Below the pieces are notes generated by a model, which did no database searches, had not been told where the DNA came from, and saw nothing but the letters and a program-made list of their open reading frames with translations. Below, one piece after another: positions 1-64,000 of a stretch of 64,000 bases of DNA; within the stretch, counting starts at the first letter, position 1, and the number at the start of each line of letters is the position of its first letter. This stretch comes from Prorocentrum cordatum (taxonomy: Eukaryota), in NCBI GenBank assembly GCA_963575745.1, contig CAUYUJ010000115.1, positions 124,001-188,000 on the forward strand. The letters run 5' to 3'. The position numbers and the translations under genes are program-made.

Positions 1-559
1 GCCCACGACGAACCAAGACGGCCTCATCACGGCAAACGGTGCCCTCAAGACGGGCCTAGACGGCTCCAAGACGGCCCTTTGAGGGAGCCAACACGGCCCC
101 ACACCCTTCGGGCGAACACTTGGGGGGACTGGGAGCTTGCGACAAGTCTCCCACATTCATTGTCCTGCCCCACTCTGTTCGCCTGGAGGCCTCCTCCAAC
201 CCTGTGGGCGAACAAGAGGAAACCCAGCGGGCCGCCAACCCTGGGGCCCGTGGGCCCCGCGCCGCTTGGTCAGAAGACGAACGCCGGGTCTGACAGGCCA
301 GCTACCGCCCCTTTGCCCGATATGCTGTGCCATTATGTTCCCCCAGGGGCCTTGGCAAACTCTTCGGGCCAACCAGACCGGACCCCTGGGACAGCAGCCA
401 CTTGATATGACCCAGGCACCTCTCCGCACTCTTCGGACCACAGACCCTCTGGGCGAGCAGAATGGGACTTGGCGAACAAACCTTTCCGTTGGCGGCGATG
501 CGACTGGATCGCACCAGAAGGCGTGCCCGGAGGTGATGGCCGACCTAAAAGCGGTTGCT

Positions 560-922
560 GTTAAGATTTTACTGAATCACAAGCTTTCTTTAAGCTCTCT
601 TGGGCCCTCCCTGTAGATCCTTGCGCTCCCCGGCGCTTTCGGTGGCTTTCCCCGATGGCCCCCCGAGCCCTTCCCCAGGCGCTCCTGAGACGCCTCAGAT
701 GGGCTTCGACTTCGACACACATCCCCAAGCGACTTCGCAACTGCCCTCAAAAGGAGGGGGGTGACCGCGCAGTGCGCCGGGGCCCAGCTGCTGGAGCGCT
801 GCAAGAACTCGGACACGAAGGCGCGGTCTCGCTGCCGCCGCCCGAGCCGCCGCCGTGTTTGTCGTCCCTCCGAGAACCATTCCAGAAAGATGTCGTGGAC
901 GGAGTCCACGGGCCAGCCCTAG
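560..922 (+). mobile_element. Helitron-like unit, 3' portion (5' end not identified)
   Basis: Hairpin CGTGGAC-GGA-GTCCACG (894-910), then CTAG (919-922). The same 3' region recurs at about 28900-29295 and inverted at about 62504-62745. Confidence 0.75.
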
Positions 923-2173
923 TCTCTACTACATTGCAGGGCCCAGTGCGTGCCAGAAGGGCGCAGGCTCTAATGAGTCAAAACCGCCCCGGGCTGGCTC
1001 CGGGCCGCCCCGGGCCGCCCAGGCAGGCTCCAGGACATGTCGAGAGGGCCCCCAGAAGCCCCCAAGACGGCCCCGGAGAGCCCCGGCACGCTTAAAGATG
1101 GGCCCAAGACGCCCGAGATTCGCCCCAGACGGCCCAAGAGGCGTCCAAGACGCCCGAAGAGGCCTCCCAAGAGGGCCCCGAGCGACAGAAATCGTATTTC
1201 TATTGTGTTTTTCGATGTTTTCGGCCTCCTCGCCTCTTCGGCTTCCCGACGCTCCAATACGGCCCAAGAAGTCCCCCCGACCGCTCCAAGACGGCCGAAG
1301 AGGACCCCAAGAGAGCCCCAAGACGGGCCAGGAGGGCCCCAAGACGGTCCCAAGACGCCCCAGGACGGCCCCAGGACGGCCCAGGAGGCGCCCAAGACGG
1401 CCCAAGAGGCACCCAAGACGGCCCCAGGAGCGGCCCAAGACGGCCCAAGACAGCCCAAGAGGCGCCGAGGCGGGCCTCAGACGGCCCCAAGACGGCCCAA
1501 GAGGCACCCAAGACGGCCCGAGAGGGCCCTAAGAGCCCCCCCGGGAGGCCCAAAAGAAGGCCGAAGAGGCTCCGAAACGGCCCCCACGAAGCCTTCAGTG
1601 GCTTCAGAATTCCCTCCAGGAGCGGGGGAGCGGACGAGAGGCGACAGGCATATCGCAGGCAAAAACGCCCCAAGAGATCCCCAAACGGCCCCCACGAAGC
1701 CCTAAGTGGCCTCAGAATTGCTTCCAGGAGGGGGGGAGCGGACGAGAGGCGACCGGCATATCGAATGCACAAAAGAACAATGTTGGACGCTCCGAGGGCC
1801 TTCGATGTTTCTCTGTTGGGGAGAGTCGTCGTAGGATCGACGATTGCCGACCGAGGGCATGGAGAATCCAGCGAAAGAGAAGAAGGTGGAAGAGGAGGAG
1901 GAGGAGGAGGAGGAGGCGGAGGAGGAGGAGGAGGAGGAGGAGGAGGGGGAGGAAGCAGCAGGACCTCCGAGCAGCAGCAGCAGCTGAGGAACACAGGAGA
2001 GCAGGAGGTCCTGGAGGGCCTGGCGCTGCACTGCGAGATGTGGAAAGCCAAGCTGGAGCCCGACGCCATCATGATTGCTTTTCGGCCCTGCAGCCGCACC
2101 CCCCCGCGCTTGCCCAGAGACCCCTCGCCACGTCGAGCTGATGTCGTGGACGGAGTCCACAGGTCTGCCCTCG
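923..2173 (+). mobile_element. Non-autonomous Helitron-like unit
   Basis: Starts TCTCTACTACATTGCAGGGCCC directly after the preceding CTAG. Ends GTGGAC-GGA-GTCCAC (2146-2160) + CTCG. Near-identical inverted copy at 59762-60586 that lacks about 1651-2068. Confidence 0.75.
2021..2068 (+). pseudogene. C-terminal half of a PPR repeat (ALHCEMWKAKLEPDA)
   Basis: Matches the second helix of the local PPR consensus and ends at the same A|T phase as the full blocks. Confidence 0.7.
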
Positions 2174-2383
2174 TCAGCTACAATTCTGGGATCAGCGCGT
2201 GCGCGAAGGGCGATCAGTGGCAGCGGGCGCTGGCGCTGCTGACCGAGATGCGGGAAGCGAAGCTGGAACCCGACGCCATCAGCTACACCGCTGGGATCAG
2301 CGCGTGCGCGAAGGGCGATCAGTGGCAGCGGGCGCTGGCGCTGCTGACCGAGATTTCGGAGGCGACGCTGGAGCACAACGTAA
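2174..2383 (+). CDS. PPR block, 2 repeats (210 bp), coding fragment
   Basis: SYNSGISACAKGDQWQRALALLTEMREAKLEPDAI SYTAGISACAKG...LEHNV. 35-aa P-type PPR motif, no stops. Confidence 0.8.
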
Positions 2384-3295
2384 TTGATCGAAGACGCCTA
2401 CAGCGAATCACCGCCGCCCCCTGCCTTTTGGAATCGCCCATGTGGCCGAGTGTTGTGGCAAGATCTCTGCCAAGCTATCGGGCCATGTGTTCCCCAGCCG
2501 TTGTAGAAACCAGTCGGGGAACACTTGGGGGAGGAGGAGGAGGAGGAGGAGGAGGAGGAGGAGGAGGAGGAGGAGGAGGAGGAGGAGGAGGAGGAGGAGG
2601 AGAGGGCATCTTGGGAGCCTCTGGTGCTCACTCTTGGGGTTTCCTGGGAGCAGCCTGCGAGCCTTTGGGAGGCATCTTGGGGGCCGCCTCTCTGGGCCGA
2701 TTTGGGGCCTTTCTTGGGGTGCTCCAGGGCCGTCTTGGAGGCCACCTTGGGCGTCTTGGAGGTCTCTTGGGCCGTCTTGGGGCCACCCTTGGGCCGTCTT
2801 GGGGGCCTCTTGGCCCGTTCTGAGGCCATCTTGGAGGCCTTTTGGGCGATCTCGGGGCGATAGTTTGGGGCTCTTGGGCCGTCTCGGGCCGTCGGAGGAC
2901 CGAAGAGAAACAAATGCCAAAATCCTTTCAAAACCTACGGAATATCAATAATTGTTGCCTCTTCGGGCCTTCCCAGAGGACCTCTTGGAGGCCTCTTGGG
3001 CCGTCTTGGAGGCCTCTTGGGGGCCTCTTGGGCCGTATTGGGCCATCTTGAGGCCATCTCGGACCATGTTGGAGACTTCTTGGGCGCACTTGGCGGCATC
3101 TTGGACCCTCTTGGGCCGTTTTGGAGGCCATATGGGCGAGCTTAGATGCCATTTCGGGACAGCTGAGCCGTCATAAAAGCCATCTTGGGCCATATTGGAA
3201 CGGAGCGGCATTGATATAGACATGTTGCAGTCCTTACCGGTTGACCGACTGGACGGGCCGAAGCCCCAGGGGGAATTCTTTTGGGGAAAAACAAA

Positions 3296-3400
3296 TGTGA
3301 GATAGTGTATGTGCCACGTGTGTATATGCACTACTCGCTGCCGTTTGACCTCTACGGGGGATTGTTTTTGCCAGTGCGCTAAAAATGCATCATAATCACA
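3296..3400 (+). repeat. 5' LTR
   Basis: TGTGA...TCACA ends. Aligns by eye with 13903-14005 (shared core TCGCTGCCGTTTGACCTCTA). Confidence 0.9.
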
Positions 3401-3401
3401 C

Positions 3402-3413
3402 TGGTAGCGGAGC
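3402..3413 (+). promoter_or_regulatory. Primer-binding site
   Basis: TGGTAGCGGAGC 1 nt after the 5' LTR. Resembles the Met-tRNA-type PBS TGGTATCAGAGC. Confidence 0.75.
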
Positions 3414-3529
3414 TACTACACGGTCCTCGTGTCGTACCACTGCGCGCACGTTTCGCCAGAGAGTGTCGCACTACCTCCCTTTACTTTCTGTGCTGGCAGA
3501 TTCCCTCGCTAGGGGACTGAGCCTTGCGC

Positions 3530-4790
3530 CATGGCACTTTCTTTTCTTCGCTAGCGCCGACGCGCTGGCGCGGTCCGAGACGAAGAGTGGCTCCTACATC
3601 TACGACGGCACGGTGAACAGCTTTCACGAGTGGGAATTCCGCACAGAGATGCGCATGAGTGCCGCCTTGGCCTCAGTCGATCAAGAGATTGGTGCGCCAC
3701 AGCAACACGTGACCGCCGCAGCTGCCAACAAGGTTGTAGAAGGCCCCAGAGGTGACGCGCTCGATATTGCGATGGATATCGGTAAGGACGTGCCTTTGAC
3801 TCCGAATGGGATCGACCAGCTGGCGCTGGCGATTCGTACTGCACTCTTCCCCATAGAGGCGCAGGAAGCGAAGATCCTGTTCCAGGCGGGGCAGAGACCA
3901 TATGGACCACTGTCTCGGCAGCACGGTGAGTCTATGGCTTCGTACATCGCCCGAAGGAAGCGCTGGTGGAAACTTGTCTCCATGTTAGATCTCAAGATCT
4001 TGATGGGCGACGATGTGCTTGGCTCCCTTTTCTTGGACCATGCAAGACTCTCGCCTTCGGAGAACCTGATGGTGTTGACATCCACCGAACATTTGACAAC
4101 TTCGACAAGATCAGGGACGTCTTGATCCTCCATCTCGGCCGCATGCGCAGCCGCCAAGAAAGGCAAGGGCGAGCGTGGTAGAGGCCCCAGCTCTTCGACA
4201 TGGGCGCAGCCCAGACCCAGCTACCAGACCTGAGCAAGGGCAAGGGCAAGGTGCGCTTCTCCAGACCACAACGCGCCTTCTACAATGCCGATGAAGGATG
4301 GTACGAGCAGGAAGAGCATTACCCTGAGCAGCTAAGTCCCTACGGGCACTTCGCGTCCGGCTATGCGCCAGAGCACGGCTGGGACGACGCGGCCTCGGAC
4401 GACTACGCCGACGAACGCACCTGCGTCGACGAGGGGTCGCATGCTCTCTGGGCCCCTGTCCAGGATAGCAGCGAGCTCGACGTCGATGTGGCCGACGAGA
4501 TGGTCGAGGCCGGATACGCGGAGGAAGGAGCTTCTGACGCGATCCAGGAGGGCCTGGTCGCCGATCCTGGCGCCAGAGGGAGGGGCAAGGGCAATGGAAA
4601 GAGCGGAGGCAAGGGTCACCACTGCACGCCCTGGTCGCCCAACGAGGGCGGCAAGGGGGGGCCCCCCCTGGAAGATCGCGCGGGAGCGGCTCCAGGATAT
4701 CAAGAAACGCTCGAAATGCAAGACCTGCCACGAAGCAGGCCACTGGTCCGGGGGGCCTGATTGCAAGGGCAAGCCCAGGGCGGCAGTGGT
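3530..4790 (+). pseudogene. gag: gag, frameshifted, with CCHC zinc knuckle
   Basis: YDGTVNSFHEWEFR...ESMASYIARRKRWW capsid-like segment. CKTCHEAGHWSGGPDC knuckle at about 4717-4765. Confidence 0.8.
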
Positions 4791-6679
4791 TGCGCACGCT
4801 GGAGACACTGGCGAGCGCCATGTCCAGTTGCGCGAGGACGATGATGGACGAGAGTTCGGATCCGTCAGTTCTGCGGCTGCATCATCATGAATTCCCCATC
4901 ATATCATTGGGGGCAAGGAGGAGTCGATGAGGATGGATCCTGGTGTTTCTCGTTACTGCTCTTCTTTCTCTTCTCGCGCCATGCGTCGCAGGGCATGCGC
5001 GCGCGAGGGGGGGGGGGGGGGGGGGATTGTGATGGGCAGTGTAGCTTTTGTAGCGCAACCACGTTGAGCGTCATGTCTGCGTGAGTTGCACGGTGATGAC
5101 CGAAGCCGCTCCGGTTCAGGGGCCTCCAGGGCTCCAGGAAAAGGGTCTTCAGACCTCTGAAGAGGCTGAGGGAGATACTCATGGGTTCATGGCTGTTCGC
5201 TCGACCGAATCAAATTCTATGAGTAGTGTTTCTGATGAAAAGTTTAGAGGGGGGGGGATCCGTTGCGGATGCGAGCTTACCTGGCCAGGATATTGCGTCT
5301 GCTTCGGGTCAGCACAAGGGGCTTGGTTGTGGTCGTGTTCTCAGGGGTACTCCAGATCCCGTGGATTGGGGTCGCAAGGTGAAGAAACCGAGTGAGGGTC
5401 TGGTTCTGTTCTTAGGACGGGTCGATGGCAACTTCACTCGGGGGGGGGGCGGACAGTTTATGAAAGCTCCGGGGCCGAAAGTTTGCAGTCACAGAGTTTT
5501 GCTTTCTTCTTTTTTTCTGGCCTGAACAGGAAACCTCCAAATGCCCCGTTGCCTTATCCTTGCGCTCGAGGTTGCAAGGGTCCCCCGGGAGTCGGGCCTA
5601 GCGCTCGTTTCGTTGTGCGCACCGGAAAGGGTTGCGGGCGCGAGACCGAGGCGGAGAGGTGCGAGGCACTGCACTCGCCAGGCGAGTGCCCGCGCGATCT
5701 CGTGGACAAGGGCGGCAGCACTCCAGATGTTGTTCGCGCGAATGGCTGTCGCTGCCTGGCGCGCGTCGATGGGCAGCCCAGGACGCAAGCAGAATGCAAG
5801 AGAGCAACAGCTAGGAAAGCCGAACGCTCCAGCAACATCCAAGCAGAAGCAATTGGGCATATGTTTGAGGATGATCGCCGCATCACCTCTACAGAGGTAA
5901 AGGTTGCATTAAAGGCTTCCACTAAACGTGCGCCGCTGGGATGTGCGATGCCACGGGTGACATGCGCACAGGTGAACTAACTCCTTTGCTCCGCGATTGC
6001 GTCGCAGAAGTCGCAGATCAGAGTCTCTTTTTTCGGTTTTATGTCTCCAGCGCAGAACGTTCCGATCGAAGTTTCGGCCCCCCTAAGCTTGGGCTCGTAA
6101 CGCAGAGGATAAATTCGATAAGTTTGGTTTCCATCCTACATGGGTTCGCAGACAGCGTGAGACGCGCAGCAGCGTGCGAGGACAGGCAGGGAGTGAGACG
6201 ACAGGTAAGAGGAGTTTTCCGTCTCGTATCGTTGCTTCTGGCGGCGCCGTGAGCGAGCGTCTCGAGTCGCATCTGTTGAAGGATTCGGATCATGTTCCTC
6301 TCTCGGTGTCTCTTCCTGCGCAGACTTCCCTCGGTCTCTCGAAGGATATTGCTAATGGTCGCTCTCTCTCGAGCCAGGAAGGTGAGGTAGGATCGTGTCG
6401 TTGTGATCGCCCAGGCCTTCTCATCATTCGTCTCGGTCAGTGTGGCCCCGAACGCGTTGCGGAGCCCGCTCGTCTGTTGCGCATTTCGTACATAAGCAGT
6501 GACCAGCCGTGCTGCGCAGCTCCCGCCGGCGACGCCGCGCCGCCTGCTGTCGTGGATCACTCCAGCGACGACTGGGTTACTCGTGTGCCTGCGCCCGTCG
6601 ACCATTCCAGTGATGACGAGGAAGTGCGGGTCGCTGCCATGGCTGCTGGCGGTGGTGCTCGCCCCGCGCCACAGCGCTC

Positions 6680-7200
6680 GAAGTTAGCTGCGATCACTCT
6701 TGGAGAACTTCGAGAACACCCCGAGGTGCTCGGGGTCGACGATGCTGAAGGAGTACATCCGCCGTCATCAACGCTCCAGTCACGAGATGACTACCAGAGG
6801 GGCGCGACGCCAATGCCATCATAGATGGGCTCGTTGCTGCAGATCAGAACCTGGCGAACTATGATTGGTATGTGTTGGTAGACACCTGAGCGCTTAACGA
6901 CCCGACTCAGGCGCGCCATATCGGTCATCGCCCGAATATCCCACGCAAGTCAGTTGAGAATGAGCATTTTGTTGGCATCGTTGAGTATGCGGGAAGATCT
7001 TTGGCGAAGAACACGTGGTCACAGTCTGTGCGCATCGTTGTCATCGGCCGTTCTGGTCGGTATCGCTCTGTTGCTGTCAGTTATGGTGTTAAGCCGTTCT
7101 TGAAGCAGTGCGACATTAAATGCAGTTCTGCGCGCCTGAGTCGACATGAGTTGCCCAATCGTACTTGTAACGGAGAATGCGATGGTTGCTGCCACTTATC
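6680..7200 (+). pseudogene. RapZ C-terminal-like domain relic inside the retrotransposon
   Basis: LAAITLG...VDT*ALNDP..RHIG...VRIVVIGRSGRYRSVAVS resembles the RapZ-C motifs SFG, DxRxLxNP and IxxGCTGGxHRSVA. Recognised by eye only. Confidence 0.5.
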
Positions 7201-9249
7201 CGATTGGGCCCGTGAGATGTCAAATTCTGCGGCTGACAAGATGGTTTCGCTTTTGATTGAATTCGTGGAGAAGTTTAGTGCACCGCCGCCTCAGTTCCTG
7301 CGCCGTCTGCCAAGCGCAGACCCCGCGACGGGGCTGAGCTGGCCAGGAGGGAGGCGAAGAGAACTCGCGCTTCATCGAGTGCGGTTAACGAAGTAGATGA
7401 TAATGACGTGGCCACTGTCGTCTGTGAACACACCAAAACAACCTGGCGTGAACGTCTCGGCGCTGACTATATTGAGGCAGATTTCATGATCCGGATGAGG
7501 CGATATGTTGGGCGTGAGCTGCACTTGTATTTGAAGATCTGCCACGAGGACAGGAGGCCGCCTGCAGATCATATGCGATTTGTACGTTATGCTCGTGTGT
7601 ATGCAGAAACTGGTGCATTGCCCACTTCTGTTGGTGGCAGTATTCCTGCTGCTGCTGCTTCGCCACCGCCCGTCGCCGCATCGTCTTTTGCCGCTGCATC
7701 ACCCCCTTACATATCGGGCACGCGATGCGCAGGGCGACGACGACGACGCGCCGAAGAAGAAGGCACGCATGGGCAGCGCCGGCGAGTCGACGGGTCTGCC
7801 ACCGGGCGAACCTGCACCTCAGGGCACGATCATTCGCCCTCCTGGGATGCTTCCTATGATGCCTCCACCAAAGCACAAGCCCGCTGTCCTCGCGCCGAGG
7901 CAGCCGGACGGACCGCCGCCTGCACGCATTCACAGAGTTCCTCTGCCGCCTCCGCCACCGTAGCCGCCGCGCAGGGTAGGGCCGCTACCGCCACCACCAC
8001 CGCCTCCGGCGAGTACTGCTGCCGCCAGCAGCGAAGACGAATCGAGCAAGACTCGGGCATCTCGTTCAGGATCCCCGACTTCTCCTGTCGAGAGGGACCT
8101 TGCCACGGTGGTGAGCGGGCCGGAGATCCAGTCGTGGACTTCTAGTCGATTGCAGTTGGCGCAGCTCAGCTGGATTCGCTTTTCCAGCACAGCAAGAAGA
8201 GGAACTTGATCACGCACGTTGATCCTCGATCGTTCCCATCAGAGGGGTCGAAGGGCTGCGCGGGAGAGCAGGGCGCTGGGAAATTGGTGCGTGCGAGCTG
8301 CGAAATTGATCCGTTCAACACTCCGATCAAGTTCCCGCCGGCATGGTCTTCTTGGAAGAAGAGTTCCATGGGTTGCTCCAAGGACACCCAGACCTGGAAG
8401 CGTACAGAAGATCGTGTTGCCATGAGTTCTTCCGTGGATGCTGAGGAGTTCGATCGAGTGGCAATATGTGTGCAGCCTCCGGGGACCCGCGTTGACGGAA
8501 CATCGCATTTGTGCGCGCCACTGCAGCTGGGCCAGCATGAGACGACTACCATGAATGCTCAAAATCGTGCCAAATATTGCCGTGGATTGTGACATCAGTA
8601 TGCAGGATGAGTTGTTATCTGCGTGCGTTGCCGAGCTGTCCGTACCAGGCATGTCTGCTACCGACAAGGAGATCGTCGAGAAGGTGATCGCGAACACCGA
8701 TCCGCTTCGCGGACGAGCGGGGACCAACCTGGCCAGGGTGCTGCTCTACGTCATCGGCATCGCGTTCGCCTGCCCAGTCTCGAGCGACACGGCGGTGCGC
8801 CCAAATAGGGAGCCTTCGATGGCAAAATACACCATCGAGCGCAATCCTACACACATCATCATCAAATCATGTGATCAGTGATTGTTTCTCTGGTTTGGCT
8901 CAAGATGATGGTCATGTAACTGCTGCGCTCGGTTACGAGCCTGGTTGCTCAAGCCTCGAGGTTACTAGTGCGCTGAACTCGTACTTGAGTCAGACGCGGA
9001 CATCGCGAGTCAGAGATTCCTCGAGTTCCTCAGGGAGTTTGGTCGGAAAGTTAGACTGAATAGATTTGCGCTTGCAGCTTTCGCCGTTGAAGCCGCAGAG
9101 GAGAGAGTTCGCGACGAGATGTGCACGATGATCGGTGATGACGACGTCGCTACAGTCTCTGCGGAACGCCTGCGACATGGGGAGCTAGTTATCCTGGAAC
9201 AAATCAACCTACCTGGCGAGCCGAGGCACGAAGGAAAGAGAAGGAAAGC

Positions 9250-11500
9250 GTGGTTGCAGATCCCGCTCCGCACAAGGATCGCCATTCGACGACTGCACAG
9301 ACAGTTTGGCCATGTGCCAAATCGTGTTCTCGTGCTGCTGATGAGAATCTCCAGGATGTCATCGGACTAGATTGAAGCCGCCAAGAATTATCGATGTGAA
9401 TCTTGCGAACATCACAAACCGCTAGCTCAGACTCACAAGGTTGTCTTGCCCAAGAAGCTTTGCTTCAACCATGGAGAGAGCGTGATCCACCGCCGCTTTA
9501 CTGTGGAAAATTGCCTACCTTTTCCTCCGGAACCCAGGGGCCCCCCGCCCCCCCCCTCCGAACCCCCCCCCCCCCGCTTCCCCCCCGGCAAAACCCTCCT
9601 CCTCCTCTAACCCCTCCCCCCCCCCCCTCCCCCTCGAAAACAGGGGGGGGTCGCGACCGGTTCGAACCCCCCTCCCTTCCGGATCCGTAAAACCGGGGGG
9701 GTCACTACCGGTTGGACCCCCCCCCCCCGAAAACCGGAGGGGGGTCACTGCCGGTTCGACCCCCCCCCCCACCCCACGCACCGCCAGCAAACGACTCCCG
9801 GTCCCTACCACCGCTCGCATCACATCCCCCACTGTTGTTCCCAGCACCACTGTCCTCACCACCACTGTCCCCGCTGGTTCCACCACCGTCCCTATTGTCC
9901 CCACCAGTGCCCCCACCACTGTCGCACTGTCCCCACTGTTCCCACCACTGTTCCCACCGCGGTTCCACTCTCCCCACTGTCTCCACGGACCCAACCACTG
10001 CCTATCCCCACTGTCCCCACTGTCCCACTGACTCCTCCACTGTCCCACTGAGCTGTCCCACTGTTCCCACCGCTGTCCCCACTGTCCCCACCATTGTCCC
10101 CGCTGCGCCTCTGTCCCATTGTCCCACCGCCGTCCTCGCCACCGCCCTTGCCACTGTCCCCACCACCATTGTACCCTCCACTGTCCCATTGTTTCCGCTT
10201 CATTCCCACTGTCCCCACACCGCTGTCCCCACCGCCACGGTCCCCGCCACTGTCCACTGTCCCCCCTGTTCCCACCATTGTCCCCACCACTGTCCCCACC
10301 ACTGCCGTCCCCACCACTGTCCCACTGTCCCACTGTCCCCGCCGCTGTCCCGCTGTCCCCTCACCGCTGTCCCCGCCAACACCGCCCCCACCACTGCCCA
10401 CGCCTCCATTCTGTTTTCGAGGGGGGGGGGGGGGGCTCGAACTGGTAGCGACCCCCCCCCCCCCCCTTTCCATGATGAGCTGGGGGGGGGGGGGGGGGGG
10501 GGGGGGGGGGGCTCGAACCGGCACTGGCCCCCCCCCGGTTTTCCGGAGGGGGGGGGGGGGTTCGAACCGGTAGTGACCCCCCCCTGGTTTTCCGCCAGCA
10601 GCGGTAGAACACGCTCTTTCCAACCATGAAATCGGCACCGACTGTCTAGAGGTGAAGGACAACAGTGGAGAACGTTACACCTTCTTGAACATAGTGTGCC
10701 AGGGTATAACATTTCAGCGCGTGATCTTTGCCGAGCAGGGAGGTGGCGCGCCATCTCCGAGAGCATGCCTCACTGCACTTCAGCAACACTGGTGTGCAGG
10801 GGCAGGTAAGCCCAAAAGACTGGTGTTGGACCGTGGACAGCACAACAGAAGGGTGTTTCTGCAATGGGTTAAGAGTCAAGGGATCGATCGACCTCCGCGA
10901 CGCCGTAGGCCGCACCGAGAGACATGGTGGACTTTGGAAGAACAGCTTCAAGAAGGTTGTGCACGACAAGAACGCTGGAGTCGATGAAGTCATCTCTACT
11001 GCATCCGAAGTCGACAACGCGAAGAATGATATGTCACGGGTCGGCGGATTCACGCCTGCTCAGTTGGTACTCGGTAAGATGTACTCGGTAAGTGGCTTCG
11101 ACGACGAGGAAGCTTTCGACTTGGGAGTGCTTGCGAATGTTGCAGGGGACGGGGCCGACGAGTTTCCTCGCCAGGCTGCGATCCGGGCGTTTGCCAGAAA
11201 AGCATTCGCATAACACGACGTCGGGAATAGGATGGCAAGGGCCGCTCTCCGAGAGGCAACGCCATTAGCTGGATAAGACCAGGAAGGTGATGTAGTATGC
11301 TTTCGCAAGAGGCCCACCGACGGCCAGGTTACCGCTAAGTGGAGCACTTGTTCTCGCATCGTTGGATTCGCTGGCAAGAACGCATGGGTTATCACAGAGG
11401 GTGTGCCCGTCTGCGTGGCTGTCGACAGGCTTCGACTGTGTGCAGCGGCGGAAGCGTTGGCTTCCGAATATCTCTCTAAGCGTGGTGTTGAGAGGTACGC
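9250..11500 (+). pseudogene. Integrase (HHCC + DDE), split by an insertion at 9474-10620
   Basis: RRLHRQFGH...CESC, then FNH|EIGTD...LVLDRG...TERHGGLWK. Confidence 0.88.
9474..10620. mobile_element. Non-autonomous TIR DNA transposon with central minisatellite
   Basis: TIRs GAGAGAGCGTGATCCACCGCCGC vs reverse complement GAAAGAGCGTGTTCTACCGCTGC (19/23 match). Direct repeat CAACCATG at 9466-9473 and 10621-10628. Internal CCACTGTCC array at about 9825-10400. Confidence 0.88.
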
Positions 11501-12099
11501 ACCTCCAGACGGGCAACAGCAGACGTTCGAGGGCGAGCGACGCGAGCTGCCAGAACCACGGGCGCAAGAGCATTCTGCGCAAGAACATCCTATGGCGACG
11601 GAAAAGCTACCGGGGCCTCCAGAAGGCCCCGAGTTCATAGAGGAAGCATTTCGCCAAATGGAAGATGAGCTGTCAGATGGAATTTCGTTCCTGTGCCGCC
11701 CGCGATGAGGTCGTCACAGGTGACTCGAGAGCCTCTTCTGAGGTCGTTATTAGACGACGCCCCGCGCGGCATACAGAGTCGCAACGAAGTGATGCGCAGA
11801 AGAGTCGAGAATGCCGATGGTAGTGCGCGAAGGGTTTCCGAGTCTGTCTCGGAGCCAGCTCCCAAACCAGCGATCTCTCTTCTTGAGGCCATGCGCCGGG
11901 CCGGAACATCGGGGCCGGGCATGGATCTTCTAGCTCGTAGAGAAGCTTCACTCGCTGTTAAATCACATGGAAGGCTGGTCGGATTCTTCAATGAACGCAC
12001 CGTCAATAAGCCGCAATCCAAGAGGAAGCTAGAGAGTGCAAAGAATATTGTATACCATCGGGAATCTCAGGACGTGAAAAGCGGTTTACGCCTGGCAAG

Positions 12100-12930
12100 A
12101 CAAGACGCATGAGAAACATGTCGAAAGTTCAACGCCGCCGTGCCTATTGATTCCGTGGAGCTGCAAAATCTCTTCGACGACGGAAACCGTATGGTACCTA
12201 CGCAATGGATTGAGATCGACTCGAATGAACATCTCCGTAGACCGGGTGGACCTTCGGTTGCGCCGCAGAATCAGAGTAGACTTGCCGTGCGTGGAGATCT
12301 GGAAGAGTCGTTGGGCATCCGTGCGGATTCGCCAACGTGCGAACTCGAAGGGCTAAGGTTGATAGTATCATGGGCTGCCGGCCGGCACAGAGATTACATC
12401 TGCCGACATTACATCTGCGCGCTTCCAGGGGCAGGAACTCGACCGCCTCGTGCTGCTCAAGCCACCGCCCGGCTGACTCGACGGAGTACTGGATGGTGGA
12501 GCACTGATCGCGCGCATGCCCGTCTATTGCAACCGCGACGCAGGACGAGGTTTGCGGGAGAAAACCTGCAGAAGGTTTGAAGCTCATGGTCTGAAGGAGA
12601 ATCGCATCACGCCTGCTGTGTTTATTATTCACAATGACCAGAGCGAGATCGCGTGCATGTCAGGTACACATTTGGATGACATACTATGGGCTGCAGATGA
12701 TGAAGGCCAGAGAATCATCGATTCGGTATCAGCTGCGTTTGATATCCGCGAGATCAAGTCGCATACTTTCCGCCATTGCGGCTCGGATGTTGCTCAAGAT
12801 GAAGATGTCACGACGAGCATCGTGGCCAGGGGCATTATTGAAGATATCGAGGCTGCATCCCATCTCAAAGACGGCCCCTCGCAAGAAACTGCAATGGGGG
12901 CGAGACAGAACAACTCTGGTCGGTCGTAGG
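12100..12930 (+). pseudogene. Copia-type reverse transcriptase (RVT_2-like), decayed
   Basis: VPTQWIEIDSN...SRLAVRGD...ADSPT...PVYCNRDAGR...THLDDILWA. Confidence 0.88.
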
Positions 12931-13079
12931 TGCTTTGTCATGGGTTACACGTCAGTGTAAACCTGAGCTATTGTGTCGTGTGAGCAGACTGCAGACTGCA
13001 GCGCGTCACGCGAAGGTCAATTTTGAAGAAGCAAACCGTTTATTGAAAGAAGCAAATCAGTCCGCTGACTGCGGGTTTG

Positions 13080-13640
13080 TATTCAAAGGGGGAGCTGTTA
13101 AGTGGCATCGAAATATGATAGTGCTTACTGTTTGGGGCGCCAGCTGGGCAGGAGAAGAGGATCTAGTCAAGGGTGGAATCGAGCCTCTCAGGCCACAGAG
13201 GGGGCTAGTTTCAATGGGTTCGTAGGGCCTGGATTCATCGAGGGGAACAGTGATCATGTTCACCTTCTATGTATATCTACACGTTATCAAACGAGTATGA
13301 AAATTTACACTTCAAGCAGAGACCCTGGCTTTTTTGTTGGGTGTAGAATCCGGTGTGCGCATTCGCGCCGCCATCGCAGATGCGCGTGGGATGCTTGGCG
13401 CGGGAAAGAAGCTGCCAACGAACTGGGAAGACACACCAGCCATGTTTATGGGACACTTTTGGATGACGGATTGCAGAAGCCTTAAGGAACATTCCGTAGC
13501 ACCAGCTATGGGGTATGACAGAAGATAAGCGCTTGAGTATCGATTTGGGTCGTTTAGGACAAGATATTTTGACGAGTGGAACGCCAGAGGTAGAGAATTC
13601 ACATATACGCACATTTTGGTGGTAAGATCCGATGGATCGA
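13080..13640 (+). pseudogene. Copia-type RNase H, decayed
   Basis: GASWAG...TLQAET...WMTDCRSL...DKRLSIDL...IRWIDTRSM, read across frameshifts. Confidence 0.8.
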
Positions 13641-13902
13641 TACACGTAGTATGGCTGTTGGTTGTCAGGCTGTGAATATGCCTACACATTTCCTTGTTAG
13701 GATCCTACGTACAAGTTCGTATGACGTAACTCCAGACCTTGAATCTACCTTAAAGAAGGCCAATACACAACTGGCGAGGGCCAGGGTGAATGCTATCCCA
13801 TCGGGGAAGTGGGTGGTTGAGTCCTGGTTGCCTTTGACTTTATTAATCCCAACGTGGGAAAATTCTTTTTACTGCCCCTAGGTCGTGATAAAGTTTCACG
13901 GG

Positions 13903-14005
13903 CGTGATATAGTGCATGTGTCACGTCTGTACATGCACCATTCGCTGCCGTTTGACCTCTAGGTGGCCTTTTTTTGCCATTGCGCTATAACGCATCAAAT
14001 TCACA
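13903..14005 (+). repeat. 3' LTR
   Basis: CGTGA...TCACA, followed by the TSD ACAAA. Confidence 0.9.
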
Positions 14006-16542
14006 ACAAACATCCACGACCGATCTAGCACGCCAGGCACCTCTGTGGCAAGACCATAGGAGGCGGCGGATATAATGACCTTCGGCTTATCCCGCCACCG
14101 TACCCCCACTGTGGTTCAGAGGCCGTCTTGGGGTCCTCTTGGGTGCCTCTTGGGCCTTTTTGGGTTCCTCGCGGGCCGTCTTGGGGCCCTTTTGGGGTGT
14201 TCTGGGGCCCTCCTGTGGGTGTCCTTGGCAGTCCTACGGTGTTTTTCGGGGCTTCTCGGTTCGTCTTGGAGCGCTCGAAGAGGCAAACGTGGAGACTGAC
14301 GTAAATCTTCCTTTATGGCAGATCCCCGCGTTCGCCAGCAGCCCAAACAGGTCCTGCCCCACGTGCGGCTGGGCTCTGGAGCGCCGAAGGAGCCCAGAAG
14401 ATGTTGAAGACGTCGCCAAGATGCCACCGTATACCAGAACAGTAATCCAGGGGGCCAAGATAGCCTTCGACAGAGCCCGAAATAGTTGAATTCGATCCAA
14501 AGGTTTTGCCCCGAGTGCGGCTTCGGCCTCTGGAACTCCGAAGGAGTCTAGAATTCGCCAAAGACGGCGCCAAGATGCCGCCAGATGCCACAAAGGTGCC
14601 CCAGGCGCCCAAGGGTGCCAATATAACCCTCCACAGGGCCCGACATTTGGAATGTGGTTCCAATGGCGGTTGGGACTATTCCCAAGAGCCACCAAGGAGG
14701 GCTCACGAGTTTCCCGAGACGACGGGGAGGCGCCCGAGGATTCAGAGGAGGACCCGCCGAGGTCAAATCAGTAATTTCGCAGTGCTTTTTGAAGACTTGC
14801 GGGGTGTCTTGCCGCCACAGGCTTCCGCCACTCCAAGACGGCGTGGGGGCCCCTTGGATGCCACCACGACGACCAACCTATAGGCCCTCGCGAGAGGGGC
14901 CCCAGACTGGCCAAGGAGGTCTCAAGTTGGCCCAAAGGAGGAGGAGGAGGAAGTGGAGGAGGAGGAGGAGGATGAGGAGGAGGAGGAGGAGGGGGAGGAG
15001 GAGGAGGGGAGGAGGAGGGGAGGAGGGGGAGGGGGAGGAGGAGGAGGAGGAGGAGGAGGAGGAGGAGGAGGAGGAGGAGGAAAAGGAGGAGGGGGGGGAG
15101 ACCACTGGAGCTTTATGACGGCCCTGGAGGGCCCAAGGTGGCCGCCAAGATGCCCCAAGCTGGCTCCAGGATGACCTCGCGTGGCCCCCCATCCCAGAGC
15201 CCAAGAGGCTCCCAGGAGGCCTCCCCCAGAGGCATCCGATGGCTCCGACGAGACTCCATAGAGACCCATGGGAGCGCCCCCGAGCGGTTCCACTGCTGCC
15301 CGAGAATTCTCCACGATGGCCGAATGTGCTTCTGAGATGCCCCAATCGCCACTCCTGGGCACGCAGCACCACCCAGCGAAAAGCAGCAGCACGCAGCACG
15401 CAGCACCGGCAAGCCGCATCAAGTAGCAGCACGCCGCTCAGGGGCAAAACGATAGGGGGGAATAGGCATACGGGGGACGCATCGACCCCCAATCCCCCCT
15501 TGATCGCCGATAGGGGCCCGATAGCCCTAACCTGCCCAGGACGGCGCGGACTCACTATCGGGGCCCTATCGCCGAGCTCTCGGCGACGTATCGCCGCTTC
15601 CAGGTCGATGCATCCCCCCCCTATGCCAGTCCCCCCCCCGATCGTTGCTCCTCAGCCACAGCCAGCACCAGGCCGCAGCGACGAAAAAGAGCACTGCAGC
15701 ACCACGCATCGGCAGCCGGCAGGAGGCGGCACGGTGCGGAAGGACGATCAAGTCGGCAAGCAGTCAGGAAGCAGGCGAGTCGTCCAAAGGCTGTCAGCTC
15801 ACCAGCCTCGGCAGGACAGCAGGCGGGCGGGCAGGTCAGAAAGCAGGCGATCCCCACCAGTCCACGGACACCCCATCGCGGCTCCCCAAGTGTCCTGGCT
15901 CCCTTCCGGGCCCGTCACTCGTCTCCCCTCTCTCACCGCCCCTCCCTACTTGCCCCTCGCCTCTCACTCCGGGCTATTCGCTCCCTCTCCTCCCTCCTCC
16001 CTCCTCGCGCCTCCCCCTTGCCAGACCCATGCGGCCCCACAGGGGCCTCAAGAGCGACCCAGGGAGCCTCGCAACGGCTACGTGCTCACTCCTCACTCCT
16101 TGCTCCTTGATAGTCACTTCTTGCTAGTTTCTTGCTGCTCAGAGCTCGGGCCTCGGGACCGGCGTCGAGATGCCGGCAACATCCCATGCCCGCGACCGTT
16201 AAGATGCCATCGATGCCGGGAACGACGTCGAGGTGGCAGTCACTCCTCGCCCCCTTGCCCCCGCTCCTTGCTCTTCTCACTGCTCCTTCCTCTCTCCTGG
16301 CCCCTTGCTCACTCCTGGCTACTCGTTCCTCCTCCCTTCTCGCATCTGCCTCCTGCCAGTCCTACCTGGCCCCAGGAAGCCCAGCGACGGCTACCTCCCT
16401 CACTCCTCCATCCTCGTTGCTCCCTGCTCGTTTCTCGCCGCTCGCTGCTCGGGCCTTCACGGCGTTCGGCAGCGTTGTCGCCATCGCATCACATGCCACT
16501 TCGGAAAGGTTTCGTGGAAAGCAGTCCACGGCACAGCCTTGG

Positions 16543-17767
16543 TCTACCGTACAACGCCAGGGGAACCGCGTGCCAGAGGGAAAATGTTTCAAAAGACTCG
16601 GGACCAGCCCCGGCGCGCTCCAGGCTCCCCCCAGAGCTTTCCAAGACGGCCCAAGGAGGGCTCCCAGACGGCTCAAGATGGCCCGAGACGCTTGCAGACG
16701 GTCGAAGAGGTCGCCGCTATGGCGTTCAGACGGTCCCACTCCCACGGGGACCCCCAGACAGCAAAAGAGGCCCAAAGACGGCCCCAAGACGGCCCAAGAG
16801 GGCCCCAAGACTGCTCAAGATTGTTCCAGGAGCGCCCCAAGAGGGGGAACTCGAACTGACATTTCGCGCCCTCCGCTTCAGGATGATCCCAGCAGCCGTC
16901 AGCAGGCCCCCCCCAAACCGCCTCCTAGTTTGGAGCTTCGTGGTAACATCTCTTAGAGATCTCTGGGACCGAGCAGGGGACCCAGGAAAATAAGGCGTCC
17001 ATGTGCCTCTTTTGTTTCAAATTTCTTTTAACAGGCTCCGTTCTGAATGGGCGACTCGTTGGAGAGTTCTCCCTAAGTGTGCTCCAGACAGGCCGGCCAT
17101 CGGGAGCATGCTCCGCAGTGCCTTCGAACTTCTTCCGAGCCTACGCAACCAGCGCGCATCCTCCGACCTCTTTGGGTGGCCACAGCCACCGTGGAACATC
17201 GTTGGGAACTAAGGCCCACATACGTATGCCTCGTGTTTTCCATCCTTGGCCCTACTACGGCCTTAAGTCGTCTCAAGATCACCCTGGGGCGGCCCAAAAA
17301 GCCCCCATTACCCTAAAACCAGCAGCATGAAACACGAAGCAGGAAGCGCAGCGGCAGCACACAGCAACAGAAAGGAGCAGCAGCAGCAGCAGCAGCAGCA
17401 AGCAGCACCCAGCAGCACGCACCAGGCCGACGTGGCTATCAGCAGCACCCTGGAGACACAAACAACAACAGCAGCAGCAACAACAACAATATCAACAACA
17501 ACAACAACAACAATAACAACAATAATAACAACAGCAACAACACCAATAAGAACAACACCACCAACAACAGCAACAACAACACGCAGCAGCGGCGAGCATC
17601 ACCAACAGCACGCGACAGCAGCAGGAAACAGCAACACGCAGTAGCATGCGCGGAATGCGAGGATCGATCCCCGCGTCGTAATCTCGGCTTGTCGGCAGCA
17701 TGTCTACAATCACGTTCCAGTTCGTGCAGGTTTCGTGGACCGAGTCCAAGGGTCAGTCCTATCATAG
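16543..17767 (+). mobile_element. Helitron-like unit
   Basis: 5' TCTACCGTACAACGCCAGGGGAACCGCGTGCC. 3' TGGAC-CGA-GTCCA hairpin (about 17736-17748) + ...CTATCATAG. Internal CAG/ACA-rich tract at 17340-17640. Confidence 0.65.
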
Positions 17768-17872
17768 TCAGCTACAGCGCTGGGATCAGCGCGTGCGAGA
17801 AGGGCAAGCAGTGGCAGCGGGCGCTGGCGCTGCTGAGCGAGATGCGGGAGGCGAAGCAGGAACCGAACGTCA
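17768..17872 (+). CDS. PPR block, 1 repeat (105 bp)
   Basis: SYSAGISACEKGKQWQRALALLSEMREAKQEPNV. Confidence 0.8.
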
Positions 17873-18799
17873 TATCTAGATTACCCGCTTGTCGTTGAAC
17901 GTAGGTATTCTTAGTTTCCCAGGTCCCAGTCTACTTCTAGCGCCTACCTACTTCAAGCATCGGCATGATTTTGATGTGTTTTGTTACTCCCTGGGAATCC
18001 AACCCACTTTATCCGCCTTCCTACTTCGTGCTTCTGCCTACTTCTCCCGACCGGCGTGTACCGTACTGGGATCAGCGGGTGCGAGATGGCCGACTACATG
18101 TAAGAGTGACCCTTCGCCTGAGTGACCTTTGGTTTCTGGCTCGCAGGCGCCCCCCCGGCGCTGGCCTGCGCGCTTGGGTTTGGCCTGCCCGCGGCCCCCA
18201 CAGGGCCGCGCACCAAAGGCCACTCTTTCCTGTAGGTCACTCTGGCGTGCAGTCGAGACGGCACCAGCAGAACTCGGCCCCGGGCGGCTCCTGGCGGCCC
18301 CGGGGCGGCCCCAGGCTGTCGCCGGCGCTCTCGGGGCGGCCCTGGACGGCCACGCGCGGCCGCCAGGTGGCCCAAGAGGACCCCAAGCGAGCCCCAGAAC
18401 AGCCCAAGACGGCCCCCAAACAAGCCAGGAGGCCCCCAAGACTGCCCAAGAGGACCCCGATGAAGCGATTTTCAGGTTTCGCCCAGTTCGAGCCCAGAAC
18501 AGACCCAGACGGATTCCGGGCCGTCCCAGGTCGCCCAAAAACGGCCTCAAAAGTCAAGAAGCTTCGAGGAGAGCAACAAGGCGGCCCAAGATCGCTCCAA
18601 GACGGCCCCAGAGAACCTCACGGCGCAATACTTCGCCGCCACGAAAGTTCGGCCAAAACACAGCGCTTCCTGTTATGCGACGGGTTCCCGGTACAACTTT
18701 GTCAATGGCGTTGCGCCCCCGACAAGAGAGGAGACGTCAAAGGGGCCTGTTAGGCCGCGGGACCCCAGTACAACATTCTGTTCAATCATTGCTTTGCTC

Positions 18800-19300
18800 A
18801 AGTCTCGGGCGGAACCGCCCTTTCGAACTCGCACCCGATGGTTTCGACATCCAGTAAAAATCGCTGTGTGCAGGAAGTCTTAAGCAAAAGCCGCACTTTC
18901 GAAATCTCTGATCATACATGTAAAGTTTTATTTTCCAGTCGATGTGGCCATTTCGAAGCGACGGTTTCGCCTGAGACGCCCCCAATAGAACAATTTCGAA
19001 CGATTTCGGAGCTTTCGGGTTCGATTTCCAAATGGCGCTCCCGCCCAAAACTTCCTCCAAACTAGAGTTCGAAACCCTTTTGGTTCGATTTCGAAAGGGC
19101 GATCCCGCCCAAGATTTCTTCGAAAACTGAATTCAAAGCCTGCCGGCATTGATTTCGAAATGGCGCTCCCTCCCAGGAGTTCCTGACAAGTGGAACTCAA
19201 CACCCTTCTGGTTTGATTTCGACATGGCGCTCCCTCCCAGGACTTCCTCGACAATTGAGGTAGGCACTTCTTCAGCCCGAATTCGCAATGGCGCTGCCGT
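18800..19300. repeat. Degenerate ~65 bp repeat (TTCGATTTCGAAATGGCGCTCCC core), both orientations
   Basis: Core recurs at about 19020, 19084, 19150, 19214 and 19280. Inverted variants at 18805-18965. Confidence 0.6.
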
Positions 19301-20429
19301 CTAAGGCCTGTCTTGGTGGAAGCACGAAGCGGGTCAAATCTTTCGTGGCGCCAGTGCAGAGCCCCAGGTGCCTCCCAAGACAGCCCCAAGCAAGCCTCAG
19401 GAGCTGCCTACGAGAGCGCAAAACTGGCTCCAAGACGGCCCTAGACCCCCAACAAGGGCTCCAAGACGGCCCAAGAGGCCCCCAAGACGGCCCACGAGAC
19501 GCCCAACATGCGCCAAGAGGGCCGGCCACCAGAGACCCCAGACAGGCCCACAGGAAGCCCCGAAAGGGATTCCAAGAGGGGATGGCTTTTAAACAGAAGT
19601 TGAACAGAAGCTGCTCCTGGGTTGGACACGCTGTTGGTTTTTAAACTTCGGTTAGCTTTGGGGGGGCCTCTGGGGCACGGCTTTGAGCACCGACGAAATG
19701 GCTCGCAGGGAGCTCCCCAGGGGTGTTCGAGAGTGTTCTGAGGGGACCTGACATGTAAGAGATGTCGCTTCCTGGTTGGATGCGTTGTTTTGTTCAATGT
19801 CGCTTGTATTGTAAAGGCCTGGCGGCCGGTGCCGCCGACCCTGAAAGACATCGACGACGACCAGGAGGGGGAGGAGGAGGAGACGGATGAGGAGGATGAG
19901 GAGAGGAGGACGAGGCGGAGATGAGGAGGAGGAGGAGGAGGAGGAAAAGGAGTCGCCCCTGGGACACCCCCCCCTGGGGAGGAGGACCAGAGGAGGACCA
20001 GCGTGGGAGAGGGGAAGGGGGGGGGAGGAGGACCCCTACGGACGGATGCGTATCTGACTCCCCCCCCCCCTGGGACTCCTCCCCACCTGGAGAGGAGGAC
20101 CCGAGGAGGACCGGCGCGCCGGAGCAGGACCGGCGTGGGAGAGGAGGACCCCCAGAGGCGATGCGAATCTGACCACCCCCTCCCCTCCCCGAGATTCGGT
20201 CTCTTTACAACTCGAACAGCATTTTACAACCGAGATAAGTCATTCTACAACCAACAACGTAACGAAGTTCTTGGTTTTCTTTTGAGAACGACCACTTTGC
20301 AACCAGAGCAGCCCACTTTACAACCAGAACGACCACTTTACAACTCAGACGGGGCTCTTTGCAACCAGAACGGCCATTTTACAGCCAGCCTTCAGAAACG
20401 CGCGCGCGTTGGAGGGGCTTTGGGAACTT

Positions 20430-20720
20430 TTGAGCGCCTGAACGCTCTGCAGAGTCTTCTGAGCGCCTGAGCGGTCTGCAGAGGCGTGATGAGCGCGTGA
20501 GTGCTCTGCAGAGGCTTCTGAGCGCCTGAGCCCTCTGCGGAGGTTTCTGAGCGCCTGAGCACATTGCAGAGGCTTCTGAGCGCTTGAGCGCTCTGCAGAG
20601 GCTTCTGAGCGCTTGAGCGCTCTGCAGAGGCTTCTGAACGCCTGGACGTTTTCCAAAGGTTTCTGAGCGCCCAGGCGCTTCGCAGAGGGTTCGAAACGCC
20701 TCAGCGTTCTGAAGCCTTTG
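20430..20720. repeat. 29 bp minisatellite (CTGAGCGCCTGAGCGCTCTGCAGAGGCTT)
   Basis: About 10 tandem copies visible. Confidence 0.9.
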
Positions 20721-20759
20721 CAAAGCGAGAGTGGAGAAGTGTTTGCGGTGCCCGAAGAA

Positions 20760-21800
20760 CAAATTGAAACCCGCATGCACTGCCCAGAATTTTACCAGCG
20801 ATTTGTTTCTGCACTTTCCGCCTTTCTGGGTACGAATGCTTCCGCACTTGCGCAAACAGACGTTCTTGCGATTGCCAGACGATGGGGCGCGAGAACAGAC
20901 ATGGCCTACGATAAAAAAAAACACACTTTGAAATATGAACGCATTGGCTAGAGTTGTTCAGACGATTTGGCCACATTTCTGCCCTCTGTGTACGCATGTT
21001 TCCGTGGATGCGAACACATGCGGTGTTGCCATTGTCAGACGATGAAGCGCGAGGACGAAAGTTGTCTGTCAGGACAACAACACATGTTGGCATCCACGCG
21101 TAGTGGCCCGCATGTTAGCATCGTCTTCTTGGCCACATTTCCGCTTCTTGGGCACGCATGCCCGAAATTTCGAAAGCGCACCTATTTCGTGATTGTCAGA
21201 CGATGAGGCGCGAGGACAAACATCGTCCGTGATACAAGCCGCCGCAATGCGATCTCCACATGTACGGTTCGAATGTTACCATCGATTCGTTTCCACATTG
21301 CCGCCCTCCTGGGTACGCATGCGACCGCGAATGCGAAAACATACGGTTCTGCTATGGCGTGAGGGCCAAAGTTGTCTGCGAGGCCAAGCACACATTGAAA
21401 TGCACAGATGTCGGCTAAAAGTTGCCCATGGATTTTTTGGCAACATTACCGCCCCCTGGGTACGCATGCTTCCGCAATTCTGAACATATATGTTAATGAT
21501 TTTGCCAAACGATGAGGCGCGATGACAAACATTGTACATTGTTTCTGATGCAACATATAACCACTTGAAGTCCACATGTATTGGGTAGGAAGTTACGAAT
21601 GAGTGCCTGGCCACATTTCCGCTTTCCTGGGTGCGCATGCTTCCGCACAGCACATGCGAAAACATACGGTTGCGTCGTTGCCAAACGGTGAGGCGCCTTG
21701 GCAAAACATGCCTGTGGTGCAAAAATGAAATCCGACTGCATTTGCTAAAATTATACCAGCGAGTTATTGGCCACATTTCCGCTCGCCTGGGGGCACGCGT
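20760..21800. repeat. Degenerate ~160 bp tandem repeat
   Basis: GGCCACATTTCC, GTACGCATG and CAGACGATGAGGCGCG motifs recur at about 160 bp spacing. Confidence 0.7.
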
Positions 21801-21917
21801 GTTCTTTTTTGGGGTTTTTCCCAACCCTCCTGCGTTGGGTTCTCGTTTTGAAGAGAGCACTGCTCGCGCGAACCTTCCTTCCTTTCTTCCCGTCCCTCTC
21901 TTCCCCCCTGCCTTTGA

Positions 21918-23145
21918 GCTCGCCATCCCTGGGGGGCTGCGATCTGTGAAACTGTCGCCACTTTCGAGGGCTGTTGGGGGGCCCAGCACAGTGGGTATTC
22001 ACCGCGGATTCAAATCAGACCTCGCCATCCTTGGGGCGCTGCGATCTGCGAAACTGTCGCCACATTCGAGGCGGTACTCACCGCAGACTCAAATTAGACC
22101 TCGCCATCCCTGGGGGGCTGCGATCTGCGAAATTGTCGCCACTTTCGAGGCCTGCTGGGGGGCCCAGCACGGTGGGTGCTCACCGCAGATTCAAATTAGA
22201 CATCGCCATCCCTGGGGGGCTGCGATCTGTGAAACTGTCGCCACTTTCGAGGCTTGCTGGGGGGGCCCAGCACAGTGGGTACTCACCGCGGATTCAAATT
22301 AGACCTCGCCGTCCCTGGGGGGCTGCGATCTGTGAAACTGTCGCCACTTTCGAGGCCTGCTGGGGGGCCCGGCACACTGGGTACTCACCGCGGATTCAAA
22401 TTAGACCTCCTCATCCTTGGGGGTTGCGATCTGTCAAACTGTCGCCACTTTCGAGGCCTGCTGGGGGGCCCGGCACATTGGGTACTCACCGCAGACTCAA
22501 ATTAGACCTCGCCATCCCTGGGGGGCTGCGATCTGTGAAACTGTCGCCACTTTCGAGGCCTGCTGGGGGGCCCAGCACAGTGGGTACCCACGGCGGATTC
22601 AAATTAGACCTCGCCATCCCTGGGGGGCTGCGATCTGTGAAACTGTCGCCACTTTCGAGGCCTGCTGGGGGGCCCAGCACAGTGGGTACTCACCGCGGAC
22701 TCAAATTAGACCTCGCCATCCCTGGGGGGCTGCGATCTGTGAAACTGTCGCCACTTTCGAGGCCTGCTGGGGGGCCCAGCACAGTGGGTACTCACCGCAG
22801 ATTCAAATTAGACCTCGCCATCCCTGGGGGGCTGCGATCTGTGAAACTGTCGCCACTTTCGAGGCCTGCTGGGGGGCCCAGCACAGTGACGCCACACGCA
22901 GATTCAAATTAGACCTCGCCATCCCTGGGGGGCTGCGATCTGTGAAACTGTCGCCACTTTCGAGGCCTGCTGGGGGGCCCAGCACAGTGACGCCACACGC
23001 AGATTCAAGTTAGACCTCGCCATCCCTGGGGCGCTGCGATCTGTGAAACTGTCGCCACTTTCGAGGCCTGCTGGGGGGCCCAGCACAGTGTCGCCACGCG
23101 CGGACCCAAATTAGACCTCGCCATCCCTGGGGGGCTGCGATCTGA
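21918..23145 (+). repeat. 102 bp satellite, about 12 copies
   Basis: CTCGCCATCCCTGGGGGGCTGCGATCTGTGAAACTGTCGCCACTTTCGAGG... recurs, e.g. at 22508 and 22610. Units are near-identical with no unique spacers. Confidence 0.95.
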
Positions 23146-24889
23146 GATCCCCGCCTTCGTAGTGGCTAGGGTTGCTCAGGGATTGTAACTAATCAGCTTT
23201 ATCTAGTCCTTGTCCTGTAGCCAGTTTCCTGCGAGTGTCCCGAATTCCGCATGTAGACATATGTAACCCTCGTTCCGTCATCGCCCCTTAGTAAAGTGTC
23301 CTAAGCTATTTGCGCCCCGCGTTTGCGCAGGGGTTGGGTACGTCGCCAGGGTAATTTTGTGTTGCGGCAGACGCTGTCTCTATCCCCAGAAGAGGCAAGA
23401 TCTTCAGACAGAGGTTATGAGGTTCCGTTCAACGATGTAGATTTAGGGCATGGCGGCAACAAAACTTGAACCGCCCAGGCCTGTTACCAGCCTGTAGCGA
23501 GAGGGCCTCTATTGGACCCCAACTGGGTTCCAATAGTTCTTTGAGGATACCACAAGGATAGCAATAGGACGCGAATCGGGGCACAATATGTGTCAAAGGG
23601 GACAGGTTTTTGTTGAGTTGCAGTTGGGTCCTGGTGGGATTCCAGTAGTACGCCCGTATGGACCGAAAAGGAACATGCGATTGTATTCCAATGCGACATC
23701 CTTCATCTTCGCAAATATGGTTATGATGGGATTCCAAGAAGAACGTCCCCTATCGTTTTCGAGTGTGAACCTGCAATAATACCCACCGGGTTTCCATGTA
23801 CTACCCTCAGTACGTTTCCCGCAGCATTCTAACAGGAAGGTTTCTCGATTTTAATCTAGTGCGGTTTCCAATCGGTTTCCATTGGGAGGGGCCCCTACGG
23901 GTTTCAATAGGCAGCATCCCGATCGGATTCCAATAGGAAGCCCGTAGGCCCCATATCGATGACTTTTGTTGGCTACCACTGGGATTCATCTGGTGCCAGC
24001 AGGATCCCTGTGGGAAGGGTGCCAATCGGGTTCCATTCGGATTCCTATTGGATCCCGTTAGTTAGGAATCCGCCACTTCACATATTCTCGCTTCAGACGG
24101 GTCACTTTACAACCAACACGCTTCAGAGAGCGAAGTGTCTCCCTTACGTGGACCCACGGAAACTTCGGAAATTGAAGAACATGTATCGCTTATGTGCGTT
24201 TATTTGCTTGGTTGTGAAGTGGCCTTCCTGGTTGTAAAGTGCCCTTCTGGGAAAACCCATGCTGGTTGGTAAGTGCCCCATATGGTTGTAATGTGGCCGC
24301 TCTGGTTACAATGTGGCCCACACGCCCCCCTCTCCCCCCTTCCCCCGGGACCCCCCCCCGCCGGGGAAGGGACACAGGGAATGGGGCTTCCTTTTGACGT
24401 GACTGCGACGTGGGTCGATTTCCCTCAATCCCGGGACTCCTTCCCCCAACGACGGGAGAGTGCTCTATCCCTACGGGGAAGGATAAACGGAAAAGGGGTC
24501 CCGTCGACGGGACCAGACAGATCCCTCACGCACGCCGACAGGGTGGGCAGATTTTTGGGCTCTCTTAGGCGTGTCTTGGAGCATTGGAGGAGCACCATAG
24601 AGGCTCACTGGGAGTAAGCAAGGGGGGCGAAGAGGGCCCCAAAAATGTCCAGGAAACTCCAAGGGGGCCCAAAAAGGGCTTCAATATGAACAGACATTTG
24701 CCAGACACCGCTTCCTGGTGGGGCGCGCTGTTTCTCAATTTCTGTTCAATTGGGCACCCTCTTAGACGCTTCTTGGAGCGGCGCTTCGACGAGCTGTTCG
24801 GTTTCGACGGGCTGGTCTGTGGAGTAAATCCACGGCGTGCGAGCCCCAGGTTGCGCACGCAGTGGATTCAATCCACGGGTGCACACTAT

Positions 24890-25099
24890 TTAGCTATAAT
24901 GCTGGGATCCGCGCGTGCGAGAATTGCGAGCAGCGGAAGTCGGCGCTGGCGCTGCTGAGCGAGATGCGGGAGGCGAAGGTGTTGCCCAACGTCATCAGCT
25001 ACAGCGTTGGGATCAGCGCGTGCGAAAAGGGCGAGCAGTGGCAGCGGGCGTTGGCGCTGCTGAGCGAGATGTGGGAGGCGAAGGTGTTGCCCGACGTCA
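24890..25099 (+). CDS. PPR block, 2 repeats (210 bp)
   Basis: SYNAGIRACENCEQRKSALALLSEMREAKVLPNVI SYSVGISACEKGEQWQRALALLSEMWEAKVLPDV. Confidence 0.8.
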
Positions 25100-26182
25100 T
25101 CTCTCCTACAATGGCTGGATCGGCGCTCGCGGAGCTGCCGATCGGTGGCAGCGGATAGGCCCTCTCCGGCGGCCCCTGCGAGCCCCAGCAGGCTTCGGCG
25201 CGCTTCCAAGATGGCCCAAGAGCTTTCCGAGACGCACGAGGAGGCCCCCAACAGGGCCCCCAGACGGCCGAAGACGGTCCAGGAGGCTTCCGAAACGCTC
25301 CAAGTGGGCTCCACGACGAGCCCCAAGAGAGCCCGAACACAGAAAAATCGTCCCATTTCGTTTGGAAATAGTTCATTTTGGCAGTTCCCGAGCTTGCCCG
25401 CTTCATAGCGTCCAAAACGGCCATGCAGCGGCCCAAGATGGCCCCAGGACGGCTCCTGAGGCGCCCCTGGCGGCTACGGGGCACCCAAGACAGCCTCAAG
25501 AGCGGCCCAGGACGGCCCTAGACGACCCCCAGGGTGGGCCCAGACTGCTCCAGAGACGTCCAAGAAGGCCCCAGACAACCCCCAGACGGCCACGGACCGA
25601 CTCCACATGGAGCAAGGGGCACTCGAAACAGCCCCAGAGGGCCACAGGAGGCTTCCAGGAGGCCGAAAATAACTGAGAGGCTCCTAGACGACCCCCAGAG
25701 GCCCCAAGATCACGGCCCAAGAAGCACCGAAGACGGCGCCAAAAGACGGCCTAAGACGGCCACACACGGTCCCAAAACGTCTCCCAGCGCACCATGGGGC
25801 TCTGATGCGTGTTCGGCGCTCCTTGCCGGATTTGGCCCAAAATCCCTCGCCCGTTTTGTCGGTCTGGAGACCTCTCCGCGGCATCTTGAGGGCATGCCGT
25901 GTTTCGCTCTTCTGGTGGCCCAGAATCGCCTCGCCTCGGGGGGGTTCACAGCTTCGGAAGGTTTTTGAAACAGGCCCCAGAGGTCTTTTGGCGGGTCTCG
26001 ACCCTGCCCTATCATATTAGGACCGGTTCCTAGCGGGGATCATTTCGGGCCTGCTTTGGGGCTTCATGGGGCATTTTGGCGGGTCTCGGCCCTGCCCTAT
26101 CATGATAGGGCAGGGATTCGACGCCATTTGGGCCCACTTTGGGCCACCTCCGCCAGTGGCAGCAAGCACGGGTACACACTAG
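25100..26182 (+). mobile_element. Helitron-like unit
   Basis: A|TCTCTCCTACAATGG...CTAG|T with an imperfect hairpin at about 26156-26169. Body similar to 32305-33180. Confidence 0.7.
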
Positions 26183-26287
26183 TCAGCTACACCGCTGGGA
26201 TCAGCGCGTGCGAGAAGGGCAGGCAGTGGCAGCGGGCGCTGGCGCTGCTGAGCGAGATGCGGGCGGCGAAGCTGGAGCCTAACGTCA
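26183..26287 (+). CDS. PPR block, 1 repeat (105 bp)
   Basis: SYTAGISACEKGRQWQRALALLSEMRAAKLEPNV. Confidence 0.8.
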
Positions 26288-26293
26288 CCTCCA

Positions 26294-26469
26294 CAGTCGG
26301 GGCCCTCAAGAAGGAACCCTTTTCGTTGGGGAGGGGCTCCGTGTTCCTTGATTGCTTCACGGTCTGCCTTGGCTTTTCCTCTGGTCTTCGAGGGGAAATC
26401 GAAGTTCAACTTGTGGATGAAAGGGGCCTCGTTCCTTCTTTAGGGCTCCTTGGGTCAACGCTCCGACTG
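26294..26469. mobile_element. Tc1/mariner-type MITE, older copy
   Basis: CAGTCGG...CCGACTG ends with decayed flanks (CA/TG). Homologous to 26648-26824. Confidence 0.7.
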
Positions 26470-26647
26470 TGCTACACTGCAGGCACCCGCGCGAGCGAGA
26501 CGGACGGGGAGCCGGGGCGCGGGGCCCCGGCGCCCGGGCGGCCCCTGCGGGCTCCTGCGAGCCCCAGCAGGCCCCGGCGCGCTGCCAGAGGACCCCCGGG
26601 GCCCCCCAAGAGCAGCTCGGGGGCGGCAAAAGGGGGGGTGATGACTA

Positions 26648-26824
26648 CAGTCGGGGCCCTGAAGAAGGAACGCTTTTCGTTGGGGAGACTCTCGGTGTTC
26701 CTTGATTGTTTTACAGTTTGCCTCGGGTTCCCCGTAGGTTTTTGCATGGGGAATCGAAGTTTAACTTATGGAAAAGAGGGGCCTCGTTCCTTATTTAGGG
26801 TTCCTTAGGTCGAGGCCCCGACTG
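26648..26824. mobile_element. Tc1/mariner-type MITE
   Basis: TA|CAGTCGGGGCC...GGCCCCGACTG|TA: perfect 11-bp TIR and TA duplication. Confidence 0.82.
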
Positions 26825-28309
26825 TAGGGGGGAGGGGATAGCATGGCGGGGGCCATGATATGTCCCCAGGTTTCATGGCGCCCCTTGTTATTCCATTACG
26901 TCCCTGGCCCCCCCGCTGGGCCGCGCACGTGCCGCCGGTCATGATTTGCACCCCCCCCTCTTGGACACCCCCCTCTTGGCCGCTCCCGAGCAGCCCAAGA
27001 CGGTCCAGGAGGGCATCCGAGACGGTCCAAGAGCGATGGCAGACACCCAAGAGAGCCACCAGACGGCCCAAGAGGTTCCTAGAGCGCTCCAGGTCGGCTC
27101 CAAGAAGAGTCCCAAGAGAGCCCGCGCAGGGACAGATTGTCCCAATCCCTGGGGAAAACGTACATATTTGCAATTCCCGTGCATTTCGTTTCAAAGCGTC
27201 CAAGAGGACAATTCGCGCCCCCAAGATCACCCCAAGACGCCTCAGGAACGCTCCATGAGAACGGCTCAAGACGGCCCCAGGACTGCCCAAGACGGTTAAG
27301 GACCGTTCCTGAGGCGCCCACGACGGCCCAAGAGGCCCCCAGGAGGCCGCAAGACGGTCCAATGGGATTTCAAAAGGCCCCGCGGAGACTGAAAAGAAAC
27401 CCCGAGACTCTCGGGCCGAGAGGCACCCAAACAGTTCCCAAGGAGGAAGCGCCCGCCATTAGTGGCCGCATAGGGGGCGTTGCCTTCCTGAGTTGGGTGC
27501 GGGCGCGAGAGCGCGAAGCTAAACTGGCTCCTAACGGCGCCCCAGACGGCTCCGAACTGCTCAAAGGGCGCCACCACGACCTTAAGACGGTTCCGAGCCG
27601 CTCCAGAGACCGCCCCGATGGCCCCAAGGGCGCTCCGAGCCGCTCAAGAGGCCATTCCGACGGCACCAATGGCTTCAGGGTAGGCCAGGAGCCTCCGAAG
27701 ACGGCCCTCGAGGATTCCCGAGGACAGCCCCGAGACGCAAACATCGTCCCATTCCCACTGTGTTTTTTCTCTCGTGCATTTTGTCCCCGACGCGTCCACG
27801 ATGGCCACAGAGCCCCCTACGATCGTCCTAAGATGCACCCATCAGGGCCCCAAGACGGGCCCAGGACGGCCCAAGAGGCGCCCAAGGCAACCCGAGATGC
27901 ACCAGAGACAGTCCCAAAGACGGCCCCAGACGGCCCGAGACGGCCCGAACACGGCCCAATGGGCGCCCAATACGGACCACGACGGCCCCAAGACGGCCCC
28001 GAAGGCACCCAAGACAGCCCCAAGAGCCACCCAAGGCGGTCCCAAACGGCCCCCAGACGGCCCGAGAGGCGCCCCAAACGGCCCAGGACGGTTCCGAGAC
28101 GGCCCAAACGGCACCGACGAGAGCCCAAGAATGTCCAAAGAGGCTCCCTCGAACCCGACAAAAAAGACCAAGAGGCCCCACACGGACCCAACAGGGGGGG
28201 CGGACGAGAGGTGAAGAGGCAGAACGCAGGCCCCAACAGCCGCTTTCGATGCCCCCGAGGGTCTACGATTGACGATCCAAGATCCAGGGCATGCAGGATC
28301 GAGGTATGA

Positions 28310-28616
28310 TGGAGCAGGAGGAGCAGCAGGAGCAGCAGGAGGAGGAGGAGGAGGAGGAGGAGGAGGAGGAGGAGGAGGACGAGGAGGACGAGGAGGACGA
28401 GGAGGACGAGGAGGAGGCGGAGGCAGAGGAGCAGGAGGAGCAGGAGGAGGAGAAGGAGGAGGAGGAGGAGCAGGAGGAGGAGAAGGAGGAGGAGGAGGAG
28501 GCGGAGGAGGAGGAGGAGGAGCAGGGGGAGGAGGAAGAGGAGGAGGGGGAGGAGGAGGAGGAGGAGGAGGAGGAGGAGGGGGAGGAGGAGGAGGAGGAGG
28601 GGGAGGAGGAGGAGAA
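28310..28616. repeat. (GGA)n-type microsatellite (representative; similar tracts at 1890, 2530, 14935, 38670, 40540, 50340)
   Basis: Seen directly in the sequence. Confidence 0.95.
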
Positions 28617-29295
28617 GGCTCCGAAGAGCGCCTCATGAGGGTCCAGATGATCTTCGGATCTCTGAACGTGGCCCTAAGACGGCCCAAGAGGAGCCCAGAC
28701 GGCACAAGAGGGTCCCAAAAGGTCCCGAACGTGTCCACAAGAGGACCTGAGAGGCCCTCAACCCCTCGAGTGGCCCCAAGAGGCTTCAAAACTGCCTCCA
28801 AGAGAGGGGGCCCAGCGCTCCTGACACGCCCGAGAGAGCGTCTCCTTCAACAGAGCTCCAACAGAACGGCTTTCCCAACGTAGCGGAGCACGTCGGACCC
28901 AACAGCGGTTTGTGTTAAGTTTATTTAATTGTCACACCCTCTTGAAGCTCTCTTGGGCCCTCCCTGGAGATCCTTGCGAGCCTCCCCAGCGCTCCCGGTG
29001 GCTTTCCCCGAGGGCCTCCCGAGCCCTTCCCCGGGCGCTCCTGAGACGCCTCAGAAGGGCCTCGACTTTGACGCATCTCCGAGGGGCTCAAGCACTGCCC
29101 TCGATGGGAGGGGGCGAAGGAGCCGCGCGCTGGGGCCGAGCTGCTGGGGCGCGGCAAGAGCTCGGACGCGAAGGCGCGGTCTCGCTTCCGCCGCCCCCGC
29201 CGCCGCCGTGCTCAGGTTTTCGGCAAAATCTCCACCGTTCCTCCGAGAACCATTCCAGAAAGATCTCGTGGACGGAGTCCACGGGTCGGCCCTAG

Positions 29296-31185
29296 TCTAG
29301 ACACGAACGCCGGAGGCGCCGCGTGCCAGAATGACGCAAACCGCCCCGGGCTGGCCCTGGGCCGCCCCAGGCCGCCCAGGGAAGCTTCAAGACGGGCCAA
29401 GAGGGCCCCAAAACGCCCCCGAGACGGCCCAAGAGTGCCCCGAGACGCCCAATGATCGGGCCAAGACGCCCAAGATTGGCCTAAGGACGGCCCAAGATGT
29501 ACCCAAGACGCCCCAAGAGGCCTGTTAAGAGGGTCCCGAGCGGCAGAAATCGGTGAAGCTCACGTGTTTTTTGTATGTTTTTTGCAGTCTCTCTTTGTCG
29601 GCTTCCCGACGCTCGAAGACCGCCCAAGAGGCCCCCAAGACCGCTCCAAAACGGCCGAAGAGGCCCCCAAAAGAGCTCCAAGACGTCCCAAGAGGGCCCC
29701 ATGACGGCCCAAGAGGGCCCTATGACGGCCGAAGAGGCGCGCAGGAGAGCCCAAAATGCCGCCAAGAAGGCTTCAAAAGAGGCCCAAGAGAGGGACCACA
29801 TACTAAAATATCTAGCTGGCCTCCCCGAGGCCCCAAGGAGCTCCCGACGGGCCCCGGCAGACCCCCAAGAGGCTCCCAAGAGACTCCAAGAAGCTCCCAA
29901 ACTGCTCCCAGGAGGCCCTACGAGCCTTCCGAATTGCTTCCAAGAAGGAGCTCACGAGAGGCGAGAGGCATCTCTCAGACCCAAAGGAGCCGTCTTGGAC
30001 GACACTGCGAGGGCATTGGATGTTTGTCTTCTCGGAGGCTTCGTCGTCGCCTCGACGACTGATGCTCGAAGATCGAAGGGATGAGGAATGAAGGAGAGGA
30101 GGAGGCCCAGGAGGAGGTGGAGAGCGCGCTCACCTGGGCGCCGTGGCCAAGGGTGCCGACTGCGTCGACGCGTGCCTGACCGCACGCAGGCCCGCCTGCG
30201 CACAGTCACGCTGTCGAGATTGCCCTTGCGTTCTTGTCTGGTCGGGCCTGTGGCTTCGCCTTTCGCAGCCGTGATTATTGAACATGGTCGTCCAAGGGTC
30301 TCGCATCCAGTCGTTGCTTCCGCACACCAGCATCTTTCCGTCCGGGCTCAGAGGCCTCCGGGTGCGCGCCGGCAGCCTCGGAACATAGAGCACCCATGCC
30401 GCTCTTCTGTTGGTCTCCTTGCGCGGCAGATTCTGCCCGCACGGGTGTCCCGTTCAGGACACTCGTAGGCGCACGGCCATACTCCTTTGTTCCGAGGCAG
30501 CTGCGGATTGCACAAAGTCACATCGGACGGAGATTTCTATACAGGGTGTGCGCCGGCGCGCCATTGGGCGTACGCACTGGTCACAACGCACTCATGCACC
30601 CCTTCTGTTCCCATTTTCTGCCAGCCGTTCCGTGGAAGCGTCCCGCCAGCTTCCTCACACTTCTTCAGCCCCACTCCACTACTTCGGAGGCAGTGCGATA
30701 TCCTCGGACGATGCTCCTGCGGACCATTCCTCCGCCTCGGCCCCCAGGATAATCAGGCACTCCAGGATATCTTATTTCCTTTTGCCTTCGGAGCACCTCC
30801 AATGCCCTTGGGAATCCCGACGAAGCATCCCACAAGCCACTTCGGCTCTTCCTTCGCTGATGTCCTACTTCGGAAGCAAGTCGATACCCTCGGACGATGC
30901 TCCTGTGGGTTCTCTCTCCGCACCGGCCACCTAGCAACATAAGGCCCTACAGGCTCTCTGATTCCCCATTCGTTAAGGAGCAGCTCCGGGGCGCAAGAGA
31001 GTCCCGTCGCACCCCCCCGCCAGCTTCTTCTTCTTCTTTTTCCTCGCAGATGTCCTTCTTCTGTTTCCTCTCGCACGCTCAACCGATTCGCTTTCGCACG
31101 GCCTCTCCTCTTCCGTCTCCACGCCGCGGCGGGCACGCCATCGGGCGGACTCCGCGGCTGGAACAAGGCCGCGGGTCAGCCCTAG
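29296..31185 (+). mobile_element. Helitron-like unit (head-to-tail junctions on both sides)
   Basis: 5' TCTAGACACGAACGCC..., body related to 923-1300. 3' CCGCGGC...GCCGCGG (31152-31174) + CTAG. Confidence 0.7.
30500..30990 (+). pseudogene. Possible LINE APE-endonuclease relic
   Basis: DGDF..., HSRISYFLLP...SDDAPV resemble the GDFN, SRIDY and SDHxPV motifs. Degenerate. Confidence 0.35.
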
Positions 31186-32094
31186 TCTCTCCTACATGGC
31201 CGGGGGGAGTGCGCGCGAGAAGCCCAGGGTCTCAAGTGGACAAAATCGCCTCTTTACGGCGCCACCGCGGGGCCGAATCGCTCAGGCCGGTCCCAGGGGC
31301 GCTCCAGAGGGGTTCCCAGACCGTCCCAGAGCGTTCCAAGACGGCCTCAGTGGGTCCCGAAACGGCCCACGAGGGCCCGAAGCCTTCCGGGGGAGGTTCC
31401 ACGACGATCCAAGAGGCCGCAAAGACGCCCCAAGAGGGCCCCGAGCGCACGCCAAAGAGGCACAAATCGTCACATTCCCATAAGAAAGCGTATCTTTTCA
31501 GCCGCGCAGGACACGCCAAGAGGCCTCCCAAATCGCCCCCCAAAAAGCCAGCGCCCCCTAAGAGGGCTCCAAGACGGCCCACAAGAGCCCCAAGACGACG
31601 CCAGAGAGCCTTCAAACGGCCTCACAGAACCCCAAGACGGCCCCAAGAGAGTTCCGAGGGGGCCCCAAGAGGCTCCCAAGACGGCCTCAGGCAGCCTCAA
31701 GAGAGCTCCAAGACGGTCCAAGGCCTCCCGGACGCCTCGTGACGGCCCAAACTGGCCCCAAGACGTCCCAAAACGCTCCCAGAGCAGCCCCAAGAAACTT
31801 CAGAATGGCCCGAACAAAAAAAAACACAAGGACCACCAAGCAGGCCCAGAGACGCCCATTAAAAGAGCGATCGGTGAAGTACAAAGCTCTTCTCACCAAG
31901 GCTCCCAAGAGCGAGCCGCAGCGTAGAGAGCTCTCCAAGGGAACAGCCCACAAGAGCGAGCGGTGACGTGACCAGCCCTTCACACAGGGGCTCTCAAAAG
32001 CGAAGGGCGCCTGCCATTTCGGGCCAGGAGGACCAGGTGCTCCTCAAGGGCCACCTCGAGAAGGTCGTGGACGAAGTCCACGGGTTCGCCCTAG
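31186..32094 (+). mobile_element. Helitron-like unit
   Basis: 5' TCTCTCCTACATGG. 3' CGTGGAC-GAA-GTCCACG (32066-32082) + CTAG. Confidence 0.78.
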
Positions 32095-32304
32095 TTAGCT
32101 ACAATGTTGGGATCAGCGCGTGCGAGAAGGGCAAGCAGTGGCATCGGGCCCTGGCGCTGCTGAGCGAGATGCGAAAGGCCAAGCTGGAACCCGACGTCAT
32201 CAGCTACACCGCTGGGAGCAGCGCGTGCGAGAAGGGCGAGCAGTGGCAGCGCGCTCTGGCGTTGCTGAGAGAGATGTGGGACGTGAGGCTGGAGCCTAAC
32301 GTCA
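32095..32304 (+). CDS. PPR block, 2 repeats (210 bp)
   Basis: SYNVGISACEKGKQWHRALALLSEMRKAKLEPDVI SYTAGSSACEKGEQWQRALALLREMWDVRLEPNV. Confidence 0.8.
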
Positions 32305-33700
32305 TCTCTACTACAATGCAAGGGCCCGCGCGTGCGGGAAAGGTCGACGCCCCGGTGGCCCCTGCGAGCCCCCGAGAGCCCCCAGACGGGTCCAAGATGG
32401 CTCCGAGACGCTCGCCGCACCGACGGCCCAAAGACGGCTCCGAACCGCTCAAGAGGCCGCCTCGACGGCCCCAGAAGCCCCCAGGGCAGGCCAGGAGGCT
32501 CCCAAGACGGCCCTGGAGGACCTACCAGGTGAGCCCCAAGAGGCCAAAGTCGTCCCATTCCGTTGGGGAAACATATTTTGGGCATTCCCGTGCTTTGCGT
32601 TTCCGACGCGTCCGCGACGGCCATAGAGGCCCCCAAGATCGTCCGAAAATGCCCCCATGAGGACCCAACGACGGCCCAAGACGACCACAGGACGGCCCAA
32701 GAGGCGCCCAACACGGCCCAAGAGGTGCCCAAGACGGGCCCAGATGGCCCCAAAACAACCACCCGAGAGGCAACCAATGCGGCCCAAGAGGGCTCCCAAA
32801 GCCCAGAACGTTTCAAAAGGGCCCCAGTACGGCTCTTGAGGCGCCCATGGCGGCCCAAGAGACGGCCCAAGGGCCCCAAGCGGCGCCAAAACTCTTGAGG
32901 CGCCCCTGGCGGCCTACGGGTACTCAAGACAGTCTCAAGAGAGGCCCAGGACGGCCCAAGACGACCCCCAGACGGTGCCCACACGGTTGAAGAGGCACCC
33001 GAGACGGCCCAAGAAGGCCCCAGAAGGTTTTCAGAAGGCCGAAATAAGCACTGAAAGGCTTCTAAACGAGCCCCAGAGGCGCCAAGATCACGGCCCAGGA
33101 AACACCGACGACAGCACCACCAACAGCAGCCTGAGACGGCCCGGAGACGGATCCAGAACGGCTCCAAGCGCACCATGGGCCGGTCACAAAACCTGGCCGA
33201 TTCTGGGCCGGCGGGCCGGTGGCCCAGAATCGGCGAGGCCGATTCTGGGCCAGAAGGCTGCTGGCCCAGAGTCGCCCCAGCCTGGAAGCGCGCGCGGCCG
33301 CCCAGGGCGCGCCGGGCGGGAGTCTGGGCCGGCGGCGCAGTTCGCCCAAGGCGCGTTGGGCGGGATTCTTGGCTGGTGGTGCGGCGGTCTAGAAGTGGTC
33401 CCGCCGATTCTGGGCTGGCGGGCCTGCGGCCCAGAGTCGTCCTGGCCGGCGGCGTGGCGGCCCAGAGTCGGCCCCGCCGATTCTAGGCCGGCGGGTCGGG
33501 GGCTCAAAATCGGCTGGGTGGCTCCAGAGGCGCGCGTGGCCCTGGGAGCGAGGGGCAGGACTCTGGGAGGGCGGGCCGGGGGGCGCCCAGAATCGGCACC
33601 GCCGACTTTGGGTCGGCGGGCTGGTGGTCCCTAATCGGGCCAGCCTAGCCTTGCAGCCCGTGGTCGCCGCCGCCGCCGCCGCCGTCGTCGTCGTCGTCGA

Positions 33701-33784
<84 letters not shown>

Positions 33785-33972
33785 TGCCGTCGTCGGTGTC
33801 GTTGGGGCCTGTTGGGGGCTCGTTAGGGGCTCCCAGACGGGCGAGCAGCGCTACCTGGCGCCCCCGCAGCTCAGCGATATGTGGCAGGCAAGCATGACGC
33901 CATTCATCCTGCTCGCCTTGCGGTAGCACCCGTTCACCCCGCAAGTGGACGTAGTCCACGGGTCAGCCTTAG
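32305..33972 (+). mobile_element. Helitron-like unit
   Basis: A|TCTCTACTACAATGC...GTGGAC-GTA-GTCCAC (33945-33959) + TTAG|T. Contains a decayed PPR at about 33830-33900 (TGEQRYLAPPQLSDMWQASMTP). Confidence 0.78.
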
Positions 33973-34287
33973 TCAGCTACAACGCTGGGATCAGCGCGTG
34001 CGCCAAGGGCGAGCAGTGGCAGCGCGCTCTGGCGCTGCTGAGCGAGATGTGTGAGGCTAAGCTGGATCCCGACGTCATCAGCTACAACGCTGGGATCAGC
34101 GCGTGCGCGAAGGGCGAGCAGTGGCAGCGCGCTCTGGTTCTGCTAAGCAAGATGCGGGAGGCGAAGCTGGAGCCCGCCGTCATCAGTTACAATGCCGGGA
34201 TCCGTGCGTGTTCGAATGCCGAGCAGTGGCATCGGGCCATGGCGCTGCTGAGCGAGATGCGGAAGGCTAAGCTGGAGCCCGACGTCA
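33973..34287 (+). CDS. PPR block, 3 repeats (315 bp)
   Basis: Three in-frame SYNAGI..C..GEQWQRALALLSEM..AKLEPDV-type units. Confidence 0.85.
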
Positions 34288-37200
34288 TCTTCTCTACAAT
34301 GCAGAGACCCGTGCGTGCGGGAAGGGTCCCTGTCTTGATGGAGCGAAAGTACCCCACAACGGCTCCAGGGACGCCCCAGAGGCGCTCACGCGGCCCAAGA
34401 GGCGCCCAGGACGGCCTCAGACACCCCCAAAACGGCCCAAGAGCGCTCCAAGAGAGCTCAAGACCGCCGAAAACGGCCCCGACAAGGCCCAGGAGGCCTC
34501 CACGACGGCCCCAGAGACGCTCAAGAGGCGTCCCAGGATGGCCCCCACAGGCCCAAATCATTGTTTTTCCAACGAGAAACGTTCAATTCTTGACGCTTCG
34601 CGTATCCCCACCAGCGCCTGGGTATACACGGTCTCGTTCCGCCTGTGCTCTCCGTCTCTTTCGACTGCACTGTGACACTGTGTTGTGCACACGCCGCGTT
34701 TCGACGGGAGCGTGCATCAGGTGCCCTTTACCCGTTGGGTCTGGGCCGATACGTCTTGGTGGTGTAGTCTTCTCGGATCATGGATACACCTTGATGTCGC
34801 TGACGCCGCGGCTCGCTGCCGCCGTCGGGATCCTCGTTGGAATTACCTCCCCGACCTCTGTGCTACCCGACAGGCTGGGGCTGGCGTCCTCGGTCGTTCC
34901 CTTGTCCGCCTTTGGACGTTGGAACGTTTTCGCGCCATTTTGGCTGCGCTAGGTGGTCTCGGTGCCTACCTCAGGCCTGTTGGACGCACCTGCATGCCCG
35001 TTCAGGGGCTGTCATGGCACTGGATTGCATCGTCTTCGCCTCCCTGGACGCTGTCGTGAGCCGCCTGATCCGCGGCCCTGCGCGCGTTGGGTAATTTAGT
35101 CGCCTCCGCGGCCCGTTCGCGACCTTCCGCCGCTGGCGCTTCCGCCTGCGGCTGTAAAAAAATATATCCCCACCAGCCCATCCTACACCAGGCAGTCGAA
35201 CGAAGAGCGCCGATGATCGGCAGCTGTTCTTCTCCCCCTCTTCCTCCTTCTCCTCCGCCTTCTTCCTCTTCCTCTCCTCCTCCCTCTCCTCCTCCTTTTC
35301 CTCCTCCTCCTTCTCCTCCTCCTCCTCTTCCTCCGCCTCTTCCTCCTCCCTGGTGGCGTCTTGGAGGTATCTTCGAACGGTTTGGTGGGCTCTTGGGCCT
35401 TGCGGGCGGGCGGGCGGCGCTCCGCCCGCCCGCGCGCAGGGCCCAAGAGCCCTTTTAGACGCCATCGGTGCGCTTTGGGGCCCTTTTAGACGCCATCGGG
35501 GCGCTCTGGGGGGGGGCATCTTGGAGCAAATCTATCAAAGAAGAGCAGAGTTTTAATTAGCGTTGCCCCTCCAGACTGTTTAGAATCGTTTCCTGGACCC
35601 CTCTTGGGTCGCTCTTGGAGCGCTCTTGGACGCTGTTGAGGCAGTCTTGAGGATCTCTTGGGCCCCTGTTGGAGCCCAGTTGGGACATCTTGGCGCCATC
35701 TTGAGGCCTCGGATGGGCTTCGGAAACGAAAAAGTGAGAACACCAAAAACATTGATTTTCCCCAGGGTTTTGAAGCATTTCGGCCTTTTGAGGGCACTCT
35801 AATGATGCTCTTGTGGGCACTTGGAACCATCATGGAACGGTCTTGGAACGTGTTGGAGCGTCTTCTGAACCATCTTCAGGCATCTTGCGCTATCTTGAGT
35901 CATCTTGGAGGCGATCTTGGGCTTTCTGAGGCCCTCTTGGAGCCGTCCTGGGCCATCTTGGACGCTCTGACCGCTCCCCGCCCCTCCTGTCCAGGTCAGT
36001 GGGGAGGGGGGAGGTGGAGGGGTAAACCCCTCCCCGAAGGGGAAGAGGGAGGGGTGGAAGAGGAAACGCCCTAAACCACCGACGCCCGGAGGGCTGGTGG
36101 GATTTTAGCACACACACACACACACACTGCTTGTCGGGAGTATGGCGCAGAAGATGGGACAAGAGGTCCCCACGACCGCCCCAAGACGGCCCAAGAGGCC
36201 CCCCAGAGGCACGAAAACCGGCCCGCGAGAGCGTCAAGAGACCCAAGAGGCGCCCAACACGGCCCCCAGGCGGCCCCAAGAGGCTCCCAGGAGGCGCCCA
36301 GGACGGCCCCACACACCCCAAAGACGGCCCAAGAGCGCTCCAAGAGAGCCCAAGACCGCCGAAGACAAACCCAAGACGGCCCAGGAGGCCTCCACGACGG
36401 CCCCAGAGACGCCCAAGAGGCGTCCAAGGATGGCCCCCAGAGGCGAAAATCATAGTTTTCCAGAAGAAAAGCACTCACTTCTAGCATGCGCTGCTTGTCG
36501 GGAGTATGGCGCAGAAGCTGGTTCCAGGTCCCCACGACCGCCCCAAGACGGCCCAAGAGGCTCCCAAGACGCACGAAAACCGGCCCGAGAGGGCGTCAAG
36601 AGAGCCCAGGAGCCGCCCAAAACGGCCCCGGGGCGACACCAAGAGGTTCCCAGGACGGCCCAAGGTATCCCCAAGACGCTCCAAGAGCGCTCCACGACAA
36701 GCCAAGACTGCCTTTTGCGGCGCCAAGACGGCCCAAGACGCCTCTACGACGGCCGAAGAGACGCCGAAGAGGCTTCCCAGGAGGGCCTCAGGAGGCCACA
36801 ATTATCGCTTTCCCAACGGAAACCGTACACATGTCAGCATCTCCGGCTTTCCGGGTTTCATGGCGTAGACGACGGCCCAAGAGGCCCCAACACCGCCCCA
36901 AGACGGCCCAGGAGGCTCCCACAGGGGATCCACACCGGCCCGACGGAGCGTCAAGACATGTAGCCGAAGAGCCGCCCAAGACGGCCCGGCAGGGCCGCAA
37001 TACGGCCCCCAGAGCTTCCCAACACGGCCCAAGGTTCCCCCAAGACGGCCCCAGAGCGCTCCAAGAGGTGTCGAAGATAGCGGGGCGAGGCACCAGTGTG
37101 CCATTTCAGGGGCCTCCCTGAGCTTCTGCTCCTCCTCCTCCTCCTCCTCCTCCTCCTCCTCCTCCTCCTCCTCCTCCCCCACCTCCCCCTCCTCATCCTC

Positions 37201-37635
37201 CACGTCCTCCTCCTCCTCATCCTGCTGCTGCCCCAGAGGCGCTCACGCGGCCCAAGAGGCGCCCAGAACGGTCCCAGACACCCCCAAAACGGCCCAAGAG
37301 CGCTCCAAGAGAGCTCAAGACCGCCGAAAACGGCCCCGACAAGGCCCAGGAGGTCTCCACGACGGCCCCAGAGACGCCCAAGAGGCGTCCCAGGATGGCC
37401 CCCACAGGCCCAAATCAGTGTTTTTCCAACGACAAACGTCCAGTTTTAGCACGCACTGCTTGTCGGGAATATGGCGCACAAGATGGGACAAGAGGTCCCC
37501 ACGACCGCCCCAAGACGGCCCAAGAGGCCCCCCAGAGGCACGAAAACCGGCCCGAGAGAGCGTCAAGAGACCCAAGAGGCGCCCATCACGGCCCCCAGGC
37601 GGCCCCAAGAGGCTCCCAGGAGGCGCCCAGGACGG
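34288..37635 (+). mobile_element. Helitron-like unit, 3'-truncated by the foldback
   Basis: 5' TCTTCTCTACAATGCAGAGACCCGTGCG, same family as the minus-strand unit starting at 62503. Internal insertion at about 34590-36103 and partial duplication at 37232-37635. Confidence 0.65.
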
Positions 37636-39440
37636 CTGGCCGTTGTTTAGAGGGAGCTGCTGGGAGCCAGGGGGCGACAAATTCTCCAAACTCGTTGTGC
37701 GTGAAGGGGCGGCATGGGAGCCGCGCCAGGGCAATGTCGGGGCTAGCCAGGCAGGCAGTGACCCCCGCGAAGCCCCAGTAGGCCCCTGGGCTCCTGGAAG
37801 CCGACGACGGCCAAAGTTCACCGAAAACGCCCAAAAACGCCCTGCCTCGATCGTCGACGGCCGTGGGAAAAAACATGTCAGCCAGGGGAAAAAGGAGGAG
37901 GAGGAGAAGGGGGAAGAAAGGGAGGATGAGGAGGAGGAGGAGGAGGAGGAGGAGGAGGAGAAGACTACGACGACGTCGACGACGACGACGACGAACACCG
38001 ACGACGACGACGACAAACGGACACCGACGACCACGGACGACCACGACCACGGGCGAACGACGCGACGGACACCGACAACGACGACGGACACCGATGACCA
38101 CAGACGGACACCGATGATTACAGACGACCACGACCGCGGACGACGACAATGACGCCGGAGGACGACGACGACGACGACGGACGACGACGACGACGACGAC
38201 AACGGGCGACGACGACAATGACGACGACGACGGACGACGACGACGGACGACGACGTCGGATGATGACGACGGCGAAGACGACAACGGCGACCACGAATTC
38301 GAAGAGGGGCGACGACGACGATGATGGACGACGACGACGACCACGACGACGGACGAAGACGACGACGACGGGAGACGACGGCGAGCGACGACGAACGGGC
38401 GACGACGGGAGACGACGGACGACGACGACGACGACGACAACGGACAACGACGGACGACGACGACGACGGTGGACGACGACGACGACGGACGACGACGATG
38501 GCCGACGAGGACGACGACGGACGACGACGATGACGGACGACGACGACGACGTCGGACGACGACGGACGGACGGACGAACGGACGACGGACGGCAGCGGAC
38601 GACAGCGGACGACGACGACGACGACGACGACGATAAGAAGAAAAAGGAGGGGGACGGGGGGGGCGACGAGGGGGAGGAGGAGGAGGAGGAGGAGGAGGAG
38701 GAGGAGGAGGAGGAGGAGGAGGAGGAGGAAAGAGGAGGAGGGGGAGAGGAGGAGGAAGGAGGAACGAGGAGAGGAGGATGAGGAGAGGAGGAAAGGAGGA
38801 AGGAGGAGGGGGGGAGGAGGAACCGGAGAGGAGGAGGGGAGGAGGAAGAGAGAAGGAGGAGGAGGAGAAGGAGGAGAGAGGAGGAAGAGGAGGGGGGGGG
38901 GGAGGAAGGGAGGGAGGAGGAGGAGAGGAGAGGAGGAGGAAAGGAGAGGAGGAGGAGGAGGAAGGAAGTAAGGAGGGGGAGGAGGAGGAGGAGGAGGAGG
39001 AGGGGGGAAGACGAGGAGGAGGAGGAGGAGGAAGAGGAGGAGGAGGAGGCAGACGACTATGAGGATAAGCAAAAGGTGGAGGAGGGGGAGGAGGAGGAGC
39101 AGGAGGAGGAGGAGCAGGAGGAGGAGGAGGACACGACGACTCATAGATCCGAGAATGTGTTTTTTCATTGGTTATCATCCTTCTGAGCTTTTGACTTCGA
39201 GGCCCGTCGTCGGGCCCAGGGGTCATCGAACGTGGCTCCAGGGCGAAAAACCACTCCCGGGGAGACGACCGCGACGACCCAGAGAGATCCGAGGATGTGT
39301 TTTTTTTTTTTCAATCTGGCGTTTTTTCTTGGATTTCGCCACGCGGGGCCTGTCGTCGGGCCCGAGGCCATCGAGAGGGGCTTCGGGGCGAGAAAGTACT
39401 CCCAGGGATAGGGCGGGACCTCTGGGGCCGCGGATTGAAA

Positions 39441-39472
<32 letters not shown>

Positions 39473-42400
39473 CCACAGATCCGAGGATGTGATTTCTTCA
39501 TTATGGCGGTCTGTTCTTGGATCTCGGCGCGCGGAGCCCGTCGTCGGGCCTGGGGGCCATTGAAAAGGGTTGAGGGGCGAAAAACAACTCCCGGTGAAGG
39601 GGCGGGACCTTTGGGCCCGCGGGTCGAAAACGACGACGACGACGACCACGACGGCCCAGAGATCCGAGGATGTGACGTTTTCAATCAGGCGCTTTTTCTT
39701 GGATTTTGGCCTGCGGGGCCCGTCGGGCACGGATCTTTGGGGGCGACGACGACGCTCGGCAAGCGTCGCCCCCTCCGGATCCAGGTCCCCGGAAGCCACC
39801 GAAATTATTGAAGGCCCCTGGAGGCCGGAGTGGGCAACGCTTGCACGCGGTCGCGTCGTCGTCGCCGCCGCTGCTGCCGCGGCCGCCGCCAACGACGCGC
39901 CGCCGCCGCCGCCGCCGCACGGCCCGCGCCGCGCGGCGGCGCGCGGCGCGGCCGCCCTGGACGACCACCCGCCCTGGACGACCACAGCGGCCTCCTCGCG
40001 CCCTCGGTGGGATTGGCGCGGGGGTAGGGGGGGGGGGCGCAGGGGGCGGGCAGGTGAGGGTAGGGGGGGGTGGGCCCTGCGCAGATTAGGGGATGGGCGA
40101 AGGAGGTTTGTGTGATGCAAACGAGATCATTTGGCGGTTCTGGCCTAGCAAACGGGAGGTTGCATGTGAGACGCGTTTTGTTCCTCATCTCCAAGGGTGG
40201 GGGGGCAGGAGCGCGGGGCAAAGGGGGGCAGGGGGGGGTGGGGGGGGGGAGGAGGAGGGGGAGGAGGAGGAGGAGAAGGAGGAGGGAGGAGGAGGAGGAG
40301 GAGAAGGAGGGGGAGGAGGATAAGAAAAAGGAGGAGGGCGACAATTGTTTGACATCCGCGCGCCTGCCAAAGCCCAAGGCGCACGCTCTGGGGGGGCGGC
40401 GCATTCCTCCAAAGGGACGTGCAGGTGCACGAACAGGGCGCCAGCCCCAGGGAGAGCGAGCTGGCCGCCGGTGCGGCCCACTGGAGAGAGAACGGTGGCG
40501 GTGGCCAGTAGTAAAGTAAGAAGGATAAGGAAAAAGAGGAGGAGGAGGAGGAGAAAGAGGAGGGGGAGGACGAGGAGGAGGAGAAGGAGGATAAGGAGGA
40601 GGAAGAGGAGGAGGAGGAGGAGGAGGAGGAGGAGGAGAAGAAGGACGAGGAGGAGGAAGAAAAGGAGGAAAGGAGGAGAGGGTGAGGGGGAGGGGGAGGG
40701 GAGGAGGAAGAGGACGAGGAGAAGGAGGAGGAGGAGGAGGAGGAGGAGGAGGAGGAAGAGGAGGAGGAGGAGGACGAGGAGGAGGAGGAGGAAGGCATTG
40801 GCAAGGCGGGCCGTCCGCCCCAGGCGGCAAAGTCGGGCTGGTCGACATGGGGGGATAGCAGAAGGGAAAACAACGGGGGGTCTTGAGAATCAGCTTACGT
40901 AGCTGGTTTTCCAAACGCCCCCCGGTGCCGGAGGCGGCTATGCATCGAGGGGCGGGCCCTTCGGCGGGGCCAGCTGCGCGCAGCAGACTTCGCAACCCCC
41001 CCTTTCCCAATCCCTTCCATTCGTCTGGCCCGACGAATAGAGGAAGGGAGGGGGTGGAGGGAGTAGAGGGAGGAGGAGGGGGGGGAGGAGGAAGAGGAGG
41101 AGGAGGAGGAGGAGGAGGGGGAGGAGGAGGAGGAGGACGGGGGGCAGGAGGAGGAGGAGGAGAAGGAGGGGTTTGCCCTGTGAGCATTGGCGACCGCCAC
41201 CAGGAGACGGCGCCAGGAGGAAGAGGATGAGGAGGAGAGGGAAGAGGGGAAAAGGGGTGGTGGTGAAGAGGAAACGTTCTAAACCAATCACGCCCTAAAG
41301 GGCTGGTGCGAATTACATATGATGGCTTGAATTACCCAGGTGATGCATGTTTTCGAGATCGAGGCCGCGATCTCGTGGTTGCGAAGGCCAGATTTGGCGC
41401 GCAGTCGCGGTGGCGTGTGCCAGGTGTAGACGGCGTCGGGGGCCAGCGCGGCGACCGGCGCTGCAACGCGCATGGGGGGGGGGGGCTGCGGCGGCGGAGC
41501 ATAGACACCTCCTAGATGGGCCCGAGTAGATGGGTCGGAACATCTCGCCGCATCGCCGATACATCGGCGAAACATCGGCGATGCATCAGCGATGCATCAA
41601 AGACGCCAGCGGTGCATCGGCGACGTCGGCGCGACGCAAATCAGGCTCCGCATCGAACCGCATCGGCGATTCATCGGCGATGCAGCGTGATCCTCCGACC
41701 CCATCTACTCCGACCCCGCCCAGGAGGCTTAGAGAGATATATCGCCGCGAAGTTGAGGGGGGCACGCGGTGGATAAGCAGCATGATGATGAGGAGGGGCG
41801 CAGGCGGCGTAGGAGGGAGGTGGAGGCACGCTGGCAAGATACCGCCCGTTAGGAGAATGTTAGAGAAAAGGGCTTGGCTTCTTGCCGCCAGGTTCTGGGC
41901 CGAGAGCGGTTGCGCTTGAGTGGCCTCTTCTTCCTCGCGCGCCTCGATGGGAGCATGTCCCAACCTTGCAAATGAGGAAGAAACCGCCCGTCAAACGCAG
42001 CCGCCCCCGGCGCGCAACCTGGCGGTGAGAAGCCAAGCGCACTTCAAGAGCAACTGGAACCTGCTGCTGTCGAGGCGCGTTTGTTTTTTTACCGCCAGGC
42101 CCCGCGCCGAGAGCGGTTACACTTGAGCGGCCTTTTCTGCCTCACGCTCTTCAAGGGCATCATGTTCCAAACCTGCAAGTGAGGAAGCTGACGCCTTTCA
42201 AATGCAACCGGTGCCAGCGGGCGATCGCCAGCCCATCCAGAAACGACGCCCAGCCGAGTTGAGGTGATCAGGGATATTTCGGAATGAAGAGGGGCAGCCG
42301 TTATCGTTCGAAGGAGGAGGAGGAGGAGGAGGAGGAGGAGAAGGAGGAGAAGGATAATGGGGAGGAGGAGGGTGGATGATGAAGAAGGGAAAAGGATGAG

Positions 42401-42514
42401 GAGCAGGCGGATGATGAGAGGAGGGGGGATGAAGGAGGAGCGAGAAGCAGCAGGAGGAATGCCTCTTGGATATCTCTTGGAAGGCGCCGGCGTTCTCTTG
42501 GCGGCCCCCGGGAC

Positions 42515-44400
42515 CTCTTGGGGCGTCTCGGGTGCTTCTGAAGGGCCGCTTGGGGGCCATTTGGGGGCGTTTGGGGGGCCTCGCGTGGCCTCTTGGGGCC
42601 ATATTTGGGCCTTGTCGGGGGCCTCGGAGGCATTCATGGGACCATCTTGGAACACATCGATCAAAAGGGGGGGGGTACCTTATTTTGCGGCGCCCCTCTT
42701 GAGCCACAATCGCTTGTTGGGGGCCTCTTGAGGAGCTCTCTGGGTGCGTTTGTGCGCTCTCGGGGCCGCTTTGGGGCAATCTTGGGCGTCTATTTGAGCC
42801 CCCGTGGGACATATTGGAGCCATCCGGAGGCCCTGGGAGCCCATCGGAAGCGAAAGAGGGAGAACACAACAATCTGCGACTTTCTTTCATGTTTCAAGGA
42901 GGCATTGGACATCGTAGGGGCCTCTTTGGGGTCTCCGTGGCCACTTGGACCCATATGGGGGCCAACATGGTCTCTTTCGGAGGCCTCTTGGGGGCCAGGT
43001 TGGGCCAACCTTCTGGCATTTTGCTCCATCTTGGAAGCCATTTTGAAGCACCTGGGGCCCTCTCGGGGCCCTCTTGGGCCAAACGCTCCCCAAGGCCGCA
43101 ACCGAAAAAGCCCGCACCAATCAAAGTCCCGGTGTTTTTCGATTCTTTCGTTGATCCATGAGGAGAGGTCCTTAGTCAGGGCCCCTCTCTGGGGCCTTTA
43201 ATGTCGCATTGCGTGTCCCTCCCAGGGCCGTCTTGGGCCCTGCTTGGCCCCCTCTTGGGGTCCTTTTCGGGCCTTCGTGGCGCCATCTGGAGGCCTGGGA
43301 AGGCAATCGGAAGTGAACAGGCGAAATCCCCAAAGTTGTTGCTTTAGGGGTTGGAAGGATTTGGGCTTCTTGTGGGCCTCCTGGATTTGGGCTGCGTGGC
43401 AACCAGGACACGTCTTGAAGCGATCTTGGGGCCTCTTGGAACTTATTGGAAACCTCTTGGGGCGTCTCGGGTGCTTCTGAAAAAAGGGCCGTTTGGGGGC
43501 CATTTGGGGGCGTTTGGGGGGCCTCGCGTGGCCTCTTGGGGCCATATTTGGGCCTTGTCGGGGGCCTTGGAGGCGTTCTTGGGACCATCTTGGAACATAT
43601 CGATCAAAGGAGGATCCTTATTTTGCGGCACCCCTCTTGAGCCACAGTCGCTTGTTGGGGGCCTCTTGAGGAGCTCTCTGGGTGCGTTTATGCGCTCTCG
43701 GGGCCGCTTTGGGGCAACCTTGGGCGTCTATTTGAACCCCCGTGGGACATCTTGGAGCCATCCGGAGGCCCCGGGAACCCATCGGAAGCGAAAGAGGGAG
43801 AACACAACAATCTGCGATATTTTCTTTCAAGTTTCAAGGAGGAATTTGGCATCGTAGGGGCCTCTTTGGGGTCTCCGTGGCCACTTGGACCCATATTGGG
43901 GCCAACATGGTTTCTTTCGGAGGCCTCTTGGGGGCCAGGTTGGGCCAATATTTTGTTATTTTGCGCCATCTTGGAAGCCATCTTGAAGCATCTGGGGCCC
44001 TCTCGGGGCCCTCTTCGGCCAAACGCTTCTCGAGGCCGCAACCGAAAAAGCCCACACCAATCAAAGTCCCGGTGTTTTTCGGTTCTTTCGTTGATCCATG
44101 AGGAGAGGTCCTTAATCAGGGCCCCCCTTCTGGGGCCTCTAATGTCGCATTGCGTGTCCCTCCCAGGGCCGTCTTGGGCCCTGCTTGGCCCCCTCTTGGG
44201 GCCCTTTTCGGGCCTTCGTGGTGCCATCTTGAGGCTTGGGAAGGCAATCGGAAGTGAACAGGCGAAATCCCCAAAGTTGTTGCTTTAGGTGTTGGAAGGA
44301 TTTGGGCATTCTTGTGGGCCTCCTGGATTTGGGCTACGTGGCAACCTGGACACGTCTTGAATCGATATTGGGGCCCCTTGGAACCTGTTGGAAACCATCT
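42515..44400. repeat. ~940 bp tandem duplication at the inner end of the left arm
   Basis: CTCTTGGGGCGTCTCGGGTGCTTCTGAA at about 42515 and 43454. Inverted counterpart at about 45825-46950. Confidence 0.85.
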
Positions 44401-44454
44401 TGGGCAGTAATTTCCTTGGGCGCAAGGGTTCTTATTAGAGGGAGCGGGTCGTGC

Positions 44455-45257
44455 CAGAGGGAGCCGGATGGCTCACGACAGCCGCCGGCGCTGGCGGTTG
44501 TCGTGAGCCACCCGGCTCCCTCTGACAACCCTCAGACCCGAACGCTGGCTGCCCTGAGCAAGTGGGCAATTCTGCCCACTTGCTCGCGGCAACCGCCAGT
44601 GCCGGCGGCTGTCGTGAGCCACTCGCCGCTGTCGCTCCGGGGTGCCAGCAGGCATCCCTCCAGAGAGAAAGTTGGCCTTGGAGCTTCAGTGGGGGGTGGC
44701 TCACGACAACCTCCAGTGCCGGCGGTTGCCGCGAGCAAGTGGGCAGATTGCCCACTTGCTCAGGGCAGCCCGCGTTCGGGTCTGAGGGTAGTCAGATGGG
44801 GCCGGGTGGCTCACGACAACCGCCAGCGCCGGCGGTTGTCGTGAGCCACCCGGCTCCAACTGGACAGCACCGTGGCCTCCTCTAAGCAGCCCTTTTGCCA
44901 AAGGGAACCGGGTGGCTCACGACAACCTCCAGCGCCGGCGGTTGTCGTGAGCCACCCTGCTCCCTCTGGGCAGCTCCCTGGCTCCCTCTGGGCAGCACCC
45001 TGTGCCAAAGGGAGCCGGGTGGCTCACGACAACCGCCAGCGCCGGCGGTTGTCGTGAGCCATCCGGCTCCCTCTGGGCAGCTCCCTGGCTCCCTCTGGGC
45101 AGCACCCTGTGCCAAAGGGAGCCAAGTGGCTCACGACAACCGCCAGCGCCGGCGGGTGTCGTGAGCCATCCGGCTCCCTCTGGGCAGCTCCCTGGCTCCC
45201 TCTGGGCAGCACCCTGTGCCAAAGGGAGTCGGGTGGCTCACGACAACCGCCAGCGCG
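44455..45257. repeat. Tandem array of long palindromes (107 bp period in the 3' half)
   Basis: GGGTGGCTCACGACAACCGCC-AGCGCC-GGCGGTTGTCGTGAGCCACCC, about 8 copies, some degenerate. Confidence 0.9.
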
Positions 45258-45386
45258 CAGGGGCGGAAGGGAGGAGTGGGAGGGAGGAGGTGGGAAAAAA
45301 AATGACGCCACCGCCGGCGTTGCCGCTGCCGGCGTCCCCGCCGCCATCGGCGTCGCCGCCGCTGCTGGCGTCGCCCCACCGTCGCC

Positions 45387-45443
<57 letters not shown>

Positions 45444-45665
45444 TCGTCGCCTCCGACGTCGCCGTCTTCGTGCACCGCTGCCGTCGCTGTAGTCGTCGCC
45501 GCCGCTTTCGTCATCGCCGTAGCCGTCGCCGCTGCTGTCGCCGCCAGCGTCGTCGTCGTCGTCGTCGTCGCGCCGCCGTCATCGTCGTCGTCGCCGTCGC
45601 CCGCTGCCGTTGCCGCTGCCGGCGTCCCCGCCGCCGTCATCGTCGCCGCCGCTGCTGGCGTCGCC

Positions 45666-45698
<33 letters not shown>

Positions 45699-48600
45699 GT
45701 CGCCGTCGTCGCCTTCTTCGTCGCCGTCGTCGTCGCCACCGCCGTCGCCGTCGTCGTCGTCGTCGCCGCCTTCGTCGTCGCCGTCGTCGTCGCCGCCGCC
45801 GCCCCCGTCGCCGTCGCCGTCCATTGAGGGGCGCCGCAAAATATGGATCCCCCCTCTTTGATCGATCTGTTACAAAATGGCCCCAAGAATGCCTCCAAGG
45901 CCCCCGACAAGGCCCAAAGATGGCCCCAAGATGCCACGCGAGGCCCCCCAAACGCCCCCAAATGGCCCCCAAACGGCCCTTCAGAAGCACCCGAGACGCC
46001 CCAAGAGGTTTCCAACAGGTTCCAAGAGGCTCCAAGATCGATTCAAGACGTGTCCAGGTTGCCACGTAGCCCAAATCCAGGAGGCCCACAAGAAGCCCAA
46101 ATCCTTCCAACCCCTAAAGCAACAACTTTGGGGATTTCGCTTGTTCACTTCCGATTGCCTTCCCAGGCCTCAAGATGGCGCCACGAAGGCCCGAAAAGGG
46201 CCCCAAGAGGGGGCCAAGCAGGGCCCAAGACGGCCCTGGGAGGGACACGCAATGCGACATTAGAGGCCCCAGAAGGGGAACCCTGATCAAGGACCCCTCC
46301 TCATGGATCAACGAACGAACCGAAAAACACTGGGACTTTGATTGGTGTGGGTTTTTTCGGTTGCGGCCTTGGGAAGCGTTTGGCCCAAGAGGGCCCCGAG
46401 AGGGCCCCAGATGCTTCAAGATGGCCTCCAAAATGGCGCAAAATACCAAAAGGTTGGCCCAACCTGGCCCCCAAGAGGCCTCCGAGAGAGACCATATTGG
46501 CCCCGAGATGGGTCCAAGTGGCCACGGAGGCCCCAAAGAGGCCCCTACGATGCCAAATTCCTTTTTGAAACTTGAAGGAAAATCGCAGATTGTTGTGTAC
46601 TCCCTCTTTCGATTCCGATGGGCTCCCGGGGCCTCCGGATGGCTCCAATATGTCCCACGGGGGCTCAACTAGACGCCCAATATTGCCCCAAAGCGGCCCC
46701 GAGTGCGCACAAACGCACCCAGAGAGCGCCTCAAGAGGCCCCCAACAAGCGATTGTGGCTCAAGAGGGGCGCCGTAAAATAAGGACCCCCCCATCTTTGA
46801 TCGATCCGTTCCAAAATTGTCTCAAGAATGCCTCCAAAGCCCCCGACAAGGCCCAAATATGGCCCCAAGAGGCCACGCGAGGCCACCCAAACGCCCCCAA
46901 ATGGCCCCCAAACGGCCCTTCAGAAGCACCCGAGACGCCCCAAGAGGTCCCGGGGGCCGCCAAGAGAACGCCAACGCCTTCCAAGATATATCCAAAAGGA
47001 ATTCCTCCTGCTGCTTCTCGCTCCTCCCTCGCCCCCCCTCCTCTCATCATCCGCCTGCTCCTCATCCTTTTCCCTTCTTCATCAGCAATCCTCCTCCTCC
47101 CCATTATCCTTCTCCTCCTCCTCTTCCTTCGACCGATAGCGGCTGCCCCTCTTCGTTCCGACATATTCCTGATCACCTCAACTCGGCCGGGCGTCGTTTC
47201 TGGATGGGCTGGTGATCGCGCGCTGGCACCGGTTGCATTTGAAAGGCGTTATCTTCCTCACTTGCAGGTTTGGAACATGATGCCCTTGAAGAGCGCGAGG
47301 CAGAAAAGGCCGCTCAAGTGCAACCGCTCTTGGCGCGGGGCCCGGCGGCAAACAAAAAAAACGCGTCTCGACAGCAGCAGGTTCCAGTTGCTCTTGAAGT
47401 GCGCTTGGCTTCCCACCGCCAGGTTGCGCGCCGGGGGCGGCTGCGTTTGACGGGCGGTTTCTTCCTCATTTGCAAAATTGGGACATGCCCCCATCGAGGC
47501 GCGCGACGAAGAAAAGGTCACTCAAGTGGAACCGCTCTCGGCCCAGAATCTGGCGACAAGAGACCAAGCCCTTTTCACGAGCATTCTCCTAACGGGCGGT
47601 ATCTTGCCAGCGTGCCTCCACCTCCCTCCTGCGCCGGCTGCGCCCCTCATCCTCATGCTGCTCATCCACCGCGTGCCCCCCTCAACTTCGCGACGGTTTC
47701 TCTCTGAGCCTCCTGCATGGGGTCGGAGGAGATGGGGTCGGAGGATCACGCTGCATAGCCGATGCATCGCCGATGCGTGTCGATGCGGAGCCTGATTTGC
47801 GTCGCGCAGACGTCGCCGATGCACCGCCGGCGTCTTTGACGCATCGCTTGTGCATCGCCGATGTTTCGCCGATGTATCGGCGATGCGGCGAGATCCTCCG
47901 ACCCATCTACTCGGGCCCATCTAGGAGGTGTCTATGCTCCGCCGCCGCAGTCCCCCCTGCGCGTTACAGCGCTGGTCGCCGCGCTGGCCCCCGACGCCAT
48001 CTACGCCTGGCACACGCCAGCGCGACTGCGCGCCAAATCTGGCTTTCGCAACCACGAGATCGCGGGTTCGATATCGAAAACATGCATCACCTGGGTAATT
48101 CAAGCCATCATATGCAATTCGCACCAGCCCTTTAGGGCGTGATTGGTTGACAACGTTTCCCTTTCACCACCGCCCCTTTCCCCTCCTCCTCCTCCTCCCC
48201 CTCCTCCTCCTCCTCCTCCTCCCTCCTCCTCCCCCTCCTCCTCTTCCTCCTCCTCCTCCTGGCACAGTCTCCTGGTGGTGGTCGCCAGTGTTCGCAGGGC
48301 AGACCCATCCTCCTCCCCCTCCTCCTCCTCCTCCTCCGTCCCCTCCTTCCCCTTCTCCCCCTCCTCCTCCTCTTCCTCCTCCTCCTCTCCGTCCTCTTCC
48401 TCTTCCTCCTCCTCCTCCTCCTCCTCCTTCTCCTCCTCCTCCTCCCTCTACTCCTTCTACTCCCTCCCTTCTTCGATGTGTCGGGCCGGACGAATGGAAG
48501 GGATTGGGAACAAGGGGGGGGGGTGCGAAATCTGTTGCGCGCAGCTGGCCCCGCCGAAGGGCCCACCCGTCGATGCACAGCCGCCTCTGGCGCCGGGGGG

Positions 48601-49270
48601 CGCCGGGAAAATCAGCTACGCGAGCTGATTCTCAAGACCCCCCTTTGCTATGCCTTTTGCTATCCCCCCCTTTCGACCAACCCGACTTTGCCGCGTGGGG
48701 CGGACGGCGCGCCTTGCCTTTCGGCCTCTCGGCTCCTTTCCTTGCTGAGTCCTGCCGCCAATATCCGTCTGCTCCTCCGCACATCCACCCCTCCGTCTCC
48801 TCCCCTCCCCCCCCCTCCCCCTCCTCCTCCTTTTCCTCCTCCTCGACGCCCCCTCCCCCTCATCCTCTCTGCCTATCTTTCCGGTCACGTACCTCCTCCT
48901 CCTCATCCTCATCCTCCTCATGTTTTTCCTTTTCCCCCTCCTCTCCTCCCCCTCCCCCTCCTCCTCCTTTTCCTCCTCCTCCCCCTCCCCCTCATCCTCT
49001 CCTCCTTTCCTCCTCCTCCTCCTCCTCCTCCTCCTCCTTCAACGCTGGCCGCCGCCGCTCTCTCTCCAGTGGGCCGGACCGGCGGCCAGCTCGGTCTCCC
49101 TGGTGCTGGCGCCCTGTTCGTGCACCTGCGCGCCCCTTTGGAGAGATGCGCCGATCCCCCAGAGCGTGCGCCTTGGGCCTTGGCAGACGCGCGGATGTCA
49201 AACAATTGTCGTCCTCCTCCTTTTTCTTCTCCTCCTCCTCCTCCTCCTCCTTCTTCTCCTCCTCCTCCTT

Positions 49271-49302
<32 letters not shown>

Positions 49303-51741
49303 TGCGCCCTTTTTGCCCCGTGCTCCCGCCCCCCATCCTTGGAGATGAGGAACAAAACGCGTCTCAAATGCAACCTCCCGTTTGCTAGAAAGCATCGCGC
49401 CGCCAGAACCGCCAAGCGATCTCGTTTGCACCTTCGCCCCCCTCCTGTGCCCACCCCCCTGCCCCCCTGCGCCCCCCCCCGCGCCAGGCCTCCGAGGTCG
49501 CGGAGGAGGCCGCTGCGGTCGTCCAGGGCGGCCGCGCCGCGCGCCGCCGCGCGGCGCGGGCCGTGCGGCGGCGGCGGCGGCGGCGCGTCGTTGGCGGCGG
49601 CCGCAGCAGCAGCGGCGGCGACGACGACGCGACCGCGAGCAAGCGTTGCCCCCTCCGGCCTCCAGGGGCCTTCAATAATTTCGGGGGCTTCCGGGGACCT
49701 GGATCTGGGGGGGGGCAGCGCTTGCCGAGCGTCGTGGTCGTCGCCCCCTGAGATCCGTGCCCGACGGGCCCCGCAAGTCAAAATCCAGGGAAAAGCGCCT
49801 GACTGAAAACATCACATCCTCGGATCTCTAGGTCGTCGTCGTCGTCGTCGTTTTTGACCCGCGGCCCCAGAGGTTCCGCCCCTTCGCCGGGAGTGGTTTT
49901 TCGCCCCTGAACCCTTTTCAATGGCCCCCAGGCCCGACGACGGGCCCCGCGTGCCGAAATCCAAGAACGAACCTCCCGACTGAAAAAATCACATCCTCGG
50001 ATCTGTGGGTCGTCGTCGTCGTCAACGTCGTTTTCAATCCGCGGCCCCAGAGGTCCCGCCCTCTCCCTGGGAGTGTTTTTTCGCGCGGAAGCCCCTTTCG
50101 ATGGCCTCGGGCCCGACGACGGGCCCCGCGTGCCGAAATCCAAGAAAAAACGCCACACGGAAAAAAAAACACGTCCTCGGATTTCTGGGCTGTCGCGATC
50201 GTCTCCCCAGGAGTGGTTTTTCGCCCTGGGGCCATTTTCGATGGCCCCTGGGCCCGACGACGGGCCTCGAAGTCCAAAACTCAGAAGAAACAACAAATAT
50301 GGAAAACACACACATCCTCGGATCTCTGGGTCGTCGCGTCCTCCTTCCTCCTCCTCCTCTTCCTCCTCTTCCTCCTGCTCCTCCTTCTCCTCCTTCCCCT
50401 CCTCCTCCTGTTTCTTCTCCTCGTAGTCGTCTTCTTCTTCTTAATGTTCTTTTTCTTATGTTTCTTCTTCCTCCTCCTCCTCCTCCTCCTCCCCCTCCTC
50501 TCCCTCCTCCTCCTCCTCCTCCTCTCCTCCTCCTCCTCCTTCTCCTCCTCCTCCTCCTCCCCCCTCCTCCTCTCCTCCTCCCTCCCCCTCCTCCTCCTCC
50601 TCCCCCTCCACCTCCTCCTCCTCTCTGTCCCTCCTCCTCTTCCTCCTCCTCCTCCTCCTCCTCCTCCTGCTCCCCGTCCTCCTCCTCCTCCTCCTCCTCC
50701 TCCTCCTCTTTCCCCTCCTCGCCCCCTCGTCCACCTCCTGTTTCTCCTCCTCGTCGTCGTCGTTGTCGTCGGTTGTCGTCCGCTGCCGTCCGTCGTCCGT
50801 CCGTCCGTCCGTCCGTCCGTCCGTCCGTCGTCGTCCGTCGTCCACGTCGTCTATCATCGTCGTCGTCCTTCGTCGTCGTCGTCCGCCATCGTCGTCGTCC
50901 GTCGTCGTCGTCGTCCACCGTCGTCGTCGTCCGTCGCTGTCCGTTGTCGTCGTCGTCGTCGTCGTCCGTCGGTCGTCGCCCGTTCGTCGTCGCTGTCGCC
51001 CGTCGTCGTCGCCCGTCGTCGTCGTCGTTGTCGTCCGTCGTCGTCGTCGTCCATCATCGTCGTCGTCGTCGCCCCTCTTTGAATTCGTCGTCGTCGTTGT
51101 CGTCCTCGCCGTCGTCGTCATCCGCCGTCGTCGTCCGTCGTCGTCGCCCGTCGTCGTCGTCCGTCGTCGTCGTCGTCGTCGTTGTCGTCGTCGTCCGTTG
51201 TCGTCGTTGTCGTCGTCGTCCGTCGTCGTCGTCGTCGTCGTCGTCGCGTCGTCATTGTCGTCGTCCGCGGTCGTGGTCGTCTGTAATCATCGGTGTCCGT
51301 CTGTGGTCATCGGTGTCCGTCGTCGTTGTCGGTGTCCGTCGCGTCGTTCGCCCGTGGTCGTGGTCGTCGGTGTCCGTCGTCGTCGTCGTCGGCGTCCGCC
51401 GTCGTCGTCGACGTCGTCGTCGTCGTCTTCTCCTCCTCCTCCTCCTCCTCCTCCTCTTCCGTTTCTTCCTCCTTCTTCTCCTCCTCGTTTTTCTTCTGGC
51501 TGACATGCTTTTGCCCGCGGCCGTCGAGGATCGAGGCAGGGCGTTTTCGGGCGTTTTCGGTGAACTTTGGCCGTCGTCGGCTTCCTGGAGCCCAGGGGCC
51601 TACTGGGGCTTCGCGGGGGGCGCTGCCTGGCTAGCCCCGACATTGCCCTGGCGCGGCTCCCATGCCGCGCCTTTGCGCACAACGAGTTTGGAGAATTTGT
51701 CGCCCCCTGGCTCCCAGCAGCTCCCTCTAAACAACGGCCAG

Positions 51742-52744
51742 AGGAGGAGGAGTCGGAGGAAGGAGGACTCGTTGCCCGCGGTTCTCCGCCGGGACATTGC
51801 AACGGGGAATCCCCGTTCCACGCCGCTGCCTCGGTTTTGGCATCTCGGATCTTGGGGCCCTGTCAGAGATCAAGCCATATTGGCGACGCCTTAAGCCGTC
51901 TGGAGGTGCCTGGAGCCATCTTGGAAGTGTTGGAAGCCTCCTGGCATATTTTGGGGCAGTCTTGGGCTGTTTCGGGGCTCGCTTGGGGTGCTCTTAGGCC
52001 ATCCAGGCGCCCTCTTGAGCGGCTCTGAGCGTTCTTGGACAGTCTTGGAGCCTTCTGGCGGCCGTCCAGGGCAGTCCAGAGCCTCCCCAGGAGCCCCAGC
52101 GACCGTCTAGGGTCGCCTTGGGATCTTGGGGAGCCGCCCCGGGCCGAGATGCGCCGGTGCAATCTCGCACGCGCTGATTCCAGTATTGCCCCCACCAATT
52201 CTGAATCTCGCCATCACTCGGACGTCCATTCCCCTTGCATTTTTCGATGTCGTGCGTTCCAATTGTTCCTTCAAAAAATGATCCAATATGCTCCTCGATG
52301 GCCCTCGCTGAAAAAAGTGCACACGTCCGAGCGATGCCAAGTAATGGGATCGCCCCCCCCCGATGGATCCCCCCCTCTGTGGGTATGGTGTGGTGCTGAG
52401 GTGCCGCCCCCCTGTGGGTGTGGTTTGGTGCTGTGATGCTCCATTGGGCGGGAGAGATGCAGCTTGCCAGCACACGGGGCGGTGGCCTCCACGAGAGGTC
52501 CAGAGGTCCTCGTCGTCCTCGTCCTCGTTGTCGTTTTCGACATCGTCGTGCTCGTCGTCGTCGTCCACGACAGCGTAGTGCTCGTCGTCGTCGCTGTCCT
52601 CGTCGCCGCCGCCGCCGCCACCCTCGTCGCCCTCGTCATCGTCGACATCGTCGTCGTCGTGGTCGTCGTCAACGTCGTCGTCGTCGCCGTGCCCCCATCC
52701 CATCTTTCGGGGGGGCGCGCGGACCTCGAGCTCGGGAGCATAGA
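51742..52744 (-). mobile_element. Helitron-like unit, 5' part (no 3' end before the foldback)
   Basis: A|TCTATGCTCCCGAGC follows the PPR block. PPR-like relic NTGISACE at about 52164-52187. Confidence 0.5.
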
Positions 52745-53059
52745 TAACGTCTGGCTTCAGCCTCGTCTCCCACATCTCGCTCAGCAGCGCCAGAGCCCGC
52801 TGCCACTGCTCGCCCTGTGCGCACGCGATGATCCCAGCGCTGCAGCTGGTGATGTCGGATCCCAGCATCGCCTCCCACATCTCGCTCAGCAGCGCCAGAG
52901 CCCGCTGCCACTGCTGGCACTTCCCGCAAGCGCTGATCCCAGCGGTATAGCTGATGGCGTTGGGCACTAGCTTCGCCTCCCACATCTCGCTCAGCAGCGC
53001 CAGAGCCCGCTGCCACTGCTCGCCCTTGTCGCAGGCGCTCATCCCAGCGCTGTAGCTGA
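52745..53059 (-). CDS. PPR block, 3 repeats (315 bp)
   Basis: SYSAGMSACDKGEQWQRALALLSEMWEAKLVPNAI SYTAG...LGSDIT SCSAG...LKPDV. Confidence 0.85.
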
Positions 53060-54439
53060 CTAGGGCTGGACCCGTGGCCTACCAGCCACGAAATCTGTCT
53101 GAGATGGCACGCGGGACCAGGGCAGAGATGTTTCCGAAAGACTTTCGTGGTGACGTTGGGCCCGAACTGCGCCTCTGGCGCTGCTGCCTGCAGCTGCAGG
53201 GTGCTGCCGCCTGCGGAATGGTGCTGCTCCTGCGAACCTGGGCTGTGTGCTGCCGCCGTTTGCTGCGGAGTGCTTCCGTTCGCTGCTGCCACTAGAGGCC
53301 AGAAGGTTCTGCTTGCTGGCAGCCTTGCCAGCTGTCGCAAGTGGCAGCCTGCCAGCTGAGCAACGAGCGAGGAGTCAGGTATGAGGGAGGGAGGATGCCA
53401 GGAGCGATCAGCGAGGAGCAAGGAGCAAGGAGTGAGAAAGGAAGCCACGTTGGAAGAGAGAAGAGAGAGAAGAGAGAGGCGAGGAGCGATGAGGGATAGC
53501 CGAAGGAGGGAGGAGGCAGACGCCAGTAGTCTAGAGTGGGAAGGGTGGGGGCCAGGAGAGAGGTGGGAAGAGCGAGGGGGAGCGAGAAGGGAGAAGCCAG
53601 GAGCGAGGAGCGAGAGGCAGGTAAGCAAGAAAAGAGCGGCGACGAGCGAGAAACGTGGAGCAAGTAGGGAGAAGGGGAGCACGAGAAGAGGCCAGCACAC
53701 GAATGCCGCAATGGCCTCGGCGCGTGTGCGGCCGAACATCTGGTCTTCTCCAGGGTCGCCGACGGGGCTCTCCTGGGTGGTCGGTGCGGCCCCAGCACTC
53801 TCTAAGGGACCTTCCCTCGGAAGCCTCTGTGCGGCGGCTTCTGCGGTGTCTTGGGCCCCTCGGGGCCCTCTTGGGCCTGACTTGGGCCTCGTGCGGGCCT
53901 CCTGGCGCTTCTAGGAGGGGGGGCTCTTCGGGGTCTGCTGGCCGTCTCGAGCGCCATCTTGGGGCGGAGGGTTCCAAATGCCAGTTCCCGGATCCCCCTC
54001 TTGGGGCCCTCTTGGGTCCCTCTCGGGGCCGACTTGCAGCTCTCCTGGGCTGCCTGGGGGCCCTCTTGGAGGCCTGTTGGGCCACCTCGGGGCGAGGTGT
54101 GGGGCCGCTTGGCCATCATTAGCATCCGGAGCTCGAAAAGGCGAAACGTCGACATCCTTCAAAAACTGATCGGAAATCGGTGTCGGGCACTCTTCAGGGG
54201 CCTCTCTCTTGGGACTTTCGCAGGCCGTCTTGGGGGCCCCCTGTGCCGTTGGGGCCGTCTTGGAAGCCTCTTCGGCCGTCTTTGGGCTCCGCTGGGCCGT
54301 ATAGGAGACGTGGCCCAAGGCCCGCAGGGCTGTCGGAGTTCCCCCGAGAGCGCTTTTCTGCCTCCCGGGCATGTCTGAAGGAGAGGTAACCTGACGAAAG
54401 ACCCAACCACATGCAGCTGCGAGTACCGAATTGTGCTTA

Positions 54440-56250
54440 CCGATTTCGGTGGAGCTCCTTATGGGGTCACGAACCGTGTGAGGGGCGTGCCGAATTTGGC
54501 GCGGTGGTGCCATGCGAACCCTCCCAGTGGAGCCTTCGGTGGAATATATTTTGGGCCCACGAAACGTGTGATGGGGGTGTACCGACTTGGGCGCGGTGGT
54601 GCCATGCGAATCCTCCCGCTGGAGCCTTCGGCGGAACTCCCTATGGGGCCAGGAACAGTGTGAGGGGTGTGCTGGATTGGGCGCGGTGGCGTCATGCGAA
54701 TGGTCCCACTGGAGCCTTCACTGGAAATCCCTGTGGGGCCACGAAGCGTTGCCATGCGAACCCTCCCAGTGGAGCCTTCGGTGGAATATATTTTGGGCCC
54801 ACGAAACGCGTGATGGGGGTGTACCGACTTGGGCGCGGTGGTGCCATGCGGTGGTGCCATGCGTACCCTCCCTCTGGAGCCTTCGGCGGAACTCCCTATA
54901 TGGCCAAGAACAGTGAGGGGTGTGCTGGATTGGGCGCGGTGGCGTCATGCGAATCGTCCCACTGGAGCATTCACTGGAACTCCCTGGAGCCACGAAGCGT
55001 GTGAGGGGTGTGCCGACTTGGGCACCGTGGTGCCATGCGAACCCTCCCATTGGAGCCTTCGGTGGAGCTCCCTATGGGGCCACGAATGGTGTTAAAGGTG
55101 TGCCGAAATGGACATGCGGCAGGCGGGAAGGGCGCATGCGGGCGCGGCCACTGGGGCCTTCGGTGGAGCCCCCAATAGGGGCCACGAAGCGTGTGGGAGG
55201 CGTGCCGAAATGGGCATGCGGTGGTCGATGGAGCTCCCTGTGAGGCCACAAACCGTGTATGGGGTGTGCCGACATGGGCATGCGAAAGGCGGGGAAGGCG
55301 CATGCGGACGCGGCCACTGGGGCCTTCGGTGGAGCTCCCTCTGGTGCCACGAACCGTGTGACGATTGTGCCGAAATGGGCATGCGGTGGGCGGGGAGGGC
55401 GCATGCGGACGCGGCCACTGGGGCCTCCGGTGGAACTCCTTTATCGGGCCACGAACCGTATGAAGGGTCTGGGCGGGGAAGCGCATGTGAACGCGGCCGC
55501 TGGGGCCTTTGGTGGACATCCCTGTGGGACCACAAACCGTGTGAGAAGTGTGCCGAAATGGGCATGCGGTGGGCGGGGGCAACGCATGCGGACGCGGCCG
55601 CTGGGGCCTTCGGTGGAACCCCCAATGGTGCCACGACCCGTGTGACGATTGTGCCGAAATGGGCATGCGGTGGACGGGGAGGACGCATGTGGACGCGGCT
55701 TTTGGGCCTTCGGTGGAGCTCCCTGTAGGGCCACGAACCGTGCGAACGGTGTGCCGACATGGGCATGCGAAAGGCGGGGGGGGGGCGCATTCGGACGCAG
55801 CCACTGGGGCCTTCGGTGGAGCGCCCTCTGGTGCCACGACCCGTGTGACGATTGTGCCGAAATGGGCATGCGGTGGGCGGGGAGGGCGAATGCGGACGCG
55901 GCCTTTGGGCCTTCGGTGGAGCCCCCAATGAGGCCACGAAGCGTGTGACGATTGTGCCGAAATGGGCATGCGAAAGGCGGGGAGGGCGCATGCGGACGCG
56001 GCCACTGGGGCCTTCGGTGGAGCTCCCTCTGGTGCCACGACCCGTGTGACGATTGTGCCGAAATGGGCATGCGAAAGGCGGGGAAGGCGCATGCGGAAGC
56101 TGCCACTGGGGCCTTCGGTGGAGCTTTCTACGGGGCCAGGAGCCGTATGAGGGGCGTGCCGACATGGACATGCGGTGGGCGGGGAGGGCGCATGCGGACG
56201 CGGCCATTGGGGCCTTCGGTGGAGCTCCCTATGGGGCCACGAACCTTGTG
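54440..56250. repeat. Satellite (about 90 bp units grading to about 101 bp units) with GGGGCCTTCGGTGGAGCTCCC...GCCACGAA core
   Basis: CCTTCGGTGG recurs at about 55608, 55708, 55810, 55910, 56011, 56113 and 56214. Confidence 0.9.
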
Positions 56251-56379
56251 TGGGGCGATGGTGGTGATGACGGCGTTGATACGAAGCCGATGATGATGAT
56301 GACGAGAAGGAGGATGAGGGCGATGATGATGATGACGATGACGATGATGGCGGTGGCGTTGATGATGATAAGGATGATG

Positions 56380-56627
56380 GCGGTGCGGGCGCCGGCAGCC
56401 CGCAGGCGGGCTGCCAGGTCCGCCGGCGGCCCCCGGGACAGAAAGTCGAGGCCAGGATCGCGGATCGTCCGGATGTTGTCCGACGTCGTCGCCTTCGAGA
56501 GCATGACGTACAAAAGGAGCCAAAAACCGTCCAGGTCTTCAGCGCCTTTATACCCGGCGTCAACGATGACGCCTTGGTGCAAGGTCCTGCCCTGGCACGC
56601 CGTCGACGTGAGCACCTGGGCGTGCAA
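56380..56627 (-). pseudogene. PIF1/RecD-family (SF1B) helicase C-terminal relic, consistent with Helitron RepHel
   Basis: AQVLTSTACQGRTLHQGVIVDAG...LYVMLSKATTSDNI matches motifs V-VI (AxTxHKSQGxTL..VxVD...YVALSRA). Confidence 0.72.
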
Positions 56628-56659
56628 GATCTGCAGTCGTGTGCGCGTCCCTTTAATAC

Positions 56660-58825
56660 GGCATTCTGCTGTGATCCGAGAAGCCCACGAAAGCGGCGAC
56701 TGTGTCGCACATCGCAGCCCCCAAGGGACGGCGAGGTCTCATGGCGATCCCGGTAAGACGTCACCCTGCTGGTCCTAGCAGGAGCTCACGAAAGTGGCGG
56801 CGAGGTCTCATGGTGATCCCCGTAGGACATCACCCTCCTGGGCCTCCCAGGAGCCCACGAAAGTGGCCACAGTGTCGCAGATCGCAGGACCCCCGGGACG
56901 GCGAGGTCTCATGGTGATCACCGTAAGACGTCACCCGTCTGGGCTCCCCAGGAGCCCCTGGAGCCCACGAAAATCGCGACAGTGTCGCAGATCGCAGCCC
57001 CCCCAAAGACGGCGATGCCTCATAGTGATCCCCGTAGGAAGTCACTCTGCTAGGCTTCCCAGGAGCCCACGAAAGTGGCGACAGCTCAGCAGATCGCAGC
57101 ACCCCCAGGGACGGCGAGGTGTCATGGTGATCCCCGTATGTGTCACTCTGCTGGACCTCCCGGGAGCTCACGAAAGTGGCGACAGCTTCGCAGATCGCAG
57201 CCCTCCAGGGACGGCGAGGTCTCATGGTGATCCCCGTAAGACGTCACTCTGCTGGGATTCCCAGGAACCCACGAAAGTGGCGACAGCTTTGCAGATCGCA
57301 GGACCCCCGGGACGGCGAGGTCTCATGGTGATCCCCGTAGGACGTCACTCTGCTGCGCTTCCTAGGAGCCCACGAAAGTGGCGACAGTGTCGCACATCGC
57401 AGCCCCACAGGGACGGCGAGGTCTCATGGTGACCCCCCGGGACGTTACTCTGCTGGGCCTCACAAGAGCCCACGACAGGGGCGACAGCTTAGCAGATCGC
57501 AGTTCCCCAGGGACGGCGAGGTGGCATGGTGTTCCCCGTAGGACGTCACTTTGCTGGGCTTCCCAGGAGCCCACGAAAGTGGCGACAGCTCAGCAGATCG
57601 CAGCACCCCCAGGGACGGCGAGGTCTCATGGTGATCCCCGTAGGACGTCACTCTGCTGCTGGGCGACAGCTTCGCAGATCGCAGCCCCCTCTCACGGTGA
57701 TCCCCGTAGGACGTCAATGGCGACAGCTTCGCAGATCGCAGCCCCAACAGGGACGTAGGACGTCAGCTGTCTCGACAGGTGATCTCCCGTAGGACGTCAC
57801 TCTGCTGGGCCTCACAGGAGCCCACGAAACGGTGGTAGGACGTCACTCTGCTGGGCCTCACAGGAGCCCACGAAAGTGGCGACAGCTTCGCAGATCGCAG
57901 CACCCCCAAGGACGGCAAGGTCGCATGGTGATCCCCGTAGGACGTCACTCTGCTAGGCTTCCCAGGAGCCCACGAAAGTGGCGACAGCTTAGCAGATCGT
58001 AGCACCCCCAGGGACGGCGAGGTCTCATGGTGATCCCCGTAGGACGTCACTCTGCTGGGCCTTCCAAGAGCCCACGACAGGGGCGACAGCTTCGCAGATC
58101 GCAGCCCCCCAAGGACGGTAACGTCTCACGGTGATCCCCGTAGGACGTCGATCTGCTGGGCTTCCCAGGAACCCACGAAAGTTGCGGCAGCTGCGCAGAT
58201 CGCAGCCCCAACAGGGACGACGAGGTGTCATGGTGATCCCCGTAGGACGTCACCCCGCTGGGCCTCACAGGAGCCCACGAAAGTGGCGACAGTGTCGCAT
58301 ATCGCAGGCCACCAGGGACGGCGAGGTCTCATGGTGATCCCTGTAGGACGTCACTCCGCTGGGCTTCCCAGGAGCCCACGAAAATGGAAACAGCTGCGCA
58401 GATCGCAGCCCCCCAGGGACGGCGAGGTCTCATGGTGATCGCCGTAGGACGCCACCCCGCTGGGCTTCCCAGGAGCCAGCGAAAATGGAAACAGCTTCGC
58501 AGGTCGCAGCCCCACAGGGACGGCGAGGTCTTGTAGTGATCCCCGTAGGACGTCGACCTGCTAGGCTTCCCAGGAGCCCACGAAAGTGGCGACAGCTTAG
58601 AAGATCGCAGCTCCCCCGGGGATGGCGAGGCCTCATGATGATCCCCGTAGGACGTCACTCTGCTGGGCCTCGCAGGGAAACACGAAAGTTGCGACAGTTT
58701 CGCAGATCGCAGCACACCCAGGGACGGCGAGGTGTCACAGTGGTCCCCGTAGGACGTCACTCCGCTGGCCCCCCTCCCAGGAGCCCACGAAAGCGGCGAC
58801 GGTTTCGCGGATCGCAACCGCCCAG
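56660..58825 (-). repeat. ~100 bp satellite, inverted homolog of the 21918-23145 array
   Basis: Core CGAAAGTGGCGACAGCTTCGCAGATCGCAGCCCCCAGGGACGGCGAGGTCT closely matches the reverse complement of the 102 bp unit core. Confidence 0.9.
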
Positions 58826-59142
58826 GGTCGGCAGGGAGGAGGCAGGCAGGAGGAGAAGGAAAAGGAGGAGGAGGAGGAGGAGGAGGAGGAGGAGGAGGAG
58901 GGGGAGGAGGAGGGGGGAGGGCAAGCTAGGTGCGCTCGCGTCATATCTGACATCCTAGCCCTCCCTCCCATCCCTTACCATGGCGCAGATCCCCTCTCTA
59001 CTCGCACAGTCGGATGTCGAGCAGGGCAATGATCCCGAAAGGGTACGCGATGCATTGTAGAGCACGGCGTGGCATGGCGTAGAAGAGCACCGCAAAGCGT
59101 AGCATCAACCTAGCATTGCATTACACGCCGTGGCATGGCACG

Positions 59143-59320
59143 GGAAATGACGCCAGCGCTGCAGCGGGAGCACGAGTCGAAACGAGCAGAAGCGCGGAAA
59201 TGAGGCCAGCGCTGCAGCGGGAGCACGATTCGGAACGAGCGGAAGCACGGAAATGAGGCCAGCGCTGCAGCGGGAGCACGATTCGGAACGAGCGGGGCCC
59301 GAAAATGAGGCCAGCGCCTC
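59143..59320. repeat. ~54 bp tandem repeat, about 3 copies
   Basis: GAAATGAGGCCAGCGCTGCAGCGGGAGCACGA recurs. Confidence 0.85.
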
Positions 59321-59656
59321 AGCGAGAGCAGCATGTTGGAAACAAGTGCAGGCGAAAACCAAACTCCTGGGAAACCTGTGTGTAAAAAAACAGTGCGCGG
59401 GGGGGGGTCGGACACTTTCAAACCGTCATCAGGGGAAGAGGGAGAGTAGTATTCATATTGAGTAATTGTGGAGGAGGAGGGGGGATGAGAAGAGGAGGAG
59501 GAGGACGAGGAGGAAGAGGAAGGAGAAGAAGGAGAGGCGGGAGGTCGGAGAGCACAGTGCTCTGTTCAAAACGAAAACCCAACACAGGCGGGTTGGGCAA
59601 AGACACTGGTGCACAAAATCTCTTCGCACGCGGAGGTTCCGGCATTCTAGAGGAGG

Positions 59657-59761
59657 TGACGTTGGGCTTCAGCTTCGCCTTCCGCATCTCGCTCAGCAGC
59701 TCCAGAGCCGCCTGCCACTGCTCGCCCTTCTCGCACGCACTGATCCCAGCGCTGTAGCTGA
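59657..59761 (-). CDS. PPR block, 1 repeat (105 bp)
   Basis: SYSAGISACEKGEQWQAALELLSEMRKAKLKPNV. Confidence 0.8.
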
Positions 59762-60586
59762 CTAGGGCAGACCTGTGGACTCCGTCCACGACATCAGCTC
59801 GACGTAGCGAGGGGTCTCTGGGCAAGCGCGGGGGGGTGCGGCTGCAGGGCCGAAAGGCAATCATGATGCCTGTCGCCTCTCGTCCGCTCCCCCGCTCCTG
59901 GAGGGAATTCTGAAGCCACTGAAGGCTTCGTGGGGGCCGTTTCGGAGCCTCTTCGGCCTTCTTTTGGGCCTCCTGGGGGGGCTCTTAGGGCCCTCTCGAA
60001 CCGTCTTGGGTGCCTCTTGGGCCGTCTTGGGGCCGTCTGAGGCCCGCCTGGGCGCCTCTTGGGCTGTCTTGGGCCGTCTTGGGCCGCTCTTGGGGCCGTC
60101 TCGGGTGCCTCTTGGGCCGTCTTGGGCGCCTCCTGGGCCGTCCTGGGGCCGTCCTGGGGCGTCTTGGGACCGTCTTGGGGCCCTCCTGGCCCGCCTTGGG
60201 GCTCTCTTGGGGTCCTCTGCGGCCGTCTTGGAGCGGTCGGGGGGACTTCTGGGGCCGTCTTGGAGCGTCGGGAAGCCGAAGAGGCGAGGAGGCCGAAAAC
60301 ATCGAAAAACACAATAGAAATCGACGATTTCTGTCGCTCGGGGCCCTCTTGGGAGGCCTCTTCGGGCGTCTTGGACGCCTCTTGGGCCGTCTGGGGCGAA
60401 CCTCGGGCGTCTTGGGCCCACCTTTAAGCGTGCCGGGGCTCTCCCGGGCCGTCTTGGGGGCTTCTGGGGGCCCTCTTGACGTGTCTTGGGGCCTCCCTGG
60501 GCGGCCCGGGGCCAGCCCGGGGCGGTTTCGGTGCATTGGGGCCTGCGCCATTCTGGCACGCACTGGGCCCTGCAATGTAGTAGAGA
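59762..60586 (-). mobile_element. Helitron-like unit (inverted copy of the 923-2173 family)
   Basis: 5' TCTCTACTACATTGC. 3' GTGGAC-GGA-GTCCAC + CTAG|T. Confidence 0.8.
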
Positions 60587-62503
60587 CTAGGGCTGACCCG
60601 CGGCCTTCCGGCCGCGGAATCTGCCCGCCATGGCTTGGACGTGGAAGTGGAGCGTCTCTGGGGCCTCGCGAGTAAGGGGAGGTTGGAGGGGACGGTGTGG
60701 ATGGAGGAGGTGGCCGCTGGAGGGGGAGGTGGGCGAGGGATGCAGGCAAGCAGGCCTGAAGGCAGGAACGCGGTGGTGGAGGCGGTGTCAATGGAAGCGC
60801 ACCCATGTAGGCATGACAGCTGTTTCTGACGCCGCAGTCTGTGTTCATCATAGCTTCTGCGGGGAGGGCAGTCGTGAGAAGTTATCTGCTCTTCGCCGGG
60901 GCCGAATGATAATTTGATGTGGTAGTGTGGTAACAATGGGGCCAGTGGGCGCGGCCTAGGAGGCCCGCAAGAGGGCGGCGAGACGTAACTCCCTAAGACG
61001 GGCCCCAGTGCGAGGACACGAATCGACCTTTCGAGCGCATCGCCCCAAGACGTCCCCAAATGGCGCAGAGATGGCTCGCAGTGGGTCCAAGAAGCCCCCA
61101 AGACGATACTGGAAGTTCGACGCTCCCCAAGAGAGAAGCATCCAACGCCTCTTGGGGGCCGCTTGGGGGCCCTTTTCGTCCTCCTGGGGGTCTCTTGAAG
61201 CCCTCTTGGGCAATCTTGAGTGCGTCTTGGGCCGTCTTGGGGCGATGTGGGGCCGTCTTGGACGCCTCTCGGCATCTTGGGACAGTCTTGGAGCTATCGT
61301 GGGCAAATTTTGGGCGCTCTTGGGGTTGTCTTTGGTGTTTCTTGAGCCGTCTCGGGCGCCTCTGGAGCCGTCCCTGACGGCCCAGAGACCGTCTTGGAGA
61401 CTGTCCAAACGGAAAGGCGTGGAGACGATGGTGGGGGCATCTACAGCCGTCTTGGAGACGGGGCGGTGGGGCCGTCTTGGGCCATTATTGACTGATCTTG
61501 GGGCTGTATTGGGTGCGTCTTGGGCCGTCTCGGGGCCCTCCTGGGGCCCTCCTGGGAAGCCTCTTCGGCGTCTCTTGGGCCGTCGTAGAGGCGTCTTGGG
61601 CCGTCTTGGCGCCGCAAAAGGCAGTCTTGGCTTGTCGTGGAGCGCTCTTGGAGCGTCTTGGGGATACCTTGGGGCCGTCCTGGGAGCCTCTTGGTGTCAC
61701 CCTGGGGCCGTTGTGGGCGCCTCTTGGGCTCTCTTGACGCCCTCTCGGGCCGGTTTTCGTGCGTCTTGGGGGCCTCTTGGGCCATCTTGGGGCGGTCGTG
61801 GGGACCTGGAACCAGCTTCTGCGCCATATTCCCGTGAAGCAGCGCATGCTGGAAGTGAGCGTTTTTCTTCGGGGAAACAATGAGTTTCGCCTCTGGGGGC
61901 CATCCTTGGACGCCTCTTGGGCGTCTCTGGGGCCGTCGTGGAGGCGTCCTGGGCCGTCTTGGGTTTGTTTTCGGCGGTCTTGGGCTCTCTTGGAGCGCTC
62001 TTGGGCCGTCTTGGGGGAGTCTGGGGCCGTCCTGGGCGCCTCCTGGGAGCCTCTGGGGGCCGCCTGGGGGCCGTGTTGGGCGCCTCTTGGGTCTCTGGAC
62101 GCTCTCGCGGGCCTGTTTTCGTGCCTCTGGGGGGCCTCTTGGGCCGTCTTGGGGCGGTCGTGGGGGCCTCTTGTCCCATCTTTTGCGCCATACTCCCGAC
62201 AAGCAGTGCGTGCTAAAATTTGATGTTTTTCGTTGGAAAAACAATGATTTGATCCTGGGACGCCTCTTGAGCGTCTCTGGGGCCGTCGTGGAGGCCTCCT
62301 GGGCCTTGTCGGGACCGTTTTCGGCGGTCTGGAGCTCTCTTGGAGCGCTCTTGGGCCGTTTTTGGGGTGTCTGGGGCCGTCCTGGGCGCCTCTGGGGCCG
62401 CGTGAGCGCCTCTGGGGCGTCCCTGGAGCCGTTGTGGGGCATTTTTCGCCCATCAAGACAGGGACCCTTCCCGCACGCACGGGTCCCTGCATTGTAGAGA
62501 AGA
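60587..62503 (-). mobile_element. Helitron-like unit (head-to-tail junctions on both sides)
   Basis: 5' TCTTCTCTACAATGC. 3' CCGCGGCC-GGAA-GGCCGCGG (about 60598-60617) + CTAG. Confidence 0.75.
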
Positions 62504-63185
62504 CTAGGGCTGACCTGTGGACTCCGTCCACGACATCTTTCTGTAATGGTTCTCGGAGGAACGGCGGAGATTTTGCCGAAGGCCAATAAGCACGGCGGCG
62601 GCCGGGGCGGAGGCAGCCAAACTGAAGTCTCACGGGGATGTGCGTCAAAATTGAAGCCCATCTGAGGCGTCTCGTGAGCGCCTGGGGAAGGGCTCGGGAG
62701 GCCCTCGGGGAAAGCCACCGGGAGCGCCGGGGAGTCTTGCCAGGATCTCTTCGGGCGCTTTTGGGCCATCTTGGAACCCTTTTGGCCCGTCTAGGACCTC
62801 TCTTGGAAGTTTGAGGCACTAGGAGCCGTCTGGAGCAGTTCTTGGGGCGAAGTTGGGAGATCCTGAGAGTCAGTCAACGACTATGGGAAATCTTCGATTC
62901 GGGCATCGTGGGGCCGTCAGTCATCCAGGTCCTCTTGGCCGTCTTGGAGGGCCTCCTGGCTCGCGTTGGGGCCGTCTTGGGCCATTCTGAGGCTCGCTTC
63001 GGGCTCTCTGGGACCACCTGGGCTTGGGCCGTCGTTGGACGTCCTGGAGCCTTCCAGCGGCCGTCCAGCGCCGTCCGGGGTCGCCCCAGGGGCACCGGGT
63101 CGCCCCTGGAGCGCCGGGAGCCGCCCCGGCCTGCTGCCGCTGCAGCGCCATCTCGCGCGCGCGGGCCCGAGCTTGGTGGTACAGG
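62504..63185 (-). mobile_element. Helitron-like unit
   Basis: 5' CCTGTACCACCAAGC. 3' GTGGAC-GGA-GTCCAC (62517-62531) + CTAG. Confidence 0.72.
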
Positions 63186-63290
63186 TGACGTCGGGCAGCA
63201 GCTTCGCCTCCCGCATCTCGCCCAGCAGCGCCAGAGCACGCTGCCACTGCCCCCCCTTCTCGCACGCGCTGATCCCAGCGCTGTAGCTGA
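63186..63290 (-). CDS. PPR block, 1 repeat (105 bp)
   Basis: SYSAGISACEKGGQWQRALALLGEMREAKLLPDV. Confidence 0.8.
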
Positions 63291-64000
63291 CTGGTGCGTG
63301 CCCGTGGTGTGCCCACGGCAGACAGGTCAGAGTGTGGGCCCCGAGCGCGAAGATGTCGCCGACGCGAGGAGCAGAAGAGGGGGGGACAGCGGCACCAGAG
63401 AGATGGGGGGAGGCTCCCAGAGGCAGATAATGAGGAAGCGAAGAAAGAACTCGGGCCTCCTCCTCCTCCTCCTCCGCCTCCTCCGTCCTCCCCCATCCGT
63501 ATGTTCCAGTTGGCGCAAGGTGGCTGGTCCTCTCCTGTTCCAAGATCGGTGAGAAGTGTTTTGCGCCGGCCTCGTTCGGAGTCTGGGGTTTCCTCCAGGG
63601 TGTCGCCCCCATCGCCCAGAGGTGGACGGGGGGGGGACGAGGCCTCCTGCTGGTGTGTGCGGGGGGGAGAGGAGGAGGGTGAGGGGAAAGAAGGCAAGCA
63701 GAAGAAGGACAGCGACAACGGAGAGAGGGATGTAGAGGCACCAAAGAGTAGTAGGAGGAGGAGGAACGGGAGGAGGAGGAGGAGGAGGAGGAAGAGGAGG
63801 AAGAGGAGGAAGAGGAGGAGGAGGAGGCGGAGGAGGAGGAGCAGAGAAGAGCGGAGAGCAGGGAGCGAGGCTTTCTTGGGCGTGCTTGGGGTTCGGGGTT
63901 CTCTTTGGGACCTCGAGTGATCCAGGACTGGCAAAGATGCTGGGGTTCGAGGCTCTCGTGGGAGCCCCTTGGCAGCTATCAGAGCCTCTTGGGAGGCCGC
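63291..64000 (-). mobile_element. Helitron-like unit, 3' portion (runs off the window)
   Basis: CCGTGG-N5-CCACGG hairpin (63302-63318) + CCAG|T. Confidence 0.6.

What the first reader, a model, noticed from the sequence alone, without database searches (positions are those of the whole stretch)
894..63318. Chain of Helitron-like units interleaved in exact register with PPR repeat modules
Seen: 15 termini of the form hairpin + about 8-13 nt + CTAG or a close variant, ending at 922, 2173, 16542, 17767, 24889, 26182, 29295, 31185, 32094 and 33972 (+), and at 63291, 62504, 60587, 59762 and 53060 (-). Nine are followed by PPR-coding blocks of exactly 210, 105, 210, 105, 210, 315, 105, 105 and 315 bp. 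Every block starts T(C/T)AGCTA and ends at the same A (consensus ...GTCA), and the next unit then starts, typically TC(TC)TAC. Established: 5'-TC, a 3' hairpin + CTRR, insertion between A and T and no TSD are the hallmarks of Helitrons. Inference: a rolling-circle element family targets, or carries along, one fixed A|T site of the PPR repeat, which turns PPR repeats into movable whole-number cassettes. I do not know of a described PPR-specific Helitron family.
Basis: partly seen in the sequence, partly recalled or inferred. Interest (0 to 1): 0.92.

Follow-up and report, generated by a model that had tools for sequence, protein, structure and literature searches.

The report
Helitron-like repeats locked onto PPR boundaries
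A dinoflagellate-type genome stretch holds a family of non-coding repeat units with Helitron-style ends that always sit exactly at the boundary of PPR protein repeats, which may be a target-specific rolling-circle transposon but cannot yet be told from an array that grew by recombination.

Summary
All 15 termini exist. A profile built from them finds only those 15 in 64 kb. Their 7-bp stem covaries. The nine PPR blocks are exactly 105, 210 or 315 bp.

The units are one diverged, non-coding family. It has no terminal inverted repeats, no target duplication and no transposase in the window. The PPR repeats are closest to Prorocentrum cordatum proteins. The same terminus-to-PPR junction recurs at seven other loci.

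The Helitron reading is partly supported.
- For: the 3' hairpin about 12 nt before CTAG, and a published maize Helitron 5' consensus that hits only at three unit starts.
- Against: the first ~40 nt of every unit is PPR-like, so the 5'-TC and the A|T "site" are not independent evidence. Only 10 of 15 units start TC and 9 of 15 end CTAG.

No RepHel, empty site or RNA data could be obtained. Array recombination and an intron-like role remain live rivals. Nothing supports PPR "cassette" transport.

Helitron-like, PPR-specific element: about 0.45.

The parts
889..922 (+). 3' terminus of partial unit U1 (hairpin GTGGAC-GGA-GTCCAC, GGGCCAGCC, CTAG). It abuts unit U2 directly.
923..2173 (+). Unit U2 (1251 bp). 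Starts TCTCTACTAC, holds CCCAAGACGG-type degenerate repeats and an internal half PPR at 2019-2068, and ends hairpin + CTCG. It is 94-98% identical to V4.
2174..2383 (+). PPR block, 2 repeats (210 bp)
2384..16542 (+). Unit U3 (14159 bp, many nested repeats). Its 3' terminus ends TTGG at 16542.
16543..17767 (+). Unit U4 (1225 bp). Its terminus ends ATAG.
17768..17872 (+). PPR block, 1 repeat
17873..24889 (+). Unit U5 (7017 bp). Its PPR-like start lies ~188 nt in (18060-18093). It carries a 102-bp satellite at 22073-23144 and its terminus ends CTAT.
24890..25099 (+). PPR block, 2 repeats
25100..26182 (+). Unit U6 (1083 bp). Its 5' end is PPR-like over ~53 nt.
26183..26287 (+). PPR block, 1 repeat
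26288..29295 (+). Unit U7 (3008 bp). Its 3' ~400 bp is 79-91% identical to U1 and related to V2.
29296..31185 (+). Unit U8 (1890 bp). Its hairpin is the compensated variant CCGCGGC..GCCGCGG.
31186..32094 (+). Unit U9 (909 bp)
32095..32304 (+). PPR block, 2 repeats
32305..33972 (+). Unit U10 (1668 bp). Starts TCTCTACTAC and ends TTAG.
33973..34287 (+). PPR block, 3 repeats
34288..37635 (+). Unit U11, with no 3' terminus found. Its 5' 300 bp and 36121-36795 are 91-95% identical to V3. A ~1.5-kb insert separates them.
63186..63290 (-). PPR block, 1 repeat, preceded by the terminus of partial unit V1 (ends CCAG at 63291)
62504..63185 (-). Unit V2 (682 bp). Starts CCTGTAC. Its 3' end is of the U1/U7 type.
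60587..62503 (-). Unit V3 (1917 bp). It is present between V2 and V4 but absent from the paralogous U1|U2 junction.
59762..60586 (-). Unit V4 (825 bp). Starts TCTCTACTAC. It is a copy of U2 without U2's 415-bp insert.
59657..59761 (-). PPR block, 1 repeat
53060..59656 (-). Unit V5 (6597 bp). It carries the same 101-102-bp satellite as U5.
52745..53059 (-). PPR block, 3 repeats

Best explanation
The units are non-autonomous copies of a mobile element with canonical (HLE1-type) Helitron ends.

Anatomy:
- The left end is TCTCTACTAC-like and was built out of, or mimics, the first ~40 nt of a SACEK-type PPR repeat.
- The right end is a GC-rich hairpin, about 12 nt of spacer, and CTAG.

Proposed mechanism (inferred):
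- A RepHel-type HUH nuclease encoded elsewhere nicks the donor at |TC and terminates at the hairpin-CTAG signal.
- The single strand is then joined into a target that resembles the element's own left junction. That target is immediately 5' of TCAGCTAC (a PPR repeat start) or 5' of another unit's TCTCTAC.
- Each inserted unit brings a new copy of the target at its own 5' end. Repeated hits therefore build head-to-tail chains interleaved with whole PPR repeats, all in one orientation, with no target duplication.

Shown: the precise ends, the hairpin covariation, the lack of terminal inverted repeats and target duplications, the family structure, the register with PPR repeats, and the recurrence at other loci.

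Inferred: rolling-circle transposition, the target-mimicry step, and the existence of an autonomous partner.
For: (1) 3' end.
- All 15 termini have the hairpin roughly 8-13 nt before the end tetranucleotide, which is exact CTAG in 9 of 15.
- The stem is kept by compensatory changes.
- A terminus HMM finds only these 15 in 64 kb.

(2) 5' end.
- 10 of 15 units start with TC.
- The maize Helitron 5' criterion TC[TC][CA]TA[CT]TA[CA] (PMC2267711, passages) hits the window 3 times against 0.15 expected.
- All three hits are exactly at the unit starts 923, 32305 and 60586(-). U2 and V4 are copies, so these are two independent cases.

(3) No terminal inverted repeats in 0 of 13 units, and no consistent flanking duplication.

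(4) One family by descent.
- The units share a layout of PPR-like start, CCCAAGACGG-type repeats and a central AAATCGTC..ATTTC motif.
- All 12 aligned 5' ends share the same 2 extra nt relative to the PPR start. Independent decay of PPR repeats would not produce that.

(5) TE-like distribution.
- Closest relatives are never neighbours: U1-U7-V2, U2-V4 at 94-98% and U11-V3 at 95%.
- U2 and V4 have unrelated upstream neighbours and only ~85-87% identical downstream PPR.

(6) Paralogous segments U1|U2|PPR, U7|U8|U9|PPR and V2|V3|V4|PPR differ by one whole unit each (U9, V3) at CTAG|TC junctions. This takes 2 insertions or at least 3 deletions. The U8 to U2 homology is the weaker link.

(7) Junctions are always exact. 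All 6 unit|unit junctions and all 9 PPR|unit junctions keep the unit-type start. Crossovers spread over the 40-nt PPR-like homology would give hybrid starts.

(8) The same terminus-to-PPR junction occurs at other loci:
- metagenome contig L105;
- six protein loci read through the junction: P0016, P0076, P0096, P0103, P0105 and P0122/P0123. P0016 and P0096 are unnamed ENA contigs; the other four loci are P. cordatum gene models.

(9) A RepHel has been reported from the dinoflagellate Symbiodinium microadriaticum (PMC8788227, passage). It is Helitron2-like.
Against: - No RepHel or any transposase or reverse-transcriptase domain in 95 window ORFs. Only PPR domains were found.
- The genome is not held, so there is no autonomous partner, no genome-wide tabulation and no off-target insertion.
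- The only dinoflagellate RepHel found in print is Helitron2-like, whose elements have different ends.
- 5'-TC, the A before and the T after are all predicted by PPR periodicity alone.
- 5 of 15 units do not start with TC. 6 of 15 ends are not CTRR. 6 of 15 units are preceded by G.
- Unit gain or loss can be produced by recombination between the ~16-nt GGTCAGCCCTAGTCT repeats at unit ends. No true empty site was seen.
- Most copies are old (~70-80% identical). Read depth outside the low-complexity parts is low in the runs laid.
- The 16 PPR repeats have no indel and no stop at 84% mean identity, while the units are full of indels. That is odd if the arrays are merely dead landing pads.
- 9 of 13 unit lengths are multiples of 3, which is unexplained.
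Confidence: 0.45

Rival explanations
1. Array member, not a transposon. The unit is a PPR-repeat 'slot' that long ago acquired a large non-coding insertion and new end sequences. It has since spread and shuffled only by the ordinary dynamics of tandem PPR arrays: unequal crossing-over, gene conversion and segmental (including inverted) duplication. Register, orientation and the absence of target duplications then come for free. The Helitron-like ends are a coincidence, or the hairpin has another role.
For: - The unit 5' ends are PPR-like at model positions 4/5 to ~35-53 (nhmmer; alignment).
- The permuted PPR model runs 7-20 nt into some unit 3' ends.
- In U2 the last 105 nt sit exactly one repeat length after an internal half PPR.
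- Multi-unit segments appear to be duplicated: U1|U2, U7|U8 and V2|..|V4.
- The window holds a 6-kb inverted duplication.
- Every one of the 15 + 7 junctions seen is next to PPR-like sequence, never next to anything else.
- Conserved ~16-nt unit ends can mediate exact unit-sized deletions.
Against: - It does not explain a hairpin kept by compensatory changes.
- It does not explain the exclusive match of unit starts to a published Helitron 5' consensus.
- Nearest relatives are never adjacent, and two of the three clear groups (U2-V4, U11-V3) lie on oppositely oriented arms with unrelated flanks.
- Junctions are always at the same base rather than spread over the 40-nt homology.
- The homology of the hairpin region to PPR is not significant. 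The single-repeat model gave no hit at E<10.
Confidence: 0.25
2. Intron-like role. The units are introns, or intron-generating elements ('introners', possibly Helitron-derived), of expressed SACEK-PPR genes. CTAG| supplies the 3' splice site. A G|GC, G|GT or G|GA donor lies some tens of nt inside the unit's PPR-like start.
For: - 12 of 15 termini end in AG.
- All units are in the sense orientation of the PPR frame.
- PPR blocks are intact (16 of 16 repeats exactly 105 nt, no stops) while units decay with indels. That is the contrast expected between exons and introns.
- The P. cordatum gene model P0014 reads ..LYYIAGPSACQKGA|VSYNAAVSACEKG. This implies a GCAG|GC donor ~44 nt into a U2-type unit and the CTAG| acceptor.
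- U6 has an in-phase G|GT donor before its first in-frame stop (reading).
- Dinoflagellates use GT, GC and GA donors (10.1101/2020.10.14.339549, section 0 part 1 read).
- Helitron-derived introners are reported in other taxa (PMC12130899, passages read).
Against: - Exact excision would need TC/CC/TT/TA..AG boundaries. 0 of the 9 units that follow a PPR block start with G.
- The U2-type donor is out of phase with the CTAG|TC acceptor after a PPR block. Gene model P0061 runs into frame-shifted PPR and stops.
- Three termini lack AG, and two of those precede intact blocks.
- Units have neither terminal inverted repeats (0 of 13) nor the 3-8-nt duplications of the described dinoflagellate introners.
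- Six gene models or contig ORFs read straight through hairpin-CTAG into PPR. Several are gene predictions and not proof.
Confidence: 0.15
3. Site-specific retroposon or SINE. A non-autonomous retroelement whose conserved 3' stem-loop is the recognition signal of a 'stringent' reverse transcriptase, inserted by target-primed reverse transcription at the PPR repeat start.
For: - The 3' junction is precise and has a conserved, covarying stem-loop close to the end.
- Orientation is strict and the target is a multi-copy sequence. This resembles rDNA- or spliced-leader-specific non-LTR elements (recalled knowledge, no call).
Against: - No poly(A) or 3' microsatellite tail and no target duplication or deletion.
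- The 5' ends are as precise as the 3' ends rather than variably truncated.
- No reverse transcriptase in 95 ORFs.
- No spliced-leader relic at unit ends.
Confidence: 0.05

Closest known systems
Canonical Helitrons (HLE1), non-autonomous copies, e.g. maize HelA/HelB-type elements
   Same: - 5' TC, here even TCTCTACTAC, which fits the maize 5' criterion.
- A GC-rich palindrome 10-15 nt before a 3' CTAG.
- T after the 3' end.
- No terminal inverted repeats and no target duplication.
- Head-to-tail neighbours.

The definitions come from passages read in PMC2267711, PMC6591975 and PMC11417382. The tests are.
   Different: - The target is not any A|T but one fixed position of a coding repeat.
- The left ~40 nt is homologous to the target.
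- One third of copies deviate from TC or CTRR.
- No RepHel partner is known.
- The host is a dinoflagellate. The only RepHel I found in print for that group is Helitron2-like (PMC8788227, passage).
Target-specific transposons of multi-copy genes (R1/R2 and Pokey in rDNA, spliced-leader-specific CRE/SLACS-type elements); recalled, no call
   Same: One fixed insertion point in a highly repeated host sequence, one orientation, many independent hits.
   Different: Those are retroelements or piggyBac-type transposons with their own hallmarks. Here the ends are Helitron-like and the target is a protein repeat boundary.
Dinoflagellate introners / introner-like elements (Roy et al., 10.1101/2020.10.14.339549; P. 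cordatum 'introner elements', PMC10666404 passages)
   Same: Repeat families sitting inside genes of dinoflagellates in the sense orientation and ending in AG.
   Different: The described ones have terminal inverted repeats and 3-8-nt target duplications that supply the donor. These units have neither, and exact excision would not use a G-initial donor.
SACEK-type P-class PPR arrays of core dinoflagellates (review PMC12787238, passages)
   Same: The blocks are runs of 35-aa repeats ..SYNAGISACEKGEQWQRAL... Best hits are P. cordatum PPR proteins, up to 83% identity.
   Different: Here the arrays are cut every 1-3 repeats by 0.7-15 kb non-coding units.

Membership tests
Helitron (HLE1, canonical) | 5' terminus TC | tested here: inconclusive
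   10 of 15 unit starts are TC; the rest are CC (3), TT and TA. The TC is also what a PPR repeat start (TCAGC) would give, so it is not independent. Three starts match the 10-nt maize 5' criterion exactly, and the window has no other match.
Helitron (HLE1, canonical) | 3' terminus CTRR | tested here: inconclusive
   9 of 15 are CTAG. Six deviate: TTAG, ATAG, CCAG, CTCG, TTGG and CTAT.
Helitron (HLE1, canonical) | GC-rich palindrome/hairpin 10-15 nt upstream of the 3' end | tested here: met
   A 6-8 bp stem is found in 15 of 16 folds. It ends about 12 nt before the end in most copies, 8 nt in the extended variants. Covariation: 87.5% of cells paired, 9 cells with changes on both sides, 0 of 500 shuffles as high.
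Helitron (HLE1, canonical) | Insertion between host A and T without target duplication | tested here: inconclusive
   T follows in 15 of 15. A precedes in 9 of 15; G (the end of the previous unit) precedes in 6 of 15. No duplication is seen. The continuous PPR junction GTCA|TCAGC serves as a paralogous 'empty site', but no orthologous empty site was available.
Helitron (HLE1, canonical) | No terminal inverted repeats | tested here: met
   0 of 13 complete units score above shuffles for 60-nt ends.
Helitron (HLE1, canonical) | Autonomous RepHel element with the same termini in the genome | not testable with these tools
   No genome is held. No RepHel lies in 95 window ORFs. The genome contigs and viral-contig scans gave 0 hits.
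Dinoflagellate introner (TIR DNA-transposon type) | Terminal inverted repeats plus a 3-8-nt target duplication that supplies a G[TCA] donor, with AG at the element end | tested here: not met
   No terminal inverted repeats (0 of 13). No duplication. 0 of the 9 units after PPR blocks start with G. AG ends 12 of 15 termini.
Spliceosomal intron | Removal from RNA at G[TCA]..AG with the frame kept | not testable with these tools
   No RNA holder was listed and only contigs could be laid. Gene models P0014, P0061 and P0122 are predictions and disagree with each other.
P-class (SACEK) PPR repeats | Tandem 35-aa helix-turn-helix repeats matching Pfam PPR models | tested here: met
   There are 16 repeats of exactly 105 nt. 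PF13041, PF01535 and PF13812 hit the ORFs covering the blocks. Best hits are P. cordatum PPR proteins.

The most novel reading that the evidence does not exclude
A Helitron lineage has turned the start of a PPR repeat into its own left terminus. The transposase then cuts any PPR repeat boundary as if it were an element end. Every insertion recreates the target, so the element homes into PPR arrays, stacks head to tail, and splits PPR genes into whole-repeat modules. It may be tolerated because CTAG| and internal G|GY sites let it be spliced. That would be the first transposon specific for a protein-repeat boundary and a ready-made engine for reshuffling RNA-binding repeat arrays.
Probability: 0.3. 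Interest if true: 0.85.

Novelty: new variant of a known kind. Interest (0 to 1): 0.62.

Why it matters
PPR proteins read RNA one repeat per base. Dinoflagellates have hundreds of them, in tandem gene blocks.

A mobile element that lands only at the repeat boundary, in frame register and in one orientation, would matter in three ways:
- It would be a rare case of sequence-specific Helitron targeting.
- It would offer a mechanism for adding, removing or recombining whole PPR repeats.
- It would be a handle on how Helitron nucleases choose cut sites, by mimicry between the left terminus and the target.

It would also bear on why gene models of PPR arrays in Prorocentrum look frame-shifted and truncated.

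If the rival holds (an array member spread by recombination), the finding is a local curiosity of repeat-array evolution.

I found no paper describing a PPR-targeting Helitron. The searches were made, with the terms Helitron, Symbiodinium, pentatricopeptide, dinoflagellate, Prorocentrum and transposable elements.

Tried and rejected
- **Own genome.** None is held, so no genome-wide tabulation was possible.
- **Sequencing runs.** No RNA holder was listed, and only small-share holders were found.
- **Laying four runs.** Only contigs were available. Depth was dominated by high-copy repeats, and the joints lay in low-complexity sequence. There was no usable splice or empty-site evidence.
- **Metagenome scan.** My pattern was too loose. 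Of the 120 loci, 119 were unrelated (mostly prokaryote-like gut, soil and water contigs) and only L105 was relevant.
- **Genome contigs and viral contigs.** A specific pattern gave 0 hits in each.
- **Earlier findings.** Nothing was on record.
- **Rfam.** No family matched.
- **Spliced-leader relic motif (motif recalled).** There was no hit at unit ends.
- **Units as coding sequence.** Rejected. Every unit has in-frame stops. Unit 3' ends show no codon periodicity: differences fall 5/3/2 and 6/7/7 over the three codon positions in two alignments, and the third had no differences in its ungapped part. Indels are not multiples of 3.
- **Independent decay of PPR repeats ('intronisation').** Rejected, because all 12 aligned unit starts share the same +2 nt.
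- **Hairpin region as a diverged PPR repeat.** Not significant. The single-repeat model gave no hit at E<10. The permuted model extends only 7-20 nt into unit ends.
- **Terminal inverted repeats and base pairing between unit ends.** None was found.
- **Region-restricted protein search for other copies of the U2-type 3' end.** Only 2 proteins were found, both at one locus.

Full report
**What the window is.**
- The 64-kb window is 51-68% G+C in 2-kb bins, about 62% overall.
- No whole genome is held for it.
- Its only recognisable coding content is PPR repeats. Pfam on 95 long ORFs gave PPR families and one sub-threshold Nop14 match. No Rep, helicase, transposase or reverse-transcriptase family came up.
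- A three-repeat block (33972-34286) finds dinoflagellate PPR proteins. The closest are predicted proteins of Prorocentrum cordatum, up to 83% identity. No identical protein is on record.
- The repeats are of the ..SYNAGISACEKGEQWQRAL.. kind, which a 2026 review calls SACEK-PPRs. The review says they are abundant in P. cordatum, and that dinoflagellate PPR genes in general often lie in blocks of tandemly duplicated genes (PMC12787238, passages read).
- The P. cordatum genome paper gives 59.7% G+C, long introns and GC/GA donor sites (PMC10666404, passages read).

**Check of the observation.**
- Each has a stem-loop: mostly GTGGAC-GGA-GTCCAC, but also GCGGCC..GGCCGC, GTGGCT..AGGCCAC and GTGGAT..ATCCAC.
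- About 12 nt follow (consensus GGGTCAGCC), then the end tetranucleotide.
- That tetranucleotide is CTAG in 9 of 15. The other six are TTAG, ATAG, CCAG, CTCG, TTGG and CTAT. The next base is T in 15 of 15.
- On an alignment of the 15 termini plus one metagenome copy (A1), the 7-bp stem is paired in 87.5% of 112 cells.
- Three pairs carry changes on both sides, in 9 cells. None of 500 shuffles reaches the covariation score or the percentage paired. Sliding the partner by 1-3 columns drops pairing to 21-39%.
- Single-strand DNA folding returns the stem in 15 of 16 sequences, at -3.8 to -16 kcal/mol.
- A profile HMM of A1 finds exactly these 15 sites at E<=0.02 in both strands. The next hit has E=0.4.
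- A looser regular expression of mine recovered 12 of the 15 and nothing else convincing.
- The nine PPR blocks are exactly 210, 105, 210, 105, 210, 315, 105, 105 and 315 bp. That makes 16 repeats of exactly 105 nt, all open in one frame.

One correction applies. Only 4 of the 9 units that follow a block begin with TC, and 10 of all 15 unit starts do.

- Whatever follows a terminus is PPR-like. It is either an intact repeat or the first ~40 nt of the next unit.
- A PPR nucleotide HMM aligns positions 4/5 to 35-53 of the repeat to the starts of U2, U6, U9, U10, U11, V3, V4 and V5, always 5-7 nt after the unit start (E from 0.00065 to 4.8). It also hits inside U5 and U7, about 185 nt in.
- In a MAFFT alignment all 12 unit starts begin two columns before the PPR start (TC+TCTACTAC.. 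against TCAGCTAC..), and they lack the AG of TCAGC.
- Two consequences follow. First, 5'-TC, the A before and the T after are what PPR periodicity alone would give, so they are not three independent Helitron hallmarks. Second, the shared +2 shows that the unit starts descend from one ancestor and are not independently decayed repeats.

**Anatomy of the units.**
- Thirteen units are complete, 682 to 14159 bp. Four are cut or lack an end (U1, U11, V1, V6).
- The short ones share one layout (TRF rows):
  - a PPR-like start;
  - degenerate CCCAAGACGG-type repeats;
  - a central AAATCGTC..ATTTC motif;
  - more such repeats;
  - a subfamily-specific 3' region;
  - the hairpin and end.
- The long ones hold nested tandem repeats, among them a 102-bp satellite in both U5 and V5.
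- Every unit has stops in all three frames.
- Aligned 3' regions show indels of any length and no codon periodicity.
- There are no terminal inverted repeats: 0 of 13 units exceed shuffles.
- There is no consistent flanking duplication.
- Rfam finds nothing.

**Evidence that units behave as discrete movable or exchangeable modules.**
- Clear close relatives are U2-V4 (94-98% identity), U11-V3 (91-96%) and U1-U7-V2 (79-91% over the last 300-400 bp). None of these pairs is adjacent. U2-V4 and U11-V3 lie on oppositely oriented arms.
- U2 and V4 have unrelated upstream neighbours (U1 against V3). Their downstream PPR repeats are only ~85-87% identical, which is the background level between any two repeats (mean 84%). 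So the copy event comprised the unit alone.
- Three segments look paralogous: U1|U2|PPR, U7|U8|U9|PPR and V2|V3|V4|PPR. The second has an extra whole unit (U9) at the unit|PPR junction. The third has an extra whole unit (V3) at the unit|unit junction.
- That pattern needs two insertions, or at least three deletions. The U8 to U2 homology is the weakest link (72% over 683 bp, partly low complexity).
- All 6 unit|unit and all 9 PPR|unit junctions carry a pure unit-type start. Crossovers scattered over the 40-nt PPR-like homology would give hybrids.
- Against this, each unit end carries the same ~16 nt (GGTCAGCCCTAG+TCT). Recombination between such repeats would also remove or add exactly one unit.

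**Other loci.** My one metagenome scan used too loose a pattern. Only 1 of 120 loci was relevant: L105. It shows CCCAAGACGG repeats, the same hairpin, GGGTCAGCCCTAG and then at least three PPR repeats.

They represent six loci outside the window plus the window's own translation:
- P0016 and P0096, colinear ORFs on short ENA contigs. P0016 has exactly five repeats between a terminus and a unit start.
- P0076, P0103, P0105 and P0122/P0123, which are P. cordatum gene models.

P0122 shows a U2-type unit preceded by PPR repeats. So the same subfamily occurs after a PPR repeat, after U1 and after V3.

Scans of genome contigs and viral contigs gave nothing.

**Helitron test.**
- Canonical Helitrons are defined by 5'-TC, 3'-CTRR (mostly CTAG), a 16-20-nt GC-rich palindrome 10-15 nt before the 3' end, insertion between A and T, and no inverted repeats (passages read in PMC2267711, PMC6591975, PMC11417382).
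- The hairpin and its spacing are met. So are the absence of inverted repeats and of duplications.
- TC (10 of 15), CTRR (9 of 15) and A|T (9 of 15 A, 15 of 15 T) are met only in part, and are confounded by the PPR-like start.
- One test is independent of that confound. The 5' search criterion derived from maize Helitrons, TC[TC][CA]TA[CT]TA[CA], matches the window three times (0.15 expected, largest shuffle value 1).
- All three matches are exactly the starts of U2, U10 and V4. U2 and V4 are copies, so there are two independent cases.
- The deviations of the unit start from a PPR start (two extra bases, AG replaced) are just those that create this consensus.
- The decisive feature, an autonomous RepHel with the same ends, could not be tested.
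- A RepHel is on record for Symbiodinium microadriaticum but is Helitron2-like (PMC8788227, passage).

**Intron test.**
- Exact removal of a unit would need boundaries TC/CC/TT/TA..AG. None of the 9 units after a block starts with G.
- Donors further in exist. Gene model P0014 implies GCAG|GC about 44 nt into a U2-type unit joined to CTAG|TC.
- After a PPR block that donor is out of phase. Model P0061 runs into frame-shifted PPR and a stop.
- U6 has an in-phase G|GT before its first stop (reading). Such sites are expected by chance.
- The described dinoflagellate introners have inverted repeats and a 3-8-nt duplication that gives the donor (10.1101/2020.10.14.339549, section 0 part 1 read). 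These units have neither.
- RNA evidence was not obtainable. No RNA holder was listed, and the laid runs were contigs dominated by repeats.
- One point keeps this rival alive. The 16 PPR repeats have no indel and no stop at 84% mean identity, with 457 synonymous against 844 non-synonymous single-difference codons. The units are riddled with indels. The blocks are therefore under coding constraint or are kept by gene conversion from functional copies.
- 9 of 13 unit lengths and 5 of 7 inter-block gaps are multiples of 3 (binomial p about 0.009 and 0.045 by my own arithmetic). This is unexplained.

**Verdict.**
- The pattern is real, not chance, and recurs elsewhere in this lineage.
- The best single explanation is a non-autonomous family with canonical Helitron-type ends that is specific for the PPR repeat boundary. 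Its left end is derived from, or mimics, the target (confidence 0.45).
- Growth and shuffling of a composite array by recombination alone (0.25) and an intron-like role (0.15, not exclusive of the first) cannot be excluded without the genome and RNA data. A retroposon with a 3' stem-loop is unlikely (0.05).
The one recent copy pair moved without its PPR neighbour.
- I found no description in print of a PPR-specific Helitron.

Noticed in passing
window 37636-43636 and 45826-51741: A ~6-kb inverted duplication (84% identity over 6191 columns) sits between the plus-oriented and minus-oriented chains. It is rich in (GAC)n, (GAG)n, (TCC)n and (TCG)n microsatellites. A 107-bp tandem repeat with an internal palindrome lies near its centre (44801-45256).
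   Followed up: partly
window 22073-23144 (+) and 54445-58832: A 101-102-bp satellite is nested in the long units U5 and V5, in the same orientation relative to each unit. It is the highest-depth part of the region in the laid runs, with summed word depth up to ~1e5 against ~2-7 in the lowest-depth bins.
   Followed up: partly
units U2-U10 and V2-V5: 9 of 13 complete units and 5 of 7 gaps between PPR blocks have lengths divisible by 3, including the 15384-bp and 7017-bp gaps, although every unit has in-frame stops. No explanation was found.
   Followed up: partly
window 42698-42712 (-), 43636-43650 (-), 46750-46764 (+): CGATTGTGGCTCAAG-like 15-mers have 2-3 mismatches to the recalled 3' part of the dinoflagellate spliced leader. 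Two lie at or near the ends of the inverted duplication. They may be spliced-leader relics of retroposed sequence.
   Followed up: no
proteins P0027, P0046, P0061, P0066, P0092 (P. cordatum gene models): These gene models contain PPR repeats translated in all three frames (for example QLQRWDQRVREGRAVAA and SATTLGSARARRASSGS). That suggests many annotated PPR genes of this species run through frame-shifted or interrupted arrays like the one here.
   Followed up: partly
window 24810-24836: A second hairpin (GTGGAGTAAATCCAC) lies about 50 nt upstream of the hairpin of terminus 24889, so unit U5 ends with two hairpins in tandem.
   Followed up: no
window 1652-2066: U2 carries a 415-bp insert relative to V4. 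It begins with a ~115-bp tandem duplication and holds a (GAG)n run. It ends with a half PPR repeat exactly 105 nt before the unit end.
   Followed up: partly

What the first reader, a model, noticed from the sequence alone, without database searches (positions are those of the whole stretch)
2174..63290. Dispersed PPR units keep valid, varied RNA-recognition code pairs, and the breakpoint leaves each pair intact
Seen: all 16 units are stop-free and in frame, although the surrounding elements are heavily decayed. Residue 5/35 pairs on + are ND, TN | SN | NN, SD | TN | ND, TN | ND, NA, ND. On - (in transcript order) they are SD | SN | SN, TD, SD. Established: in the PPR code TN/SN bind A, TD/SD bind G, ND binds U and NN binds C/U, so 15 of 16 are recognised pairs. 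The cut lies 4 nt after codon 35, so each cassette holds complete base-specifying modules. Inference: this could be a transposon-driven combinatorial shuffling system for RNA-binding specificity. It could equally be a once-contiguous PPR gene riddled with insertions.
Basis: partly seen in the sequence, partly recalled or inferred. Interest (0 to 1): 0.82.

Follow-up and report, generated by a model that had tools for sequence, protein, structure and literature searches.

The report
PPR repeats split by Helitron-like transposons
The scattered, intact-looking RNA-binding (PPR) repeat units are pieces of repeat arrays of a dinoflagellate cut at one fixed base by rolling-circle (Helitron-like) transposons, which explains the clean cut without any designed shuffling system.

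Summary
The window has 16 PPR units of exactly 105 nt in 9 clusters, stop-free and indel-free, with the 5/35 residue pairs exactly as listed.

The "breakpoint" is a transposon terminus. Every cluster is preceded by a conserved hairpin plus CTAG. Eight of 9 are followed by a recognisable TCTCTACTAC-type start. These are the 3' and 5' ends of canonical Helitron-type rolling-circle elements. They sit at the A|T of the unit junction GTCA|TCAGC, so removing the element restores a perfect junction.

Six more junctions join the two ends with no PPR unit between them. That gives 15 junctions with exactly n x 105 nt, n = 0 to 3.

One element copy is near-identical at three loci, and similarity drops at CTAG, where different PPR units begin.

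The closest proteins are Prorocentrum cordatum gene models. Among 246 units taken from the 120 database hits, 93% carry ND, SN, SD or NN, so "valid code pairs" are the family norm.

Substitutions look nearly neutral (dN/dS about 0.56). The lack of stops and indels shows constraint in the past or still acting.

A shuffling system is not supported; "a PPR array riddled with insertions" largely is. The site-specific targeting is the new part. No RNA data could be obtained.

The parts
2174..2383 (+). PPR cassette A, 2 units (ND, TN), exactly 210 nt between the CTCG 3' end and the next element
   Evidence: Pfam PPR_2 in ORF 1096-2820
17768..17872 (+). PPR cassette B, 1 unit (SN)
24890..25099 (+). 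PPR cassette C, 2 units (NN, SD). C1 has lost conserved W17 and Q18.
26183..26287 (+). PPR cassette D, 1 unit (TN). It is 94% identical to B1 although the flanks differ.
32095..32304 (+). PPR cassette E, 2 units (ND, TN)
33973..34287 (+). PPR cassette F, 3 units (ND, NA, ND). TRF reports period 105 with 0% indels.
52745..53059 (-). PPR cassette G, 3 units (SN, TD, SD)
59657..59761 (-). PPR cassette H, 1 unit (SN)
63186..63290 (-). PPR cassette I, 1 unit (SD)
888..922 (+). Helitron-like 3' end (hairpin GTGGAC/GTCCAC + CTAG), joined directly to the next 5' end (n = 0)
923..2173 (+). Complete non-autonomous element (TCTCTACTAC ... CTCG). It has internal 21-nt repeats, (GGA)n and a partial PPR piece at 2019-2064. 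A second copy lies at 60586-59762.
16508..16580 (+). Diverged 3' end | 5' end junction (n = 0) at 16542/16543
17727..17767 (+). 3' end (hairpin + ATAG) before cassette B
24855..24889 (+). 3' end before cassette C. The stem is GTGGAT/ATCCAC (compensatory change) and the terminus is CTAT.
25100..26182 (+). Element between cassettes C and D (TCTCTCCTAC ... CTAG), 1083 nt
26288..29295 (+). Element(s) after cassette D. The 5' end is degenerate; the 3' end is hairpin + CTAG at 29261-29295.
29296..31185 (+). Element bounded by n = 0 junctions on both sides
31186..32094 (+). Element (TCTCTCCTAC ... CTAG) before cassette E
32305..33972 (+). Element between cassettes E and F (TCTCTACTAC ... TTAG), 1668 nt
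34288..34334 (+). 5' end after cassette F (TCTTCTCTACAATGC...). The stretch 34290-34588 is 90.7% identical to the element that starts at 62503 (-), which has no PPR in front of it.
62504..63185 (-). Element after cassette I (CCTGTACCAC ... CTAG), 682 nt
60587..62503 (-). Element bounded by n = 0 junctions at 62504/62503 and 60587/60586
59762..60586 (-). Second copy of the 923-2173 element (94% over 767 nt, 3 mismatches in the last 103 nt). It ends in CTAG before cassette H.
53060..53094 (-). 3' end (stem GTGGCC/GGCCAC + CTAG) before cassette G
52700..52744 (-). Diverged 5' end after cassette G (TCTATGCTCC...)
59609..59656 (-). 5' end after cassette H (CCTCCTCTAGAATGCC...)

Best explanation
The window comes from a dinoflagellate; the closest proteins are gene models of Prorocentrum cordatum. 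It holds what were arrays of 'SACEK'-type P-class PPR repeats. Non-autonomous Helitron-like rolling-circle transposons have invaded these arrays.

The elements have these features:
- 5'-TCTCTACTAC at one end.
- A short hairpin about 12-13 nt before a 3'-CTAG at the other end.
- No terminal inverted repeats and no target duplication.

They insert in one orientation at the A|T of the unit junction ...GAC GTC A|TC AGC TAC.... Because that point lies at the border of the 105-nt unit, what remains between two elements is always a whole number of units (0, 1, 2 or 3).

The first ~40 nt of the elements are themselves PPR-derived: TC followed by a copy of a unit start with AG changed to TA. I infer that the transposase cuts sequences resembling its own 5' end. 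Those would be PPR unit starts and the 5' ends of resident copies. This would explain both the fixed site and the head-to-tail stacks.

Shown: the termini, the exact n x 105 spacing, the empty junctions, and the independent histories of elements and neighbouring units.

Inferred: the mechanism of target choice, that the arrays were once contiguous, and that the cassettes are now relics, or at best occasionally exonised, and not a working system.
For: (1) Anatomy.
- There are 15 junctions of the form hairpin-CTAG | n x 105 nt | TCTCTAC...: 9 with PPR units and 6 with none.
- No 3' end was found next to unrelated DNA.

(2) Helitron hallmarks. The definitions come from passages of PMC5148889 (5'-TC, 3'-CTRR, hairpin 10-12 nt from the end, AT target, no duplication) and PMC2267711 (5' pattern, CTAGT).
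- CTAG is exact in 9 of 15 3' ends, and T follows in 15 of 15.
- 15 of 16 3' ends fold into a hairpin at the same place. Their stems differ (GTGGAC/GTCCAC, GTGGAT/ATCCAC, GCGGCC/GGCCGC, GTGGCC/GGCCAC).
- 10 of 15 5' ends start with TC.
- The maize 5' pattern TCYMTAYTAM occurs 3 times in 64 kb against 0.15 expected, each time at a junction.
- A precedes the element at 9 of 9 PPR-flanked sites. Joining the flanks gives the same GxCATCAGCTAC as six of the seven uninterrupted junctions; the seventh, G2/G3, reads ATCACCAGCTGC.

(3) Mobility and target choice.
- The element at 923-2173 recurs at 60586-59762. It is bounded exactly by its two ends, with different neighbours on both sides.
- Between loci A and H there are 3 mismatches in 103 nt before CTAG against 16 in 101 nt after it (Fisher P = 0.0015).
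- A third locus on another P. cordatum scaffold is 49/49 aa identical up to the end, then 28/34 in the PPR unit.
- Conversely, B1 and D1 are 94% identical but have unlike flanks.

(4) The same structure elsewhere.
- A metagenome contig shows it.
- Database proteins from other loci read through PPR-end to 5'-end peptide junctions.

(5) All boundaries use one of the three AT sites of the unit, even though ATCAGC also occurs at position 22.

(6) Nothing else coding is present. Pfam on 146 of the 154 ORFs of 150 aa or more that passed a low-complexity filter gave only PPR families, apart from four marginal hits to unrelated families.
Against: - No RepHel gene is in the window and the genome could not be searched, so the autonomous partner is unseen.
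- All 15 3' ends abut PPR or another element. That is also what a cargo or concatemer model predicts.
- The units are star-like: about 84% identity within and between clusters. This looks like a burst from a common source as much as like old repeats of one gene.
- No N- or C-terminal non-PPR gene parts were recognised.
- Zero stops against 5.9 expected (P = 0.0014), and zero indels against about 11 expected from the indel-to-substitution ratio of non-coding repeat pairs in the same window (P about 1e-5). This means the units were under constraint for most of their divergence, and may still be.
- The independence of the insertions is not proven. Gene conversion among the many PPR units could mimic it.
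Confidence: 0.55

Rival explanations
1. The PPR units are cargo of the elements. The family's 5' end was born inside a PPR array. The transposase can start at the optimised TCTCTAC or at any upstream unit start (TCAGCTAC), so copies carry 0-3 whole units at their 5' side and spread them around the genome. Arrays arise by tandem insertion or rolling-circle concatemers.
For: - Every element begins with a PPR-derived ~40 nt: 66-79% identity to a unit start over about 41 nt (nhmmer fragments).
- Junctions with n = 0 exist.
- All 15 3' ends are followed by PPR or a 5' end, never by other DNA.
- The units show a star-like phylogeny.
- Units of this type recur in P. cordatum gene models: 147 hits, some fused to LINE-like or tyrosine-recombinase parts.
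- Elements 90-94% alike differ in n: 3 at 34288 against 0 at 62503.
Against: - No positional orthology. The unit next to the 5' end carries varied 5/35 pairs in the window (TN, SN, SD, TN, TN, ND, SD, SN, SD) and in other loci.
- Variation at codon 5 is balanced: 6 N, 6 S, 4 T. That is not expected from decay of one captured unit.
- It does not by itself explain why the left neighbour is always another element's CTAG; a target preference is still needed.
- It does not explain the lack of indels.
Confidence: 0.25
2. One ancestral insertion into a PPR array was multiplied by unequal crossing-over between flanking PPR units. This duplicated unit-plus-element modules, so the shared cut site reflects common descent and not target choice.
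For: - Same orientation and same phase at all junctions.
- Local homogenisation inside clusters: A1/A2 and F1/F2 share residues 6-24.
- TRF sees the clusters as 105-nt tandem repeats.
Against: - Elements between clusters differ greatly in length (682 to about 3000 nt). They are mostly 70% identical or less, or unalignable, while the units are 84% alike.
- The element at 923-2173 has its closest relative 58 kb away in inverted orientation and on another scaffold, with homology ending exactly at its termini.
Confidence: 0.1
3. The cassettes are live exons. The Helitron-like elements serve as introns (introners) or as vehicles that recombine whole base-reading modules, so that multi-cassette PPR proteins with new RNA specificities are made.
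For: - No stop and no indel in 1680 nt, against clear neutral expectations.
- The elements end in AG.
- Codons 5 and 35 are among the most variable: amino-acid diversity 0.70 and 0.59.
- Helitron-derived introners are on record in fungi (PMC12130899, passages).
- P. cordatum introns are reported as rich in introner elements (PMC10666404, passages).
Against: - Precise removal needs TC...AG, CT...GT or TC...TC borders, none of them GT/GC/GA-AG. Using the GT of GTCA with the CTAG acceptor deletes 4 nt and shifts the frame.
- 6 of 9 clusters lack an upstream in-frame ATG.
- dN/dS is about 0.56, and synonymous changes number 47 against 38.7 expected (P = 0.05).
- Codons 12, 15, 28 and 33 vary as much as 5 and 35.
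- Conserved residues are lost in C1, F3 and G3.
- Database gene models of this kind are mosaics of the PPR frame and its +1/+2 frames ending in stops.
- No model of 189 aa or more contains cassette F (best identity 83%).
Confidence: 0.08

Closest known systems
Canonical (Helitron1-type) non-autonomous Helitrons of plants and bats
   Same: - 5'-TC start. The first 10 nt, TCTCTACTAC, fit the maize 5' pattern (PMC2267711, passages).
- 3'-CTAG followed by T.
- A short hairpin just before the 3' end.
- Insertion between A and T without duplication.
- Head-to-tail G/T junctions of unlike copies, which the maize paper attributes to consecutive insertion.
- A tandem-repeat-rich interior.
   Different: - No RepHel seen here.
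- One fixed target inside a coding repeat, not any AT.
- The 5' end contains a PPR-derived stretch.
- GC-rich dinoflagellate host.
- The hairpin lies 12-13 nt from the end, not the 10-12 nt usually stated.
Site-specific transposons that live in repeated host sequences (R1/R2 in rDNA; Tx1L in Tx1D; FoHeli with a TNAT|A preference)
   Same: Insertion at one sequence position of a multi-copy target, in one orientation, giving many independent hits at the same base. FoHeli shows that Helitrons can have extended target preferences (PMC5148889, passages). R1/R2 and Tx1L are recalled, not read here.
   Different: The target here is the junction of a protein-coding helical repeat. The mechanism would be rolling-circle, not retrotransposition. 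Specificity is inferred, not demonstrated.
SACEK-type P-class PPR proteins of dinoflagellates
   Same: The units carry the I-S-A-C-E-K-G motif, W17 and the N/S/T5 + D/N35 code residues described for P. cordatum, Polarella and Alexandrium (PMC12787238, passages). Pfam PPR_2/PPR/PPR_3 hits were found.
   Different: Here the arrays are broken into pieces of 1-3 units by transposons, mostly without a start codon. They are not shown to be expressed.
Introner elements, including rare Helitron-derived introners
   Same: Transposons sitting inside coding sequence and ending in AG. The P. cordatum genome paper reports introner-rich long introns (PMC10666404; PMC12130899, passages).
   Different: No usable 5' splice site at the element border. 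No terminal inverted repeats in 6 of 8 elements tested. Excision in frame is not possible with known dinoflagellate splice rules.
Helitron gene-fragment capture and exon shuffling (maize)
   Same: Host coding fragments found in association with Helitron ends and dispersed in the genome.
   Different: Captured fragments normally lie inside an element at arbitrary breakpoints. Here the coding units lie between a 3' end and the next 5' end, always in whole units.

Membership tests
Helitron (canonical Helitron1-type), non-autonomous | 5' terminus TC, with a conserved 5' motif | tested here: met
   10 of 15 5' ends start with TC; the others start CC x3, TA x1, TT x1. The pattern TCYMTAYTAM from PMC2267711 has 3 hits in the window against 0.15 expected, all at junctions.
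Helitron (canonical Helitron1-type), non-autonomous | 3' terminus CTRR | tested here: met
   CTAG is exact in 9 of 15. One-base variants are CTCG, ATAG, CTAT, TTAG and CCAG; TTGG differs at two bases. The metagenome copy also has CTAG.
Helitron (canonical Helitron1-type), non-autonomous | Short hairpin about 10-12 nt before the 3' end | tested here: met
   15 of 16 ends (15 in the window plus L001) fold with a 5-8 bp stem ending 12-13 nt before the terminal base. The stems differ between copies while pairing is kept. One end (26148-26182) is degenerate. Single-sequence z-scores are modest, -0.6 to -5.3.
Helitron (canonical Helitron1-type), non-autonomous | Insertion between host A and T without target-site duplication | tested here: met
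   A precedes the 5' end at 9 of 9 PPR-flanked sites, and T follows the 3' end at 15 of 15. The joined flanks give GxCA|TCAGCTAC, as at six of the seven uninterrupted junctions; G2/G3 reads ATCACCAGCTGC. An alternative parse with a 2-nt TC duplication cannot be excluded.
Helitron (canonical Helitron1-type), non-autonomous | Copies at several loci bounded by the same termini | tested here: met
   The element 923-2173 equals 60586-59762, with different neighbours on both sides. A third locus shows the same drop of identity at CTAG. Only one subfamily could be tested.
Helitron (canonical Helitron1-type), non-autonomous | An autonomous partner encoding RepHel in the same genome | not testable with these tools
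   No genome is held for the window. Pfam on 146 window ORFs found no Rep or helicase. Earlier notes on this genome mention Helentron-like elements (unchecked). A RepHel is reported in Symbiodinium (PMC8788227, passages).
Helitron2 / Helentron | Asymmetric terminal inverted repeats (feature recalled from memory) | tested here: not met
   The longest inverted match between the first 40 nt and the last 90 nt is no better than shuffles in 6 of 8 complete elements. The two copies of one element share a 9-mer.
P-class PPR repeat (SACEK type) | 35-residue helical-hairpin motif recognised by PPR profiles | tested here: met
   PF13041, PF01535 and PF13812 hit the ORFs tested, which cover 8 of the 9 clusters; the ORF with cassette C gave none in the frame tested, and the ORF with cassette I was not among the 146 sent. 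All 16 units align over 35 residues without gaps.
P-class PPR protein gene | A contiguous array in one ORF with a start codon and (usually) a targeting peptide | tested here: not met
   The longest run is 3 units. 6 of 9 clusters have no in-frame ATG between the upstream stop and the first unit.
Spliceosomal intron / introner | GT, GC or GA at the 5' border and AG at the 3' border, giving an in-frame join | tested here: not met
   The borders compatible with exact removal are TC...AG, CT...GT or TC...TC. GT(CA)...AG removes 4 extra nt. No RNA data could be obtained.

The most novel reading that the evidence does not exclude
A Helitron-like family whose 5' end was born from a PPR unit now homes to the junction between PPR units, and to its own 5' ends. 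It thereby cuts RNA-reading repeat arrays into whole modules that each sit right behind an AG acceptor. These indel-free, stop-free modules are kept usable and are recombined or exonised into new PPR proteins. That would be a transposon-driven source of new RNA-binding specificities and of the large PPR repertoire of this dinoflagellate.
Probability: 0.1. Interest if true: 0.8.

Novelty: new variant of a known kind. Interest (0 to 1): 0.45.

Why it matters
Helitrons are usually said to need only an AT dinucleotide. A family that hits one fixed base of a coding repeat, and that carries a copy of that repeat at its own 5' end, would be a clear case of sequence-guided target choice by a rolling-circle transposase. 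It would also offer a way to study what the enzyme recognises.

There is a practical point for dinoflagellate genomics. Many of the PPR 'genes' counted in P. cordatum may be transposon-flanked cassettes. The review PMC12787238 cites 536 P-class models. The models retrieved here are mosaics of the PPR frame and shifted frames. PPR counts and expression studies may therefore need filtering.

The absence of indels and stops in the cassettes leaves open whether they are recent relics or still used.

Tried and rejected
- **RNA evidence.** The look-up of sequencing runs (kind rna) on window 24500-34400 listed no RNA holder.
- **Whole genome.** None is held for this window.
- **Earlier scan notes.** Searches by place, by sequence and by several words found nothing on this locus. 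Notes on other pieces of the same genome mention an abundant hairpin-ended, Helentron-like transposon.
- **The 3'-end pattern in other collections.** It was absent from genome contigs and viral contigs. One metagenome contig matched.
- **Homologous recombination of a circular intermediate.** I considered that a circle might integrate through its 40-nt PPR-like stretch. I rejected this by reasoning: it predicts the TCTA variant at the right junction and the AG variant at the left, the opposite of what is seen.
- **One large inverted duplication.** I considered that this might explain the + and - series. I rejected it: the palindrome found (37636-43636 against 51741-45826, 84%) stops short of cassettes F and G, and the other inverted matches are not collinear.
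- **Positional orthology of units.** I looked for it between last, penultimate and earlier units, and at unit phylogeny against position. The matrix is star-like with no position signal.
- **Literature.** Searches for Helitron + dinoflagellate, Helitron + pentatricopeptide + target site, Prorocentrum cordatum + pentatricopeptide, and SACEK found no description of this association. Subscription journals are not covered.
- **Not attempted.** The predicted RNA target string was not scanned against organelle RNAs, because the arrays are fragmented and no organelle sequence is available.
- **Spliced-leader remnants.** A search gave only two weak 13-of-15 matches inside the palindrome arms.

Full report
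**What is there.** The window is GC-rich (56-65%) and repeat-laden.

A motif scan of all six frames, translation of the clusters and an nhmmer profile find exactly 16 full-length PPR units of 105 nt, in 9 clusters:
- 11 units on the + strand between 2170 and 34283.
- 5 units on the - strand between 63294 and 52749.

Pfam sees PPR families and, apart from four marginal hits to unrelated families, nothing else. I sent 146 ORFs of 150 aa or more, out of the 154 that passed my low-complexity filter.

The closest database proteins are gene models of Prorocentrum cordatum, at 60-83% identity. Other dinoflagellates reach about 40-46%. Earlier notes of this scan also call the genome a dinoflagellate. 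The units carry the I-S-A-C-E-K-G signature that a recent review calls SACEK-type PPR and lists as abundant in P. cordatum (PMC12787238, passages read).

**What the breakpoint is.**

*The two borders.* Aligning the borders of the 9 clusters shows two conserved flanks.
- Upstream lies a small palindrome (typically GTGGACnnAGTCCAC), about nine bases, then CTAG. The first unit starts right after it with TCAGCTAC.
- Downstream, after GAC/AAC GTC A, comes TCTCTACTACAATGC... or a worn version of it.

*Junctions with no unit.* The same two flanks also occur joined directly, CTAG|TCTCTACTAC, with no PPR unit between them.

*The inventory.* Profiles of both flanks give 15 junctions in the window: 9 with units and 6 empty. 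Between CTAG| and |TC lie exactly 0, 105, 210 or 315 nt. No 3' flank was found next to unrelated DNA.

*Match to Helitrons.* These flanks match the published definition of canonical Helitrons: 5'-TC, 3'-CTRR, a short hairpin 10-12 nt from the 3' end, insertion into AT, and no target duplication (PMC5148889, passages).
- The first ten bases fit the maize 5' search pattern TC[TC][CA]TA[CT]TA[CA], and the 3' side fits CTAGT (PMC2267711, passages).
- That 10-nt pattern occurs three times in the 64 kb against 0.15 expected, each time at one of my junctions.
- 15 of 16 3' ends (15 from the window, one from a metagenome contig) fold into a hairpin at the same distance from the end. Several have different stem sequences that keep pairing. 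Single-sequence z-scores are modest, so the argument rests on position and compensation.
- Terminal inverted repeats are absent in 6 of 8 complete elements. This argues against the Helitron2/Helentron type and against the inverted-repeat introners described for this species.

Deleting an element restores the sequence seen at six of the seven uninterrupted junctions (GxC ATC AGC TAC); the seventh, G2/G3, reads ATC ACC AGC TGC. Whole-unit cassettes are therefore an automatic result of where the elements sit.

**Are the elements mobile, and do they choose this site?**

*One element at several loci.* One element (923-2173) recurs at 60586-59762 in inverted orientation, 94% identical over 767 nt. 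It is bounded by its own two ends. Its left neighbours are two different 3' hairpins, and its right neighbours are two different PPR units.
- Between these loci there are 3 mismatches in the 103 nt before the end and 16 in the 101 nt after it (P = 0.0015).
- Two P. cordatum gene models from another scaffold are 49/49 aa identical to the element's 3' part and only 28/34 identical in the following unit.

*Similar units, unlike flanks.* In the other direction, units B1 and D1 are 94% identical but have unlike flanks. Elements and neighbouring units thus have separate histories.

*Choice among AT sites.* The consensus unit offers three AT sites (positions 4, 22, 79). Position 22 even shares the hexamer ATCAGC, yet every boundary is at position 4. 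If the insertions were independent, this would be about (1/3)^9. Independence is not proven.

*A PPR-derived 5' end.* The first ~40 nt of the elements are TC followed by a PPR unit start with AG changed to TA. Identity to the unit is 66-79% over about 41 nt, without internal gaps in the best copies.

*My inference.* The transposase cuts sequences like its own 5' end. That makes PPR unit starts and resident 5' ends the preferred targets. This would explain both the fixed site and the head-to-tail stacks of unlike elements. Such G/T junctions of unlike Helitrons were attributed to consecutive insertions in maize (PMC2267711).

*The structure elsewhere.* The same structure appears outside the window.
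- A 1259-nt metagenome contig has the 21-nt internal repeats, the hairpin, CTAG and then at least three units.
- Database proteins from other contigs read through RTS-peptide to PPR and PPR to LTS-peptide junctions, with 2, 3 or 5 units between.

**Are the cassettes under selection?**

| Measure | Result |
|---|---|
| Pairwise dN/dS | about 0.56 |
| Diversity by codon position 1 / 2 / 3 | 0.17 / 0.145 / 0.20 |
| Pairwise identity, within and between clusters | about 84% (star-like) |
| Differences from the consensus | 150 |
| Synonymous changes, observed / expected | 47 / 38.7 (P = 0.05) |
| Stops, observed / expected | 0 / 5.9 (P = 0.0014) |
| Stops expected among the 53 singletons | 3.0 (P = 0.038) |
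| Indels, observed / expected | 0 / about 11 (P about 1e-5) |

The expected syn/non-syn/stop counts come from reshuffling the substitutions by type and CpG context. The expected indel count uses non-coding repeat pairs of the same window as a yardstick, which show 7 gap openings per 94 mismatches.

Most of the divergence between units therefore arose under constraint on the reading frame, as expected for repeats of real PPR proteins. Recent evolution looks relaxed: conserved residues are lost in C1, F3 and G3.

Codons 5 and 35 are highly variable (0.70 and 0.59), but so are codons 12, 15, 28 and 33. D/N at 35 and R/W at 28 are single CpG transitions. Variation at codon 5 (6 N, 6 S, 4 T) is not CpG-driven, and I read it as inherited from the source arrays.

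In 246 full-length units taken from the 120 database hits, 230 carry ND, SN, SD or NN. So 15 'valid' pairs out of 16 is what any unit of this family shows.

**Could they still be joined into proteins?**
- Six of 9 clusters have no in-frame ATG upstream.
- Exact removal of an element would need TC...AG, CT...GT or TC...TC borders. Using the GT of GTCA with the CTAG acceptor loses 4 nt.
- The species' annotation pipeline allowed GT, GC and GA donors only (PMC10666404, passages).
- The gene models retrieved are mosaics of the PPR frame and its two shifted frames, often ending in a stop shortly after a junction.
- No model of 189 aa or more contains cassette F (best identity 83%).
- RNA runs could not be found, so expression remains untested.

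**Verdict.** The shuffling-system reading is not supported.

I add three points: the insertions are Helitron-like, they are site- and orientation-specific, and they start with a PPR-derived end. I put 0.55 on site-specific invasion of pre-existing arrays, 0.25 on the units being 5' cargo of the elements, 0.10 on module duplication from one insertion, and 0.08 on live exons.

I found no description of a Helitron-PPR association in the literature I could search. This scan had noted hairpin-ended Helentron-like elements on other pieces of the same genome, but not this association.

Noticed in passing
window 37636-43636 (+) and 51741-45826 (-); inner part 43452-44404 and 46948-46000: A large palindrome with arms of about 6 kb at 84% identity (inner part 93%). 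It is centred near 44.7-45.2 kb, where a 107-nt unit that is itself palindromic repeats 4.3 times (44801-45256). It lies between the two convergent PPR/element arrays but does not include cassettes F or G.
   Followed up: partly
window 21919-23144 (+) and 54958-58832: Two arrays of a 101-102-nt satellite (up to 10.5 copies, 81-93% matches). The second array looks like the reverse complement of the first, mirroring the orientation of the two halves of the window.
   Followed up: no
window 1049-1545, 27837-28150, 29374-29790, 36150-36800, 59930-60400, 61500-62200 and elsewhere; L001 1-60 and 650-760: A 10.5/21-nt tandem repeat (GGCCCAAGACGGCCCCAAGAC-like, reading PKTAQEAP in one frame) fills the interior of most Helitron-like elements, also in the metagenome copy. 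Long (GGA)n, (GAC)n and (GAG)n runs accompany it.
   Followed up: no
window 2019-2173: Inside the element 923-2173 lies the last 46 nt of a PPR unit, followed at the canonical A|TC point by a 106-nt mini-element (TCATGATTGC ... hairpin ... CTCG). The copy at 60586-59762 lacks the 415 nt (1652-2066) that hold the (GGA)n run and this PPR piece. The third locus (P0118/P0121) has them.
   Followed up: partly
proteins P0001-P0121 (database hits, mostly P. cordatum gene models): Many annotated PPR 'proteins' of this species switch between the PPR frame and its +1 (QLQRWDQRVREG...) and +2 (SATALGSARARR...) frames. Some include peptides encoded by element ends; one (P0003) has a long non-PPR insert that looks LINE-like by eye, and one (P0105) is named a tyrosine-recombinase-domain protein by its source. 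Published PPR gene counts for this species may be inflated by such cassettes.
   Followed up: partly
window 42698-42712 (-) and 46750-46764 (+): Two mirror-image 13-of-15 matches to the 3' part of the dinoflagellate spliced leader (motif recalled from memory), one in each palindrome arm (2 found, 0.14 expected). This is too weak to call a relic leader.
   Followed up: no
window units A2, D1, E2, G2: Threonine at PPR position 5 is found in 4 of 16 window units but only 6 of 246 background units. This local enrichment is unexplained.
   Followed up: no
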